From the NCBI GenBank assembly GCA_034667685.1, contig JAXDQU010000050.1:1-64000 (forward strand): a stretch of DNA of 64,000 nucleotides. Reading direction: 5' to 3'. A program made the position numbers and the translations under genes. Source of the stretch: Thermoplasmata archaeon. Its GTDB lineage: Archaea; Thermoplasmatota; SW-10-69-26; JACQPN01; JAJPHT01. The notes beneath the pieces were generated by a model. That model had not been told where the DNA came from. It was given only the letters and a program-made list of their open reading frames with translations, and searched no databases. Of the stretch, positions 1-64,000 are shown one piece after another (the stretch's first letter is position 1; the number at the start of each line of letters is the position of its first letter).

Positions 1-2
1 GT

Positions 3-341
3 GTAGCTCGCGTAGAGGACGCCGCTCGTCGCGTGGTCGGGCGCGAACGCCACGCTCAGGAGCCCCTGCTCGCCGCCCGACCGGACCTTCGCGGTGAGAT
101 CGAGAAGGGGCGCCGCGGCCTTGACGCCGTTGGAGAGCGCCCACACCTTGCCCGCCTGCTCCACGACGTAGAGCACGTCGGTGCCGTCGCGCGCGCTCAC
201 CAAGTCGACGGGCCGGTCGAACCCGCTGGCGACCTCGCGCAGCGCGAAGCTCCCCTTGGCGTCCTTCTCGGGCGGCGTCGTGCCATGCGACGAGCAGCCT
301 GATAGCAGAATGACGGCCGCGAGAAGCCATGCCTTAGCCAT
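3..341 (-). CDS. PQQ-dependent sugar dehydrogenase (GSDH/YliI-like beta-propeller) lipoprotein, 3' end beyond window
   Basis: Not in ORF track. Manual translation from ATG 341: MAKAWLLAAVILLSGC (lipobox)...VASGFDRPVDL...LYVVEQAGKV...GGEQGLLSVAFAPD; start overlaps the stop of 334..723. Confidence 0.85.
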   Translation of the reverse strand, partial: MAKAWLLAAVILLSGCSSHGTTPPEKDAKGSFALREVASGFDRPVDLVSARDGTDVLYVVEQAGKVWALSNGVKAAAPLLDLTAKVRSGGEQGLLSVAFAPDHATSGVLYASY

Positions 342-723
342 CGGTCCACGTCCAGCGGAGCGTGTCGCCATCGTGGAGCGCGTAGCGCGCGGCGCTGCGG
401 TCTCCCCCGGCGCCGTTCACGAAGAAGATCCAGCCCGACGCGCCGTGCGCCGCGTAGGGGCCGATGGCGCGGACGTAGACGCCCATGCCGGGGTAGTCGT
501 CGACCTGGAGCGGGAGATGCGTGGCGACGAGCGCGCCGTACGCGGTCGCGTTGGCGAGCGTCAGGGTCCCGTTGTAGAGCGGGCCGCCGGGGCCGACGAC
601 CTCGACGCGCACCGTCGCCTCGCCCGCGCGCGGCGCCGCGGCGGTCCACCAGGCCAGCGCTCCGGCCGCGCCCACGAGGAGCGCGAGGAGGGCGGCGGCG
701 AGGACGAGGCGCGCGCGGGCCAT
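334..723 (-). CDS. DUF4430 / transcobalamin-like domain protein, membrane-anchored
   Basis: N-terminal TM helix, then YPGMGVYVRAIG...SGWIFFVNG...AARYALHDGDTLRW, typical of DUF4430; ATG 723. Confidence 0.8.
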   Translation of the reverse strand: MARARLVLAAALLALLVGAAGALAWWTAAAPRAGEATVRVEVVGPGGPLYNGTLTLANATAYGALVATHLPLQVDDYPGMGVYVRAIGPYAAHGASGWIFFVNGAGGDRSAARYALHDGDTLRWTWTDG

Positions 724-725
724 GA

Positions 726-759
726 TCAACCCTGCTTGATGGACTTCAGGAAAGGTTGA
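726..759. promoter_or_regulatory. 34-bp dyad operator candidate 1, overlapping a BRE/TATA-like element of the 785 operon
   Basis: TCAACC-ctg-CTTGA-tggact-TCAGG-aaa-GGTTGA in the divergent intergenic gap; second copy with the same spacing at 6675-6708. Confidence 0.7.
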
Positions 760-784
760 AGGGCCAAAAACCCTTGGTCGCGCG

Positions 785-1582
785 ATGCTGAAGCTGCGCG
801 ACAAGGCGGGCGTCACGCGCGTGCTGATCCTCGCCGAGCTGGAGCGCGAGCCGGGCATCACGCTCTCGGAGGTCGCGCAGCGCCTCGACGTGACGGTGCA
901 GGCCGTCTCCGCCTACGCCAAGGACCTCGTCGCGGAGGGGGCGATCGACGCCGAGCACGCGCTGACGCCCGCGGGGCGCGCCTCGCTCCACGAAGGGGTC
1001 CGCCAGCTCCGCGCCGCGCTCGACGCGCTCGCCACGCCGCTCGCCGTCATCCGCGTGACCAGCGCCGTCGCCGCGACGCGCATCAAGGCCGGCGAGCGCG
1101 TGGGGCTCGTCATGCAGGAGGGCGACCTCGCCGCCAAGGCCCGCCTGCGCGCGCCCAGCACCGGCCGCGCGCTGCGCGACGCCGAGCCGGGCGAGGAGGT
1201 CGTCGTGGGCGACCTCGCGGGGCTCGTGGAGCTGGCGCCGGGCCGGCTGCACGTCGTCGCGGTGCCCGGGCCCGCCGAGGGCGGCGTCGCGCGCGTGGAC
1301 CAGCCGCGCCTGCGCGCCGCGCTCAAGGACATGCCGCGCCCCGAGAAGGTGGGCGCCGTCGGCACCGGCGCGCGCATCCTCGCGAAGCGCCTGGGCGACG
1401 TCCACTTCGAGTTCGCCGCCGAGAGCGCCGCGTTCAACGCCGCCGAGCGCGGCCTCCCGGCGCGCCTCTTCGTCTCGCGCGACCGGCTCGCCGACGTCAT
1501 GCAGGCGCTCCAGGAGAAGAACGAAGGGACGCTCAAGCGCGTGCCCATCGACATGATGGACGCGCCGGAGCTTCCGGCATGA
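785..1582 (+). CDS. MarR-like winged-helix transcriptional regulator (archaeal COG1497-like)
   Basis: ITLSEVAQRLDVTVQAVSAYAKDL HTH, LTPAGR wing, AVAATRIKAGERVGLVMQEG middle segment, FEFAAESAAFNAAERGL C-terminus. Confidence 0.8.
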   Translation: MLKLRDKAGVTRVLILAELEREPGITLSEVAQRLDVTVQAVSAYAKDLVAEGAIDAEHALTPAGRASLHEGVRQLRAALDALATPLAVIRVTSAVAATRIKAGERVGLVMQEGDLAAKARLRAPSTGRALRDAEPGEEVVVGDLAGLVELAPGRLHVVAVPGPAEGGVARVDQPRLRAALKDMPRPEKVGAVGTGARILAKRLGDVHFEFAAESAAFNAAERGLPARLFVSRDRLADVMQALQEKNEGTLKRVPIDMMDAPELPA

Positions 1583-2649
1583 TCGCCTCGGCGCGGGGCG
1601 CGATCGACCTCGACGTCGCGCAGGGCGAGGTCGTGCTGCTGCGCGGGCCCAACGGCAGCGGCAAGACGAGCTTGCTGCGCGCGCTGGCCGGCCTGGAGAA
1701 CCCGCTTGACATCACCGCCACCGCACCGCGCGTCGGGCTCTCGCCGCAGGACGCGCGCGACGCGCTGGCCGGGCTGACGGTGGGCGGGGAGTTCCGCCTG
1801 CGGTCGCGGCGCGCGCCGGACGCGCTCGATCCATTCGCCGACCGCGAGAGCGCCCTGTTGTCGTCGGGCGAGTCGCGCCGCGTCGCCCTCGCGCTGGCCG
1901 ACGGCGCTCCGCTCCTGCTCTTGGATGAGCCCGCCGAGGGGCTCGATCCCGAGGGGCGGGCGCGGCTGCGTGAGCTTGTCCGCGAGGCGCAGCGCCGCGG
2001 CGCGGTCGTCGCGGCCGACCACGGCGAGGCGCTCGCCGACCTCGCGACGCGCGTCGTCATGCTGTGCGACGTGACGGCCGCCGCGCTCCCGCCCATCCCC
2101 CGCGCGCAGGGCCCGATCCGCCTCGACGCGCCGCCGCTGCGCGAGCGCGGCCTCGCGCTCCCCGCGCTGCGGCTGGGTCCCGGCTTCCACGCGCTGCGCG
2201 GCCCGAACGGCAGCGGCAAGAGCACGCTGCTGCTCGCGGCCGCGCGGGCCACCGGGGCGCGCCTCCTGCTTCCGCACGCGCGCGACATGCTGCTGCGCGA
2301 GTCCGTGGAGGAGGAGCTTCGCGGCTGCGCCGAGGCAAGGGCCTCGGCAAGCCGCCTGCAGACAGGCGGTTGCGCCGAGGACGCGCGATCCCTCGTGCCC
2401 GACGCGCTCCTGGGGCGCCACCCGATCGCGCTCTCGGGAGGCGAGGCGCAGCGCGTCGCGCTCGCCAAGGTCCTGGGCAGGGATGCGAGCTGTTACCTGC
2501 TCGACGAGCCCGAAGCGCACCTGGACGTCGCGGGGCGCGTCGCGCTCGCGCGCCTGATCGCCGCCCGCGTCGAGGCCGGCGCGTGCGTGCTCGCCGCGAC
2601 CCACGACGAGGCGCTGGCCGCGCTCGCGCAGTCGGAGGTGCGGCTCTGA
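1579..2649 (+). CDS. ECF-type ABC ATPase with two fused, compact nucleotide-binding domains
   Basis: Two Walker A (GPNGSGKT/S), two signatures (LSSGE, LSGGE), two Walker B (LLDEP); ATGA overlap with the regulator. Confidence 0.88.
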   Translation: MIASARGAIDLDVAQGEVVLLRGPNGSGKTSLLRALAGLENPLDITATAPRVGLSPQDARDALAGLTVGGEFRLRSRRAPDALDPFADRESALLSSGESRRVALALADGAPLLLLDEPAEGLDPEGRARLRELVREAQRRGAVVAADHGEALADLATRVVMLCDVTAAALPPIPRAQGPIRLDAPPLRERGLALPALRLGPGFHALRGPNGSGKSTLLLAAARATGARLLLPHARDMLLRESVEEELRGCAEARASASRLQTGGCAEDARSLVPDALLGRHPIALSGGEAQRVALAKVLGRDASCYLLDEPEAHLDVAGRVALARLIAARVEAGACVLAATHDEALAALAQSEVRL

Positions 2650-3830
2650 GGCGCGCGGACGCCGTCGCGGCCGTGGGCGCGCTGGCGGGCGCGACGCTCG
2701 CAGCCTTGCTCTGCCCGTGGCCCGTCGCCGCCGCGCTGCTGGCCGCCGCGCTCGCCGCCGGCCCGCAGCGGAGGCTCCTCGCGCTCTTCGCCGCGCCTGC
2801 GCTCGTCGTCAACGCCCTCGTCGTCGCGCTCGTGGGCGGAAGCTGGGCGGAGGGCGCGATCGGCGGCCTGCGCCTCGCCGCCGCGGTGGGCGTCAACCTC
2901 GCGCTCCTGGGCCGCGTGGGCGCCGCGCGCCTCGCCGAGGGGCTGCGCCTCCCGCCGCGCGCGACCGCCTGGGCCGCCGCGATCCTGCTCGCCGCCCATG
3001 ATATCAAATCCGACTTCGAGCGGCTTCGCCTCGCGCGCGAGCTGGAGGGGGGCTGGCCCCGCGGCCGCCTCGCCCGCGCGCGCGAGGCCGCGCGTCTCCT
3101 GCCCGCGCTGACGGTCGCCGCGCACCGGCGCGCGCAGGCCCGCCGCGATGCGCTCCAGCTCGCGGGCCACGCCATGCCCGCGTGGTTCGTGCCCGTGGTC
3201 GCCGTCGCCGCGCTGGGCGCCGCGGGCCGGCTCGCCTTCCTCGCGCTGCCCAACGTCGCGCTGACCTACGCGGTCGTCTTCCTGGGCGGCGTCCTCTGGG
3301 GCTCCGCGGCCGGCGCGCTGGGCGGCGCGCTCGCCATGCTCGTCACGGACCTCATGCTCACGGGCTTCTACCCGCCCGGCTTCGTGAACGTCCCCGCGAT
3401 GGCGCTGCTCGGGCTCGGAGGCGCCGCGATGCGCCGTGTCGACTGGACGGGCCCCGCGGGCGCGATGCTCGCCGCGTCCACCGGCATCGTGGCGACGTTC
3501 GCATTCAGCGCCGCCTCCGACGTCGCCACGTGGGCGCTCTTCCTGCGCACCGGCGGCCCGAGCCTCGCGGCGCTCGTCGCGCTCGGCCTTGCGTTCAATG
3601 CCATTCCGGCGCTCGCGAACGGCGCCCTCTTCGCGCTCAGCGTCGGCCCCTGCGTGCGCGCGCACGAAGCGCTGCGGCGATCGGCGCCGCGGCCACGAGC
3701 GCCCACAAGCCCAAGGGCGTCTCCCGGCGCGCGCTCTCCTGGGGGATCAGGCTCGGCGTCCGAGGCAGCGGGGTCGACGACGGCGTCGGAGCCGGGGCCG
3801 GAGCCTGCGGCGGCGGCGCCTGGATCGTGA
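2646..3830 (+). CDS. ECF transporter EcfT-S component fusion (CbrT-like, putative cobalamin)
   Basis: Hydrophobic N-half with EcfT-like coupling helices (ARELEG, RRAQARRDALQLAG); C-half GRLAFLALPNVALTYAVVFLGG resembles an ECF S component. Start uncertain: CTG 2646 (CTGA overlap) or GTG 2673. Confidence 0.7.
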   Translation: MRRADAVAAVGALAGATLAALLCPWPVAAALLAAALAAGPQRRLLALFAAPALVVNALVVALVGGSWAEGAIGGLRLAAAVGVNLALLGRVGAARLAEGLRLPPRATAWAAAILLAAHDIKSDFERLRLARELEGGWPRGRLARAREAARLLPALTVAAHRRAQARRDALQLAGHAMPAWFVPVVAVAALGAAGRLAFLALPNVALTYAVVFLGGVLWGSAAGALGGALAMLVTDLMLTGFYPPGFVNVPAMALLGLGGAAMRRVDWTGPAGAMLAASTGIVATFAFSAASDVATWALFLRTGGPSLAALVALGLAFNAIPALANGALFALSVGPCVRAHEALRRSAPRPRAPTSPRASPGARSPGGSGSASEAAGSTTASEPGPEPAAAAPGS

Positions 3831-6186
3831 GCTTGGCGTTCGCGCTCGACGTGCGCCCGTCGTCCGCGCGCGCCTCGACGCGCACCGCGTAGTCGCCGGG
3901 GCGGGCCCACGCGTGCGCGATGCGCGTCTCGCTCAGCCAACCTGAGAGGGTTCCGTCCCCGAAGTCCACCTGCCACGCGGTCGCGTTCGCGGGTGGCGTG
4001 ACGACCACGAGCCCCGGATCGAGGCGGAGGCCGGGTGCCACGAGCGGATCGGGCGGCCGCGGCGCGACGCGCAACGGGCCCGCGTGCTGCGAGGCCGCGA
4101 GGCCGCCCACGCGCGCGACGAGGTCGAGGTCGACGACCGTCGCGTCGGGCATCGGGATCGTGGCGCGCCCCGCGACGAGCGGCGTCTCGCCCTCGCCGAC
4201 GTCGCTGCGCCAGCGCACCGTCGCGTTGGCGTCGGCGGGCGCGATCTGCGCGCGGACCACGAGCGTGCCGTTCGCGAGCGATGCGTCGAGCGCGCGGATC
4301 GCGGGCGGCGCGGGAGCGGGCGGAGCGTCCCGCGCGGCGACGACGAGCGAGGAGGTCGCGCGCGCCTCCGCGCCCTCGGCGTCCCGCGCCACGACGGTGA
4401 TATCATACGCGCCCGCCGGCAGCGCGAGCGTGCCGTTCGCGCCCTCGACCGTGCGACCACCGAACGTCCACGTCACGCCCGGCGCGGGGCCGTCGGCGTC
4501 CGTCGCCTCGACGGAGAAGGCGAACGGCTGCGCCTCGGTCGCGGCGGCGGGCAGCGTGAGGTTCGCCAGCGTGGGTGCCAGGTCGGCCACCTCGACGGAG
4601 ACGTTCGCGTCGGCTTCCTGGCCCCAGGCATCGCGCGCGGCGAGCCGGAGCGTGAAGTTGCCCAGCGCCCAGGGGCGGACGCGCGGCGCGCCCCAGCCGG
4701 AGGCGTTGGCGAGCGACCAGCTCAACGTCACGGCGTCTCCCTCGGGGTCCGAGGCGGCGGGGTCGAGCGTGATATCATGGGCGCGGTCGGCGAGGATGCG
4801 CGCGGGCAGCGCGCCGAAGGCCGGGGGCTGGTCGCGCACGCGCACGGCGAAGGGGAGCGCGTCGCTCCACGCGCCTTCGTCGTCCTGGACGCGCAGCGCG
4901 CCCGCGTGGTCGCCGGGGCGCTCGTAGGCGTGCGTGGGGCTCGGCTGCGTCGAGTCGGTCGCGTTGCCGTCGCCCCAGTCCACGCGCCAGAGCGCGACGC
5001 GCCCGTCCGGGTCGCGCGAGGCCGAGGCGTCCAGCGCCACGGGCTGGCGGCGCAGCGCGGCGAGGTCCGCGGACGCGAGCGCGGCGAACGGGCGCGCGGT
5101 GAGGACGTGCAGGATCTCGCGCAGGCGGCACGCGACGCCCGCGCCGGTCGCGTCGAGCGCGAGCGGGACGTCGCCCTTCTGCGGCAACGTGAACGTCGCG
5201 TAGAGCCCCGTCGCGTCCTGGCCGCCGACGTGCCACGTCGCGGCGCCGAAGCCCGCGGGGACGCGCAGGGTCACGGGGTCGAGCGCGTGGATCTCGCCCG
5301 CGGCGGGCTGGCACGATCGATAGCTCGGCGGGCCGGCGGCGGGCTCCGCGAGGAAGGCCACGCTCTCGGCGGTGCACCAGCCGTCGGCGCCAAGCTCGCC
5401 CGAGGCGTCCTGCCGGGCCAGGAGCCAGGGCAGGTCGTCCGAGGGGGGCGGGATGCCCAGCGCTTCGTAGCCGCGCAGCGCCCAGACCGTGCTCTGGCAG
5501 TTGGGCGAGGGCGAGAGCGAGACGCCCGCGCCGTGGCCGCCCCCCTGGGCGTGCGTCCGGTTGAGGTAGAGCGAGGCGCGCAGGTCGCCCGCCACGTCCG
5601 CGCCCGCAAGGCGCAGCGCGAGGAGGGCCGCGCCGGTGTCGTCGGCGTCGCTCGTCGCGGCGCGGGGGACGTTGGACCAGCCGCCGTCCGCGTCCCGGCC
5701 CGCGAGCAGGAACGACGCCGCGGCCTGGACCTGCGGGTCGCTCGCGGGCACGCCGGCCGCGCGAAGGCCGAGGATCGCCCACGCGTCGTCGTTGACGTAC
5801 GCCGGGTCGCCGTACTGCCCGCCGGTGAAGTTGGCCTGGATCTGCGCGACGAGGTCGCCCCAGGGCGAGGCGCGCGGGTCGAGGCCGTCCATCCCCAGCG
5901 CGTGCGCGAGGCGCTCGTCGCCGTAGAGCCCGCCGCTGGCGTACTGGTAGGGGTGCAGGTCGGCGAGGATGGGCGTCGCGTCGTCGGGCCACGCGCGGAG
6001 GTCCTGCCCGGCCTCCGCCGCTGCCTCGGCCGCGTAGACGGGGTTGTAGCCGCCATAGGTGCCGTCGGCCGCGCGCGCGTGGGCGAGCCAGGCCAGGCCC
6101 CGCTGCGCCACGTCGCCGCGCGCATCCGCGTGGACGGGGGGCGCCAGCAGGGCGAGGAGCAGCACGGCCAGGCACGCGCGCCGCAG
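3637..6186 (-). CDS. Cell-surface protein with prenyltransferase/squalene-oxidase (alpha/alpha toroid) repeats, PKD domains and a C-terminal sorting signal
   Basis: Signal peptide; NDDAWAILGL, DADGGWS...DADDTGAALLAL repeats; PKD motifs LDASASRDPDG-WRVDWGDG and VDFGDGT; C-terminal TPLG-TM-RRGRR. Start GTG 6165 or CTG 6186. Confidence 0.8.
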   Translation of the reverse strand: MRRACLAVLLLALLAPPVHADARGDVAQRGLAWLAHARAADGTYGGYNPVYAAEAAAEAGQDLRAWPDDATPILADLHPYQYASGGLYGDERLAHALGMDGLDPRASPWGDLVAQIQANFTGGQYGDPAYVNDDAWAILGLRAAGVPASDPQVQAAASFLLAGRDADGGWSNVPRAATSDADDTGAALLALRLAGADVAGDLRASLYLNRTHAQGGGHGAGVSLSPSPNCQSTVWALRGYEALGIPPPSDDLPWLLARQDASGELGADGWCTAESVAFLAEPAAGPPSYRSCQPAAGEIHALDPVTLRVPAGFGAATWHVGGQDATGLYATFTLPQKGDVPLALDATGAGVACRLREILHVLTARPFAALASADLAALRRQPVALDASASRDPDGRVALWRVDWGDGNATDSTQPSPTHAYERPGDHAGALRVQDDEGAWSDALPFAVRVRDQPPAFGALPARILADRAHDITLDPAASDPEGDAVTLSWSLANASGWGAPRVRPWALGNFTLRLAARDAWGQEADANVSVEVADLAPTLANLTLPAAATEAQPFAFSVEATDADGPAPGVTWTFGGRTVEGANGTLALPAGAYDITVVARDAEGAEARATSSLVVAARDAPPAPAPPAIRALDASLANGTLVVRAQIAPADANATVRWRSDVGEGETPLVAGRATIPMPDATVVDLDLVARVGGLAASQHAGPLRVAPRPPDPLVAPGLRLDPGLVVVTPPANATAWQVDFGDGTLSGWLSETRIAHAWARPGDYAVRVEARADDGRTSSANAKLTIQAPPPQAPAPAPTPSSTPLPRTPSLIPQESARRETPLGLWALVAAAPIAAALRARARRGRR

Positions 6187-6195
6187 CGGACCACC

Positions 6196-6639
6196 TCAGG
6201 GGAGCCCGAGGAAGGGGGCGAACCAGTCGCCGTAGGTGAGCTGCGCGTCGTCGCCCGCGTGGACGAACGTCGCGTCGACACCCTTGTCGGCCAGCGCGCC
6301 ATCGAAGTAGAACGCCCAGAACGTGCCCTCCAGGCCGAGGCCGGGGTCCTGGCCACAGACGTTGGCGAGCGTCTCGATGCACTGCACGAAGCGGTCAGGG
6401 TGGTCGGGCGTGCCGTAGTCGACGGCCGCCCACGACTGGATGCAGCCCGCGGCGACGGCGGCGTCGAGCACGGCGGCGACGGACGCGCCGTCGGGCACCT
6501 GGACCGCGCACGTCGCCGCGGAGGGAACGAGGTGGTAGCCGTAGGTCACGTCGAGCGTCACGGTGACGTCGGTGGCGGAGGCGGCGGGGAGGGTGGACGC
6601 GAGCGCGAGCAGCGCCGCGGCGAGGGTCAGGAGCTTCAT
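6196..6639 (-). CDS. Secreted DUF4430-like protein
   Basis: Signal peptide; RFVQCIE...FWAFYFDG...GVDATFVHAGDD pattern. Confidence 0.65.
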   Translation of the reverse strand: MKLLTLAAALLALASTLPAASATDVTVTLDVTYGYHLVPSAATCAVQVPDGASVAAVLDAAVAAGCIQSWAAVDYGTPDHPDRFVQCIETLANVCGQDPGLGLEGTFWAFYFDGALADKGVDATFVHAGDDAQLTYGDWFAPFLGLP

Positions 6640-6674
6640 GGACGAGCCTCGCGTCCGCGATTCGCGACGGGGGC

Positions 6675-6708
6675 TTAACCTTTCTTGAGGTGGGTCAAGT
6701 TGGGTTGA
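6675..6708. promoter_or_regulatory. 34-bp dyad operator candidate 2, overlapping BRE/TATA (GAAAGGTTAAG on minus strand) of the 6639 operon
   Basis: TTAACC-ttt-CTTGA-ggtggg-TCAAG-ttg-GGTTGA; same architecture as 726-759. Confidence 0.7.
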
Positions 6709-6710
6709 AT

Positions 6711-6780
6711 GGGCTCGGGGCTCTGGACTCGGGGCTCAGGGCCCCGGAGCCTTGAGCCCCGAGTCCAGAGCCCGGAGCCC
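6711..6780. repeat. About 32-bp inverted repeat built of 7-mer units (GGGGCTC/TGGACTC)
   Basis: gggctcggggctctggactcggggctcagggc ... gccttgagccccgagtccagagcccggagccc. Confidence 0.85.
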
Positions 6781-6820
6781 TGCAAACGGTGAAATACCGG
6801 CGGGCCGACTCGGCGAGCGC

Positions 6821-7993
6821 ATGCGTGAGGAGCTTCGCCACGTCCTGCACAAGCAGGGCTACGGCACGGTGGGAGAGCACGTGGGCGTCAAGCTCTGCCA
6901 CTGGACGAAGGAGGACCTCAAGGGCGACCGCCATTGCTACAAGGGCGACTTCTACGGCATCGAGTCGCGCGGCTGCATGCAGATGACGCCCATCGTGGAC
7001 TACTGCAACTTCACGTGCCTCTACTGCTGGCGCTCGCAGAGCTTCGACCTTGATATCAACTCGCCTGGCTACAAGTGGGACGAGCCGCAGGCGATCCTCG
7101 ATGGCGCGATCTCGGAGCAGCGCCGCCTCCTCTCGGGCTACAAGGGGCACCCCACGACGCCCGAGTCGAAGTGGGTCGAGAGCCAGATGCCCAAGCACGT
7201 CGCCATCTCGCTCAACGGCGAGCCGACCTTCTACCCGCACCTGGGCGAGTTCATCCGCCTCTGCCACCGCCGCGGCATGACGACGTTCCTCGTGACCAAT
7301 GGCAGCCGGCCCGACCTGCTCGCCAAGCTCGACCCGCTGCCCACGCAGCTCTACGTCTCCGTGGACGCGCCCAACGAGGACGTGTTCAACAAGCTCTGCG
7401 TGCCCATCGGCGGGGGCGCGTGGGACAAGCTCGAAGAGACGATCGACCTCCTGCCTTCGCTCGACTGCCGCAAGGTCAGCCGCCACACGCTCGTGAAGGG
7501 GTGGAACATGGAGGCCGACAAGGGGCACGTCGAGCAGTACGCCAAGCTCGACGAGCGCGCCGGCGCCCACTTCGTCGAATCGAAGGGCTACGTCTTCGTC
7601 GGCTACAGCCGCGAGCGCATGACCATCGACAACATGCCCTCGATGGCCGACGTGCAGGGCTTCACCGACCGCCTCGCGCCGCTCATCGGCTACGAGCAGC
7701 AGGGCGCGCGCAGCGAGAGCCGCGTCACGCTGCTGGTCAAGCCGGGCGTCAGCCGCATGCTCGACCTCGAGGCGTGGGAGCGCGACCACAAGGTCGAGGA
7801 CCACCCGCCCGTCGCGCTCAAGGACGGCACGCGCATCGTCGATAGCAACTGGGAGCTCGTCAACCGCAAGCTCGCGGCCATGCGCGCGACCGGCCACTCC
7901 GAGGGCGACTGCGCCTGCGGCCACCCGCACGAGGCGCACGCGGTGCCGGCGCCCAAGGCGGAGCGCGTGCCCAACGTACGTCTCGGCAAGTGA
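6821..7993 (+). CDS. taw1: 4-demethylwyosine synthase (radical SAM, archaeal TYW1/Taw1)
   Basis: VKLCHWTK, CYKGDFYGIESRGCMQMTP, CNFTCLYCWR (CxxxCxxC), HVAISLNGEPT, FVESKGYVFVGYSR; ATG 6821. Confidence 0.95.
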   Translation: MREELRHVLHKQGYGTVGEHVGVKLCHWTKEDLKGDRHCYKGDFYGIESRGCMQMTPIVDYCNFTCLYCWRSQSFDLDINSPGYKWDEPQAILDGAISEQRRLLSGYKGHPTTPESKWVESQMPKHVAISLNGEPTFYPHLGEFIRLCHRRGMTTFLVTNGSRPDLLAKLDPLPTQLYVSVDAPNEDVFNKLCVPIGGGAWDKLEETIDLLPSLDCRKVSRHTLVKGWNMEADKGHVEQYAKLDERAGAHFVESKGYVFVGYSRERMTIDNMPSMADVQGFTDRLAPLIGYEQQGARSESRVTLLVKPGVSRMLDLEAWERDHKVEDHPPVALKDGTRIVDSNWELVNRKLAAMRATGHSEGDCACGHPHEAHAVPAPKAERVPNVRLGK

Positions 7994-8029
7994 GCTAGCT
8001 TCTTGCTCCGTGCGGGGGCTCGGGGTCGC

Positions 8030-8266
8030 ATGGACGAGACGCCACGCTGGCCGCTCCCCCTCGCCGCCGTGGGCGTGCTCCTCATGACGTTCGCGGGCAT
8101 CGACGCCTTCTGGCAGCTCTTCGTCAACACGGACCCCACCGTGCCCGCGGGCGCGGCATGGAGCGGCGTCTGGCTGACCACGCGCCTCGTCCTGGGTGGG
8201 CTGGGCGGCGCGCTGATCCTCGTCGCGGCCGGCATGCTCTACGCGACGCGCGAGGCGCCGGCGTGA
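8030..8266 (+). CDS. Small two-TM membrane protein
   Basis: ATG 8030, two hydrophobic helices, GTGA coupling to the next gene. Confidence 0.7.
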   Translation: MDETPRWPLPLAAVGVLLMTFAGIDAFWQLFVNTDPTVPAGAAWSGVWLTTRLVLGGLGGALILVAAGMLYATREAPA

Positions 8267-8619
8267 CCGAAGGCTGGCATTGCTATCTCGTGCGCTGCGC
8301 CGACGGCACGCTCTACTGCGGCGTGACCAACGACCTCGCGCGCCGCCTCGCCGCGCACAACGCCGGCAAGGGCGCCAAGTACACCGCCGGCCGCGGGCCC
8401 GTCGCCCTGGTCTGGAGCGAGCCGTGCGCGACGCGCGGCGATGCGCTCCGGCGCGAGATCGCGGTGAAGCGCATGGGCCGCGCGCAGAAGGAGCGCCTCA
8501 CGACGGCGGGCTCTCCAGCCGCGCCCGCTGGAGCGCGCCCGCGTACCACTCCAGGTCCTCGAACATCTTCCCGAAGCGCCGGTCCCACTCGGGCGCGTCG
8601 ATCGGGCCCTCGGGCGTGA
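8263..8619 (+). CDS. GIY-YIG nuclease family protein (UPF0213/YhbQ-like)
   Basis: WHCYLVRCADGTLYCGVTNDLARRLAAHNAGKGAKYT...ALRREIAVK; GTG 8263. Confidence 0.9.
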   Translation: MTEGWHCYLVRCADGTLYCGVTNDLARRLAAHNAGKGAKYTAGRGPVALVWSEPCATRGDALRREIAVKRMGRAQKERLTTAGSPAAPAGARPRTTPGPRTSSRSAGPTRARRSGPRA

Positions 8620-9070
8620 ACGAGCGCGTCACGTACGTCACCGGCACGTGCGCGGGGACGACCACCGCGCCCAGCCCTGAGATCACCTGGCGCAGGTTGT
8701 CGATCGCGCGCAGCCCGCCGCTGATGCCACCCACGCCCACGAGCGCGAACGGCTTCCGGTTCCACTCGTCGTACACCGCGTCGAGCAGGTTCTTCAGCGT
8801 GCCGGGGTAGCCGAAGTTGTATTCCGGCACGACCGCCACGAAGCCGTCGGCGCGTCCCATCGCCTCGACGAACGCCGCGACCTCCGGTGGGCGCGGAGCC
8901 ATCTCCCACTCGCGCTGGTCGAGGTTGCCGAACGGGAGCAGCGCGGGGTCCACAAGGTGCGAGCGCACGCCGGGGCGCTTGTTGAGCCTGTCCACCACGT
9001 AGCGCGCGACCCACTCGCTCTTCCGCTCATGGCGCACCGTGCCGAGGAGGACGGGCAGGTCGAAGGGCAC
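8498..9070 (-). CDS. NADPH-dependent FMN reductase (SsuE-like flavoprotein)
   Basis: LGTVR, ADGFVAVVPEYNFGYPGTLKNLLD, EWNRKP, GGLRA. Confidence 0.92.
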   Translation of the reverse strand: MPFDLPVLLGTVRHERKSEWVARYVVDRLNKRPGVRSHLVDPALLPFGNLDQREWEMAPRPPEVAAFVEAMGRADGFVAVVPEYNFGYPGTLKNLLDAVYDEWNRKPFALVGVGGISGGLRAIDNLRQVISGLGAVVVPAHVPVTYVTRSFTPEGPIDAPEWDRRFGKMFEDLEWYAGALQRARLESPPS

Positions 9071-9104
9071 GCGGGTTCATCTCCCCGGAGCCGCATGAAG
9101 GCGC

Positions 9105-9281
9105 GTGCATCCCGGCCAGACGCTCCGCCTGCGCGCGACCGAGGAGCCCGTGACGCTCGTCGCGGTCCTCGACGCGGGCGGCGCGATGCTCCTCGTGCGC
9201 GACGCGGCGCAGGAGTTCCAGGTCCACCGCGACGACGTCATGACCGACGCGGAGCGCCACGGCTGCGCGTGCTGCGTCTGA
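9105..9281 (+). CDS. 58-aa hypothetical protein with C-terminal HGCACC motif
   Basis: Below ORF-track cutoff; MHPGQTLRLRATEEPVTLVAVLD...VHRDDVMTDAERHGCACCV; host-like GC3; fills the gap between two minus-strand genes. Confidence 0.6.
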   Translation: MHPGQTLRLRATEEPVTLVAVLDAGGAMLLVRDAAQEFQVHRDDVMTDAERHGCACCV

Positions 9282-9680
9282 TCAGGCGGACTCCAGCGAG
9301 CGCCGGATGACGTCCGGGATGGGCTTCTTCGCGTTCTTCGCGTAGTCGAAGCACACCTGCACCGACTCGCCTTCGGCCACGAGCGTTCCATCTTCCTTGC
9401 GGATCTCGTAGCGCAGCGTGAAGCTCGTCGTGCCGAGCTTGCCGGGCCACATCATCACGCGGAGCCGGTCGCCCATCGTCGCCTGCGCGCGGAAGTCGCA
9501 CGACGTCCGCGCCAGGATGATGTCGAGGTCCTCGACGCGGAACGCGAGGCCGCGCGCCTGGAGGTACCACTCGGTGCGGGCCGTCTCGAAATAGCTGAAG
9601 TAGACGGCGTTGTTCACGTGCGCCGCGCCGTCCAGGTCGCGCCACGGGACGCGCACCTCCACCACGAAGGGCCAGCTCAT
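9282..9680 (-). CDS. Acyl-CoA thioesterase (4HBT/FadM/YbgC hot-dog fold)
   Basis: WRDLDGAAHVNNAVYFSYFETAR; ATG 9680. Confidence 0.9.
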   Translation of the reverse strand: MSWPFVVEVRVPWRDLDGAAHVNNAVYFSYFETARTEWYLQARGLAFRVEDLDIILARTSCDFRAQATMGDRLRVMMWPGKLGTTSFTLRYEIRKEDGTLVAEGESVQVCFDYAKNAKKPIPDVIRRSLESA

Positions 9681-9740
9681 CGCGCGCCGAGCGCTCGGCG
9701 TGGCATAAGGCCTATGCGCCCGCGGCGAGACAAGGAGGGC

Positions 9741-10028
9741 ATGCACGCCGACCGGCGCCCCCTGACGTGGCCCGGGCCCGTGGGCGGATGCTCCCTGGCG
9801 ATGATGATCCTCAGCGGCGCGTGGATCGAATGGACGCGCGTCGAGACGGGCGCGTGGGACGCCTGGTTCGCCGGCGCGCTCGCGATGGGCTTCCTGCTCG
9901 CCTTCGCGGCGGTGGGGCTGCGCGATCCGCTGCGCAAGTGGGCGGTGCGCGGCGCGGCGTACCTCGTGGTGCTGCCGCCCGTCGCGCTCTTCGCCGCCGC
10001 GACCGCCCGCGCCGCGGGATGGCTCTGA
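9741..10028 (+). CDS. Small membrane protein (3 TM)
   Basis: AAGGAGGG RBS before ATG 9741; hydrophobic helices. Confidence 0.6.
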   Translation: MHADRRPLTWPGPVGGCSLAMMILSGAWIEWTRVETGAWDAWFAGALAMGFLLAFAAVGLRDPLRKWAVRGAAYLVVLPPVALFAAATARAAGWL

Positions 10029-10046
10029 GGCGGGAACCTTCCAAGC

Positions 10047-10271
10047 GTGCTTCTTGCGCGAGCGCAGGAAGTCCGCCGCGTGCCTCCCCTCCCGCCCCCG
10101 CCCCGGCGCCGCCGGGCCACGGCCTGGCGCGTCGTCCTGGCCTCCGCGTCGCTCGCGCTCTTCGGCCTCGCCGCCCTCGCGCGCTCCTGGAGCCTGATCG
10201 CGCTGGCCGCCGCGCCGCTGGCGGGCGCGCTCCTGGCCGACCCGCCCGCCTCGCGCCGCGGAGGCTTCTAG
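10047..10271 (+). CDS. Small membrane protein (start uncertain, possibly 10080)
   Basis: Two hydrophobic segments; stop abuts the next ATG. Confidence 0.45.
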   Translation: MLLARAQEVRRVPPLPPPPRRRRATAWRVVLASASLALFGLAALARSWSLIALAAAPLAGALLADPPASRRGGF

Positions 10272-10595
10272 ATGCAGCCGGGCCAGCCTCGCCGGCCGCC
10301 GACGTTCTGGCTCTGGGCGCGCCCCGCGCTCTCGCTGCTGCTGTTCTTCGGCGCCGTCTTCCTCTTCTTCCAGACGCGCGACCCGATGCTGCTGATCTTC
10401 GGCGTCGTGGCCGTCGCCGTGCTCAACGCCGTCTTCGCGCCGTGGCGCTGGGGCTACGCCGGCTGGTACGGTTCCCCCGGCTGGGGCTGGTGGGGCGGCC
10501 CCGCGCAGCAGATCGTCAAGGTGAAGTGCGCCTCGTGCGGCGCGCTCAACGACGAGCACGCGCGCTACTGCAGCGCCTGCGGCAGGCCGATGTGA
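10272..10595 (+). CDS. Membrane protein with C-terminal zinc ribbon
   Basis: 2 TM plus VKVKCASCGALNDEHARYCSACG. Confidence 0.8.
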   Translation: MQPGQPRRPPTFWLWARPALSLLLFFGAVFLFFQTRDPMLLIFGVVAVAVLNAVFAPWRWGYAGWYGSPGWGWWGGPAQQIVKVKCASCGALNDEHARYCSACGRPM

Positions 10596-13229
10596 TCATT
10601 CGAGCAGCTTCGCCGCCACGCGTCCCTCGGCGTAGTCGCGCCCGCTGATCTGCACCTGCACGCGGTCCCCGAGGCGCAATCGGATCAGCTGAACCTCCTC
10701 GTTCTCGGGGTTGACGTACTCGCGCCAGTTCTTCGCGCTGACCTCGGCGGCCATCTCGGCGCGCTCGGCCTCGCCCACGAACATGCGGCTGTCGTGCTCG
10801 TCGATGCTGTAGGGGCCGCCGGGGATGTCGGCCATCGCGACGCGCGCCTCCAGGCCGCCTTCGAGCGACATGAAGACGCCCCCGCGCGTCATGCCGTTGA
10901 CGAGCGCGCGCTGCGGGCCGGACCATCGCGCGTCGCGGCTCGCGAAGACCAGCGCGCTGTCCACGACGCCGCGCTCCAGCGAATCGGCGCCTTCGCCCTG
11001 CATGCTGGCGTGCTGCGCGAGGATGTCGAGGCCCGCGTTGTCGTGCGGCATCGGGCCCTGCCTGCCGCGCAGCAGCCACCGGAGCTGCCGGTGGACGATG
11101 AGGTCGGGGTAGCGGCGGATGGGGCTCGTGAAGTGGCAGTAACAGGTCGAGCCCAGGCCGAAGTGGCCGAGGTTCGCGGGCGTGTAGAACGCGCGCCCCA
11201 TGCACCCGAGCACCTTGAGGTACACGAGCGCCTTGCGCGCGTCGTCCTCGATCCGCGAGACGCCTTCGAGCGCCTGGCGGAACGGCGAGAGCCACGCCTC
11301 CTGCTCCTCGGGCGAGAGCTGCGCGAGCCCCCGGACGAGCGGCTGGGGCTCCTCGGGCTCCGGCTCGGGCTCGTCGAGGCCCGACATGCCGATGCCTCCC
11401 CCGAAGAGGTTGAGCTTGCCGCCCTTTTTGAGCTGGTCGAGGAGCGTGACCTCGGCCTCGACCTGCGCCTTGCGCTCGGGCTCGGGGAGCGCGATCCGGA
11501 GCGGCACCTCCATCGTCGCCATCTGGCCGTTGAAGCGCTCCACGCCTGGCCGGTCGGGCAGCGGGTGGCAGCGGTAGATCAGCGGCACCTTCGCCTCGGT
11601 GAGGATGCGCGCGATGGCCTCGTTGGCCGCGACCATGAACGTCTCGATCATGCGCGTCGCGGGCGTGCCCATCTTCTCGACGTGCTCCACGTTGTCGGGC
11701 GTGAGGTGGATCTTCCGCTCGCTCGTCTCGATGGCGAGGCCGCGCCGGTGCCGGTCGACGAGGTCCGCGAGCTGGCGCATGCGCCGGAACTCGTGCCCCT
11801 CCACCTGCATGCGGCGGAGCGCCTCGGGGTAGGGCACGTTCTCCGCGACGCGGATGACGCTCTCCATCGCGCGCTCGCGCAGCACGCGCCCCTCCGCGTC
11901 GTACGTGATCGCGCACGTCATCGCGTAGCGCTCCTGCTGCGGCTCCAGCGAGCAGAGATCGTTGGAGAGGCGCGGCGGCAGCATCGGCAGCACGCCGCTG
12001 GGCAGGTACACCGAGGTCGCGCGCTTGCGCGCCTCGTGGTCGAGCGTCGTGTCCTTCTCGACGTAGCGCGACACGTCCGCGATGTGGACCCAGAGCGTCC
12101 ACGTGCCGTCGCCGTGCTCCTCGACGCCCACCGCGTCGTCGTGGTCCTTGGCGTCGGGCGGGTCGATCGTGAAGCAGCGCTGCGCGCGCAGGTCGGCGCG
12201 CCCCTCCAGGACGATCGCGTCGGGCGCGCGCTCCGCCGCCCGCAGCACGTCGGCGGGGACCTCCCAGCCGAAGTTGGGGAACTGGAGCACCTTGCGCTGC
12301 GCCACGAGCGTCACCGCGTCGCCGTAGTCGATCAGCCCGCAGCCGAGCATCGTCTCGACGAACGCGCTGCTCACGCTCACGCGCTCCGCGCCCGTCCAGT
12401 CGAGCGCGAGGAACTTGAGGTACGGGAAGAGCGAGAAGCCATCCAGCGTGTGCTTGCCCGAGATGCCCAGCGTCCGCGCGCCGGTGAACCGATCGTGCAG
12501 CACGAAGTCGCGCATCGCGTCGGCCACGAACGCCAGCCGCGCGCGATCGTCCTCGTCCAGGCTCGCCTCCGCGAGGGGCACGCCCTTGTAGACGGTGCGC
12601 AGGTAGCCCGTCTCCTCGTCCTCGACCTCCTCGACGAGGACGAGCTTGTTGCGGAGCCGCTGGAGGCCGTCCTTCTCCTTGTGGAACGACGAGTGCTCCG
12701 CGCGCGTGAGCGGCCGCCAAAGCTCCTCGCGCCCCGGCTCGCGCTCGAAGTACCCCGTGCCCGGCTCGCGGCACGACTCCAGGATGCGCTTGATCTCGCC
12801 CACCTGCGAGCGGGTCGGCGCCTTGCCATCGAAGTACGCGGCCGCGAGGTCGTCGGGCGTCAGCGGCGCCCCGTCCGCGTCCTTGACCTTCAGCCAGAGC
12901 GCGCGGTCCGTTGCCCCCTCCGCAGAAAGCTCCTCCTTGACCTTGCCCGAGGAGACCGAGGCGATGAGCTGCTTGAGGCGCGGTGCCAGGTCCCCGCCCT
13001 CCAGCTCGTCGGGCGAGAGGCGCGCGTCGAGGCGCTTCGACGTCACGTTCTCCGGCTTGACCTCCTGCTTGCCGCGCAGCGTGAAGAGCACCACGAAGAA
13101 CTGCCCCTTGCGCTTCACGCGCTCCAGGTAGATGCCCAGGTTGTCGGGCGCCTTGACGCCGAAGAGCCCGGCCTTGAACTCGACGAGGTCGCCGGGCTTC
13201 ACGGCCGCCCGACGCGGCTTCCCCCGCAT
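10596..13229 (-). CDS. RNB-domain exoribonuclease (RNase R/II family) with atypical N-terminus and C-terminal S1
   Basis: FTIDPPDAKDHDDA, VHIADVS, SVYLP...PMLP, MIETFMVAANE, HFGLG...YCHFTSPIRRYPDLIVHRQL. Confidence 0.92.
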   Translation of the reverse strand: MRGKPRRAAVKPGDLVEFKAGLFGVKAPDNLGIYLERVKRKGQFFVVLFTLRGKQEVKPENVTSKRLDARLSPDELEGGDLAPRLKQLIASVSSGKVKEELSAEGATDRALWLKVKDADGAPLTPDDLAAAYFDGKAPTRSQVGEIKRILESCREPGTGYFEREPGREELWRPLTRAEHSSFHKEKDGLQRLRNKLVLVEEVEDEETGYLRTVYKGVPLAEASLDEDDRARLAFVADAMRDFVLHDRFTGARTLGISGKHTLDGFSLFPYLKFLALDWTGAERVSVSSAFVETMLGCGLIDYGDAVTLVAQRKVLQFPNFGWEVPADVLRAAERAPDAIVLEGRADLRAQRCFTIDPPDAKDHDDAVGVEEHGDGTWTLWVHIADVSRYVEKDTTLDHEARKRATSVYLPSGVLPMLPPRLSNDLCSLEPQQERYAMTCAITYDAEGRVLRERAMESVIRVAENVPYPEALRRMQVEGHEFRRMRQLADLVDRHRRGLAIETSERKIHLTPDNVEHVEKMGTPATRMIETFMVAANEAIARILTEAKVPLIYRCHPLPDRPGVERFNGQMATMEVPLRIALPEPERKAQVEAEVTLLDQLKKGGKLNLFGGGIGMSGLDEPEPEPEEPQPLVRGLAQLSPEEQEAWLSPFRQALEGVSRIEDDARKALVYLKVLGCMGRAFYTPANLGHFGLGSTCYCHFTSPIRRYPDLIVHRQLRWLLRGRQGPMPHDNAGLDILAQHASMQGEGADSLERGVVDSALVFASRDARWSGPQRALVNGMTRGGVFMSLEGGLEARVAMADIPGGPYSIDEHDSRMFVGEAERAEMAAEVSAKNWREYVNPENEEVQLIRLRLGDRVQVQISGRDYAEGRVAAKLLE

Positions 13230-13495
13230 GAGCGTGCTGCCGCGAGCCGGGCAATCTTTAAGAGCGGAGCATGGCTTGCCCGCGACACCTGCGCAGATAG
13301 CCAAGCCTGGCCAACGGCGATAGATTCAGAGTCTATTCACTCAGGTGTTCTACGGTTCAAATCCGTATCTGCGCACTAAATATGGGCGGCCTCGGGCGGC
13401 CCGCCTTGTTATCTCTGTGTTATCCGGCGCCCACCCGCCGTCGCCCCGCGCGGCGACAGCGGCGGCGTCAAGTCCTCCAGCCCGCTGGCGGGGCC

Positions 13496-13681
13496 ATGCC
13501 TCCCGGCCCGCTTCCCCGCCCGCGCTTTGGGCCCGGGTGCCGCCAGGATCGCAATGCGTGCCGGTTGCGCGCGGAGCGTGCGCTGGGGCGGCGGTGGCTG
13601 GCGTGCCGCGAGATGCGGGTGCGCCGCTGCGTCCGGCCGGGGTGCCGGCGTTGCGAGCGGCTCGCCGCGCTGCTCGGGTGA
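13496..13681 (+). CDS. Possible small Cys/Arg-rich protein
   Basis: 61 aa, 6 Cys including CVRPGCRRC; stop nearly abuts the convergent gene; codon pattern weak. Confidence 0.25.
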   Translation: MPPGPLPRPRFGPGCRQDRNACRLRAERALGRRWLACREMRVRRCVRPGCRRCERLAALLG

Positions 13682-13683
13682 GC

Positions 13684-15117
13684 CTACCCCGTCACCTGCG
13701 AGGTCGTGACGGTCGTCGTCCACGGTCCGGGCGGCACCTGGCTGGCGTCCACGAAGCTCCACGCGACGTGGTCGTTCTCGCCGTCCAGCTCCGCGAAGCC
13801 GAGGCAGCCGTTGAGCGCGGGCGAGACGTCCATGCCGGCGTCGTTGAACTGCCCTTGGACGGGCCGCGCGTCGTTGGTGCCGAAGACGTAGGCGGCGTCG
13901 TGGTAGAGCGAGCCGTGCGAGGGGCCTGCGTCCTCGACCTGGCCGTAGCAGACGTGGCCGTTGGGTCCCTGGATCATGACCCAGTGGTTCTTCATGTAGC
14001 TGAAGCCGGGGTCGGTGCAGTGGCCCGCGAAGCCGGGCTGGCTGGCCCACGGGATGACCTGGCAGCGCTCGTGGTACGCGGTGGCGTCGTTGACGTCGTC
14101 GAAGGGCAGGTCGAGGTAGAACGGATTCTCCTTGGGGTGGACGAGGGGGCTCGTGGGGTAGTAGCCGTTGGCGGAGGTGCGGCGCTGGGTGGCGCAGGCG
14201 TCGTTCGCGCCCGGCACGCCGTCGCAGCCGCCCACGATGGAGCCCGCGCATCCGGCGGCGCTCGCGGGCACGGTGCCGTGGTTGACGCCCGACCAGTGGT
14301 AGGCCCACTGCGAGTCGTACGTCGAGCAGACCTGCGAGCCGTCGGCGAGGTTCGCGTTGAAGATCTCGCCGACCCAGAACGTGGTCGAGACGATGTTCGT
14401 GTGCGCGAAGCCCGTCGGCACGGGTGCGGGTGCAGGTGCGGGCGTCGCGTTCATCGCGGGCGTGGCGTTGGGCCAGACGTAGGCGGTGGGCGAGACGACG
14501 CGCGCGCCGCTCGTGGAGGTGGCGGCGAACGTGACGAGGGCGCCCGCGGGGACGTAGAACGACTTGGCCCACGAGCCCCAGGCGGTCGGGGCGAGCGGCA
14601 CGTCCGCGCCGTGGTCGACGCTCGCGCTCACGCCGGCGAGGGGCGCGTTCGCGGTGACGAGCGTCTCGACCCACCAGGCGTTGCCCGGCTTGGGCGCGAA
14701 GGTGGCGGCGAAGGGCGCGGTGGTCCCGGGCGGCGGGGGCACCGTGGCGCCGCAGGCGGGCGCGCCGGAGGGGTGCTGGAACGCGCAGCTCGTGAGGGTG
14801 CGGCCGTCGGTCAGCGTCGCCTGGAAGACGACGAGGTGGCCGGCCTCGATGGCGAACGAAGCGCCCCACGTCCCCCAGGGCTCGTGCTTGAGCGCCGTCC
14901 AGGGACCGTACGAGTCGCGCGCCTGCACGCCGGCCACGAGCGGCGCGTCCGCGCCGGTGACGATGGCCTCGACCCACCACGCGTTCCCCCCTTTGCTCGC
15001 CAGGGTGAGGCTGGGCGCGGTGGCGGCCGAGGCGGGCGGGGAGGCGAGGCCCGCGCCCAAGGGCAGGGCGATCAGGAGCGCGATCGCGAGGCTGGAGACG
15101 GCTCGGGAGCGTTGCAC
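13684..15117 (-). CDS. Secreted protein: two CBM63/expansin-D2-like domains plus C-terminal DPBB (RlpA/expansin-D1-like) domain
   Basis: Signal peptide; duplicated GNAWWVE...W.AL....WG.W...F.AT...G units; C-terminal KNHWVMI...CYGQVEDAGP...GMDVSPAL. Confidence 0.6.
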   Translation of the reverse strand: MQRSRAVSSLAIALLIALPLGAGLASPPASAATAPSLTLASKGGNAWWVEAIVTGADAPLVAGVQARDSYGPWTALKHEPWGTWGASFAIEAGHLVVFQATLTDGRTLTSCAFQHPSGAPACGATVPPPPGTTAPFAATFAPKPGNAWWVETLVTANAPLAGVSASVDHGADVPLAPTAWGSWAKSFYVPAGALVTFAATSTSGARVVSPTAYVWPNATPAMNATPAPAPAPVPTGFAHTNIVSTTFWVGEIFNANLADGSQVCSTYDSQWAYHWSGVNHGTVPASAAGCAGSIVGGCDGVPGANDACATQRRTSANGYYPTSPLVHPKENPFYLDLPFDDVNDATAYHERCQVIPWASQPGFAGHCTDPGFSYMKNHWVMIQGPNGHVCYGQVEDAGPSHGSLYHDAAYVFGTNDARPVQGQFNDAGMDVSPALNGCLGFAELDGENDHVAWSFVDASQVPPGPWTTTVTTSQVTG

Positions 15118-15303
15118 CTTGCAGGGTGGGGCCTGCTTGGCTTGGTCGCCTGCCGTAGCGTCGTGGTGACGCTGGCGCGCTCCGGCGGGACATCTTCGCC
15201 CGCTCGCTCGGATTCCCGAACATGATCGGGTCGTGAACTGACGCTGCGCTGACCGTGTACGAGACTACTTCTCTAACCAGCCTATCAGGGGCCCGTGATC
15301 GGG

Positions 15304-16017
15304 ATGCGAGATCGGATGCGTGCGCGCTTCCTCGCAACGTGCGAGAGCGTGGGGCTCTCTGCGCCCCCGTCTCTCGTCCGGGCGAAGGTGCTGCTTACCA
15401 AGACGGGGGGAACGCTCTTCGTGCAGGCCGCCGGCGAACGTCCGGCGGGCGAGATCGTGGACTGGCTCGCGCCCACGAGGCCGCGCGCCCTGGCGTTCGG
15501 GCAGCACCGCGTCATCCGCGCCGTCTATGCGCCGGCGCCGCAGATATGGCAGACGCTCTTCTCCGATCTCCTGGTCGACATGATCGTGCTGCAGCCCGAC
15601 GGCGGCGCGCGCATCGACGTGGTCGGGCCGCACCACCGCATCACGGAGTTCAGCTCGATGCTCACCGAGGGGGGCGGCCACACGCAGCTTCGCCAGGTGG
15701 GTCCGATGCGCGACCGCCGGGAGCTTCTCACCGCGGCGCAGGAGGCGGCCTTGCGGGCGGCCGTGTCGGCGGGCTACTACAAGATCCCCCGGCCGCTCAA
15801 CCTGCACGCGCTCGCGCGGCGCGTCGACGTGACCGCGGCCTCGCTCTCCGAGCGGCTCCGTCGCGCCGAGGGGCGCGTCATCACCCAGTACGTCGAGTTG
15901 GGTTGCCCGCCGCTGGAGCGATCGGCTTATGACGACCCTTTTCCCCTGCTGGGGCTAGACTCCCCATGGCCCGAGGAATCGTCCGAGCCCGCGTCCTTCG
16001 TCACCGAAGCCGGGTGA
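15304..16017 (+). CDS. HTH_10 (bacterio-opsin activator-type) transcriptional regulator
   Basis: LTAAQEAALRAAVSAGYYKIPRPLNLHALARRVDVTAASLSERLRRAE; start uncertain (15295-15316). Confidence 0.8.
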   Translation: MRDRMRARFLATCESVGLSAPPSLVRAKVLLTKTGGTLFVQAAGERPAGEIVDWLAPTRPRALAFGQHRVIRAVYAPAPQIWQTLFSDLLVDMIVLQPDGGARIDVVGPHHRITEFSSMLTEGGGHTQLRQVGPMRDRRELLTAAQEAALRAAVSAGYYKIPRPLNLHALARRVDVTAASLSERLRRAEGRVITQYVELGCPPLERSAYDDPFPLLGLDSPWPEESSEPASFVTEAG

Positions 16018-16023
16018 TTCCGC

Positions 16024-18339
16024 CTGCATAGGCCGCCGCCCCGGAGGCTCGGGCTCGTGTGCCTGGGGGCCAGCGCCGGCGGGCTCCGCTCGCTGGAGGC
16101 CGTCCTCGCCTCGCTCCCGTCCGATCTTCCCTGGCCCGTCGTCGTCGCGCAGCACGTGGCGCCCCATCCGCCCTCCCACCTCGCCTCGGTGCTCGCGCAC
16201 GCCACGCCGCTGCGGGTCAAGGAGGCCGAGGCGGGGGAACGCCTGCTCCCGGGCGTCGTCTACACCTCGCCCAGCGACGCGGAGCTTGGCATCGGCCTCG
16301 ACATGCGCGTGACGCTGCGCCCCCTGAGCGCGGCGCACCCCTCGCGCATCGACCACCTCTTCGCCGCCGCCTCCGCCGCCGCGGGCCCCCTCGCGGTCGC
16401 GGTCGTGCTCAGCGGCACGGGCACGGACGGCGCGGCGGGCGCGCTGATGGTGCAGCTCAACGGCGGCACCGTGATCGCGGAGAGCCCCGATTCGGCGGAG
16501 CACCCGGGCATGCCGCTCGCCACGATCCAGGGCGGCAAGGTCGACGCGATCCTCCCGCGCGCGGACATCGGCCCCTACGTCGGGGGCCTCGCCAAGGGCG
16601 CGCTCGAGGATGCCACCGAGGAGCGCGCGCAGATCGTCCGCGCGATCGCCGAGCTGGTGGGCGTCCCGCCCGCGCCCGACCTCGCGCGCTACCGCGTCGA
16701 GCCGATCCAGCGCCGCGTCCGGAAGCGCATGGCGCTCCTGGGCGAGCACGACCTGGCCGCGTACCTCCGGAAGGTCCGCGCGGACCCCGCCGAGCGCGCC
16801 ATGCTCGCGAAGCACCTCCTGATCACGGTCACGCAGTTCTTCCGCGACGCGGATGCGTGGGGCGCGCTGCGCCGCGACGTCGTCGCGCGGCTCGTCGCGC
16901 GCGGGGGCCCGATCCGCGTCTGGTGCGCCGGGTGCGGCTCGGGCGAGGAGGCCTATTCCGTCGCGCTCCTCTTCGCCGAGGCGCTCGGGGACGAGGACGC
17001 GCGCCGCGTCAGCATCCTGGCGACCGACGTCGACGAGGAGGCGCTGGAGCGCGGACGCGCCGCCGCCTACCCGCCCCCCGCGGTGGCCAGCGTGGACGCC
17101 GCGCGGCGCGCGCGCTTCTTCACGAGCGAGGGGCACCGGGTCGGCCCGCTCCTGCGCGACCTCGTCGAGTTCCGCCGGCACGACCTCTCGCGGGAGGAGC
17201 CGCCCGGCACGTTCGACCTCATCGTCTGCCGGAACGTCCTGATCTACTTCGGCGACGACCTGCAATCGCGCGTCCTCCGCTCGCTCCATGCCGCGCTCGC
17301 GCCGGGCGGCTTCCTGTTCCTGGGCCGGAGCGAAGCCATCCTCAAGCACCAGGACCGCTTCGCGCCGCTCTCAGGACGGATGCGCATCTTCCGCCGGGCG
17401 GACGACGAGGACGCCGCCCACGGCGCCCCCGGGGACGAGGCCGCCGCCGAGCCGGGCCGCGCGCTCGCCGAGGCGCTCCTCGACTCCCCCACCGTCCTCG
17501 CGCTGCTCGTCGACGAGCGCTCGCGCATCCTCGTGGCGAACCGCAAGGCGCGCGAGGTGCTGGGCACGCCGGCCGTGGGCGCGCCGATCACCGAGGTGCT
17601 CTCCGACGCGAGCGCGCGCCGCCTGACCGACCGCGTCCAGGAGGTGCTGGCGACCGGCGTGCGCGCCTTCGAGCGCGGCGTGCGCCTGGGCGGCGTCACG
17701 CTCGACGTGTCGATCGAGCCGCGCATCGGGAGCGGCTCGCGCGCGGCCGTCCTCCTCGCGCACGAGTCGGTGGAGGGCGCGTGGCCCTCGCTCGCGGGCC
17801 ACGTCCTCTCCGCCCACGCGCCGGAGGCCGAGGACCTCGTCGCGACCAACGAGGAGCTCCAGAGCGCCAACGAGGAGCTTGCCGCGACCAACGAGGAGCT
17901 CCAGGCGGCCAACGAGGAGCTTGCGGCGCTCAACGAGGAGTTCCGCAGCAACAACGACCTCCTCGGCTCCTCGAACGAACGCATGGAGACCGAGGCGGTC
18001 GACATCCGCGCGGCCTCCGTGCTGCTGCGCTCCATCATCGAGGAGACGTTCGATCCGGTCATCGTGGTGGACGAGGAGCGGCGCGTCGCCATCTGCAACG
18101 GCCCGGCGCAGCGCGAGCTGGCCCTCCCCGAGGACGCGATCGGCGAGCACGTCGCCGAGCTCGACCTGGGCGTGGAGACGCGGGCGCTGCATGGCATGCT
18201 CGACCGTTCCGAGCGCGACGGCCGTCTCCACCAGGCGCGCGTCGCGCCCCAAGGCAAGCCGATGCTCCTGCGCGTGCAGCACCTGCCAAGCTCCGCGGGC
18301 CGGACGCTCGGCTGGGTCCTCCGCTGGCACCCCTCCTGA
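16024..18339 (+). CDS. CheB methylesterase-CheR methyltransferase fusion with PAS, coiled coil and PAS
   Basis: GASAGG, QH, SGTGTDG (CheB triad); FFRD, VWCAGCGSGEEAYS, ILATDVD, FDLIVCRNVLIYF (CheR); NEEL heptads. Start CTG 16024 or GTG 16057. Confidence 0.9.
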   Translation: MHRPPPRRLGLVCLGASAGGLRSLEAVLASLPSDLPWPVVVAQHVAPHPPSHLASVLAHATPLRVKEAEAGERLLPGVVYTSPSDAELGIGLDMRVTLRPLSAAHPSRIDHLFAAASAAAGPLAVAVVLSGTGTDGAAGALMVQLNGGTVIAESPDSAEHPGMPLATIQGGKVDAILPRADIGPYVGGLAKGALEDATEERAQIVRAIAELVGVPPAPDLARYRVEPIQRRVRKRMALLGEHDLAAYLRKVRADPAERAMLAKHLLITVTQFFRDADAWGALRRDVVARLVARGGPIRVWCAGCGSGEEAYSVALLFAEALGDEDARRVSILATDVDEEALERGRAAAYPPPAVASVDAARRARFFTSEGHRVGPLLRDLVEFRRHDLSREEPPGTFDLIVCRNVLIYFGDDLQSRVLRSLHAALAPGGFLFLGRSEAILKHQDRFAPLSGRMRIFRRADDEDAAHGAPGDEAAAEPGRALAEALLDSPTVLALLVDERSRILVANRKAREVLGTPAVGAPITEVLSDASARRLTDRVQEVLATGVRAFERGVRLGGVTLDVSIEPRIGSGSRAAVLLAHESVEGAWPSLAGHVLSAHAPEAEDLVATNEELQSANEELAATNEELQAANEELAALNEEFRSNNDLLGSSNERMETEAVDIRAASVLLRSIIEETFDPVIVVDEERRVAICNGPAQRELALPEDAIGEHVAELDLGVETRALHGMLDRSERDGRLHQARVAPQGKPMLLRVQHLPSSAGRTLGWVLRWHPS

Positions 18340-18436
18340 GCGTCGGGGCCGAGCGCGCCGCGGCCCATGCATGTTGGGCGCGCGTCCCAAGTAGCATCGC
18401 CTCCGAGCCAGGCGCGTGACCTTCCGCGGCACTCCG

Positions 18437-18613
18437 ATGTCTCCGTGCAAGACGTGCGAGCTGGGCGCCGAGATGCGGCGACCCCACGGCGCCTGCGCGC
18501 GCTCCTCGTGCCCCGTGGCCCTGATCCACGGACGGCGCGAGCGCCGCTTGCGGGCGCGTTTCCTCTCGCTCAACTTCCCGACCTACCGCGCGGGCTCCGC
18601 GCTGCGCGGGTGA
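18437..18613 (+). CDS. Small putative zinc-binding protein
   Basis: MSPCKTC...HGACARSSCP; TGA overlaps GTG of the following regulator. Confidence 0.45.
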   Translation: MSPCKTCELGAEMRRPHGACARSSCPVALIHGRRERRLRARFLSLNFPTYRAGSALRG

Positions 18614-18999
18614 GCCCCACGTCGGAGCCAACGCTCTCGGACGCCTCCTCGCTCGTGCTCACCCACGAAGGAGGCGCGACGCTGATCGTGCGGGGCGACG
18701 ACAGCGCGATCCGCCACCTGGAGCGCGCGCTGCGCGACGGGGGCGCGCGGATCGTCCAGCACGCGCGCCCCGCGGGACCGCCTGCCCGCGCGGCCTTGAC
18801 GCCCGGCCAGGAGGAGGCGCTCGCGGCGGCGATCGACCACGGCTACTACGAGGTGCCCCGGCGCATCACGCTGCGCGAGCTGGCGAGCGTCCTGGGCGTG
18901 AAGCCCTCCGCGCTCTCCGAGCGATTGCGTCGCGCCGAGGCGAACGTGATCCTTCGCTATCAACGCGACGCGGGCGCGCCGGGCTCCCCGAACTTGTGA
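18610..18999 (+). CDS. HTH_10 transcriptional regulator (short form)
   Basis: LTPGQEEALAAAIDHGYYEVPRRITLRELASVLGVKPSALSERLRRAE. Confidence 0.82.
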   Translation: MSPTSEPTLSDASSLVLTHEGGATLIVRGDDSAIRHLERALRDGGARIVQHARPAGPPARAALTPGQEEALAAAIDHGYYEVPRRITLRELASVLGVKPSALSERLRRAEANVILRYQRDAGAPGSPNL

Positions 19000-19040
19000 G
19001 GCGGCACGCGCATCCGTGGGAAAGCATCCCACCGGCCAGC

Positions 19041-19487
19041 ATGCTCCATCCAGCCCCAAGCGATCGGCGCGCCGCGATCCTCCAACGGATCGATCAAGAC
19101 CCGGGCATCCACACGCGCGCGCTCGCTCGGGCGTGCGGTATGCCGCTGAGCACCGCGAAGTACCACATCGAGGCGCTCTGGCGCTCCGGCCGCGTCGTGC
19201 TCCGGTCCGACGGCCGCTACCGGCGCATCTTCCCGGCCGGCTACGACCCCGCGATGATGGGCGTCGCCTCGGCCATGCACCGCCGCGTCGCCAGGCAGGT
19301 GCTCGTCCACGTCGCGGGTGGCGAGCCCTGGACGCGCCGGAGCCTCTCGGCCGCGACGGGCGTCTCGGGGAGCAACCTGGGCGGCGCGCTCACGCACCTC
19401 TGCCGCGCCGGGCTCCTGGCGCGCGAGCTGCGCGGCGGGCGCTTCCTCTACCGCGCCGCGGGGCCCGTCCGTCCCGCCCGTCGCTAG
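19041..19487 (+). CDS. Double winged-helix transcriptional regulator (COG3398-like)
   Basis: RRAAILQRIDQDPGIHTRALARACGMPLSTAKYHIEAL, and a second HTH near the C-terminus; start 18996 or 19041. Confidence 0.75.
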   Translation: MLHPAPSDRRAAILQRIDQDPGIHTRALARACGMPLSTAKYHIEALWRSGRVVLRSDGRYRRIFPAGYDPAMMGVASAMHRRVARQVLVHVAGGEPWTRRSLSAATGVSGSNLGGALTHLCRAGLLARELRGGRFLYRAAGPVRPARR

Positions 19488-20419
19488 GCGCCAAGCGTTC
19501 GCGCCAGGCCTTCGCTGAGGGGCACGCGCGGCTCCCAGCCCAGCGTCTCGCGCGCGCGGCGCGAATCGGCCACGCGGCGCTGCACCTCGTCGGCGCGCGG
19601 GGGCGCGAACGTGGGGCGTAGCTCGGGCTTCCCCGCGGCCTCGGCGATGGCGCGCGCGAGGTCCACGATGCGCGTCTCGACGCCCGTGCCCAGGTTGAGC
19701 ACCGCGTGCTTCCCGCCCGCGCCGCGCTCCGCCGCCAGCAGCGTCCCTTCGACCGTGTCCTCGACGAACGTGAAGTCGCGCGTCTGCTCGCCCGAGCCGA
19801 ACACGACGGGCGCGAGCCCCTGCCGCACGCGGTCGCAGAAGATCGACGCGACGAACCCGTACGCGGAGCGCTCCTGGCGCGGGCCGTAGACGTTGAAGTA
19901 GCGCAGCGCGGTGGTCGTCATGCCCGTCTCGCTCGTGAAGCCCTCCGCGAGCTTCTCCTCGACGAGCTTGGCCGCGGCGTATCCGGTGCGCGGCGCGGCC
20001 GGCGTGGCGTCCTCCGCGTAGGGGGGATCGCCGTCGCCGTAGACCTCGCTCGACGAGGCGAGGACGACGTGCCGGGCGCCCGCCTCGGCCGCCGCGCGCA
20101 GCACGTGGAGCGTGCCCTCGACGTTCTCCTGGATCACGCGCACCGGCTCCTCCCACGTGCGCTTCACGCCCAGCACGGCCGCGAGGTGGAAGACGGTGTC
20201 CACGCCCTGCATCGCGCGGGCGAGATCGAGCGGCGCCGACGTCGAGCCGCGCACGATCGTGACGTCGCGCGCCAGGTGGCGCAGGTGCTCCTCGCGCCCC
20301 GTGCTCATGTTGTCCACGACCGTGACGCGCGCGCCCCGCTTCACCAGCGCCTCCGTGAGGTGGCTGCCGACGAACCCCGCGCCCCCCGTGACGAGCGCGT
20401 GGCGGCCGTCCCAACTCAC
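19484..20419 (-). CDS. NAD-dependent epimerase/dehydratase (UDP-hexose(NAc) 4-epimerase-like)
   Basis: VTGGAGFVGSHL, ASSSEVYG, YAAAK, RYFNVYGPRQ, QTRDFTFV; GTG 20419. Confidence 0.92.
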   Translation of the reverse strand: MSWDGRHALVTGGAGFVGSHLTEALVKRGARVTVVDNMSTGREEHLRHLARDVTIVRGSTSAPLDLARAMQGVDTVFHLAAVLGVKRTWEEPVRVIQENVEGTLHVLRAAAEAGARHVVLASSSEVYGDGDPPYAEDATPAAPRTGYAAAKLVEEKLAEGFTSETGMTTTALRYFNVYGPRQERSAYGFVASIFCDRVRQGLAPVVFGSGEQTRDFTFVEDTVEGTLLAAERGAGGKHAVLNLGTGVETRIVDLARAIAEAAGKPELRPTFAPPRADEVQRRVADSRRARETLGWEPRVPLSEGLARTLGA

Positions 20420-21753
20420 GCGGATCCCCGCCCGACGCTCCAGAGGCCCATGCCGTGCTGGCGGACCTCGCGCCCGTCGACGACGTTGCGGCCGTCGACC
20501 ACCCACGCGCCCGGCGCCGCGAGCGTGGAGACCGCGCTCCAGTCGAGGCGCTTGAACTCGGGGTGGTCGGTCAGGACCGCGATCACGTCCGCGTCGCGCA
20601 GGCTCTCGGCCAGGTCGACGCCGCGCGTTCCGCCCGTCAGGCGCTCGATCGTCGCGGACTCGACGTGCGGGTCGTGCACGCGGACGCTCGCGCGCTGCTC
20701 GGCGAGCATCTTCACGACGCGCACGGCGGGCGACTCGCGCACGTCGCCGACGCCGCCCTTGTACGCGATGCCGAGCACCGCGACGCGCCGCTGGCCCTGC
20801 TGGGGCAGGCGCGTGAGGATCGCGTCGGCCACGGCCCTGGTCGCGTCGTCGTTGACCTCGCGCGCGAGCGCCATGAGGCGGGGCTCGAAGCCCGCGCGGC
20901 GCGCCTCCTCGATGAGGTAGTACGGATCGACCGGGATGCAGTGCCCCCCGACGCCGGGGCCCGGCTCGGCCGCGTAGAAGTTGTACTTCGTGCGCGCCGC
21001 GCTGAGCACCGCGCCCGCGTCGAGCCCCAGCGCGCGGGAGAGCGCGGCGAACTCGTTGACGAGCGCGATGTTGACGTCGCGCTGCACGTTCTCCAGCACC
21101 TTGCTGGCCTCGGCCGTCGCGATGTCGGGGCAGATGTGCGGCGGGACGCGGAGGATGCGCCGGTACACCGACTCGGCGATGCGCAGGCTCCGCTCGTCGA
21201 GCGCGCCCAGCACGCGCGGCGTCAGCTCGGCGGTGTGCGCCGTGTCGCCCGGGTTGAGCCGCTCCGGGCAGTACGCGACGCCGAAGTCCTGGCCGGCCTT
21301 GAGGCGGCTCTCGCGCTCCAGGATCGGCATGCAGACGCGCTGCGTGCAGCCGGGGAACGTCGTGCTCTCGTACGAGACGACGGCGCCGCGCCGCAGCCCG
21401 CGCCCGATCGCCGTGCTCGCGGACTCCAGCGGCCCGAGGTCCGGCTTGCGATCCTCGTCCACCGGCGTGGGCACGCAGACGAGCACGAAGTCCGCGTGGC
21501 GCACGGCCTCGGTCGTGTCCGTCGTCGCGCGCAGCCGGCCCGCGCCGACCAGCTCGGCGATCGTCGCGTCGTCGGCCGCGTCGGCCAGGGGCGAGCGCGA
21601 CGCCTGGATCGCCTCGACCACCCGCGCGTTCAGGTCCGCGCCGGTCACCTCGAAGCCGGCCTTCGCCAGGCACACCGCCGAGGGGAGGCCGACGTAGCCC
21701 AAGCCGACGACCGTGACGCGCCGCACTTCGTGATCCAGGTTGCTCGATGGCAT
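20416..21753 (-). CDS. Nucleotide-sugar dehydrogenase (UDP-GlcNAc/ManNAc 6-dehydrogenase, WecC/WbpA-like)
   Basis: GLGYVGLP, CVPTP, ESTTFPG, PERLNPG, GVGGHCIPVDP, DVRESP. Confidence 0.93.
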   Translation of the reverse strand: MPSSNLDHEVRRVTVVGLGYVGLPSAVCLAKAGFEVTGADLNARVVEAIQASRSPLADAADDATIAELVGAGRLRATTDTTEAVRHADFVLVCVPTPVDEDRKPDLGPLESASTAIGRGLRRGAVVSYESTTFPGCTQRVCMPILERESRLKAGQDFGVAYCPERLNPGDTAHTAELTPRVLGALDERSLRIAESVYRRILRVPPHICPDIATAEASKVLENVQRDVNIALVNEFAALSRALGLDAGAVLSAARTKYNFYAAEPGPGVGGHCIPVDPYYLIEEARRAGFEPRLMALAREVNDDATRAVADAILTRLPQQGQRRVAVLGIAYKGGVGDVRESPAVRVVKMLAEQRASVRVHDPHVESATIERLTGGTRGVDLAESLRDADVIAVLTDHPEFKRLDWSAVSTLAAPGAWVVDGRNVVDGREVRQHGMGLWSVGRGSA

Positions 21754-21892
21754 CGTCGGCGCACGGCGTGATGTCTCCGGATGGCCGTTCTGGTACGCCG
21801 TGCCGAGTGTGCGATCGGCTCGCGCCGGAGGCGGACCGTTCCACGAGGGTTGATCCTCAAACGCCTTCCGCCGCCCGCGCCGAGCGCGCACG

Positions 21893-23134
21893 ATGGACGC
21901 CGGCACCTGGAGCATCATCTTCTTCCTTCTTGTCCTCTGGGCGACGACGGGGCTGACGGTCGTCCACGTCGGGGTGCTCGCGTTCCGGTACGTCTCGCAG
22001 CGCGTGGGGCGGAAGAAGCGGGGCGCGCAGCGCGCTCCGGCCCCGGCGAGCCCGCGCCACGCGCCGACGCTGACGTTCGTCATCCCGGTCTACAACGACG
22101 CGCTGACCATCGGCGCGTCGATCGACAGCCTGCTGCGCCAGACGGTGCGGCCCACGCGAATCCTCGTCGTGGACGACGGCAGCACCGACGCGACGCGGGA
22201 CGTCCTGGCGAAATATCGCGCGAAGTGGCGCATCGACGTCATGACGCTCCCGCGGAACGTGGGCAAGAGCCGCGCGCTGGAGGCCGCGCTCGCCGACGTC
22301 CGCACGGACCTCATCGCGATCACCGACGCGGACAGCGTGGTCGACGCGCGCTACGTCGAGCGCGTGCTGCGCGACTTCGACGATCCCGACCTCGCGGCGG
22401 TGGGCGGCGCGGTCGAGAGCATCCCCCACACGTGGGTGACGGCCGCGCGCCAGATCGACTACATGGTGACGGTCCACGTCGACCGCGACGCGGAGAGCAC
22501 GATGAACGCGCTCGTGGTGCTGCCCGGCGTCTCGACGACGTACCGCACGAGCGTGCTGCGCGAGATGGGGTTCGAGCACGACACGATCGCGGAGGACTTC
22601 GACCTCACCTTCCGCCTGCAGCGCGCGGGCAAGAAGATCACCATGAACCTGGACGCGAAGGTCTACACCGCGGACCCGCCGACCCTGCGGGCCTACTACC
22701 GCCAGGTCTCGCGCTGGTACACGGACTTCTGGCTCGTGCTCCGCAAGCACCGCGCGGTCCTGGGCAAGCGCGTGTTCGGCACGGTCGAGGTGCCGCTGCT
22801 CGTCCTCAACGCGACCGTGTCGAGCGTGCTCTACCTCGTCCTGCCGATCTGGATGATCTTCTACGCGCCCTGGCGCATCCCGACCTACATCATCACGACG
22901 CTGGGCCTCGACGTCGCGCTCGTCCTCGTCGCGCTGCGGACGTACCGCCGCCGCGACCTCTGGTGGGCGCTCCTCTCGCGCTCGCCCACGCGTCTGCTCG
23001 GTCGCGTCGCGTTCGTGCTCGCCATGACGCGCGTGCTCGTGGGGCGCCCGGGCCGCGCCTGGACGAAGCTGGAGCGCCGCTCCAACTCCGAGTTCCTCGA
23101 CGGGCTCGCGGCTGCGCCCGCGGAACGCCCGTGA
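21893..23134 (+). CDS. Processive GT2 glycosyltransferase (IcaA/PgaC-like synthase)
   Basis: DDGSTD, TDAD, EDF, QVSRW (D,D,D,QxxRW) with N- and C-terminal TM helices. Confidence 0.88.
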   Translation: MDAGTWSIIFFLLVLWATTGLTVVHVGVLAFRYVSQRVGRKKRGAQRAPAPASPRHAPTLTFVIPVYNDALTIGASIDSLLRQTVRPTRILVVDDGSTDATRDVLAKYRAKWRIDVMTLPRNVGKSRALEAALADVRTDLIAITDADSVVDARYVERVLRDFDDPDLAAVGGAVESIPHTWVTAARQIDYMVTVHVDRDAESTMNALVVLPGVSTTYRTSVLREMGFEHDTIAEDFDLTFRLQRAGKKITMNLDAKVYTADPPTLRAYYRQVSRWYTDFWLVLRKHRAVLGKRVFGTVEVPLLVLNATVSSVLYLVLPIWMIFYAPWRIPTYIITTLGLDVALVLVALRTYRRRDLWWALLSRSPTRLLGRVAFVLAMTRVLVGRPGRAWTKLERRSNSEFLDGLAAAPAERP

Positions 23135-23197
23135 TCCCATGCACGCATCGCCTCCTGCTACCAAACTGATATCGCCCCTGTAGAGGACGTAGGACCG

Positions 23198-25021
<1,824 letters not shown>

Positions 25022-25034
25022 ACGGGGGCTTCCC

Positions 25035-27776
25035 GTGTCCAGCCGCAAGCTTCTCCTCAGCCCGCTCGCCGTCCTGATCATGCTGAGCCTCGCGTCGCTC
25101 CCGCCCCCAGCGGCCGGCGCATCGGTCAGCGTGGCGGCGCCCAACGGCGGCGTCGTCTTCACGTTCAGCAACGGCCTCGCCTCCCACACGACCGCCGCGA
25201 GCGTGCTGGAGGCGCACGGCCTCGCGGGCACGTTCTACGTCGGAAGCGGCACGCTCCGCCAGGGGCCGTTCTACACGGCCTACCTCTCGGCCTCGGACGT
25301 CGCCAACCTCTCGACGCGCGGCCACGACGTCGAGTCGATGACCGTGGACCAGCAGGACCTCACGACGCTCACGGCCGCGCAGGTCCAGCAGGAGCTTGCG
25401 AATTCCCAGGCGGCGATCCAGAACATCACGGGAAAGCCGGCGCGCCAGCTCGCGTATCCGTTCGGCGCCGTGAACGACGACGTCGCCGCGGCCACCGCGA
25501 CGTACTACGCCTCGGGACGCACGGTCGACGGCAGCCCGCAGTCGTTCCTCGGCGCGATCGACGCGTACCACGTGCCCGCCATCCTGGTCACGCAGGCGAC
25601 GAGCCTCGCCACGGCCGAGGGGTACGTGGACTTCGCGGCCGCGAACCACGTCTTCGTCGTGCTCGCCTTCGGCGGCATCGTCGCCAATCCCGGCACGTAC
25701 GACTGGACGCCCGGCGACCTCGACGCGCTCGCGGCCTACGCCGTGTCCAAGGGGGTCGCCGTCGAGACGATAGCGCAGCTCGTCGCGGGCGCTCCGCCGC
25801 CTCCGCCCAGCGCGCCGGCCGCGCCCGCCCTGAGCGCCACCGCGGGCAACGGGGTCGTCAACCTCTCGTGGAGCCAGCCCGCCAACGGCGGGAGCGCGAT
25901 CACGGGCTATCGGCTCTACCGCGGCGCGTCCAGCGGCGCCGAGACGCTCTACCGCACGCTGCCGCCGCAGACCGCGTTCCGCGACGTCAACGTCACCAAC
26001 AGCCAGCCCCTCTTCTACCAGGTCAGCGCCGTGAACGCGATCGGCGAGGGCGACCGGTCCAACGAGGTCGCCGCCACGCCGCAGGCCGTGCCCTCGGGCG
26101 CGCGCATCGTCTTCACGTTCGACGACGGCTACGCCTCGGGCACCACGGCCGCCTCGATCCTGGAGTCGCACGGCTTCCACGGCACGTTCTACGCGTCGAG
26201 CGGCCTGCTGCGGATGGGCACGGCGTGGACGGACTACATGTCCCCCTCGGACCTGCAGGGGCTCGCGATGCGCGGCCACGAGGTGGGCTCGATGGCCGTC
26301 GACCAGCAGGACCTCACGAAGCTCACGAGCGCGCAGGTCGCCTCCGAGCTCTCCGATTCGCAGAGCGCGCTCCAGGGCATCGTGGGCCAGCCGGTGCGCA
26401 GCCTCGCCTACCCCTTCGGCGCCGTCAACGCGAACGTGTCGTCCGCGGCCGCCTCGCGCTACGACTCGGGGCGCACGATCACCGGCAACGTCAACGACTT
26501 CGCGGCGCCGCCCGTCGACGCCTTCCACCGCCCCGGCCTCATCGTCCAGAGCGCGACGAGCCTCGCCACGGCGCAGGGGGACGTGGACTTCGCGATCGCG
26601 CGCAACGTCCCGGTCGTGCTGGAGTTCTCGCGCATCGTCCCCACGCCGGGGACGTACGACTGGACGCCCGCGAACCTCGACGCGCTCGCCGCGTACGTGC
26701 AGGCCAAGGGCGTCCCGGTCGTCACGATGGCGCAGCTCGTCGCGGGCAGCCCGCTCGCGCCGCCCGCCGCGCCCCGGGCGCCCGCGCTCTCCGACATCCC
26801 GCGCAACGCCCTCGTGAGTCTCGCGTGGAGCGCGCCCGACAACGACGGAAGCGCCATCACGGGCTACCGCGTCTACAAGGGCGCCTCCAGCGGGAACGAG
26901 ACGCTCTACCAGACGCTCGGCGGCAACGCCACGGGCTACAACGACACGGGCGTCGTCAACGGCCAGATGTACTTCTACCAGGTCAGCGCCGTCAACGCGA
27001 TCGGCGAGGGCCCGCGCTCCAACGAGGTCGTCGCGATGCCCAACGCGGCCGGCGTGCCCCCGGGCGCGACGGTCGTCATCACGTTCGACGACGGGCTGCG
27101 CTCGCAGCTCTCCGCGACGTCCGTGCTCGACAAGTACGGCTTCAAGGCGACGTACTTCATCAACGCGGGCAACCTGCGCGACGACCCGAGCTGCCCGGGC
27201 GGTAACTGCAACAACCCCGAGTCGATGACGGCCTCCGAGCTCAAGGGCCTCGTCGCGGACGGGCAGGACGTGGAGTCGCACCTGCTCTTTCACGACGACG
27301 CGACCACGCTCTCGGCGAGCGCCCTCGACAACGAGCTGCGGACCAACCAGCAGATGCTCCGCGACATCACGGGCCAGCCGGTGAACGAGCTCGCGTGGCC
27401 CTTCGGCGCGCACAATGCGAGCACGGACGCGGCGGCCGCGAAGTACTACCGCACCGCGCGCACGTACAACTCCGACCTCACGGTCGCCACGGCGCACACG
27501 ACGAACCGCTACGGCGTGCCGGCGATGGGCATCCTCTCGTCCGACTCCGCCGCGAAGGTCGAGGGGTACGCGGACTACGCGATCACGCACAACGTGACCG
27601 TGATCCTCGTGATCCACAACCTGGCGCCCGTGCCGAGGCAGTACGGCGTCGCGCTCGACCAGTACGACTGGAACCTCGCGGCGTTCAAGTCGCTCGTGGA
27701 CTACCTCGCCGCGCGGCAGGTGCCGGTGCGGACCGTCGCGCAGATGGATGCCGCGGGACGGATGCCGCCGGACTAA
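25035..27776 (+). CDS. Secreted polysaccharide deacetylase: three CE4/NodB domains separated by two FN3 domains
   Basis: Signal peptide; FTFSNG / FTFDDG / ITFDDG, LAYPFG / LAWPFG; FN3 LSWSQPANGGSAITGYRLY...YQVSAVNAIGEG. Confidence 0.88.
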   Translation: MSSRKLLLSPLAVLIMLSLASLPPPAAGASVSVAAPNGGVVFTFSNGLASHTTAASVLEAHGLAGTFYVGSGTLRQGPFYTAYLSASDVANLSTRGHDVESMTVDQQDLTTLTAAQVQQELANSQAAIQNITGKPARQLAYPFGAVNDDVAAATATYYASGRTVDGSPQSFLGAIDAYHVPAILVTQATSLATAEGYVDFAAANHVFVVLAFGGIVANPGTYDWTPGDLDALAAYAVSKGVAVETIAQLVAGAPPPPPSAPAAPALSATAGNGVVNLSWSQPANGGSAITGYRLYRGASSGAETLYRTLPPQTAFRDVNVTNSQPLFYQVSAVNAIGEGDRSNEVAATPQAVPSGARIVFTFDDGYASGTTAASILESHGFHGTFYASSGLLRMGTAWTDYMSPSDLQGLAMRGHEVGSMAVDQQDLTKLTSAQVASELSDSQSALQGIVGQPVRSLAYPFGAVNANVSSAAASRYDSGRTITGNVNDFAAPPVDAFHRPGLIVQSATSLATAQGDVDFAIARNVPVVLEFSRIVPTPGTYDWTPANLDALAAYVQAKGVPVVTMAQLVAGSPLAPPAAPRAPALSDIPRNALVSLAWSAPDNDGSAITGYRVYKGASSGNETLYQTLGGNATGYNDTGVVNGQMYFYQVSAVNAIGEGPRSNEVVAMPNAAGVPPGATVVITFDDGLRSQLSATSVLDKYGFKATYFINAGNLRDDPSCPGGNCNNPESMTASELKGLVADGQDVESHLLFHDDATTLSASALDNELRTNQQMLRDITGQPVNELAWPFGAHNASTDAAAAKYYRTARTYNSDLTVATAHTTNRYGVPAMGILSSDSAAKVEGYADYAITHNVTVILVIHNLAPVPRQYGVALDQYDWNLAAFKSLVDYLAARQVPVRTVAQMDAAGRMPPD

Positions 27777-27912
27777 GGGAATCCGTAAGGGAATCCGAGG
27801 GAAGACGGGAAGAGGGGAATCCGAGGGAAGAGGGGAAGACGGGACGGGCGACCTACTTCCTCGGCTCGTCCCGTCTTCCCTGCTTCCCGTCTTCCCCTCT
27901 TCCCGTCTTCCC
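27774..27912. repeat. Purine/pyrimidine-biased hairpin made of GGGAAGAC/GGGAAGAG/GGGAATCC units
   Basis: Left arm gggaagacgggaagagggg...gggaagacgggacgggcga; right arm tcggctcgtcccgtcttccc...cttcccgtcttccc. Confidence 0.8.
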
Positions 27913-30600
27913 TGCGGCGCGACGCCGCAGCGCCAGCGCAAGCCCCGCGACGAGGCCGAGCACGACCCACGCGCCCGGCATCGGCACCTTCTGCTTCGCC
28001 ATCGCGACCTCGACCGAAGCGTGGTTGCCGGCCTTGTCCGTCGCGAGGACGGAGACGCCGCTCCACGCCGCGGGGGGCGTGACGCTCAGCGACGCGGCGC
28101 TGGCGGAGCCGCTGCGCGCGAACGGGTAGTCCACGGGGCCGGCGTCGGTCTGGAAGCGCAGCGTGAGGCTCGCGCCCGGGTCGGCGTCCACGTGGACCTC
28201 CACGCGCCCGTCGGAGAGGCGCGCGCCCGTGGCGTTGGCGAGGCGCGGCGGCACGGTGCGCAGCGTGACGTTCCACGTCTGCGTCATGCGCTGGCCGTCG
28301 AGGCTCGTCGAGGTGATCGTGACCTTGTACGGGCCGTCCTGCGAGGGGAGCTGCACGTCGGGCGGGAAGCCCAGCGGGAAGGCGCCCTGGCCGATGTCGG
28401 CGCGCGCGCTGGCGACGCTGGCCTCGACGGCCTCGCCGAAGTGCAGCGTGCGGCCGGAGACGAAGCTCCCCTCGCCGAAGCCGAGGGGCGCCACGCCCGC
28501 GAAGGGGCGCCCGGCCACCATCCAGGTGAGGTTGTCGCCGAGCGTCTCGCGCGGCGGGTCGGCGACGTCGCGCGCCTGCACCTGGAGCGTGTAGGCGCCG
28601 GCCATGCTGGGCGTGACGTTGGCGACGTAGCGCCCGCCGCCCTGCGAAGCCATGCCGTACGCGAGACGCGCGCCGGTGGGGTCGGTGACGAGGAGCGTCA
28701 CGGGGCCCACGCCGATCGGATCGGTCACGGCGGCGCCAAGCTGGCTCGTCACGCCGAGCTTCCCGGGCGCGATGGCGCCCCACGCGATCGTGGGCGGCGC
28801 CTCGTCGAGGATGTCGAGCGTGAGCGAGGCGTTGACCTCGCGCGCGGTGCGGTTGACGAGGCTCGCGTGCAGCGTCGCGGGGAACGACGTGGCGCCCGGC
28901 GCGTCGGGGATGGTCAGGTCGAGCGCCAGCGTCTCGGACTCGCGCGGCCCGAGGCTGAAGTTCCACGCGCCGTGGAGCCAGGACGCGGGCGAGTCGAGCC
29001 ACGCGGAGACGCTCTCGGCGTCGTCGCCCTGGTTCTCGACGGTGAGGCCCTCGGGTCCCCCGCGGAAGCGCAGCGTCTCGCCGGGCGCGCCGGAGACGCG
29101 CGTGGGGGCGTCGAGCGCGAGGCGGATGTCACGGATCGTGAACGTCGTCTGCTGGCTCGCGAGCGCCGGGTCCACGCCCGCGTCGGCCGCGTCGAACGCG
29201 GCGCGCACCGCGAAGGCGCCCTGCATGCCCGCGGCCGAGAAGGAGAAGGGGAGCGTCTGGCTCGCGTTGGGCGCCAGCGCCGCGAAGGAGATCGTCTGCG
29301 ACTGGATCAGGCGCAGGTTGTCGCGCAGCTCCACCTTCACGTCGCCCGGCTGCGCGGCCACGAGGCCCGCGTTGGAGACGCGGATGCCCACGGTCACGTC
29401 GTCGCCCTCGTAGAGCGGGCTCGGGACGCGCGGCGCGTCGAGGCCCAGCGAGGGGCTCGCGGCGTCGAGGCTGAGGTTCGCGACGGGCGCGATGGGGTAG
29501 CTCGTCGCGTCCAGGAGGACGTGGTTGAGGCTGTGCGCGTCGAGCGCCACGTACGCGCCGTGGTCCGGCATCCCGTCGAGCGGCGTGACGTCGACCGCGA
29601 TCGGCTCCGACTCGCCCGCCGCGAGCGGGATCGCGAGCGTGCCGTTGATATCAGGCACGGGGCGCGAGAGGTTGGCGGGCCAGCCGGTGGCGTTCACGAA
29701 CGCGGCCGAGACGCCGGGGCTGCGCGTGAGGTTCACGAGCGCCACGTCGTCGGCGTTGCCGCCGTTGCTCAGCGTGAAGTTGACGCGCGTGGCGACGCCG
29801 GGCAGGAGCTGGAGCCGGTCGGGCCCGGCGAGCGCGAGCGCGCGGCCGATGGCGATCGCGGTGTCGTTGACGTGGAGGAGCGGCGCCTGCCCGATGGCGA
29901 CGAGCGAGGCGTTGCGCGAGGAGGCGGCGCTCAGGTTGAGGCTCAGCGTCGCGTTGGGATCGTCGGTCAGGCCGCGCACGATGACGACGCCCACGGCCGA
30001 GCCGCCCGGCGGGATCATGGGCAGCGGCGTGGGGATGCTCGCGGTCCAGGGCGCGGCGACGTCGGCGGTCACGTTGGGCGTGTCGTTGACGTTGCCCAGG
30101 TTGTGGACGAAGAAGCGCAGCGGCGCGTACCCCTCGGGGAGCACCTTGAGGCTCGAGGGCGCGTCGAAGGTGACGTTGAGCGCGGGGTCCGCGATGAAGA
30201 CGTCCTTGGTGAACGCGTCGTTCGAGGCGTTCGTGTCGCCCGTCGCGCTCGCGCGCACGACGATCGACTGGGCGCCGCGCCGCTCGGCGGTGGGCACGTA
30301 GGTCAGGTTCACGTCGTGCGGGCCCGCGCCCTGCATGACCTTCACGACGGTGTAGCCCGAGTTGCCGGGCATGTCGGTGCCCTGGACGCCCGTGCCGTCG
30401 GCGTAGGTGAACGTGACGGTGACGGTGCCCCCGGCGGTGCTGTTGACGGAGGCGTGGATCTGGCTCGTGACGCCCACGACGGGATCCGGGAGGACCTGCA
30501 CGTCCGTGACCGCGACGTCCAGGGTGGCCTGCGCGCGGGCCGGCGCGGGCGCGAGGGTGGCGGCAAGCAGCAGGGCGAGGACGAGGGGGGCGGACTTCAT
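27853..30600 (-). CDS. Cell-surface protein with CARDB/Ig-like domains and C-terminal sorting signal
   Basis: Signal peptide; DVAVTDV...ASNDA, VHNLGNVND repeats; VPMPG-TM-RRR. Confidence 0.85.
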   Translation of the reverse strand: MKSAPLVLALLLAATLAPAPARAQATLDVAVTDVQVLPDPVVGVTSQIHASVNSTAGGTVTVTFTYADGTGVQGTDMPGNSGYTVVKVMQGAGPHDVNLTYVPTAERRGAQSIVVRASATGDTNASNDAFTKDVFIADPALNVTFDAPSSLKVLPEGYAPLRFFVHNLGNVNDTPNVTADVAAPWTASIPTPLPMIPPGGSAVGVVIVRGLTDDPNATLSLNLSAASSRNASLVAIGQAPLLHVNDTAIAIGRALALAGPDRLQLLPGVATRVNFTLSNGGNADDVALVNLTRSPGVSAAFVNATGWPANLSRPVPDINGTLAIPLAAGESEPIAVDVTPLDGMPDHGAYVALDAHSLNHVLLDATSYPIAPVANLSLDAASPSLGLDAPRVPSPLYEGDDVTVGIRVSNAGLVAAQPGDVKVELRDNLRLIQSQTISFAALAPNASQTLPFSFSAAGMQGAFAVRAAFDAADAGVDPALASQQTTFTIRDIRLALDAPTRVSGAPGETLRFRGGPEGLTVENQGDDAESVSAWLDSPASWLHGAWNFSLGPRESETLALDLTIPDAPGATSFPATLHASLVNRTAREVNASLTLDILDEAPPTIAWGAIAPGKLGVTSQLGAAVTDPIGVGPVTLLVTDPTGARLAYGMASQGGGRYVANVTPSMAGAYTLQVQARDVADPPRETLGDNLTWMVAGRPFAGVAPLGFGEGSFVSGRTLHFGEAVEASVASARADIGQGAFPLGFPPDVQLPSQDGPYKVTITSTSLDGQRMTQTWNVTLRTVPPRLANATGARLSDGRVEVHVDADPGASLTLRFQTDAGPVDYPFARSGSASAASLSVTPPAAWSGVSVLATDKAGNHASVEVAMAKQKVPMPGAWVVLGLVAGLALALRRRAAGKTGRGEDGKQGRRDEPRK

Positions 30601-31058
30601 GGGGTCTCACTCCCGGCGCGCGGGGCCAGGGCCGCGACGAGGCCCGCGAGGAGCGCCGTCGCGCTGAGGAAGAGGGGGAGCAGGAGGGTGGAGGCCTCGG
30701 GCGAGGCGGGTGATAGCACCGCGGCGAGCGCGCACGCGCCCGCGGCCACGAGGGTGACGAGCGCGAGGCTGCCGCGCTTCACGGGGCTCTCCTCGAAGCC
30801 GAGGAGGAGCGAGGCGAACGCGCAGAGGCCCACCGCGGCCGGGACGAGCCACGAGCCCGCGGGCGGCACGAGCGCGAGGCCCGCGAGGAGGAGCGCGGCG
30901 CGCGGGAGCAGCATCGCGGGGCGCACGAGGAGCAGCACCGCGACGGCGGCGAGCGCGAAGCCCGCGAGCAGCGAACGGACCGAGAAGGGCGTGGCGAGGA
31001 CGGCGAGGCCGCTGCCCGCGAGCGCCAGGAGCGCGCCCACGATGCGCTCAGGTCTCAA
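30597..31058 (-). CDS. Membrane protein (about 5 TM) of the MoxR operon
   Basis: Highly hydrophobic; overlaps neighbours at both ends. Confidence 0.75.
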   Translation of the reverse strand: MRPERIVGALLALAGSGLAVLATPFSVRSLLAGFALAAVAVLLLVRPAMLLPRAALLLAGLALVPPAGSWLVPAAVGLCAFASLLLGFEESPVKRGSLALVTLVAAGACALAAVLSPASPEASTLLLPLFLSATALLAGLVAALAPRAGSETP

Positions 31059-32259
31059 GGAACGCCACCTCCAGCGGGACGCCGGGCGCCCAGTCGACGA
31101 CGGAGACGCCGCTCCTGCGCAGGTCGTCGAGCGCGGTGGCGCGCGAGCGCTTCATGATCGGGTCGTCGAGGTGCGGCTGGGCGGGCGAGACCACGCGCAG
31201 GTCGCACCCCAGCGAGCGCAGGAGGCGCACGGCCTCGGGGATGCGCTCGTCGAGCGTGGCGGAGGTCGCCAGGTACACCTTCGTCTTGGAGCGGAAGAGG
31301 CGCATGTTCTGGCGGATCGCGTCGTCGAGCGGCATCTCGCCCTCCGGCGCCTGCTTGGCCAGCTCCAGCACGAGGTCGTCCGCGCGCGGGTTGGCGGCCA
31401 TCGAGAGGCGGCGCGCCCGCGCGGCCACGGCGACGAGCTCGACGTGGTCCTTGGCGCGGTCGTGGTGCGCGAGGAGCGAGGCGGCGGCGCGGCCGGAGCG
31501 GGCGCGCGCGGAGTCGACGTCGGGCTCGGTCGCCTCCTTCTCGCGCAGGTCGACGAGCACCACGACTCGCGAGAACGTGTCGCGCGTGACCTGGTTGACG
31601 ATGACGTCGCCGCTGCGCGCGCTGGCCTTCCAGTTGATGCGGCGGATGCTATCACCGGGCTGGTAGTCGCGCAGCGCGAAGAACTCGGCGCTGTCGCCCG
31701 GGCGCGAGACCTGGTGCGCGCCCAGCGCGGGCTCCGGCGCGGCGCGCGTGGGCTGGAACTTGCCGACCTTGGTGGCGCGCGGGAGCACGAGGACGTCGAG
31801 CCTGCCCGTCTCGGGGAGGTCGGCCTTCAGCAGGCGCAGCCCGTCGGTGACGGCGATCTCCAGCGGGCCGAGCGTCTTGGGGCCCCACGTCGCGGCGTTC
31901 CAGCGGATCTCGCGGACGTGCTCCGCGCCTCCGCGCAGGTCGACGCTGAAGGACTCCGCGCCCTCGGCCGCGAGCATGCCGGGCGTGGCGCGTTCGCGGG
32001 CCTCGGCGAGGACGGAGCGGCGCGCGTGGACCTTGATGCGCAGCGTCTCCACGACGGTCTCGCCCTCGACGAGCCGCGCGCGGGCGAGCTTGCGCTCGAC
32101 CTCGACGCGCGGGCGCGGGAGCGTGGCGAAGGCCCACGCGAGGGCGAGGGTCAGCGCGGTGGCGCACGCGGCGGCCGCTGCGCTCGCGAAGACGAACGCG
32201 AGTGCCCAGAGGAGGAGCGCCAGGCCGGCGGCGAGGCGACCGCGCGTGGTCAGGATCAT
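31048..32259 (-). CDS. DUF58 domain protein
   Basis: EFFALRDYQPGDSIRRINWKASAR; N-terminal TMs; ATG 32259. Confidence 0.92.
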   Translation of the reverse strand: MILTTRGRLAAGLALLLWALAFVFASAAAAACATALTLALAWAFATLPRPRVEVERKLARARLVEGETVVETLRIKVHARRSVLAEARERATPGMLAAEGAESFSVDLRGGAEHVREIRWNAATWGPKTLGPLEIAVTDGLRLLKADLPETGRLDVLVLPRATKVGKFQPTRAAPEPALGAHQVSRPGDSAEFFALRDYQPGDSIRRINWKASARSGDVIVNQVTRDTFSRVVVLVDLREKEATEPDVDSARARSGRAAASLLAHHDRAKDHVELVAVAARARRLSMAANPRADDLVLELAKQAPEGEMPLDDAIRQNMRLFRSKTKVYLATSATLDERIPEAVRLLRSLGCDLRVVSPAQPHLDDPIMKRSRATALDDLRRSGVSVVDWAPGVPLEVAFLET

Positions 32260-33254
32260 GACGGGACCGTGAACTTGGGAACGGGGGTCTGCTCGAGGAT
32301 CTCCTGCATGATGGCCGTGCCGGTGCGCCCGCTGAAGCGCGCCTCGCCCTTCAGGATGAGGCGGTGCGCGAGCACGGGCACCGCGAGGACGCGGATGTCG
32401 TCCGCCGTGACGTAGGTGCGGCCGTGCGTGGCGGCCCACGCGCGCGCGAGCTTGAAGAGCGCCAGGCTGCCGCGCGGCGAGGAGCCGGCGTGCAGGTCGG
32501 CGTGCTTGCGCGTGCGCTCGATGATGTCCGTGATGTAGTCGTAGATCGCGGGGCTGACGTGCACCGTCTCGACGGCGCGCGCGCACTCCACGAGCACCTC
32601 GGGCGAGGCGATGGCCTTGACCTCGAAGTTGTCGCGGCCGCGGCTCGCGCGGCGCATGAGGATCTCCTTCTCCTCGGCGCGGCTGGGGTAGCCCATGCTC
32701 AGCTTCAGCATGAAGCGGTCGAGCTGCGCCTCGGGGAGCGGGTACGTGCCTTCCTGCTCGACGGGGTTCTGCGTGGCGAGCACCATGAAGGGCGCCGGCA
32801 GCCGGTGCGTCGTGCCTTCGATGGAGACCTGCTTCTCGGCCATCGCCTCCAGGAGCGCGGACTGCGTCTTGGGCGAGGCGCGATTGATCTCGTCGGCCAG
32901 CAGGAAGTTGGAGAAGATCGGGCCCGCGCGGAGGTTGAACTCGTTGCGGTTCTGGTTGTAGACGTACGTGCCGGTGATGTCGCCGGGGAGCAGGTCGGGG
33001 GTGAACTGCACGCGGCGGAAGTCGCAGCCGGCGGCCTGGCTCACGGCGCTGGCCATGACGGACTTCGCCAGGCCGGGCATGTCCTCGAAGAGGATGTGGC
33101 AGCCTTCCGTGAGGATGCCCGCCGCGACGTACTCCAGCACGGTGGACTTGCCCACGATGACCTGCTTCACCTCCTTGAGGAGGGCTTCGGTCACGCGCTG
33201 CGTCTGCAGGATGCGCGCGCGGTTGTCGAGCTGCGGTTTGGGATTGGGCTGCAT
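32256..33254 (-). CDS. moxR: MoxR family AAA+ ATPase
   Basis: HILFEDMPGLAKS, RVQFTPDLLPGDITG, DEINRASPKTQSALLEAM, ATQNPVEQEGTYPLPEAQLDRF. Confidence 0.95.
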   Translation of the reverse strand: MQPNPKPQLDNRARILQTQRVTEALLKEVKQVIVGKSTVLEYVAAGILTEGCHILFEDMPGLAKSVMASAVSQAAGCDFRRVQFTPDLLPGDITGTYVYNQNRNEFNLRAGPIFSNFLLADEINRASPKTQSALLEAMAEKQVSIEGTTHRLPAPFMVLATQNPVEQEGTYPLPEAQLDRFMLKLSMGYPSRAEEKEILMRRASRGRDNFEVKAIASPEVLVECARAVETVHVSPAIYDYITDIIERTRKHADLHAGSSPRGSLALFKLARAWAATHGRTYVTADDIRVLAVPVLAHRLILKGEARFSGRTGTAIMQEILEQTPVPKFTVPS

Positions 33255-34187
33255 TCAGGACTCTCCAAGTTCCTCTTCCACGACGAGCCGGGCGTGATAG
33301 GTAGCGTTCGTCTCGCGCATGCGCTCCAGCCAGGCGCGGGCGCGGGCGTGCGGGTCGCGGGCCTCCTGCTCCGCCGGACGGGGGCGGACGGCGACCAGCG
33401 CGAGGCCGGCGAGCAGGACGAGCGTGGCCAGGGCGATGCCCCACGCGCTGCCGCTCCCGAGCCACGCGAGCGCGTGGGCCGAGGCGAGCGCGGGGCGCGT
33501 CCAGGCGGCGGCCGGCGGCTCCAGGACGAGCACGCGCCCGGGAGGGAACGCCTGCGTCAGGGCCGCGACGAGCGAAGGGGAGGGGGCCTGGCCGCGGTCG
33601 AGCGCGACGAGGCCGACGTAGCCGCTGCCGATCTGATACTTGGCGGCGAGCACGTAGGGTCCAGCGGGCTCGCCCGTGGTAAGCCTGCCGTTGCCGTCGG
33701 TGTCGCGGAACGACTCCGCGCCCACCAACATGGCAGGCGCCCAACCGGCAGGCAACTCCAGGGCGAGCAGGCCGGCCTGGGTGAGCGGCGCGCCCTCGAA
33801 CGAGGTCGCGGCGGCCTGCCCGGCGCTGGTGTAGACGTGCCCGGGGAGCGTCTTGGGCATCTCGCCGAAGACGGGGGCGAGCGCCGCGCCATCGGGGGCC
33901 AGGATCCAGACCTGGCCGCCGCCGCGGGCGAAGTCCGCGAGCGCCTGCTCCTCGCCCGGGAGCGGGCCGGGCGGCGAGACGAGCAGGACCGCGGCGGGCG
34001 TGCCGGGGTCGAGGCGCAGCGCGGCGCTGGGCGAGCCGGCCGCGACGCTCACGGCGCGCCCCTGGTCCGCGAGCGAGGCCGCCAGCGGGTCGTCGCGCGT
34101 GGCCGCGGCGAGCGCGGCGGCGAGGTAAGCGGTAAGCAGCGCCGCGAGGGCGAGGAGCGCGATCGTGGCGATCCAGCGCGGCTTCAC
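33255..34187 (-). CDS. DUF4350-like membrane-anchored protein
   Basis: N-terminal TM, ALADFARGGGQVWIL, SFRDTDGNG, C-terminal TM; GTG 34187; operon position. Confidence 0.65.
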   Translation of the reverse strand: MKPRWIATIALLALAALLTAYLAAALAAATRDDPLAASLADQGRAVSVAAGSPSAALRLDPGTPAAVLLVSPPGPLPGEEQALADFARGGGQVWILAPDGAALAPVFGEMPKTLPGHVYTSAGQAAATSFEGAPLTQAGLLALELPAGWAPAMLVGAESFRDTDGNGRLTTGEPAGPYVLAAKYQIGSGYVGLVALDRGQAPSPSLVAALTQAFPPGRVLVLEPPAAAWTRPALASAHALAWLGSGSAWGIALATLVLLAGLALVAVRPRPAEQEARDPHARARAWLERMRETNATYHARLVVEEELGES

Positions 34188-37100
34188 GAGGCGCTCCCTC
34201 CCGCGTGCGCGTGCAGGCGCGCGGCGAGGCGGTCGAAGGCGTCCGCGGCGCGCGAGAGGTCGTCCGCGTGCACGGTGCCGGGCGCGTAGACGGCGCGGTT
34301 GAACAGCTCGACGAGGCCCTCGGCGTCCTCGCCCTGCAGCGAGGCGTCGAGGCGCGTGAGGATGACGCCGAACGTCATCGCCTCGGACGTGTCCTCGGAG
34401 AGGCCGATCATGCCCAGGAGCTTGACGTAGACCTCGTAGAGCGCCTGCACGTCGGCGTGGTTGCGGCGCAGGCGGCGCGCGGCGCTGCGGAGCGCGGCCT
34501 CGGGCGTCGGGCGGCGCAGGAGGCGCGCGGCGACGAGGATCACCGCGGCCAAGGCGAGGATGGCGAGCGCGACGAGCGTCCACGAGATGCCGCCGCCGGG
34601 CACGGGGGTCGCCTGCGCGCTGAAGGCGACGTCGGCGCCCGCGGGCGCGTCGCGGTCGTCGCCGAGGAACTCGACGCGCAGGTGGCTGCCCGGGTCGAGG
34701 CGCGGCACGGGCACGCGCGCCACGCCGTCGTCGCCCGTCTCGACGCGGATGGGGGCGAGGCCCGCGCCCACGAGCAGCACGACGCGGTGCGCGGCCGGGC
34801 CCTTGGCGTCGGAGAGCTTCACGGCCAGCTCGGTGGGCGCGCCGAAGGAGTTGCTCGGCGGCGCCACGAAGGTGAGCGTGACGGGCACGCGCAGCGCGAG
34901 GTGGCCCGACCAGGGCGCGGCGCCCACGGTGGCGCTGTGGGCGGCGATCGTGACGTCGTGGTTGCCCTCGTGGAGCGAGGTGGGGATCGGGACGCGGTCG
35001 CCGCTCGCGGCGTTGCGCGCGACGAGCGCGCCGTCGAGCGTGATATCAAAGCGCGCGTCGGGCGTCGCGTGGCCGCGCGAGTCGAGGAGCGTCGCGTCGA
35101 GCGTCAGGTCGTGGCCCAGCGCGAGCGCGTCGGGGATCCCGACCTGGAGCGCGCCCTCGTCCTTCAGCGAGAGGGGCACCTGCGCGGTGCGGTCGGCGAG
35201 GCTCGGCTCGGGCGCCACGCGGACCTGCGCGACGAAGGGGCCCAGCGGGACCGCGTCGGGCACGTCGAGCAGCACGTCGGCGCGGCCCGCCTCGTCGGTG
35301 ACGGCGGAGACGTTGACCCAGGGGAGCGCGATGCGCAGCGTGCGGCCCGGCAGCGGCTCGCCCGCGACGGTGCGCACCTGGAGCGCGAGGGCGGGGCTCG
35401 TGGCGAGCACGGTGTCGTTCTCGGCGCGCACGACCGGCGCGTCCTGGACCAGGATGGAGAGCGTCGCCTCGGCGGGGAGGTACGCGCCATCCGGCGAGCC
35501 GGCGTAGCTGACGCGCGCGGGCTGGGCGCCGAGCGAGCGCGCGGCCTCGACGTCGAGCGCGATGCCGAAGGAGCCCGTCGCGTCGGTGACGACGGACGCG
35601 GCGCTGGGCCCCCACGCGAGGCGCACGAGCACGCGCGCGAGGGGGGCGCCCTGGCCGTCCGCGAGCGAGCCGTTCACGCGCGCGCCGGCGCCGCGGATCG
35701 CCTCGCCGGCGCCCACGCGGAAGACGGGCTGCGTCGTGAGCAGGAGGCGCAGCGGCGCGTCGAGCGCGCCCGTGGACGCGCTCTGCGTCCGCAGGTGCAG
35801 CGTCGTGGCGCCCGGCGGCAGGCCGCTGATATCAAGGTGGAGCTTCACGACGCCCGCGGCGCTGGTGACGTTGCGCCCCGCGAGCTTCGCGCCCAGCCAG
35901 GCGTCCACGGGCGCGCCGGCGATCGGCTGGCCGGTGGCGTCGACGAGCGTGGCGGAGACGTCGGCGGTGGGGCCCACCGAGGCGACGAGCGCGGGGGCGA
36001 GCCAGCGCGCGCCGGTGGAGACCTGGAACGTGACCTCGGCCTGGGCGGGCTCGCGCGTGTCGTCGCCGGCGAAGCGCAGCGTGACGCCATCCTCGCCCGG
36101 CGGCGTGGAGACGGGGAGCGGGAGCGTGAGGCTGAACGCGCCGTCGGGGCCCGTCTGCGCGCGCGCGTCGGCGATGCCGGCGACGTCGATCCACGCGCCG
36201 GGGATGCCCGCGCCCAGCTGGCCGCGCAGCGTGCCCTGGACCGTGAAAGAGGCGCCGGGGTTGACCGCGCCGGGCGGCCCGAAGGCCTCCAGGGTCGCGC
36301 GCTCCGTGATCGCGAGCGTGAGGTTCGCGTCCGAGGGGAGGAGGCCCGCCGCGCCGGCGAACGCGAGGCTCAGGTTCGTGGCGCGCGGGTCGGCGCCCAC
36401 CGCATAGGGGATCAGCGCCGAGCCGTTCGTGCCGGTCGTGTAGTTCGCGCCGTTGAACGCGATGGGCTGATGCGCGAGCGGGCGGCCCAGCGTGTCGGTG
36501 AGCGTGGCGTTGAGCGTCACGGTCGCCTGGATCAGCGCGCGCGCGGGCGCCTTCACGTGGAGCGCGGTGGGGAGGACGAGCGTGGCGTTCTGCGCGTCGC
36601 TCTGGTTGCCCAGCCAGCCCACGGAGCCCGCGAGCGCGATCGCCTGGCGCGCCGGGGAGTTGGAGGACGTGTTGTACGTCCACGCGAAGAGCGGCACGGG
36701 GTTCGCGGGGTCGAAGGCGCCCAGGAAGGCCGGGTCGTTGTGCGCCACGCCCGCGCCGTCGGTCTGTCCGAAGACGGTCGCGCCCGCCGAGTCCGCAGGC
36801 GCGGGCACGGCGGAGGAAAGCGCGACGGGCATGCAGTAGTGGCCCGCGGCGTCCGAGAGCGCGGCGCCCAGGGTGACGGCGCGGCTTCCGAGCGCGAGGA
36901 GCACGGTGGCGTTGGGCGCGGGATGGTCCGCGAGCGTGACGTTGCCGCACGCCGTGACGGAGCCGTTGAGCACGACGTTCGCCGGGAGCGGGTCGAGCGT
37001 GACGTTGGCGACGAGGCGGGCCGCGAGCGGGGCCGCCTCCGGACCGTCGTAGGCCTGCGCGGCCTCCAGGCGCGCCAGCGGCGTGAGCGTGGGGTCGCGC

Positions 37101-40100
37101 GGGTCGCCTTGGGGGAGCGCGTTCGCGGCGTTGGCGAAGGGGATCGGGTCCTCGCCGTTGAGGTCGTCGAGCCCGTCGTGGTCGAGGTCGCGCGTCGGGA
37201 GCTGGTTGGGCGCGAGGCCCCACTTCCAGATGCCCATCGTGGACTCGTCCCACCAGACGGGACGGCCGTAGCTGTACTGCGGGAAGAGGCCGCTGGGCTG
37301 GCCGGGCGCGAGGTGGTGCCCCACGAGCCAGCCGTCGGGGACGCCGTCGCCGGCCGAGTCGAGCTTCGTCGCGTCCAGGCCGTAGGTGCGCTTGCCCTGG
37401 ACGTCGACGACGTCGCCCGCGTCCGGGATCACGACGAGGCCGCGCTTCGCGAGGTCGTTCACGCGCGCCGCGTCGTCCGGGTTGCCCATGTGCAGCGTGT
37501 GGCCCACGACGAGGCTCAGGCGGGGGCCGTCGAGCAGCCCGCAGTGGCACGTCGAGGGGTCGAAGGGGTCGGTGGGCACGCCGTTGTTCTGCGAGCCCGA
37601 CAGCTCCGTGATGTCCGGGATGATGTCGCCGTCGGAGTCCTTCGTCGGGTCGATGGCGCGCACGTCCTGCGTCGGGTCGAGCGGGTCGAGGTGCAGGTGG
37701 ACCATCGTGCCGTCGTCGACGCCGCCGAAGTCGCTGTCCTTCACGTACGGGTTCGTGCCGGCGTGGGACTCCTCCAGGTTGGTCAGGCCGTCGCCGTCGG
37801 GGTCCGCGGCGCACGAGGGGACCACGGGGCTGACGCGCTCCTGCGCGGGGCCCAGGCGCGACCAGAAGGCGGACCAGGCGTCGGAGCAGCCGTCGCCGTT
37901 CGTGTCCGTGAGGAACGGGTTGGTCTGGTTGAGCGCCGCGCTGCGCATGCCGTAGCTGACCGAGCCGCGCACGACGAGGACGTGCTTCGCCGCGCCGAAC
38001 GCGTCGGTGAAGTCGAGCCCCGTGCCGCTCTCGCCGGGCAGCAGGCCCGTGGCGTCCGCAACGTAGCGCTTGTAGGAGTAGGTCTGGAGGACGACGTCGT
38101 CGTTCGCGCCGATGGAGGGCACGGTGGCCGTGGGCGGGATGGCGAACGCGCCCGGCGCGCCCGGGTAGAACGCGCCGCGCTCCTCGTCGGTCATGTTGGG
38201 GTAGACCTGGCCCCAGAAGATCTTCCACGAGTCGAGGAGGCCGTCCGGGCTCGAGGATAGCACGTTGGCGTGCGCGTGGGCGCGGTACTTCACGAGGTTC
38301 GTCGCGACGAACGTGTGCGGCTGCGCGGCGATCTGGCCGTGGACCTGCGCGTAGCTCCACCACGTGACCGCGTCGTCGACGAGGTCGCGGTCCGCGTCGC
38401 GCGTGTCGTCGTGGAACGAGCTCCACAGCGAGGGGTCGAGGTTCCAGCCGCCCAGCGTGTCGTTCCACGCGCCCTCCTTCACCTTCCAGCCGTCGGGGAG
38501 GCCGCTGTCGGCCGTGTCGGCGTTGGCCGGGTCGCTCGCGCTGCGCGCGTGGGCCGACGCGTACGTCGTGTCGTTGTAGAGCGAGGGCTTGGCCTCCCAG
38601 CCGTTGAGCAGGCCGTCGCCGTCCACGTCGGGGTTGAGCATGTTGGGGCGCCCGCCCACGACGAAGCTGCCGCCCGGGCCCAGCGCCGCGCAGACGCGGT
38701 CCGCCGGCACGAGGGGCCATGCGACGCGCAGCGCCTCCGCGATCGTCTTGTGGCCGATGCCCCACGGATAGGGCGCGTCGGCCAGGCAGTCCGCCTCGCG
38801 CTGCGCCCAGTACGCCGCCTTCTCGCCGTCCGAGAGCCCGTCGCCGCTGGTGTCGACGAGCGTCGGGTCCGTGTGCGGCAGCGTGATATCATGCCACGCG
38901 GCGGCGCCCGCCTCCTGGCCGTCGGTGAGGCCGTCGCCGTCCGTGTCGGGGTTGAGCGGATCGGTGAGCGGGAAGGTGAGGTTGCCCGCGCGGCCGTCGA
39001 ACTCCTGCTTGTCGGTCAGGCCGTCGGCGTCGGAGTCGACCTTCGTGGGGTCCGCGAAGACCCACTTGGGCTTGCCCGCGACCTCGATGACCCAGCCGTG
39101 GATCTTCTGGAGGTCCGTGAGGCCGGAATGCGCGGTGTCGTTCGTCGTGGGATCGGCGCCGCCCCACCAGGGGCCGTTGATCGTCTCGTTCCAGAGCGGG
39201 GGGCGGTTGACCGCGTACTTCTGGAGGACGTTGAGCGTCTCCTCCACGCGCGTGCCGTTCTCCGTCAGGTTCTCGCGCTCCACGACGCGCTGGCCCACGC
39301 GCGGGTCGCGCGGGTCGAGGCCGTACTTGGCGAGCCAGCCGTCGGGGATGCCCGAGCCGCCGGTGCTCTGCGCGCGCGGGTCGAGGCCGCCGCGGCAGGC
39401 GAGCGTGCCCGCCGGGTCGAGCCTCATCGAGGCGAGGAACTTCTCGCGCAGCGTCATGCCGCTGCGGGCCGGGTCCTGGTACGCGACGGCCGGGTCGAGC
39501 GGGTCGAACCCGTGGCACTGGAGCCAGCCGTCGGCGATGCCGCTCCCCGTCGTGGAGAAGAGGCGCGGGCTCGTGCCGACCTTCAGCTCCGTGACGTCCG
39601 CCAGGCCGTCGTGGTCCTGGTCGGGCTCCAGGGGAGAGAGGCCGCGCTGGTACGCCTCGCGCGGCGTCCACGTCACGCTCGCGCCGGCGGGCACCACGTC
39701 CAGGACGCCGGGGGCGCGCGGGTCGAGGCCGAAGTGGATGAGCCACGCGTACGGGACGCCGGTCCCGTTGAGATCTTGCCGCGTCGGGTCGAGGCTGGAG
39801 TTCCACGCGCCGTCGCGCGACTCGTTCCACGTCGCCGGGCGCCCGTAGGCGTACACCTGCGCCAGGCTCATGCGGAACTCGGCCGGAAGGCCGGCGGGGC
39901 CGTAGACGGCGGGCGAGGCCGGCGGCGTGGGATAAGGCGCGGCGCGCGACGCGAGGTCCGGGTCGCTGATATCAAGGCGCCAGGCGCGGACCCAGGCGTC
40001 GGGGAGGGCGGCCGCGGAGGCCTGGGTGGGGTCGGTGCCCAGGATCGAGTTCTCGACCGCGTCGGGCACGCCGTTGCCGTTCGCGTCCGGGAGCGCGACC

Positions 40101-40279
40101 AGCGCGGGGACCGTGCCGGACGAGGGGGCGCCGTGGGTGAGGCCGATCCACGCGACCGTCACGACGCCGAGCGCAAGGAGCGCCAGCGCCAGCACCAGAC
40201 CTCGACGGACCCACCGGGAGCGTCCGGCCCGGGCCTGGAGCCGCGCCAACGTCGGTGCAGCGCCTCCGAGCCAACGCAC
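34184..40279 (-). CDS. 2031-aa protein: Ca-binding DxDxDG/GLDP repeats, Ig-like domains, TM and DUF4129-like C-terminus
   Basis: Many D(S/T)DGDGL.D / PDGW...GLDP repeats; C-terminal YEVY...MTFG...LVELFNRAVYA. Confidence 0.85.
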   Translation of the reverse strand: MRWLGGAAPTLARLQARAGRSRWVRRGLVLALALLALGVVTVAWIGLTHGAPSSGTVPALVALPDANGNGVPDAVENSILGTDPTQASAAALPDAWVRAWRLDISDPDLASRAAPYPTPPASPAVYGPAGLPAEFRMSLAQVYAYGRPATWNESRDGAWNSSLDPTRQDLNGTGVPYAWLIHFGLDPRAPGVLDVVPAGASVTWTPREAYQRGLSPLEPDQDHDGLADVTELKVGTSPRLFSTTGSGIADGWLQCHGFDPLDPAVAYQDPARSGMTLREKFLASMRLDPAGTLACRGGLDPRAQSTGGSGIPDGWLAKYGLDPRDPRVGQRVVERENLTENGTRVEETLNVLQKYAVNRPPLWNETINGPWWGGADPTTNDTAHSGLTDLQKIHGWVIEVAGKPKWVFADPTKVDSDADGLTDKQEFDGRAGNLTFPLTDPLNPDTDGDGLTDGQEAGAAAWHDITLPHTDPTLVDTSGDGLSDGEKAAYWAQREADCLADAPYPWGIGHKTIAEALRVAWPLVPADRVCAALGPGGSFVVGGRPNMLNPDVDGDGLLNGWEAKPSLYNDTTYASAHARSASDPANADTADSGLPDGWKVKEGAWNDTLGGWNLDPSLWSSFHDDTRDADRDLVDDAVTWWSYAQVHGQIAAQPHTFVATNLVKYRAHAHANVLSSSPDGLLDSWKIFWGQVYPNMTDEERGAFYPGAPGAFAIPPTATVPSIGANDDVVLQTYSYKRYVADATGLLPGESGTGLDFTDAFGAAKHVLVVRGSVSYGMRSAALNQTNPFLTDTNGDGCSDAWSAFWSRLGPAQERVSPVVPSCAADPDGDGLTNLEESHAGTNPYVKDSDFGGVDDGTMVHLHLDPLDPTQDVRAIDPTKDSDGDIIPDITELSGSQNNGVPTDPFDPSTCHCGLLDGPRLSLVVGHTLHMGNPDDAARVNDLAKRGLVVIPDAGDVVDVQGKRTYGLDATKLDSAGDGVPDGWLVGHHLAPGQPSGLFPQYSYGRPVWWDESTMGIWKWGLAPNQLPTRDLDHDGLDDLNGEDPIPFANAANALPQGDPRDPTLTPLARLEAAQAYDGPEAAPLAARLVANVTLDPLPANVVLNGSVTACGNVTLADHPAPNATVLLALGSRAVTLGAALSDAAGHYCMPVALSSAVPAPADSAGATVFGQTDGAGVAHNDPAFLGAFDPANPVPLFAWTYNTSSNSPARQAIALAGSVGWLGNQSDAQNATLVLPTALHVKAPARALIQATVTLNATLTDTLGRPLAHQPIAFNGANYTTGTNGSALIPYAVGADPRATNLSLAFAGAAGLLPSDANLTLAITERATLEAFGPPGAVNPGASFTVQGTLRGQLGAGIPGAWIDVAGIADARAQTGPDGAFSLTLPLPVSTPPGEDGVTLRFAGDDTREPAQAEVTFQVSTGARWLAPALVASVGPTADVSATLVDATGQPIAGAPVDAWLGAKLAGRNVTSAAGVVKLHLDISGLPPGATTLHLRTQSASTGALDAPLRLLLTTQPVFRVGAGEAIRGAGARVNGSLADGQGAPLARVLVRLAWGPSAASVVTDATGSFGIALDVEAARSLGAQPARVSYAGSPDGAYLPAEATLSILVQDAPVVRAENDTVLATSPALALQVRTVAGEPLPGRTLRIALPWVNVSAVTDEAGRADVLLDVPDAVPLGPFVAQVRVAPEPSLADRTAQVPLSLKDEGALQVGIPDALALGHDLTLDATLLDSRGHATPDARFDITLDGALVARNAASGDRVPIPTSLHEGNHDVTIAAHSATVGAAPWSGHLALRVPVTLTFVAPPSNSFGAPTELAVKLSDAKGPAAHRVVLLVGAGLAPIRVETGDDGVARVPVPRLDPGSHLRVEFLGDDRDAPAGADVAFSAQATPVPGGGISWTLVALAILALAAVILVAARLLRRPTPEAALRSAARRLRRNHADVQALYEVYVKLLGMIGLSEDTSEAMTFGVILTRLDASLQGEDAEGLVELFNRAVYAPGTVHADDLSRAADAFDRLAARLHAHAGGSAS

Positions 40280-40465
40280 GTCCCCGACTCCACAAACGGG
40301 GTGAAGAACGTTTGGGAGCCACCAGTGCTCCTCCCGAGAAAAAATTCACAGGAATCATCTAGGCTTGCAACCGGGTGGCTCCGAATTTGCGCGAAATTTC
40401 CTCCATAATCAACATCGTCTAGAGCCGGTCTCTCCCCGCACCCCCACAGTGGGGAGGCTACAAAC

Positions 40466-41125
40466 ATGAATGCGAAGTCCTACATCCTTTCGGCGGCCAT
40501 CCTGGCGCTCGTCGCCACCACGGTGCCCGCCTCGGCCATCGGCTCGACCGCCAACCCGTTCGCGCACCCCTTCTACGGCGTCTCCGCGACCAGCGTGGTC
40601 GCCGGCGTCGCCTACGATGACGGCAACGGCAATACCTTCAGCCTGAGCTCCGCGACCGGCGCGACCGTCGTGGGCCTCTGCGCCGACCTCCCCGGCATCA
40701 CCGGCCAGATCATCCCCGTCCCGAACCCCCTCCTCGTCTTCGACCAGGACATGGAGACCGGCGTCGGCGGCGCCTGCTTCCCCTTCGTCACCGCGTACGG
40801 CAGCGACGTCGGCACCACGCAGACCGTCGAGGTCAGCGTCCAGAGCCCCGTCCTCGCGGTCCCCGTCTGGACGACCTGCGTCGATGAGAACGGCGACGGC
40901 GTCTGCGCCGCGGCGACCGGCGACCAGGTCCTGACCTGCTGGACCGGCGGCAGCATCGAGGGCGGCGTCCAGACGGACGGCAGCGGCCCCTGCAGCGTCT
41001 ACATCGACCCCGCCGCGGCGAACCCCGCGGTCTTCGTGACCGTCATCGCGGGCGTCACCGTGACGTCCTCGGGCGTCCACCTCTCGAGCATCGCGCCCGA
41101 AGGCGGCGTCTTCTACTACGCCTAA
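40466..41125 (+). CDS. Secreted Cys-containing hypothetical protein
   Basis: GGGGAGG RBS, signal peptide, strongly C-ending codons, CVDENGDGVC. Confidence 0.85.
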   Translation: MNAKSYILSAAILALVATTVPASAIGSTANPFAHPFYGVSATSVVAGVAYDDGNGNTFSLSSATGATVVGLCADLPGITGQIIPVPNPLLVFDQDMETGVGGACFPFVTAYGSDVGTTQTVEVSVQSPVLAVPVWTTCVDENGDGVCAAATGDQVLTCWTGGSIEGGVQTDGSGPCSVYIDPAAANPAVFVTVIAGVTVTSSGVHLSSIAPEGGVFYYA

Positions 41126-41135
41126 GTCGGCCCCC

Positions 41136-41180
41136 GGCGGCCCGCCCCCCCGGGCCGCCCCCCTTTCTTCTCTTACTTAT
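41136..41180 (+). terminator. GC hairpin plus pyrimidine tract
   Basis: ggcggcccg-ccccc-cgggccgcc then tttcttctcttactt. Confidence 0.6.
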
Positions 41181-41294
41181 CCGAATAGAAACGAACCAGA
41201 GAATTCCTGTGAATTTCCGCCCCGGGCGGAAATGTTGATTTTCCACACGGCGATACGGCCCCGGCGCATTCCCCTGCGCTTGGAGGCTCTCCAT

Positions 41295-41927
41295 TTGAAG
41301 ACCCGCACCTCGCTCTACCTGTTGATCGCCCTCGCCTTCCTCATGCCCACGGGCTCGGCCGGCTCCGCCTCCAGCCCCGACATCACCGACGCGGCGGGCG
41401 ACGCGCACAACGGCGCCACCGACGTCGTCGCCACCTGGATCAGCTCGGACGCGACGCACGTGAACGTGCACTTCGTCCTGGCGGACCTCTCCAGCCCCAA
41501 CCCGGCGACCTCGGGCGACACGCGCTACCAGTACCGCGTCGACTTCGACGTGGACGGCACGCACTACTCCGCCTCCGTGGCGACCTACCTCGCCGCCCAG
41601 GCCGGCTCCACCACGGTCGGCGGCGCCGCGGTCGACGCGGACGCGGCCGTCGTGGCCGTCGGCATGACCCACACGGGCCCCGCGCGCACGAGCAGCTCGG
41701 CGAGCCTCGACTCGGCGACGAACACGATCACGCTGACGTTCAGCCGCACCCTCGGCGACCAGAGCGCGCCCCACCCCGTGTTCCTCGCGCCCGGCATGTC
41801 GCTGGACAACGTCGTCGTGACGACCGGCTACAGCAGCAGCCCCTACCAGCCCTCCACGGTGGACCTCGGCCTCGCCCCGGCCTGGGTCGCCTCGGACTCG
41901 GCCGGCCCCGGCTTCTACGGCTTCTGA
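41295..41927 (+). CDS. Secreted hypothetical protein (DOMON-like beta-sandwich)
   Basis: GGAGG RBS, TTG 41295, signal peptide, PDITDAAGD...DVVATW...FVLADL. Confidence 0.75.
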   Translation: MKTRTSLYLLIALAFLMPTGSAGSASSPDITDAAGDAHNGATDVVATWISSDATHVNVHFVLADLSSPNPATSGDTRYQYRVDFDVDGTHYSASVATYLAAQAGSTTVGGAAVDADAAVVAVGMTHTGPARTSSSASLDSATNTITLTFSRTLGDQSAPHPVFLAPGMSLDNVVVTTGYSSSPYQPSTVDLGLAPAWVASDSAGPGFYGF

Positions 41928-41944
41928 GGCTTTTTTCCCGCGGT

Positions 41945-41990
41945 TCGCGGGGCTTCGCCCCCGCGACCCATGATTTTCTTTCACATCTTT
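41945..41990 (+). terminator. Hairpin plus T-rich tract
   Basis: tcgcggggc-ttc-gccccgcga followed by gattttctttc. Confidence 0.6.
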
Positions 41991-42589
41991 CGTCGAGCAA
42001 GGCTTACGTCTTGGAAGCGAATCTCAACCTTGCGGCACGCGCCTGGCTTTGCTAGGGGCCGAGCGTGTGCCTTCCTCCAGGCGATGCCTCCTCAGCTGCT
42101 CCAAACGCCTGGAGAACTCTCATGGTCGGGGGACTTCCTCCCCGGCCTTCCTTCTCTCGCCCAGGAAACAATCCGCTTCGCCCGCGTGCCCGGCCGGCGG
42201 CACCGGGGAGACCAAGCCGTGCGCTGAAACGCGGCCAAACGAGGCGCGGCGGCTTCGCGCCTGGCTTCTGGAATGCGATCTCCGCGCGGGGGAGCGCCCC
42301 ATGCCCCGCCACGCCCCCGGGCCCTCGCGCGGCGACCGGGCGAAGGGCACAGACGACCGATCCGCGGGCGAGGCCGCGCGCAAGAGATCGGATCAGAAGA
42401 AGGTGGGGGGCGGGCGAGGCACCCGCCCCCGTCGGGAGGTTCCCTGTTCGCCCCGGAGGGCGTCAAGGGTCGGTGGCCCGTCCCCGCGCGATGGCGTCAC
42501 GATCTGCCACGCGCGCGGACGAACGGAGGCTCGCCACCGGCGTCCCGGCAACGGCCTGGAACGCCTAAGCCGAACTCGATGAAGGGTGT

Positions 42590-42622
42590 GAAAGGGGCGC
42601 GGTGTTGCCCGCGCCCGCTTTC
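42590..42622 (-). terminator. Hairpin terminator of the 42626 gene
   Basis: gaaaggggcgcgg-tgttgc-ccgcgcccgctttc immediately after the stop. Confidence 0.55.
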
Positions 42623-42625
42623 TGC

Positions 42626-43879
42626 TTACGGCTCCACGTCAGGAGCGCCCGTCTGCGCGGCCAGGTCGTGCTGGTTGCACGTCTTGATGTCCGGCTCGCA
42701 GTAGTAGGGCGCCGTGCTGCCTTCGACGTCGTTGAAGGCGTAGTGGCGCGTGGGGACCGGGGCCGCGCCGTAGTAGACGTCGACCAGGCGCGTCGCGTGG
42801 CAGTTCATGTCGGGGGCGCCGTCGCCCGTGCAGTCCGCGCTGCCGCCGTGGTTGCCCTTGCCGTCGTAGGTCGTGACGGGGTAGGGCTTGCGCGGGTTGT
42901 ACGGGTGCGAGTTGCCCTCGCGGTTGTCGTCGCCGCCCGGGCAAGGCCAGGAGTTGATCACCGGCGTGTAGGTCTGGCCCTCGGTGGGCTGGCAACCGGA
43001 CGCGTCGTGCGTGTAGTCGAAGCTGCCCGGGGTGTGGTCCTTGGGCGTGCCGGCCTGGGTCAGGTCGTCGAGGAACATGAACAGGACGGCGTTGTACGAG
43101 AGCGGCGAGCAGGTCTTGCGGCCGTCCGTGTCCGCGCCACCGCAGGGGTAGCCGTACGGGTTGCCGCCGAAGCCGGAGCTCTGGCCCGCGATCACGTGCT
43201 CGCAGGTGCTGCGGTGCTCCGCGGTGCCGCTGTCGTTGTAGATGGGGGTCTTGTCGTCCTCGGAGACGGGGAGGTTGTCAGGACCCGCGCAGGTGGCGTC
43301 CGAGGCGGGGGCCGCGGTGCCGCAGGTGGGGTTGCCGTACGACACGTTCCGCTTGGCCGTGTTCATCAGGCCGACGGTCCAGATCGGGGCGCCGCTGGTG
43401 GGGGACATCCACTTGTCGACGTCCCACGGGTGGTCATTCGGGTCCGTGATGTGGTAGGACTCGACGTAGTTGGTGAAGGCGTTGGGGTCCTGGGTCGGGT
43501 CGGGGTCGCCCTGGTTCACGACGATCACGACGCCGCAGCCGGGGTAGGTGTAGGTGACGGCGGGGGGGCTGCCACCGGTGGAGGGGTTGCTGGGGTCCAC
43601 GAGGTACTGGTCGTTGAACCAGAGGACGCCCGGGAAGCGCTTGTCGATGACGTTGCCCTTGGTCTGGACGTCACGCACGAGGACGGCGATGGCCGTCGCG
43701 AAGTGCGTCGTGGTGTTGGTGTTCGTGCAGTTCGCGCAGACGGTCTCGAGGACCGAGAAGACGGTGTGTCCTTCGACGAGCTGCTCGGGTTGGGGTCCCA
43801 GGTAGAGCGTGCCGGCGGCGCCGATGCCCGCCAGGAGAAGGAGCGCAAGAGTTCCGATCGCCAAGACTCGTGTCCACAT
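42626..43879 (-). CDS. Secreted Cys-rich hypothetical protein (417 aa)
   Basis: ATG 43879, signal peptide, many Cys, Asp/Pro/Thr-rich, host codon bias. Confidence 0.85.
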   Translation of the reverse strand: MWTRVLAIGTLALLLLAGIGAAGTLYLGPQPEQLVEGHTVFSVLETVCANCTNTNTTTHFATAIAVLVRDVQTKGNVIDKRFPGVLWFNDQYLVDPSNPSTGGSPPAVTYTYPGCGVVIVVNQGDPDPTQDPNAFTNYVESYHITDPNDHPWDVDKWMSPTSGAPIWTVGLMNTAKRNVSYGNPTCGTAAPASDATCAGPDNLPVSEDDKTPIYNDSGTAEHRSTCEHVIAGQSSGFGGNPYGYPCGGADTDGRKTCSPLSYNAVLFMFLDDLTQAGTPKDHTPGSFDYTHDASGCQPTEGQTYTPVINSWPCPGGDDNREGNSHPYNPRKPYPVTTYDGKGNHGGSADCTGDGAPDMNCHATRLVDVYYGAAPVPTRHYAFNDVEGSTAPYYCEPDIKTCNQHDLAAQTGAPDVEP

Positions 43880-44064
43880 ACTGTATGCCTCACGTACAGC
43901 CGGCCCTCTGTGGGCCTCCGAAGCCGGCCCTGCGAGGCCATCGTGGGGGATAGGGACTTGGTTGTCACCCGGCAGAGTCACCGAGGAATCTTTTCACAAA
44001 CGCCCCGCGGCGCCCCAACTCTCAAATAGGGGGTTCGAGGCCTCGCAGCCGTCCGGCTGCGGAT

Positions 44065-47000
44065 TCACCGGCGGGCGCGCCTTCCGAAGGCCAGCGCGGC
44101 GACGAGGCCGATCCCGCAGAGTGTCGCCACGGAGACATCCGGGGCGCGGTGCTCCGGTGACACCTCGAACGCCGCGGGCTCCGCGTGGAGCGGGCCCTGC
44201 GCCTCGACCGAGACCGCGTAGCTGCCCGGCCCGGCGAGCGCGAGGACGGCGTCCGAGGCGCCCCCGGCGCGCACGCGGTGGAGCGTGGCGCGGTCGAGCA
44301 CGGTCGCGTCGCGCGTGAGCACCACCTGCACCTCGTCGGCGTCCGCGTCGCCCGCGTTCGCGACGGTGGCGCGCACGGCCCCGCCCTCCAGCCGCGTCGT
44401 GATGGAGAGCTGGACGCGCTGGACCGCGACCTGGAGCGGCGTCGCGCTGGCGAAGCGCGCGGCCGGGGCCAGGGACCAGGCGCGCAGGTCGGTCTTGGCG
44501 TCGGGCGTGACGTTGACCTTCAGGAGCGCGTGCTCGCCGGGGCCCAGCGAGGCGGGCTCGGCGCGCGCGGCGACCGTCCAGCCTTCGGGCGCGGGGATCT
44601 GGAGGGCGGAGAGGTCGAGGCGCGTGTTGCCGACGTTCTCGACGTCCACGCTCAGGAGCGAGGGGAGCCCGGCGGTCGCGCGCAGCGGCGTCAAGGCCGT
44701 CAGGTTGAGCGCGGCGCGCTCGGGCACCTCGACCGAAAGCGACCAGGGAACGGTGGCGCCGTCGTCCGACTGCACGAGGAACGTCGCGAGCGCGGGGCCC
44801 GGGGGCGCGTCGGAGGGGACCTGCAGGTCGACGCCGAGCTGCCCCTGCTGGCCCACGGGGATCGAGGCGGGCGGGCCCATGACGAGGCCGAAGCCGCGCG
44901 GGATCTGCTCGGGGACGAGCGTGACGTTCTCGACGCCATTGCCGCCGTTGAGCAGCGCGAGGCGCGCGCTGGCGACGCCGTGCCCGTTCACGCTGGCGCT
45001 CGCGCTGGGGTCCTGGAAGGCCAGGCCGTGGATCGCGCCCGCGACGGCGACGAGGTCGAGCGCGTCCGTGGCGACCGGGTCGCCGAGGAACTGCGGGATC
45101 GTCTGCACCGAGAGGCGCAGGTTGGCGCGGGCCGCGCGCGCGGCGTCCGCCGGCACGGGGATCGCGAGGTCGAGCGTGACGTCGGAGCGCGGCGGGATGC
45201 CCAGCAGCTCGGTGATGTTGTAGCCGCGCGCGCTCACGGTGGGCGCGCCCCAGCCCTCGTACGAGCCCGAGACGTTGATATCAATCCCCATGCGCGCGTC
45301 GCCGCGGTTGTGGAACGTGACGTTGAAGTGCGCGGACTCGCCCGGCTGCGCCTGGACGATGCTCGCGTTCGCGTCGAGCTCGATGTGGAGGTCGGCCAGG
45401 GCGCGCAGCGTCGCGGTGACCTGCGCGGCGGCGGATGCGTCGTGCGCCGACTCGGCCACCAGCTCCAGCTGCGTCGCGGAGCCGCCCCCGGCGGGCGCCG
45501 AGGTGAGCACGGGGAGCGTCGCGGTCTGGTCCGGGTCGAGGTGCAGCGAGGCGATGCGCGTGCCGTCGGCGAACGTCGCGCCCCACTCCGGCGAGCCCGG
45601 CAGCGCGCGCACGATGATATCATCGGGGATCGTCGCCGTGTTCTTGACGACGAGCGTGAGCGTCTTGTTCTCGCCCTTGCCGTAGGCGACGTTCTTCGCC
45701 TTGGGGCCGCCCTCGCCGTCGAACCAGGCGTCCACGGCGCGCGTCGCGCGCACGATGGTCGTCGCGCGCATGCGGTCCACCATGTCGGGGTTGCCGGCGG
45801 AGGCGGCGCTCAGCTCGACCACCGCGCGTTCCCCCTCGTGGGCGTCGGCAGGCGGCGTGACGGTGAGCGTGACGGCGCGCGAGGCGCCCCCGGCGAGGCG
45901 GACGTCGGTGTCCGAGAAGACCGCGCTCCAGCCCGCGGGGAGCGGCGTGACCGCGAGGTGGATCGTGTCGGGCACGCCGTTGCCGCCGGAGTCCTTGGCG
46001 AGGTTCTGCACAATCAGCGGGTAGACGATGGGCGTGCCGGGGCCGGTGCTTCCCACGAGCGGCTCGGCGAGGCCGCCGCCGGGCTTGAGCGAGACGAGGT
46101 AGCCGCGGTACTGGAGCGGGCCCTGGACCCAGGGCGTGATCGAGTCGTCGAGCCCGGCGAAGAAGCCCCCGGGTAGGGAGGGGACGAGCACGACGGGCTT
46201 CGTGGCGTGGATGGTGGCGGCGCCGCTCTCGGGCCACGCCACGTTCGTCAGGTCGTTGGCGCCCAGGCTCGCGTCGGTGGCCGAGAGGCCGCCGCCCGCG
46301 ACGTGGACGCGCGTCGCGTCGTAGAGCCCGACCACGGTCTGGCTCGTGAGCGTCGAGAAGGAGGTCCCGCCGACGCCGCCCACGGCCGTGATGGCCGCGC
46401 CATGCCCCGCGGAGGAGGGGATCGTCGCGGTGAAGCTCGCCAGCGTCGCGCGCTCGTCGAGCGTGCTCTCGCTGGCGCTGGGCGTGGCGTACACGACGAG
46501 GGGGCAGGGGGCGCCGTCGTCGCGGACGAGCCAGGGCGTGGTGGGCGACGCGAGGGCCGCCGAGGGGTCCACGCGGCCGGTCGCGTCGAGCGGCTGGCGC
46601 GCGTCTCCGGTGAGGGCGTCGCGCCCGCGCGCATACCCGTCGCCGCCGATCGAGAGGACGGCGCCGCGCTCGGTGACGCGGTGGATGCCGGGCTCGCAGG
46701 GAGGCTGGTTGGTGCGCGTCGCCCCGCTGTGGGCCTGCGCCTGGTAGAGCGGCCCCACGAGGCGGGGACCCACGGGCGCGCCGTCGAGCGCGGGCCACTG
46801 CGCGAACGTGCTCCACTGGGGGATCGCCAGGACGAGCACGGGCGCGTCGGAGCTGACGACGTGCTGCTGGGGTGGCGTCGTGGCGGGGATGCTGGTCAGC
46901 GGCGCGCCGGGCGTCAGCGTCGTCGTCGAGCCGTCGATGGAGAGGGTCGCGGTGCCCTGCGGCGCGTAGACCCAGAAGCCGTTGCTCTCCGCGGGCGGGA

Positions 47001-47865
47001 GGCGGAACTGCGTCCCCAGCGTGGACCCGTCGAGGCTGGGCACCGGGCCGGAGAGCAGGCCGTCCATCGCGACGGCGATGACGGGCTTGTTGGACGTGAC
47101 CTCGATGAGCGCGGGGTCGCTGCTCACGTCGAGCTCGCGGAAGTCGGACGCGTTGAGCGAGAGCGGGTTGTGCACGGGGCTGTCGGGCGCCGTCTCGATG
47201 GGCGTCGGGTGGCCGAACTGGTAGGCCTGCACGAGCGCGCTGGTGCCGTCGTCGATCGCGAAGATGCCCACCTTGCCCGCGGTGCCCACGAGGTGCGTGC
47301 CCTTGGTGATCCAGTAGGCGGCGTCGAGGGGCGCGACCTGCGCGGGCGTGTAGTCCGCCGCGGGCTTCTGGCCGTTCTGCTTCGTGTCCAGGTAGATCAT
47401 GAACGCGCGCGTCTGGCCCGCCTTCGTCGCGCCCGGCATTACCCAGTCGACGTGGAACGCGGGGGTGAGCGCGCGATCATAGGGCGCGTTGCCCGCGAGC
47501 ATGCCCGGGGTCGCGCGCGAGGGGACCTCGCCCACGATGAGGCCGTCGGTGGAGGCGCCGGTGCCCAGCGAGCGGTACTCGACGACGCGGACCGAGGCCT
47601 CGTCGAAGTCGAACTCGTGGAGGAGCGACGTCGCGCCCTGCGCCGAGGCGGGCCAGCCCGCGGCCCCGAGCAGCGAGCGCAGGTCGAGGTCCTCGCGGAC
47701 GGCCGCGTCGTGCATCGCGACGGAGAGGTTGTTGCGGGCCAGGACGGGGATGCGCAGGTGCCAGCCCGCGTTCATGTCCCGGTCGCCCCACCACGAGGGG
47801 TAGCTCGCCTGGGCGCCGACCACCGGAGGAAGGAGGATCGCGGCGACGAGGAGGAGCGCGATCAC
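44065..47865 (-). CDS. Large surface protein (1266 aa): IgGFc-binding-like region, COG1470/NEW3 repeats, sorting signal
   Basis: GTG 47865 overlapping the upstream TGA; IEVTSNKPV, IHATKPV; V.N.G...D / P.GW repeats; APDVS-TM-RRARR. Confidence 0.85.
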   Translation of the reverse strand: MIALLLVAAILLPPVVGAQASYPSWWGDRDMNAGWHLRIPVLARNNLSVAMHDAAVREDLDLRSLLGAAGWPASAQGATSLLHEFDFDEASVRVVEYRSLGTGASTDGLIVGEVPSRATPGMLAGNAPYDRALTPAFHVDWVMPGATKAGQTRAFMIYLDTKQNGQKPAADYTPAQVAPLDAAYWITKGTHLVGTAGKVGIFAIDDGTSALVQAYQFGHPTPIETAPDSPVHNPLSLNASDFRELDVSSDPALIEVTSNKPVIAVAMDGLLSGPVPSLDGSTLGTQFRLPPAESNGFWVYAPQGTATLSIDGSTTTLTPGAPLTSIPATTPPQQHVVSSDAPVLVLAIPQWSTFAQWPALDGAPVGPRLVGPLYQAQAHSGATRTNQPPCEPGIHRVTERGAVLSIGGDGYARGRDALTGDARQPLDATGRVDPSAALASPTTPWLVRDDGAPCPLVVYATPSASESTLDERATLASFTATIPSSAGHGAAITAVGGVGGTSFSTLTSQTVVGLYDATRVHVAGGGLSATDASLGANDLTNVAWPESGAATIHATKPVVLVPSLPGGFFAGLDDSITPWVQGPLQYRGYLVSLKPGGGLAEPLVGSTGPGTPIVYPLIVQNLAKDSGGNGVPDTIHLAVTPLPAGWSAVFSDTDVRLAGGASRAVTLTVTPPADAHEGERAVVELSAASAGNPDMVDRMRATTIVRATRAVDAWFDGEGGPKAKNVAYGKGENKTLTLVVKNTATIPDDIIVRALPGSPEWGATFADGTRIASLHLDPDQTATLPVLTSAPAGGGSATQLELVAESAHDASAAAQVTATLRALADLHIELDANASIVQAQPGESAHFNVTFHNRGDARMGIDINVSGSYEGWGAPTVSARGYNITELLGIPPRSDVTLDLAIPVPADAARAARANLRLSVQTIPQFLGDPVATDALDLVAVAGAIHGLAFQDPSASASVNGHGVASARLALLNGGNGVENVTLVPEQIPRGFGLVMGPPASIPVGQQGQLGVDLQVPSDAPPGPALATFLVQSDDGATVPWSLSVEVPERAALNLTALTPLRATAGLPSLLSVDVENVGNTRLDLSALQIPAPEGWTVAARAEPASLGPGEHALLKVNVTPDAKTDLRAWSLAPAARFASATPLQVAVQRVQLSITTRLEGGAVRATVANAGDADADEVQVVLTRDATVLDRATLHRVRAGGASDAVLALAGPGSYAVSVEAQGPLHAEPAAFEVSPEHRAPDVSVATLCGIGLVAALAFGRRARR

Positions 47866-50800
47866 GCCCCGCGTCGGCGCCACCTCCAGAGGCGTCCGAC
47901 GAGGGCCACCAGCGCGAGGAGCGCGAGCGGCGAGGGGCCGGGGACGTGCTTGGCCGCGGAGCCCACGGCGCCCAGCGGGCCCTGCGGGACGTGGAGCGAG
48001 TCGCCGAACGCGGCCGTGTCGCCGCCGTGCGCGCCGTGCGGGTCGACCGCGACGACGATGGCGTGCAGGCCGGGCGTCGCGTTCCACGCCAGGTGCACGA
48101 GGCCCGACTCGGCGGGCGCGAGGTCGACCTTCTGGAGCGCGACGAGCGCGCCGTCGACGTAGAGCTCGACGGGGAGCCCGCGGAGCGCGTCGTCGCCGTC
48201 GTTGCGCACCTGGACCGCGTAGTCCACGAGCCCGCCCGCGCTGGGCGTGCCGGTGGCGCGCGTGACGTTGACGAGCGTCGCCTTGCCGGCGCGCAGGTCG
48301 AGCGAGAGCGGCGTGAGGTTCGCCAGCAGGCTGCCCGCGCTGGTCGCGGCCGGGTCGATCGCGCCCACGAGGGGCTGGTACATGCCGGGCTGGAGCCCGT
48401 CGGGCAGCTCGATCGTGAGGTTGAACGCGGCGCGGTCGCCCGGCGCGAGGCGCACGTTGGGCTGGTCGAACGTGGCGCGGGCGCCCGCGGGCAGGCCGTA
48501 GGCGCGCGGCTCGCGGACGGAGTCGTGGTTGCCGCTGAACGTGACGCCCAGCGCGTAGTGGATGGTGCGGCCCGCGGCGCTCACGCCCACGACGTCGAGG
48601 CGCGTCTCGCCCCACGGCTCCACCTGCGCGGAGACGGGCGCGTCGCCCAGCGTGGCCGCGTCCTGGCGCACCACGAGGCGCGCGTCCACGAGGCCCGGCT
48701 GCGTCGAGGCGGGAAGCTCGCCCACGATGGTGATGGGCGCCGAGTCGCCCGGCGGGACGTCGGGCGCGGCGATCTGGCCGAGCACGTGGCCGGCGGCGTC
48801 CTCGAGCAGCACGTCGCCCGAGAGCGGCGTGTTGCCGGTGTTGAGGAGCTGCGCGTCGACGCGGAGCGCCTGGGGCGGGCCCGCGGCGCGGTACACGATG
48901 GCGTCGGCGCCGGGGTGCGCGGCGACCGCGACGTCGAGCGTGCGCTGCGCGACGCGGCCCTGCGCGGTGGCTGCCAGCACGAGGCGCGCCTGGCGCGCGG
49001 GCTCGCTGGGGCCGGGCGTGATCGTCAGCGTGATCGCGCGCGACTCGCTGGGCGCCAGCGCCACCTTCGCGAGCGAGAGCGTGGCCGCGGGCGCGTCGCC
49101 CGTCGCGGTCACCGTCAGGAGCTGCGGGTAGGGGCCGGTGTTGACGAGCTGGACGGGCACGTCGAGCGGCACGCCGGGCTGGAGCGTCAGGTTCGTCTGC
49201 GCCACCTGGAACTGGATCTCCGGCGGGAAGATCGGGAGGTCGAGGTCGCGCTCGTTGTTGCCCGTGCTCAGCTCCAGGTTGGGCGTCGTGGCCTGCACGC
49301 GGAAGCGCGTGGCGTTGTCGGGCGCGAACTCGGTCGCCGAGACGTCGACGCCCTGGCCGGGCGCCAGCGTGCCCAGCGCCTGCTCGCGCAGCACCGCGCC
49401 GCCCTCGTAGATGCGGACGACGACGTCGTGCGCGTCGGCGATGCCGAGGTTCACGATGCGCGCGCCAAGCTGGATCACCTGGCCGGGGTTCGCCTCGTGG
49501 AGGACGAGCCCGGTGGGCGTGCGCACGACGAGGCTCGCCGGGTCGATGGCGAGGTCGGGGCGGATCAGCTGGATGACGCGGATCGGGACGGCGTAGCCGT
49601 CGTTGGCGTGGTCGTAGTCGACCTCGATGCGGTCCGGGTCCACGAGCACGTGGATGGTGTGGTTGCCGCGGTGGCCGAAGTCGGGGCGCCAGGCGTCCGC
49701 GACGACGGCGTCGACGCCCAGGGGCGCGCCGGCCTGCAGCGCGGGGATCGTCTCCTCGTGCGTCCACTCGGTGAGCCCCGTCGCGTCCTCCGTGATCCAG
49801 AGCTTGACGCGCGTGGGCGCGCTGTCGCGCGTGCCGAGGTTCGTGACGGAGACCGCGATCTGGTGGGGCACGCCTTCCTCGAGGCGGATGCCGGACGCGC
49901 CGGGCTGGCCGTCGAGGGTGAGCGAGGCCGCGAGGTCCGCGCGGGCCAGCGGCGCGAAGCGCAGCGTGAGCGGCGCCAGCACCTCGACGAAGGGCTCGTC
50001 GAGGCTCGTGGCCGCGACCTGCGGTGATAGCACGCGGGAGAAGGAGCCGCGGGCCGCGGGCGAGCTGGCGCGCAGCGTGACGCGCATCGAGGCGCCCGGC
50101 GCGATGGTCACCTGGTCGGGCACCATCTGGAGCCAGCTGCGCTCCGAGGGGTTGAGGTTCGACGCGAGCCGGTCGAGGCTCAGCGAGACCGTCTTGGGCG
50201 CCGCGCCCGGGTTCGTCAGGAGCAGCGGGAAGTCCTTCACCGCGCTGTCGGTGAGCGGGAAGTCGAGGCCCGCGGGCGAGAGCGAGAGCTCGCCGCTGGC
50301 CAGCGTGACCGCGCCCAGGCGCCATCCGGCTCCGTCCCCGTTGCTCACGACGAATTTGATGGTGACGTTCTTGCTCTCGAAGCCGCAGCCGGTGCCCAGC
50401 GCCAGGCGCGTGAACGTCCACTGGGGCGAGGAGCCGCCGGGCGCGTAGCCGAGCACGCGCGTGCAGCCGTCGTCGGCGATCGCGAGGACCGAGACGTTGC
50501 CGTTGCCCTCGAAGCGGGGCTTCGACCAGAACTCGACGGCCGCGTCGGACGTCGCGCCGCGCATGTCCACGAGGGGCGAGGTCAACGAGCCGTTGAACCA
50601 CGAGGTGAGCTTCTTCCCCTGGCCGACCTCGGTGTCGTTGAGGCCGATGAGCATGCTGGCGTTGCCGAAGGCGTGCTCGTCGTCGGTCTTGCGCCACTGG
50701 ACCTTGGAGGTCGTCTCCCCCGGGTTGGGGAGGGTCGCGGGCACCCACAGCCCCGCGTCCTCGGCGAAGTCGGTGCCGTACGCCACGTCGCCGCGGGCGA

Positions 50801-53800
50801 CGCGCGCCTTCAGCGAGGTCGCCGCGATGCCCAGCTCGTCGGAGCGCACGGCGACCGTGTAGTTGCCCTCGGCGGGGAGCCGCAAGGGCGGGCCGCGCAG
50901 GAGCGTGCTGGCGCCGGGCGCGAGGTATGGGACGAGGATCGAGCCGTTCGCGATGCGCGACTTGTTGACGTTGAAGAGATCGACCGCGACGGTCCGGTTC
51001 ACGATGGGCGCCGTGCCCGTGTTCACGAGCGTCGCCCGCAGCGTGACGAGCCCGGGCGCCGGGAGCCAAGGCGGAAGCAGCGTGGCGTTCTGGATCTCTG
51101 CGCTCTGGTCGTCCGCGACCTGGAGCCGCCAGGTGCGCGCGGCGCGCCCGGGGACGTCGTCGGGCGGAGGCGCGAACGCGAAGTTGCCGTCGGCGCCCAG
51201 CGTGCCCGCGATGGCCTCCAGGCGCACGGTGTGGAAGGAGACGGTCTGGTCCGGCGTCAGGCGGAGCGCGAAGGGCACGCTCGATCCGGGCTCGCCCGCG
51301 GGGGCGAGGACGGGCGCGAACGTCGCGGCCGCGTAGCGCGAGCCGGCGGGGAGCACAGCCGTGGAGCCCTCCAGCACCGAGGCCTGGAAGGGGGTCGTGT
51401 CCTGCACGAGGCCGACGCCCACGACGCGGCGCGCGTCGGGGCCGAAGTTGACGAGGGTGCCGCGGATGATCGCGGTCCCGTCCGGCGCCACGTGCAGGGG
51501 CTGCTGCGTGAGCTCGACGCCGAGGCTCGAGGCGTAGCGCGTGCCGGCGACCTCGAGCTGGTCCATGGCGAAGTTGCCCTGGAGCGTGCTGTTGTCGGTG
51601 CCCACGCGCGCGCGCAGGAGCAGGTCGGGCGACGAGAGGACGCGGCCCCGGACCTCGATCTTGGCGATCTCCCACCAGCGCGGCTGGGCGTCGACGGCGC
51701 CGCCCGACCACGCGTGGAAGCCGAGGCGGATCGTCTGGCCCGCGTACGCGGAGAGGTCGAAGCGGTCGACGGCGTAGGGGCCGCTGCCGCCGCTGGGCGA
51801 GGCGCCCGAGAAGACGTACGAGATGTTCCCCGCGCGCTGCTTGTACCAGTTGGGGCCGCTGTTGCCGCTCATGACGTGCTGGTACCACGCGCTCGGGAAG
51901 CGCTGGAACGTGTCGCCCACGTCGGGCAGCGTCGCCACGTAGGGCGCCCCGATGGGGCCGGGAAGCGTGGGGCGCGGCGCCGTCGGGCCGGGAGGCTCGG
52001 GCGCGGCGAAGACCTGCTTCCAGTCGTCCCACTGGCGCGTCGTCCGGTTGAGCGCGGACACCTCGACGACGGCGCCCTGGTAGCGCTGGTTCGTCCACGA
52101 GTCGAAGCCGACGGGGACGTTGGCCTCGTCGTCGAGGAGGTTGTAGCGGTGCGTGAGGTTGAGCGCGACGTTGCTGGAGCCGGCCTCGCCCAGGTCGATC
52201 GCGGGCGAGACGAGGCGCGTGTCGACGTGGGGCGCGACGGTCAGGTTCCAGACCGACGTGGCGAGGCCCTCGTCGTCCACCGAGGGGACGGACCTCCACG
52301 CGGCGGGCGTGGCCGGGATGCTCGCGACGGTCGAGAAGCGCTGGCTCACCCAGCCGCCCGTCGGGGCGAAGATGAGCGGGACGACCGCGCCGTCGTCGAA
52401 CGTGACGGAGCGCAGGTCGACCCCCGAGAGCGCCCATCCGAGGTCGCCGTACAACGAGTCGTAGGAGTAGAACGAGAAGCGGATGCGAAGCGGGTTCGAG
52501 GCGTTCACGTTCTCGATCGTCGTCGAGAGGTGCGACCAGGGCCCGTTGCGCTCGAGGACCTGGATCTGGGCGTCGGGGATCAGGTTCGAGGGCTGGGGGT
52601 TCGGCCAGTGGCCCGGGTGGTCGGGCTGCCAGGCGTAGATCTGATAGCGCGCGCCGGTGCCCTGCCACGAGGAGTTGAGCGTGCCGTCGCGCATGTCCCA
52701 CCACGAGAGCGTGAGCTTGCCGTCGGCCTTCGAGACGTCGAACGTGCCCTGGTAGTAGGGGATGCTGGGGTCGTTGACGTCGACCTTCGTCGTCGAGTGG
52801 GACGCGTAGCCGGACCAGACCATCGTCCCCTCGTGCGCCTGGAACACCTGCGTCTGGTTCTGGAACTCCCAGCGCCCGGTGTCGGTGGCGCCCGCGGGCA
52901 CCATCCACGGCGCGTACCAGCTCATCGGCTTGGGGGGATCGGCCAGCGGGTCGGTCTGGAGCGCGTTGACCGACGTGGCCCCGGGGATCGGCACCTGGCG
53001 GAACACGACGTCCTCGGAGATGCCCGGGACGGTCGCGAGGTCGAACGAGACGGGGACCCAGCCGTCGAGGTTGACGATGCTCTCGTGCGAGTCTCCGGTG
53101 AAGGCGGTCACGGCCTCGTCGGGCGACGCGTTGATGGCGAGCGGATTGGAGCCGACGAGCGCCGGAAGCCCGCCGCCCTCGGGCGTGAGCGGGATCCACG
53201 TCGCGCCGTCGTCGGCGCTGACCTCGAAGCGCGCGCCGTCGAAGCGCGTCTCCAGGTCGTAGCGGACGAAGGCGTTGAGCACCGCCGCGCGCGCGTCGGC
53301 GATGGCGACGGTCGGGCTCATGAGCGAGCCGTCGGTGTCCGGCGGGAGCGCCCCGCTGGTGGCGTTCATCGCGGCGACGCCCTGGGGCGAGCGGAAGCCC
53401 TCGGAGGTTCCCCACACGGGCGTGCCGGTGGGCGTCCAGCCGTCGAGGCCGTCGTCGAAGCTGGCCGCGTAGAGCGCGGTGCGGGCGCTCAACGAGCCGC
53501 GGTAGAAGTTGTCCGAGGGCGTCGCGTCGGGGGTCTGGTCCGCGGCCGCGAGGACCGTGAGCGTGTAGTCGCCGGGCTGGTTGGGCACGACGAACCCGTC
53601 GTCGGACGAGTAGGGCTGGCCGTCGACGCGCGGGTCGAGGCTCTCGAAGCGCATGCCTTCCGAGGAGGGCCAGACGGTCGCGCCCAGCTCGATCGCGGTG
53701 TGGTCGACCAGCGTCGTCTTCGAGCCGGCCACGAGGGAGAGGTCGCGCGTGAGCGTCACGTGCGTGAGCGGCTCGTTGCCGTGGTTGAACACCTGGATCG

Positions 53801-56800
53801 AGACGTAGCGCGGGCGCCCCTCGCGGCCGATCTCCGGGCTGATCTGCGCCTGGATGGCGAGGTCGTTGCGCGTGCGGGCGACCAGCGAGCCGTCGAGGCC
53901 GATCGTCATGTTGTCGTTGAGGTCGTTCTCGTCGAAGTCGGCGCCCAGCGCGCGCACGTGCGCCTGGATGCTGTAGGCCGTGTCCTCGCCCACCGGCACG
54001 GTCCAGGGCACGGTCTGGGAGGCCGTCTCGTTGGGCGCGAGGACGCCAAGGTCGATGGACGTCGAGTTGATCGGGGCGCCGTGGAGCCGCGAGACGTTCA
54101 CGTCCACGCCCAGGGTCAGGGGGAACTGGCCGGTGTTGCGCACGGTGACGTGGATGGGCACCACCGTGTTGGGGCCCACGCCCATGCTCTGCCAGTCGTA
54201 GGGCAGGTTGAGGCTGAGGTTGTCGACCGCGCCGTCCATCGCGAAGACGGAGACGGGCGTCACGCGCAGGTCGCGCAGGAGCCAGTATGCCTGGACGAAT
54301 GCATTCTCGTCGGCGCTCTGCGTGCCCACCTGCTCGGAGGCGCGGAACCCGAGGCGGACGTCGCGGTTCGCGAGGTCGACGCCCGCGAGCATGGGCTGGC
54401 CGCGCAGGTGGAACGACGCGAGGCGCGTGACCGGCGCCGGCATGGGAAGCGCGGCGTTGAGGATGGTGGCGTTCACGATGTTGCCAAGGTACGTGCCATC
54501 GGCATCGCAGAACGGGACCCCGACGTTCCCCACGCATGGGCCGGTCTGGAAGAAGCCGTCATAGCCGCTGATGTAGGTGCTGCTCTTGCGCTCGTCGCCG
54601 CTCGGATTCGCGAGCACGAGGCCGGGCGCGGGAGGGTAAAGACCGCCGTTGCCGTCCGGGTAGATCGGATAGAAGGGCGACCAGGTCCCGTCGTCGAGGC
54701 GGTACTGGAGCTCGACGTATCCGACCTGGTTGATGCCGTACGTGAGCTGGTTCGCGTACACGCCGAACGACTCCCTGTGGAGGAACGTGACGAGCGGGTC
54801 GGAGGCTTCGGTGAAGTGGAGCACGGGCGACGTGAGGCGGTCGGAGGACTGCACGGCCGTCGTCGCGGGCGGATAATACTCGAAGACGGAGGGGCTGCCG
54901 TCGAGCGTGTCGGCGCCGCCAGGCGCGTCACGCCAGAGGGTCGGGAAACTGCCCGGCAGCTGCCCTTTGTCCCAGGCCGCGGCCTCCGCCGCGCTCATGG
55001 TGAACCAGCAGTTGAATCCGGCCTGGACCGGGACGCTCGTGCCGGGGGTGACCTGGCTCGCCTGCGGGGGCGGGAGGGTCGGGTCCTTCCACGTGCACGA
55101 GGAGGGCTGCGCGGGCGCGCCGCCGTCGCCGGCGTTGCCGGTGAGGTGGATGATATCCGTGCGCCAGCTCTCGTCCTTCCCGTCCGGGACGCCCGTGAGC
55201 CGCAGGTCGTCGATGAAGATGCCCGTCTCGTTGGCGAATGTGAACTTCGGCATGAGCGCGGTGGCGCGCAGCTGCATGCCGTTGAGCGACCAGGTGTCGA
55301 CGTAGAGCGAGCTGGGGTCGATGTTCACCGGGAGGTCCTTGCTGTGCCACGTCAGGTTCTGATCCACCTGGCCGTAGGTGGCGGGCGTCGGGTCCACGCC
55401 CACCTGGGTGCTCCAGACCAGGGAGCTCACCGGCAGGGAGCCCTGCAGGAACGAAGTGTCGAACGTCGGATTGGTGTACGTGATGCTCAGCCCAAGCTGT
55501 CCCAGGCCCGAGATGGCGCCTTGGAACGGCTGGCTCTCCATCCAGCGCACCGAGATGCGTAGGTCGTGGTACGTCGCGCCGGAGGCCTGGGTCACGGCGC
55601 TGGGGCCGGCCGTGAGGATGGGGTAGCTCCGCTGCGACTTGTCCAGCGCGGGCTCGTCGGAGTGGCGCGCGACCCACATGGAGCCGGGCACGCCGGGCGA
55701 GTCGTCGAGCGGGATGGGCATCGTGGCCAGCTCCGCGCTCCAGTTGGGGTCGTGCGCGCCGCCGGGCTCGCGGAAGATCGGCGGCGGGGACCGGTGGACG
55801 TAGAAGTGCGCGAGGTGAGGCGTGGGCAGGCTGCCGGGGATCGACGTGTTGAGGGAGAGCGTGTGGAGGCCGCGCGGGGTGCCGTTGAACGGCCACGAGC
55901 GGTTCGCGCGCGCGCCAGGCTCGAGGTGCACGATCTCGTCGTCGCGCGCGACCGTCGTCGTGTTCACGCCGTCGGGGAGGAACGACTCGGTGAGATGGAG
56001 CTGGAGGTCGATGGGCACGTTGCCGTGGTTGGTGAGGTTGGCCATCGCCGTGGCGGTCTGGCCGTCGTCGACGAGCGGCTGCATCGACTCGAGCGTGGCT
56101 TCGTAGCGGATCACGGTGGTCGCGTCGAGCGTGAGGCTGCCCGCGTTGTCGCGGTCGGACGGGTCCGTGAGCGTGAGGTTGCCCTCGGGGCTCACGACAT
56201 CGGCGCGCGCGACGAGCGAGACGGAATTCCCCTCGCCGGGCATGGTGAACGTGATCGGCACGGTCCAGGTGGCGCCGGGCCCGAGCCAGGCGTCCTGGAT
56301 CAGCTGGTCGGGTCCGGCCGCGGCGCCGGCCTGCGTGATGCGGAGGCGGACCCGGCCCGCCGTCGAGGCGGCGTGGATGACGATGACGTGGGCCGTGACG
56401 TTCTCGCCCGGACGCGCGCGGTCGTCGTGGTCGGTGGCGTCGAGGCGGAAGCCGGTGCCCTGCACGCCGTAGACCTTCACGTCCTGCGGGAAGGCGGGCG
56501 CGACGACGCGCACCTGGTCGATCTGCCAGCCGGGCTTGACGCCCGGGGGAAGCTGCGTGAGGTAGTCCGGGTCGGAGGAGGCCTGCGGCGAGGTGGCGAC
56601 GTGGAAGCCCACCCAGATCGTCTGGCCCAGGAAGGGCGTGAGGTCGAACGTGACGGGGGTCCAGTCGGACGCGTTGGTGAAGCCGGCGCGGCCGTCGAGC
56701 GCGTGGACGCTGCCGCGCTGCGCCATGCCGTTCATCATGGCGAGCGGGAACGCCTGCTCGTCGGCGTGGAGCGCGGGGTCGTGCAGGTAGGCGACGACCT

Positions 56801-57395
56801 CGCCGCCGTCCTTGCCGTTGACGAATCCGAAGCGCGTCTGGAACGTGAGAAGGACCGAGCCCTGCTCCGCCGTGACGGGAAGGACGCCGCCCCCGATGAC
56901 GGCCTGGAAGTAGGGCACGTTGGCGAGCGCGTACGCCGAGAGGTCGATCGCGGGCGTGAGCAGCGTGGCGTTCATCTTGCCATAGCCGCCCTTCGCGTCG
57001 GTCATCGTCCAGCCGTGCGTGGCGCCCAGGCCGGCGCGGGAGTCGTTCCGCCAGGGATCGGCGGCGCGCCAGCCGCCCACGCCGCCGACGCTCGCGTTGT
57101 CGAGGTCGTCGAAGAAGACGCTGGTAGCGGTGGTATTCTCGAGCCCCGCGACGCTCAGGTTGTGCGCGCGCAGCGTGTCGGTGAAGCTCTGCAGGGTCGA
57201 GTCGACGAGCGCGGTCGCGTCCTGGTAGGCCTGCCCGACGGTGGGGATCGACGTGACGGGGCCGGCGGTGTCGTTCGCGGTCTGTGTTGCCTGGTCGTGG
57301 AGGTCGCGCGTGGTGGGCGCTCCCTGGGCGGAGCCAGACGGGATGCCCGTGAGCAGCATGAGGGCGACGGCGATCCAGGCGAACGGGCGGCTCAC
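47862..57395 (-). CDS. Giant surface protein (3177 aa): MAM/InhA-like jelly-roll domains, CARDB repeats, sorting signal
   Basis: GTG 57395; repeated L.(T/S)P.IDL...W....FDL...GW.ID.V units; VDP...E....N CARDB ends; VPGPS-TM-RWRRR. Confidence 0.88.
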   Translation of the reverse strand: MSRPFAWIAVALMLLTGIPSGSAQGAPTTRDLHDQATQTANDTAGPVTSIPTVGQAYQDATALVDSTLQSFTDTLRAHNLSVAGLENTTATSVFFDDLDNASVGGVGGWRAADPWRNDSRAGLGATHGWTMTDAKGGYGKMNATLLTPAIDLSAYALANVPYFQAVIGGGVLPVTAEQGSVLLTFQTRFGFVNGKDGGEVVAYLHDPALHADEQAFPLAMMNGMAQRGSVHALDGRAGFTNASDWTPVTFDLTPFLGQTIWVGFHVATSPQASSDPDYLTQLPPGVKPGWQIDQVRVVAPAFPQDVKVYGVQGTGFRLDATDHDDRARPGENVTAHVIVIHAASTAGRVRLRITQAGAAAGPDQLIQDAWLGPGATWTVPITFTMPGEGNSVSLVARADVVSPEGNLTLTDPSDRDNAGSLTLDATTVIRYEATLESMQPLVDDGQTATAMANLTNHGNVPIDLQLHLTESFLPDGVNTTTVARDDEIVHLEPGARANRSWPFNGTPRGLHTLSLNTSIPGSLPTPHLAHFYVHRSPPPIFREPGGAHDPNWSAELATMPIPLDDSPGVPGSMWVARHSDEPALDKSQRSYPILTAGPSAVTQASGATYHDLRISVRWMESQPFQGAISGLGQLGLSITYTNPTFDTSFLQGSLPVSSLVWSTQVGVDPTPATYGQVDQNLTWHSKDLPVNIDPSSLYVDTWSLNGMQLRATALMPKFTFANETGIFIDDLRLTGVPDGKDESWRTDIIHLTGNAGDGGAPAQPSSCTWKDPTLPPPQASQVTPGTSVPVQAGFNCWFTMSAAEAAAWDKGQLPGSFPTLWRDAPGGADTLDGSPSVFEYYPPATTAVQSSDRLTSPVLHFTEASDPLVTFLHRESFGVYANQLTYGINQVGYVELQYRLDDGTWSPFYPIYPDGNGGLYPPAPGLVLANPSGDERKSSTYISGYDGFFQTGPCVGNVGVPFCDADGTYLGNIVNATILNAALPMPAPVTRLASFHLRGQPMLAGVDLANRDVRLGFRASEQVGTQSADENAFVQAYWLLRDLRVTPVSVFAMDGAVDNLSLNLPYDWQSMGVGPNTVVPIHVTVRNTGQFPLTLGVDVNVSRLHGAPINSTSIDLGVLAPNETASQTVPWTVPVGEDTAYSIQAHVRALGADFDENDLNDNMTIGLDGSLVARTRNDLAIQAQISPEIGREGRPRYVSIQVFNHGNEPLTHVTLTRDLSLVAGSKTTLVDHTAIELGATVWPSSEGMRFESLDPRVDGQPYSSDDGFVVPNQPGDYTLTVLAAADQTPDATPSDNFYRGSLSARTALYAASFDDGLDGWTPTGTPVWGTSEGFRSPQGVAAMNATSGALPPDTDGSLMSPTVAIADARAAVLNAFVRYDLETRFDGARFEVSADDGATWIPLTPEGGGLPALVGSNPLAINASPDEAVTAFTGDSHESIVNLDGWVPVSFDLATVPGISEDVVFRQVPIPGATSVNALQTDPLADPPKPMSWYAPWMVPAGATDTGRWEFQNQTQVFQAHEGTMVWSGYASHSTTKVDVNDPSIPYYQGTFDVSKADGKLTLSWWDMRDGTLNSSWQGTGARYQIYAWQPDHPGHWPNPQPSNLIPDAQIQVLERNGPWSHLSTTIENVNASNPLRIRFSFYSYDSLYGDLGWALSGVDLRSVTFDDGAVVPLIFAPTGGWVSQRFSTVASIPATPAAWRSVPSVDDEGLATSVWNLTVAPHVDTRLVSPAIDLGEAGSSNVALNLTHRYNLLDDEANVPVGFDSWTNQRYQGAVVEVSALNRTTRQWDDWKQVFAAPEPPGPTAPRPTLPGPIGAPYVATLPDVGDTFQRFPSAWYQHVMSGNSGPNWYKQRAGNISYVFSGASPSGGSGPYAVDRFDLSAYAGQTIRLGFHAWSGGAVDAQPRWWEIAKIEVRGRVLSSPDLLLRARVGTDNSTLQGNFAMDQLEVAGTRYASSLGVELTQQPLHVAPDGTAIIRGTLVNFGPDARRVVGVGLVQDTTPFQASVLEGSTAVLPAGSRYAAATFAPVLAPAGEPGSSVPFALRLTPDQTVSFHTVRLEAIAGTLGADGNFAFAPPPDDVPGRAARTWRLQVADDQSAEIQNATLLPPWLPAPGLVTLRATLVNTGTAPIVNRTVAVDLFNVNKSRIANGSILVPYLAPGASTLLRGPPLRLPAEGNYTVAVRSDELGIAATSLKARVARGDVAYGTDFAEDAGLWVPATLPNPGETTSKVQWRKTDDEHAFGNASMLIGLNDTEVGQGKKLTSWFNGSLTSPLVDMRGATSDAAVEFWSKPRFEGNGNVSVLAIADDGCTRVLGYAPGGSSPQWTFTRLALGTGCGFESKNVTIKFVVSNGDGAGWRLGAVTLASGELSLSPAGLDFPLTDSAVKDFPLLLTNPGAAPKTVSLSLDRLASNLNPSERSWLQMVPDQVTIAPGASMRVTLRASSPAARGSFSRVLSPQVAATSLDEPFVEVLAPLTLRFAPLARADLAASLTLDGQPGASGIRLEEGVPHQIAVSVTNLGTRDSAPTRVKLWITEDATGLTEWTHEETIPALQAGAPLGVDAVVADAWRPDFGHRGNHTIHVLVDPDRIEVDYDHANDGYAVPIRVIQLIRPDLAIDPASLVVRTPTGLVLHEANPGQVIQLGARIVNLGIADAHDVVVRIYEGGAVLREQALGTLAPGQGVDVSATEFAPDNATRFRVQATTPNLELSTGNNERDLDLPIFPPEIQFQVAQTNLTLQPGVPLDVPVQLVNTGPYPQLLTVTATGDAPAATLSLAKVALAPSESRAITLTITPGPSEPARQARLVLAATAQGRVAQRTLDVAVAAHPGADAIVYRAAGPPQALRVDAQLLNTGNTPLSGDVLLEDAAGHVLGQIAAPDVPPGDSAPITIVGELPASTQPGLVDARLVVRQDAATLGDAPVSAQVEPWGETRLDVVGVSAAGRTIHYALGVTFSGNHDSVREPRAYGLPAGARATFDQPNVRLAPGDRAAFNLTIELPDGLQPGMYQPLVGAIDPAATSAGSLLANLTPLSLDLRAGKATLVNVTRATGTPSAGGLVDYAVQVRNDGDDALRGLPVELYVDGALVALQKVDLAPAESGLVHLAWNATPGLHAIVVAVDPHGAHGGDTAAFGDSLHVPQGPLGAVGSAAKHVPGPSPLALLALVALVGRLWRWRRRGA

Positions 57396-60300
57396 TGACG
57401 TTTCCTCCGGGCGATGGCGTAGATGGTGACGGCGGCGGCCAGCACGAGCCCGAGCCCGGCGGCGCCGAAGAGCGGGACGCGCGAGATGCCCACGAGGCCC
57501 GCGAAGCTGGGCGCCTTGGCGTCCGCGAGCACGGTGGGCCCCTCGAGCGCGCCCGTCGCGGGCAGCGCGGTGGAGGCCTGGCCGCTCGTGGCGCGGAAGG
57601 CGTAGGAGTGCGCCTGGCCGGCGAGGGTCTGGGGCCCCATCTCGACGAGCGCGGACCAGTTGCACGCGCGCATGCAGCCTGGCTCCGGCGCCAGCGCGTG
57701 GGGCGCGCCGTCCACGACGACCTCGACGCGGGGCGTCGCGCCGGGGTCGGCGTCCACGTGGACGAGGAAGCGGAAGAAGCCGGGCCCGCCCAGGGGCGGA
57801 TCGACGCGGCCCTCCGAGAGGTGCGCGAGCGGCGTGGAGCGCACGACGATGGCCGCGGGCGCGCCCTCGTTGCCCGCGCGGTCGAGCGCCGCGACCTGGT
57901 AGGTCGCCTCGACGCCCGGCGGGATGCTATCATCGAGCGAGGTCTCGACGACCGTGCGGACCGGCGCGCGGACGTCGCCGAGCGTGCGGACGACGGCGTA
58001 GCCCGCGATGCCGCTGACGTTGTCCTGGCCCGACGACCACGAGAGGCGCACGTTGCCGTCGCCGAAGTCCTGCCAGCGCAGGCCCGCGACGGGGGCGGGC
58101 GGCTGGAGGTCGGGGACGGGCGCGCCGGCGACGGGGAGCGTGACCAGGCGGCCCGCCTGGTCGGTGAGCGTGAGCATCGCGGTGAAGTTGGCGCCGGGCG
58201 GCACCGAGAGCTCCATGCTGTGGAGCGTCGACCACGCCGCGTCGGCGCTGGGCGCGCCCTGCCCGAGCTGCACCTGGCTGCGCGTGGGGACCGTCGTGGC
58301 CACGCGCACGCTGACGCGCGAGTAGGTCAGCGGCGTGACGTCGAGGGCGGTCGTGGCGGCGGGCGTCGCGTCGACGATGCCGCTCGCGTGGAGCGTAACC
58401 TGGTTGCCGCCGAGGTCCTCGACGAGCACCGTGATATCAATTGGGCCGGGCTGCGCGTCCGAGGGGACCGGGACGTCGAGGCCGTAGGCGCGCGCGCCGG
58501 TCGCGTGGAGGCGCGCCTCGGCGCCGCCCAGCGCGGAGAGGTTCGCCACGACGCGGCGCACCTGGCCGGGCACGTCGACGCTCAGCGTGGCCGTGCCGCC
58601 GGGCGCGACGTGCGGCGCGTCGCGCGGGCCGTGCAGGCTCGCGCGGATCGCGGAGGCGTCGAGCGCGGCGACGTCGAGCGTGAACGCGATGCGGCCCAGG
58701 TTGCCCGCGCGGTCGGGGACGCGGATCTCGACCTGCGCGGGGCCGGTGGGGAGGCTGGGGACGACGCACGAGAGCGTGTTCCCCACGAGCATCGCCGCGC
58801 ACGGGACGTCCGCGAAGGTCCACGAGACGTTCGCGAAGTCGACGCCGCTTCCGCTCTCCTCGACGTCGAGGCCCAGCGCGGCGCCGGGCGCGACGTTCGC
58901 GCGCGGGCGCATGAGGAGCTGCGGGGGCGTCGCGTCGATGCGGACCGGGACGGGGGCGGAGGTCGCGGTCTCGCCCTCGGCGTCGGTGGCGATGAGGGTG
59001 AGGTTGTAGTCGCCGTCGCGGAACGTGCCCAGCTGCGCGACGAGGGTGCCCGCGCCGTGGTCGAACGCGCCGGCGCCGACGACCTCGGGGCTGCCGCGCG
59101 GGCCGGCGAGGACGGCCTGCAGCTCGCCGCTGACGGGCGCGCCGTCGAAGCGCGCGACGACCGCGTCGACGCGCGTGCGGTTGAGGACGTTGGTCGCGGG
59201 GATCGAGGCGTTCACGACCAGCGCGGGAGGCGTGTGGAACGCCGTGACGTTGGAGAGCGTCTCGATGCCGCCCTGCGTCTTCGACACCGCGCGCGCGAAG
59301 TAGTCGCTGTCCGGCAGGAGCCCCGTCAGGTTGACCGCGTGGCTGGCGCCGCCGGCGTCCTGCGCGGTCTGCTGGCCCAGCTGCGGGCTGAGGCCGTAGA
59401 GCACGCGGCCCCAGGTGGTGAGGTTGGTGGTCCACGAGACGACCGCGGTGTCGGCGCGCGGCGTCGTGACGACGGGGTCGGAGACGCTGGTGCGCGCGAG
59501 GCTCAGCGTGGCGTTGAGCGCGAGCGTGGCGAAGTTGCCCGCGGCGTCGGTGACGCGCACGCTGTAGTTGGCGACGCCGGCCGCGGTCGCGCGGTCGATG
59601 GGGATCTCGTTGGCGACGTAGGACGCGCCGTTCCAGCGCAGCGAGACGGCGCCCATCGAGGAGAGGTTGCCCACGTCCGCGAGGACGGTGAGCGAGCCGG
59701 GGTCGCTGAGGTTGTCGAGCGCGTCGACGCGCAGCGAGCCCAGGTCGCCCGGGTGCGCGAGGGTGCGCGCGTCGGCGCCGAAGCGGAGCGCGGCCGCGAG
59801 GATCACGGGCGGCTCGCCGTCGACGTCCACGTCGCCGATCTTCAGCGGCTGGGCCTGGTTGCCCGCGGCGTCCCACGCGGTGAGCGTGATCTGCTCGCGC
59901 GCGTTGCCCGTGGGGACCAGCGAGCCGCCCCAGAGTCCGTCGCCGAGGTTCGAGAGCGAGACCTGGTCGGGGCCGGCCTGCGCGACGATGCGCGCGACGC
60001 CGGTGCCGCGGTCCACGGCGGCGACCTTGATCGGGATGGGCGTGCCGGGCGCGACGTGCACGTCGATGTCGGTGAGCGGCGTGACCTGCGGAGCGACCGT
60101 GTCCATCACGCGCGTGGGGAGCGTCCGCGTGGCGATCGCGTCGAGGAAGCCGTCCGTGACCACGTCGGGCGCGTAGGGACGCGGCGTGCGCAGGCCTTCG
60201 ACGTTGCCCGAGTAATCTCTGCTCAACAGGAGGAGCTTGAAGGGCGTGCCATCGCCGGGCTGGCGCACGTCGACGTAGCCCTGCCACGAGGGGACCGTCA

Positions 60301-63300
60301 CGTGGGTCCAGGCGCCGTCGATCTGCTCGAAGGCCGTGGTGGTGGCCGCGCCCGAGCCCGCGTCACGCGCCTCGAACGGGATGCGCAGCAGGCCGCCAGT
60401 GGAGAAGCTGTCGGGGACGAGGAGCGGGAGCGGCGTGAGCGTCACGGGGGGCGTGCCGTCCATCGTGACGACCTGCTGGCTGGCGTTCTGGTGCCCGGCG
60501 TGGTCGACCTCGTCGAGCTTGAGGAGGTACTGGCCGTCGGGGATCGGGCTGCCGCGCAGGTCGAGCGGGACGTCGAGGATCTGATTGCCGCCCACGGGCG
60601 CCCGGTCGAGGAGCGTCAGCACGGTGGGGCCGACGAGCTGGAGCGTGACGTTCTCGCCCGGCGAGGCCTGCGCCGAGACGGCGTCCGAGGCGATCGCGTC
60701 GCCCGCCGCGTCCTGGGCGATGACCGCGTAGGTGTAGGGGAGGTCGGGCTCCGCGGTGGTGTCGAAGAGGAACGCGTCGGTGGAGCCGGGCTGGATGGTG
60801 CTGCCGTTGGGCGCCGTGCGGGTGATCTTGTACGAGGTCGCGCCCGGGACGGCGAGCCAGGTCACCTCGATGCCGCCTTCGGTGCCCTCGGCGCGCACGC
60901 CGGAGACGGGGCGCGGCAGGTCGGCGCGGATGTCCGTCTTGCCGGCGCTGCCGACGGCCTCCGCCAGCACGCCGCCCTCGATGCGCAGGGCGTGCACGCG
61001 GTACGTCGCGTTGGGGCCGGGCGGTGCGACGTCCACCCAGCGCAGCGGGGCGCGCGGGTCGAGGTAGCCCAGGGGGGTGCCGATGCCGTCCTGGACGCGC
61101 TCGAGGCGGTAGCCCACGACCGGGGGGAAGCTCTGCCTGGGCGCCGACCAGTTGAGGTAGACGTTGCCCGCGCCCGAGTAGGCGCTGACGAAGGGCACGC
61201 AGCCGGGCACGTTGCAGGCCGTGTCGGCCGCCGCGGCGCCCCACGGGTCGGGCTGCGCGACGGGGGTCCACAGGTCCGGGCCGGGCGTGAGGTACGGGAG
61301 GCCCACGCACGCGGCGCACGCGCCGGTCTCCAGGTCGCGGTCGATCCACGTCCTGAAGCGCAGCGGCGCGAGGGCGGGCGAGAGGGCCGCGGGGAGGTCG
61401 ACGCCCGCCGCGCGGGGCGCGTTGTCGATGGGGAGCGAACGGCTCGCCGCGAAGGGCTCCGCGTCCACGGCGGCGGCGGGCGAGGAGCCTCCCTCGGGCG
61501 TGCCCGTGCGCGCGTAGACGTAGCCCTCGATCTCGTGGAGGCCGTCGGGGAAGAGCAGGTGGCCCAGCGGGTCGCGCTGCGCCGTGTCGAAGAGGTAGGT
61601 GTACTCCCCGGTGGAGGCGAGGGTGCCGTTGCCGGCGGGCGCGTGGTCCACGTCGAACTCCACGCGGTCGACGGCGCTCACGGGGAGGCTGGTCGCGCTG
61701 CCCGCCGCGGTGCCCAGCCACGCGGCGAACGTGACGTTGCGCGAGCCGACGCCCGCGTCGGTCACGTTCGCGCCCTCGGCGCGGACCTGCGCGCCCACGA
61801 CGGGCTGCAGGACGGGCAGGAGCTGAGCCATGACGAGGCCGGGGAAGTCGCTGTCGACGCCGATGCCCTGCCCGGACTGCCAGGACCAGTCGTTGCGGTC
61901 CCCGTCCGACGCGCCGTTGACGACCTTCTGGTTGAGGGGATGGGCGCCGTGATAGCGGTCGAAGCCGCCCGCGTCGACGAAGGCCGCGACGGGCGGGGGC
62001 GTGCCGCTGACGCCCGCGGCGACGGCGGCGGGGCCGGAGGTGGCGCCCTGCGCGAGGGGCGCGTCGTCGGCGAGCTCGTAGTCGTCGTTGCCGCGGCGGT
62101 CCACGAGCGCCGCGGCGGTGGGCCAGCCCGCGCCCTGCGCCTGCGCGACCCAGCCTTCGCCGTCGGTCGCGTAGCCCTGGGCGCGTGTGGTGGCGAGGTA
62201 GGCGTCGGCGCCCGAGAGGTCGAGCAGGAGCGCGGTGCCGCCGTCGCCGTAGGCCTGCGCGTCCTGGCCGGCGGCGACGTAGCGGTCGTCGCCGTGGGGC
62301 GAGAGGAGCAGCGCGAAGCCGCCGCGCACCGCGGCCGCCTGGCCCAGCGCGACGTGGAGGGGTCGCGTGAGCGTGAACGACGTGCCGCCGGAGACCTCCT
62401 TGGTCGTGACGTCCCGGTACGGGCCGGTGAGGGTGAACGTGCCGGGGCCCTCGGCCTTGTAGAGGATCGCGAGGCCCGCGTCGGCATAGGCCTGGCTCAT
62501 GATGTCGGCGCGCAGGTCGTCGGCGCCCGAGCCGGAGAGGAGGAGCGCGCCCACGCTGGCGCCGGCGCGGAGCGCGGGCTCCACGCTCTGCTCGTTGAGG
62601 AGGCCGCGCTGGTCGACGTCGCCGCCGCCCAGCGTCGCGCCCTGCGCGTGGTCGCTCGCGACGAAGACGTTGTTGCCGCTCTCTTCGAGCAGCACGCCCA
62701 CGCCGTGCATGGCGAAGCCCTGGCCCGCCGTGCTGTTCGTGGTGGACTTGCCCTTCGAAAGCGCGCTCAGCGCGAAGCGGTCGCCCGCCGGGGCGCCGCT
62801 CGTGTCGAGGATGCCCAGGCCAAAGAGCGCCGCGCCCTGCGAGAGCGTCGTCGCCGAGGCGGTCGCGACGTCGGGCGCCTCGACGCCGGCCTGGACCTCG
62901 TAGCGGTTGCCGCCCCCGTTGACGCGCAGGATGCCCACGCCGAGGACGCCGGCGCCCTGCGCCGCGCCCACGACGCTCGCGCCGCCGGTGGCGTTCGCGT
63001 AGACCGAGAAGACGTTGCCGCCCCCGCCGTTCACGAGGACGCCCACGCCCAGCACGCCCGCGCCCTGCGCGCCGCCCACGAAGAGGGGGCCGTCGAGCGT
63101 GCTCGTGTCGCTGCCCAGGACGGCGTTCGTCGTGTAGCCGGAGAGCGGCGTGGACGCGTTGTACGCGTAGACGTCGCCGCCGCCCAGGTCGAGCGCGAGG
63201 CTGACGGGGAAGCTGGCGGAGCTGGCGCCCGCGCGGCTCAGGTGGGTGTTGGAGCCGCCCAGGTCGACCTGGAGCGCGCCCTCGCGCGTCCAGAGCGTGG

Positions 63301-64000
63301 AGGCCGTGGAGCCGACGCTGACGCCCAGCCGGGGCAGGTCGAGGAGCCAGCCGGTGGGCGAGGCCGTGTCGCCGGTGTAGACCTCGTCGGAGCTGCTGCC
63401 CGGGTCGCTTCCCACGACGACCGCGGCGCCGTCGGGGATGTCGTCGCGGTTCTTGTCCGCCGTGGGGCTCGGGTTGTTGATATCAAGGTAGGTGGCCACG
63501 CCGCCGGGGTTGCCGTTGGCGTCGGCGGAGGAGAGGAAGACGTCGTTCTTCTGCCTGGAGACGTCGTAGGTCGCGCCGTCCGCGCCGTGCACGAGGAAGA
63601 CGTCGGGGCCGTTGATATCAACGAACGTCGCGCTCGACGCGTTGGTCCAGCCGTCGATGCCCGTGGTGGACCGGTTGGTGACCGCGCCCTGGTAGCTGGG
63701 CAGCGCGTCCGGAGGCGTGGCGACGCCCACGCGGTCGTAGATCGTCGCGCCGCTGAGGTCGACGAACATCGCGTGGGCGGGGTTCGGGCTGCTCACGGTG
63801 GGGGTGCCGCCGGAGACCAGGATCTGGCTCCCCTCGGGCGCCGCGACGCCCTGCCAGGGCGCCTTGTAGACCGCGGCGCCGGTGAGCTTCACGAGGCTCG
63901 CGGAGCCGCCGGTCGCGTAGGCCTGCGAGAGGTTGCCCGCGATGAACTGGTCGTTGCCCGCCGCGTCGAGGAGGATCGCCGAGCCGGACCCGGCCGCGAA
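57392..64000 (-). CDS. Giant surface protein (>2200 aa, 5' end beyond window): Gly-rich beta-solenoid repeats, FN3/Ig domains, sorting signal
   Basis: Frame open to 64000; LLD..G.D.Y...AQG.A..G repeats; D.AGN Ig ends; VPLFG-TM-RRKR. Confidence 0.88.
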   Translation of the reverse strand, partial: FAAGSGSAILLDAAGNDQFIAGNLSQAYATGGSASLVKLTGAAVYKAPWQGVAAPEGSQILVSGGTPTVSSPNPAHAMFVDLSGATIYDRVGVATPPDALPSYQGAVTNRSTTGIDGWTNASSATFVDINGPDVFLVHGADGATYDVSRQKNDVFLSSADANGNPGGVATYLDINNPSPTADKNRDDIPDGAAVVVGSDPGSSSDEVYTGDTASPTGWLLDLPRLGVSVGSTASTLWTREGALQVDLGGSNTHLSRAGASSASFPVSLALDLGGGDVYAYNASTPLSGYTTNAVLGSDTSTLDGPLFVGGAQGAGVLGVGVLVNGGGGNVFSVYANATGGASVVGAAQGAGVLGVGILRVNGGGNRYEVQAGVEAPDVATASATTLSQGAALFGLGILDTSGAPAGDRFALSALSKGKSTTNSTAGQGFAMHGVGVLLEESGNNVFVASDHAQGATLGGGDVDQRGLLNEQSVEPALRAGASVGALLLSGSGADDLRADIMSQAYADAGLAILYKAEGPGTFTLTGPYRDVTTKEVSGGTSFTLTRPLHVALGQAAAVRGGFALLLSPHGDDRYVAAGQDAQAYGDGGTALLLDLSGADAYLATTRAQGYATDGEGWVAQAQGAGWPTAAALVDRRGNDDYELADDAPLAQGATSGPAAVAAGVSGTPPPVAAFVDAGGFDRYHGAHPLNQKVVNGASDGDRNDWSWQSGQGIGVDSDFPGLVMAQLLPVLQPVVGAQVRAEGANVTDAGVGSRNVTFAAWLGTAAGSATSLPVSAVDRVEFDVDHAPAGNGTLASTGEYTYLFDTAQRDPLGHLLFPDGLHEIEGYVYARTGTPEGGSSPAAAVDAEPFAASRSLPIDNAPRAAGVDLPAALSPALAPLRFRTWIDRDLETGACAACVGLPYLTPGPDLWTPVAQPDPWGAAAADTACNVPGCVPFVSAYSGAGNVYLNWSAPRQSFPPVVGYRLERVQDGIGTPLGYLDPRAPLRWVDVAPPGPNATYRVHALRIEGGVLAEAVGSAGKTDIRADLPRPVSGVRAEGTEGGIEVTWLAVPGATSYKITRTAPNGSTIQPGSTDAFLFDTTAEPDLPYTYAVIAQDAAGDAIASDAVSAQASPGENVTLQLVGPTVLTLLDRAPVGGNQILDVPLDLRGSPIPDGQYLLKLDEVDHAGHQNASQQVVTMDGTPPVTLTPLPLLVPDSFSTGGLLRIPFEARDAGSGAATTTAFEQIDGAWTHVTVPSWQGYVDVRQPGDGTPFKLLLLSRDYSGNVEGLRTPRPYAPDVVTDGFLDAIATRTLPTRVMDTVAPQVTPLTDIDVHVAPGTPIPIKVAAVDRGTGVARIVAQAGPDQVSLSNLGDGLWGGSLVPTGNAREQITLTAWDAAGNQAQPLKIGDVDVDGEPPVILAAALRFGADARTLAHPGDLGSLRVDALDNLSDPGSLTVLADVGNLSSMGAVSLRWNGASYVANEIPIDRATAAGVANYSVRVTDAAGNFATLALNATLSLARTSVSDPVVTTPRADTAVVSWTTNLTTWGRVLYGLSPQLGQQTAQDAGGASHAVNLTGLLPDSDYFARAVSKTQGGIETLSNVTAFHTPPALVVNASIPATNVLNRTRVDAVVARFDGAPVSGELQAVLAGPRGSPEVVGAGAFDHGAGTLVAQLGTFRDGDYNLTLIATDAEGETATSAPVPVRIDATPPQLLMRPRANVAPGAALGLDVEESGSGVDFANVSWTFADVPCAAMLVGNTLSCVVPSLPTGPAQVEIRVPDRAGNLGRIAFTLDVAALDASAIRASLHGPRDAPHVAPGGTATLSVDVPGQVRRVVANLSALGGAEARLHATGARAYGLDVPVPSDAQPGPIDITVLVEDLGGNQVTLHASGIVDATPAATTALDVTPLTYSRVSVRVATTVPTRSQVQLGQGAPSADAAWSTLHSMELSVPPGANFTAMLTLTDQAGRLVTLPVAGAPVPDLQPPAPVAGLRWQDFGDGNVRLSWSSGQDNVSGIAGYAVVRTLGDVRAPVRTVVETSLDDSIPPGVEATYQVAALDRAGNEGAPAAIVVRSTPLAHLSEGRVDPPLGGPGFFRFLVHVDADPGATPRVEVVVDGAPHALAPEPGCMRACNWSALVEMGPQTLAGQAHSYAFRATSGQASTALPATGALEGPTVLADAKAPSFAGLVGISRVPLFGAAGLGLVLAAAVTIYAIARRKRQ

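Follow-up and report, generated by a model that had tools for sequence, protein, structure and literature searches.

The window, the entire 64-kb stretch of DNA analyzed here, belongs to a Thermoplasmatota archaeon (genome G000) of an uncultured soil genus and ranges in GC content from 0.69 to 0.765. Within it lie 14 exact copies of the AT-rich octamer TGATATCA, every one of which had been placed correctly in a first-pass annotation of this DNA, which was also right in suggesting an archaeal source. That annotation had also put all 14 in coding sequences and in the single phase NNT GAT ATC ANN. Using genes called by GC3 for phase assignment, we find 11 of the 14 in called genes, all in that phase. 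Two others (45276..45283 and 45615..45622) sit where no gene was called and where codon periodicity is that of a minus-strand gene, in the phase of the genic copies; the last (2999..3006, CAT GAT ATC AAA) falls in no called gene, and the periodicity there is ambiguous. The words aligned with the copy at 2999 are CGACGTGC in genome G003, CGACCTCG in G004, and GGACGTGG in G002.

The minus-strand gene at 3640-6165 encodes Y-D-I-T through the copy at 4398..4405 (TAT GAT ATC ACC), where the congener G003 has CGACGCGC; the copy at 4770..4777, also in a minus-strand gene (CAT GAT ATC ACG, H-D-I-T), is matched by the word in G003. In the plus-strand gene at 6752-7990, the copy at 7051..7058 (CTT GAT ATC AAC, L-D-I-N) occurs in this species only, and the orthologs read CTG GAC GTC (G003 and G002), CTC GAC ATC (G004), and ATC GAC ATC (G007, from another genus). 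A minus-strand gene for a CARDB-domain protein (27856-30600) includes the copy at 29646..29653 (CCT GAT ATC AAC, P-D-I-N), and the minus-strand gene for a 2031-aa surface protein includes those at 35041..35048 (TTT GAT ATC ACG, F-D-I-T), 35827..35834 (CTT GAT ATC AGC, L-D-I-S), 38884..38891 (CAT GAT ATC ACG, H-D-I-T; aligned with TCACGCCC in G003), and 39967..39974 (CTT GAT ATC AGC, L-D-I-S). At this last site, G003 has TGATGTCC on the plus strand, which is GAC ATC on the coding strand. A giant minus-strand gene at contig positions 57395-66859 holds the copies at 58432..58439 (ATT GAT ATC ACG, I-D-I-T), 63478..63485 (CTT GAT ATC AAC, L-D-I-N), and 63613..63620 (GTT GAT ATC AAC, V-D-I-N).

Nine further positions in the window (300, 1707, 8678, 23167, 30711, 31647, 50025, 55151, and 57925) differ from TGATATCA by one letter. 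Five of them match TGMTAKCA, all as first listed: TGATAGCA, a tolerated variant in which position 6 changes from T to G, at 300..307, 30711..30718, and 50025..50032, and TGCTATCA at 31647..31654 and 57925..57932. The copy at 31647 reads GGT GAT AGC ATC (G-D-S-I) on the coding minus strand, and G003 has GGC GAC AAC there. End-position variants are found at 23167..23174 (TGATATCG, of a class that is 16-fold enriched in the phase NNT GAT ATC Gnn) and 55151..55158 (TGATATCC). Half of the six additional one-mismatch copies originally reported are real (1707, 23167, and 55151), and the other half (7840, CGATAGCA; 8281, TGCTATCT; 38255, GGATAGCA) carry two mismatches each; the copy at 8678 (TGAGATCA) had been overlooked.

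A signal on DNA rather than on protein

The enrichment of TGATATCA is confirmed as genuine. Across 100 dinucleotide-preserving shuffles of the window, the mean count was 0.02 and the maximum was 1, in line with the original estimate of well under one copy per 64 kb. Matches to TGMTAKCA number 19 versus 0.33 expected, and a search allowing up to one mismatch returned 23 (14 exact and 9 one-mismatch) versus 1.89 expected. In the whole genome (3.48 Mb, 71% GC), there are 378 copies versus 4.0 expected, an approximately 94-fold excess at a density of 1 per 9.2 kb and the highest observed/expected ratio of all 8-mers. Shuffling codons while keeping amino acids and codon usage, the control on which the first-pass annotation had staked its claim, leaves the enrichment intact: called genes contain 272 copies, versus 4.8 ± 2.6 (maximum, 10) in 30 shuffles. 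TGATATCA is thus an octamer palindrome enriched genome-wide once composition and codon usage are allowed for, as in HIP-type words, and it occurs, as uptake sequences do, in hundreds of lineage-specific copies accompanied by enriched single-mismatch forms. Because 378 of the 745 genomic GATATC sites have T...A flanks, we take the 8-mer as the unit.

Most genic copies (258 of 272) lie in one frame and encode Asp-Ile, which could point to an origin in translation or in the protein, through a favored GAU-AUC codon pair in context or a selected peptide. Our results refute this explanation, to which we assign next to no probability. The Asp-Ile frame is the only one that avoids a stop (TGA) or the two rarest codons (ATA and TCA), and enrichment of the word, along with the closest variants it permits, extends to both remaining frames and to noncoding DNA: xTG ATA TCA at 14/206 possible sites (0.0 expected), xTG CTA TCA at 152/875 (Leu-Ser; 0.3 expected), CGA TAT CAx at 35/128 (1.5 expected), and some 49 sites in nonperiodic DNA, many of them at gene junctions. 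The residue preceding genic copies is of 16 kinds, the same peptides take GAC ATC when their flanks cannot fit, and the word is absent from relatives that have the same proteins. Of the X-Asp-Ile-Z peptides able to encode TGATATCA silently, 258/552 contain it complete; GAT-ATC occurs at 304/552 of sites where both flanks can fit versus 1/109 where neither can. The conclusion first drawn, that the constraint is on DNA rather than on protein, therefore stands, given signal in three frames and in noncoding DNA, symmetric flanks, and flank-dependent use of GAT-ATC.

The word is also symmetric, and it is cooperative, present in full or not at all: intermediates stay near baseline (TGACATCA, 29 versus 27.9; xxC GAT ATC A, 39 versus 35.4). 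This bears on a mutational origin that needs no reader, by template switching that perfects quasi-palindromes or by context-specific mutation bias. The usual precursor, CGACATCA, is two changes away from TGATATCA, and each of them brings the left half into complementarity with the unchanged right half, just as template switching would have it. Yet, the intermediates lack enrichment, the abundant variant TGATAGCA is nonpalindromic, 14 other TG....CA palindromes tested occur at 0 to 1.5 times expectation, and a single genus is affected among close relatives of equal GC content. A loopless 8-bp palindrome is, moreover, too short to fold, and we regard this origin as very doubtful.

Tolerance for mismatches is graded by position. 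Departures from the word cluster at positions 3/6 (329 sites) and 1/8 (164 + 52 + 29 sites), and G2 and C7 hardly vary. At position 3, only A or C is accepted; at position 6, T ranks first and G second, with C and A almost excluded (D-S, 54/397; D-T, 0/500; D-N, 1/147). The TGATAGCA-type variant, at 329 sites genome-wide, reaches 16.7 times its zero-order expectation. Coding-strand copies of TGCTATCA mostly take the frame xTG CTA TCA (152/185), unlike most exact copies, and are rare as xxT GCT ATC A (A-I, 6/800). A model in which only the final word counts leaves this gap between Leu-Ser and Ala-Ile occupancy (152/875 versus 6/800) unexplained.

Preferences extend beyond the octamer. The observation that A or T precedes 13 of the 14 copies is right for the window; genome-wide, the preference is for a purine and not for A/T. 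The preceding base is A in 74, G in 74, T in 66, and C in 40 of 254 copies, with occupancies of 0.60, 0.59, 0.38, and 0.33, respectively. Occupancy is 119/200 with a purine at -1 versus 73/208 with a pyrimidine (Fisher p = 1e-6) and 174/313 with a pyrimidine at +1 versus 48/125 with A (Fisher p = 0.0015). The preference outside the word is thus two-fold symmetric, R-TGATATCA-Y.

Distribution across contigs, genes, and species

Along the genome, assembled in 124 contigs, the density of sites follows the supply of near-matching peptides and not position; the 14 sites in the window reflect the 27 encodable ones of its contig. Occupancy is alike across all 23 contigs with at least eight potential sites, adjacent potential sites are filled independently (230 switches versus 223.7 ± 10.6), and we saw no clusters or arrays along contigs. 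Occupancy is 5/35 in genes with a GC3 of at least 0.98 versus 253/517 in the rest, and it is 17/50 in blocks with 82% or higher identity to G003 versus 44/75 in less conserved blocks, a pattern that amounts to a trade-off against cost.

The word also distorts the proteome, including through altered protein sequences. A residue whose codons begin with A (Thr, Ile, Lys, Asn, or Met) follows Asp-Ile in 35.0% of cases (n = 1370) versus 15.4% proteome-wide and 12.9 to 18.0% after nine control dipeptides; in G003, where occupancy is lower (36/123), the figure is 27.1%. Of the encodable peptides found in just one of these two species, G000 has 61 and G003 has 31, with the excess in occupied sites (31 versus 9). 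Such inflation of encoded peptides is a property of uptake sequences, for which Findlay and Redfield (2009, PMC2817400) describe a doubling of the encoded tripeptides.

Enrichment of TGATATCA is restricted to one genus, as the first-pass annotation had supposed in likening it to lineage-specific iterated signals such as HIP1 and uptake sequences: all five genus genomes carry it (53 to 378 copies), versus 0 to 9 copies in each of the 16 other genomes examined from the class. Positions are mostly species specific. Only 17 of 85 G000 sites (20%) are kept in G003, versus 26.4% of 174,904 same-phase control 8-mers, so that sites are no more conserved between relatives than control words; among the 43 positions with the word in any of five genomes, none is common beyond the sister pair G000 and G003. 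At sites encodable in both members of this pair, occupancy in one goes with occupancy in the other (10/15/3/28; odds ratio, 6.2; p = 0.011), which may reflect shared ancestry and would fit maintenance of individual sites too.

These distributions weigh on the idea that copies of TGATATCA are binding sites for a nucleoid, segregation, or replication protein, in the style of matS, SlmA, or Noc sites, kept by selection for function. A palindrome with symmetric flanks suits a dimeric DNA-binding protein, the sites are hundreds of dispersed singles with fewer close pairs than expected (16 of 757 intervals below 150 bp, 2.1% versus 4.3% for an exponential distribution), and the correlated occupancy in G000 and G003 points the same way. 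The case for a role of this kind has been made for HIP1 by Xu et al. (2018, PMC5861425). Against this, positions are not conserved, the occupied subset of encodable sites looks random along contigs with no regional restriction seen, and density tracks peptides rather than location. Neither do 378 uniformly occupied sites at unconserved positions, in what is a fragmented assembly, resemble chromosome-organizing sites (matS, SBS, and NBS), which number in the tens, keep their positions, and are confined to or kept out of one chromosomal domain. We consider a binding-site function improbable.

Candidate machinery and a possible fixation bias

A methyltransferase could lie at the center of the system, as in one model of HIP1: an amino-methyltransferase would act on position 3 of the word or of GATATC, and methylation-dependent repair, replication, or restriction would create and keep sites. 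A and C, the two bases tolerated at position 3, are the two with an exocyclic amino group, and position 3 is the adenine methylated by M.EcoRV and EcoRV-type methylases. Elhai (2015, PMC4390886) put forward such a model, described alternate HIPs that accompany a methyltransferase of the same specificity, and found one-letter deviations from HIP1 clustered at particular positions, as they are here at 3/6 and 1/8. G000 also encodes several DNA methyltransferases, but none has the right distribution: among known families and in genomes 86 to 99% complete, we found no enzyme that all five species share and other genera lack. A DUF1156/DPPY enzyme (1009 aa) and an SPPY enzyme (406 aa) occur in G000 only; another SPPY enzyme has copies at 58 to 66% identity both in genera having the word and in genera lacking it, and none in G002 or G003; a 328-aa C5 enzyme is inherited throughout the family; and the remaining C5 enzymes share 23 to 40% identity with one another. 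No D12-class methylase matches were found in the four congeners. MutS domain I was found in 0/9 family genomes, and Vsr is present in G003, G002, and, weakly, G004 and was not found in G000, the genome with the most sites. The methyltransferase mechanism, one of several that the first-pass annotation had listed without choosing among them, thus found no suitable gene, and we judge it unlikely, if a serious competitor.

The same holds for DNA uptake, also on that list: of the bacterial transformation genes, neither ComEC (PF03772) nor DprA (PF02481) was detected in the nine family genomes by searches that recovered them in 10/14 and 11/14 control genomes, respectively, so that the competence machinery of uptake-sequence systems has no candidate gene here.

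The reading that we prefer, tentatively and at somewhat less than even probability, is that TGATATCA is a genus-specific highly iterated word of the HIP1/uptake-sequence kind, maintained by a symmetric reader and a fixation bias. We infer that the reader is dimeric and that the bias is linked to recombination. A two-fold symmetric, sequence-specific protein would read the entire 8-mer through the major groove, where A:T and C:G present a common amino/keto pattern, and would admit C as well as A at position 3, and hence G as well as T at position 6. Alleles with the complete word would be retained slightly more often than alleles without it whenever recombination or gene conversion exchanges or repairs DNA, whether between copies of the genome or from one cell of the genus to another. 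Such a bias would hit every near-match, opposing the strong pressure for G/C-ending codons, and the word would be accepted wherever the protein tolerates it, conservative amino acid changes included; copies would therefore accumulate independently in each species rather than mark functional positions. Counting against this explanation, we know of no uptake sequence or Chi that is palindromic, the nine family genomes yielded no ComEC or DprA, the gap between Leu-Ser and Ala-Ile occupancy does not follow from the final word alone, and the correlated occupancy in G000 and G003 would also suit some maintenance of individual sites. Public sequencing runs provided no usable polymorphism at the sites, which had no coverage in variant strains. 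Drive and selection for overall site density fit the present data alike.

A more far-reaching version, which we hold to be unlikely but worth stating, is that TGATATCA is the first archaeal "self" DNA word. A symmetric receptor or recombination factor would prefer DNA carrying it, and gene conversion or exchange between cells would spread the word and reshape proteins, which would give archaea an equivalent of uptake sequences, Chi, and HIP1 that operates without ComEC, DprA, or MutS.

Comparison with known systems

Few of the signals in prokaryotic genomes that are unexplained, or explained only in part, are as strong as those of HIP1 and uptake sequences, and, to our knowledge, highly iterated words have so far been known from bacteria only. 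Our literature searches found no paper describing the TGATATCA motif and no description of an uptake signal in archaea. An archaeal genus now shows a signal of this type in unusually clean form: each AT-rich TGATATCA stands out from the background of a genome with 71% GC, about half of the encodable sites are filled, and protein sequences have shifted to fit. The five species are at different stages (53 to 378 copies, at mostly private positions), and together with the clean signal this makes selection versus drive, and the identity of the reader protein, directly testable. TGATATCA could also serve as a practical marker for DNA of the genus and for genes recently acquired in it.

GATATC, the EcoRV site, is the 6-bp core of TGATATCA. 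Restriction sites are usually avoided in the host, whereas this word is enriched; an EcoRV-family nuclease was found in 0/5 genomes (by a search without a positive control), the D12 methylase is absent in congeners, and no nuclease/methylase pair of a type II restriction-modification system was found. Chi, the host-enriched 8-mer that marks "self" in recombinational repair by RecBCD/AddAB, has a similar density of one per several kilobases, but it is asymmetric, orientation skewed, and far less enriched, and RecBCD-type enzymes are bacterial.

Uptake sequences (USS in Pasteurellaceae and DUS in Neisseriaceae), which Redfield's work reportedly explains by fixation bias (molecular drive), likewise consist of hundreds of short, lineage-specific copies with graded tolerance of mismatches. 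Their accumulation in genes approximately doubles the encoded peptides and favors less conserved genes, according to Findlay and Redfield (2009, PMC2817400). TGATATCA differs in being palindromic and in occurring in a family whose nine genomes yielded neither ComEC nor DprA.

TGATATCA is not HIP1 itself, since the word differs from GCGATCGC. The host here is an archaeon, our searches turned up no cognate orphan methyltransferase, and each copy of so AT-rich a word costs two rare codons in a genome with 71% GC. HIP1 occurs about once per kilobase or per gene, versus 1 per 9.2 kb for TGATATCA, and its sites are more conserved than control words in the comparisons of Xu et al. (2018, PMC5861425), unlike those of TGATATCA. 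The enrichment of HIP1, 15- to 300-fold according to that source, brackets the 94-fold found here. Like HIP1, whose function is unsettled, TGATATCA has one-letter variants enriched at particular positions (as Elhai [2015, PMC4390886] describes for HIP1), and, like HIP1, it is a perfect 8-bp palindrome, lineage specific, and located mostly at silent positions in genes, with some copies in noncoding DNA.

Enrichment of the word and its placement in coding DNA

The 8-bp palindrome TGATATCA occurs 378 times in the source Thermoplasmatota genome (G000; 3,481,428 bases, 124 contigs, 71.1% GC), against 4.0 copies expected from base composition; no other 8-mer there is over-represented to the same degree. 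Because 378 of the 745 GATATC copies in the genome lie within TGATATCA, the unit is the 8-mer and not the EcoRV core; 14 other TG....CA palindromes reach 0 to 1.5 times expectation. In the window, which is the first 64 kb of contig C50 of this genome, the 14 exact copies reported by the first-pass annotation were recovered (mean 0.02 and maximum 1 in 100 dinucleotide-preserving shuffles), as were the A-to-C and T-to-G variant copies beside them, giving 19 matches in total against 0.33 expected. With up to one mismatch allowed there are 23 matches versus 1.89 expected; three of the six one-mismatch copies listed previously stand, while those at 7840, 8281 and 38255 lie two mismatches from the palindrome, and a copy at 8678 had been missed. 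The exact copies had also been placed in genes in the single phase NNT GAT ATC ANN. With genes called from codon-position GC, 11 of the 14 fall in called genes, all in that phase, and two more lie in uncalled DNA of the same periodicity, whereas the copy at 2999 is ambiguous.

Genome-wide, 2443 open frames were called on the criteria of high third-position GC and GC1 > GC2; these cover 72% of the genome, so the gene set is incomplete and a few frames are perhaps wrong. Within them, TGATATCA occurs 272 times, compared with 4.8 ± 2.6 (maximum 10) in 30 within-gene shuffles of synonymous codons, and the enrichment therefore survives the codon-preserving control that had been named as its refutation test. 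We define a peptide X-Asp-Ile-Z as encodable if a T-ending codon exists for X and a codon with initial A for Z, and occupancy as the share of such peptides whose DNA carries the full word, here 258 of 552 (47%). GAT-ATC is used at 304 of the 552 sites at which both flanks fit, at 71 of 640 with only the left flank, at 16 of 69 with only the right, and at 1 of 109 with neither. Other reading frames are strongly enriched as well, for the word and its nearest tolerated forms: xTG ATA TCA at 14 of 206 Leu/Val/Met-Ile-Ser sites (0.0 expected), xTG CTA TCA at 152 of 875 Leu-Ser sites (0.3 expected), CGA TAT CAx at 35 of 128 Arg-Tyr-His/Gln sites (1.5 expected), and TGC TAT CAx at 27 of 29. In called genes, TGCTATCA holds 152 of the 704 CTA codons and likewise 152 of the 794 TCA codons. 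The NNT GAT ATC ANN frame dominates because the alternatives contain the stop TGA or need the rarest codons, ATA and TCA.

Beyond the 272 sites in called genes, 57 lie in codon-periodic DNA and 49 in non-periodic DNA, many of the latter at gene junctions in the form TGATATC-ATG. Many non-genic copies lie precisely where genes start (C111:8588, C111:18462, C124:69689, C106:6939 and others), in the form GGAGG-spacer-TGATATC-ATG or, as the complement, CAT-GATATCA; there TGATATCA occupies the interval separating a Shine-Dalgarno-like GGAGG from the start codon, or links a TGA stop to the ATG that follows. Across 254 contexts the flanks of TGATATCA lack conservation, which led us to reject a longer repeat or mobile element surrounding it, and sixteen kinds of codon precede it. 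Flank dependence, the other frames, the sites outside genes and the confinement to one genus support the earlier proposal of a lineage-specific constraint acting on DNA; a translational or peptide explanation is essentially refuted, and we give it almost no weight.

On each of the 23 contigs with at least 8 encodable sites, occupancy is statistically indistinguishable from the genome-wide 47%; whether an encodable site is filled does not depend on its neighbour (230 switches versus 223.7 ± 10.6 in 2000 permutations), and sites are evenly distributed along genes. The high count in the window reflects the many encodable peptides on its contig (27, of which 13 are filled). The strongest codon or protein constraint goes with lower occupancy: 5 of 35 in genes with GC3 ≥0.98 (p = 4e-5), and 17 of 50 in blocks sharing 82% identity or more with a congener versus 44 of 75 in less conserved blocks. 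The word is filled at random in about half of the places that protein sequence permits and is traded off against codon and protein constraint. No clusters of the word or its main variants were found (16 of 757 intervals were below 150 bp), and operator-like clusters near a regulator gene were rejected, nearly all of the 16 close pairs lying within genes. The sole operator-like pair seen, at C17:50831-50877, comprises two CGATATCACC copies 39 bp apart and a third, GATATCC, in apparently non-coding DNA.

Specificity of the word and its effect on proteins

Occupancy varies with the bases that flank the word, being 0.60 after A, 0.59 after G, 0.38 after T and 0.33 after C (p = 1e-6), and 0.63 before C, 0.45 before T and 0.38 before A (p = 0.0015). 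Coding imposes unrelated constraints on the left and right flanks, so the symmetric preference suggests that a putative reader of R-TGATATCA-Y has two-fold symmetry. The position 3/6 variants TGATAGCA/TGCTATCA number 329 sites (16.7 times zero-order expectation) and the end-position variants CGATATCA/TGATATCG 164 sites (8.3 times), with all remaining single-letter variants at 3.6 times or less. In codon terms, T is accepted at position 6, then G, and C or A hardly: Asp-Ser is written xxT GAT AGC A at 54 of 397 sites, the corresponding counts are 0 of 500 for Asp-Thr and 1 of 147 for Asp-Asn, and Leu-Ser sites chose CTA 152 times and TTA once. A:T and C:G are alike in the amino/keto groups that they expose in the major groove, and the A/C (T/G) tolerance is as expected for direct protein read-out. 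TGCTATCA fills 17% of Leu-Ser sites versus 6 of 800 Ala-Ile sites, a low filling that the rarity of GCT explains only in part. Intermediates one silent step away stay near baseline (TGACATCA, 29 versus 27.9; xxC GAT ATC A, 39 versus 35.4), and the effect is therefore cooperative. The word is cooperative and symmetric and acts at the level of DNA. We regard a mutational process that generates it with no reader as improbable.

The word also distorts the proteome. Of the 1370 residues that follow Asp-Ile, 35.0% have A-starting codons (Thr, Ile, Lys, Asn and Met), a share that is 15.4% proteome-wide and 12.9-18.0% behind nine control dipeptides; Ala, Gly and Glu are under-represented in the same position. 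In G003, the closest congener, where only 36 of 123 encodable sites carry the word, the A-starting-codon residues reach 27.1% after Asp-Ile versus 14.7%. Among aligned positions, 61 peptides are encodable in G000 alone and 31 in G003 alone (p = 0.002), an excess present among filled sites (31 versus 9) and absent among empty ones (30 versus 22). It follows that the DNA word pulled conservative amino-acid replacements along; a typical aligned pair reads GGC GAC GTC GCC in G003 and GGT GAT ATC ACG in G000. The same pull on protein sequence is reported for bacterial uptake sequences in PMC2817400.

Confinement to one genus and turnover between species

The host had been guessed to be an archaeon, rightly so: the archaeal model gives its small-subunit rRNA gene 1498 bits and the bacterial model 1086, and the public sequences most closely related to one of its proteins come from MAGs titled Thermoplasmatota or Thermoplasmatales archaeon (one is titled Proteobacteria). 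Among 21 genomes of the class, the five of the genus carry 378, 210, 141, 111 and 53 copies of TGATATCA (53 in G004), at densities of 109, 55, 50, 41 and 17 per Mb, and the 16 others 0-9 each. Enrichment elsewhere in the phylum (G030, G032, G037 and G034) was rejected, as the high raw counts there come from abundant GATATC, of which only 3-13% has T...A flanks, versus 51% in G000 and 36% in G003. The word is confined to one genus. One public sequencing run contains the same strain as G000 with zero differences, and a strain about 98.5% alike occurs in another public soil run, its listed pieces falling outside all sites; none of the differences listed lies within a site.

From G003, 1.187 Mb was fetched and 684 kb aligned with G000 in one-to-one blocks at 79.4% identity. 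TGATATCA is also present in G003 at 17 of the 85 G000 sites in aligned blocks, and 17 of the 38 G003 sites are shared. For comparison, 26.4% of 174,904 same-phase control 8-mers were fully conserved, and of those with T at both third positions 87 of 516 were conserved; the sites are therefore kept no better than ordinary sequence. At sites encodable in both genomes, filling is correlated (filled/empty table 10/15/3/28, odds ratio 6.2, p = 0.011), consistent with a degree of common ancestry in these sister species. Five genomes were compared over six 20-kb G000 segments, picked for many sites, a choice that biases counts and not sharing. The word was present in some genome at 43 positions, 5 of them common to G000 and G003 only, 5 private to G003 and 4 private to G002; at the 19 G000 sites with at least one of the congeners G004, G002 and G001 aligned, none of those three has it. 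Window site 4770 is also present in G003; at 7051 and 39967 only G000 has the word, the relatives reading GAC ATC or GAC GTC. As positions are mostly unshared, the word accumulates privately in each species. Set beside this turnover, a role of the copies as functional binding sites seems to us unlikely.

Several other features were seen in the same DNA. Intergenic hairpins, for example at window 6712-6779, C8:33976-33991 and C12:70624-70681, have arms of tandem 7-nt units (GGGCTCN / GGACTCN) and their inverted complement; a simple pattern search gave 189 such clusters genome-wide, and a link to TGATATCA was ruled out, since it lies near only 6 of them. Long GCTGAGG heptamer arrays (with GCTAAGG and GCTAGGG variants) lie at contig ends and in contig interiors, for example at C8:1-159 (minus), C13:18147-18293 and C16:19026-19083 (minus); several arrays sit at contig ends, and a conserved CCTCTGTG...GGCTGGAGG stretch comes before several. 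Two very long overlapping minus-strand open frames (3490 and 3267 aa) in window 44065-57665, which the GC3 caller left unseparated, may represent a single giant surface-protein gene carrying a frame change, or else a fault in the assembly. Part of a MoxR-like ATPase gene at window 32403-32969 has a depth of hundreds to thousands in four soil or rhizosphere runs versus tens elsewhere, which is a conserved domain common to many other soil organisms and not a copy-number signal.

Candidate machinery and comparison with known systems

Methyltransferases were searched in nine family genomes with Pfam PF02086, PF01555, PF02384 and PF00145, and two G000 enzymes were searched as proteins, with orthologs compared and domains named. 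A co-distributed methyltransferase had been suggested; none with a genus-specific distribution was found among the nine genomes, and the candidates were rejected on that ground as the cognate enzyme of the word. The DNA methyltransferases L047 (1009 aa, DUF1156 and DPPY motif; G000:C118:34272-37298, minus strand) and L050 (406 aa, SPPY motif; G000:C97:3226-4443) occur in G000 only among the nine and are probably strain-specific defence genes. Weighing this distribution, we consider a methyltransferase-centred mechanism possible and rather doubtful. Among G000 tetramers, CTAG (0.08), TATA (0.17) and TTAA (0.20) fall below zero-order expectation, and GATC, TCGA and ACGT reach 2.0-2.8 times; by analogy with haloarchaea, the CTAG depletion would fit a family-wide SPPY methylase as a putative CTAG enzyme. 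Vsr was found only in G003 and G002 and, weakly, in G004, and not in G000. The genes for the Vsr-type mismatch endonucleases (L167 and L170 in G003, L168 in G002) adjoin those for unrelated C5 cytosine methyltransferases, which are 23-40% identical to each other. MutS domain I, ComEC and DprA were each found in none of the nine family genomes; an EcoRV-type nuclease was found in none of five genomes by a search that matched nowhere and so had no positive control.

The enrichment of TGATATCA is real, strong and lineage specific. A genome-wide fixation bias may favour the word, which a protein would read, and the drive would act through recombination or gene conversion. As the overall pattern is the product expected from such a bias, we tentatively favour this drive as the leading explanation, at somewhat short of even confidence. 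Redfield's work reportedly explained uptake sequences in this way, by a fixation bias acting across the genome in favour of a word that a protein reads.

In the literature searched, we found no earlier description of such a word in archaea. A full-text search for the word gave, among the matches listed, none on genome-wide word frequency in archaea, and no comparable word appeared in the literature on archaeal palindromes, HIP1-like words and uptake signals, a scope that stops short of the supplements of the HIP1 papers, which possibly list non-cyanobacterial palindromes. TGATATCA is without positional conservation, whereas sites of HIP1, the highly iterated palindrome of cyanobacteria, are conserved according to PMC5861425; it also has no visible cognate methylase, whereas alternate HIPs go with a methyltransferase according to PMC4390886. 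The competence genes expected by comparison with bacterial uptake sequences, ComEC and DprA, were not found in the nine family genomes. Although TGATATCA is not HIP1 itself and is unproven as an uptake sequence, its closest known counterparts are HIP1, with the alternate HIPs, and the bacterial DNA uptake sequences (USS/DUS), and it shows the enrichment by which both are defined.
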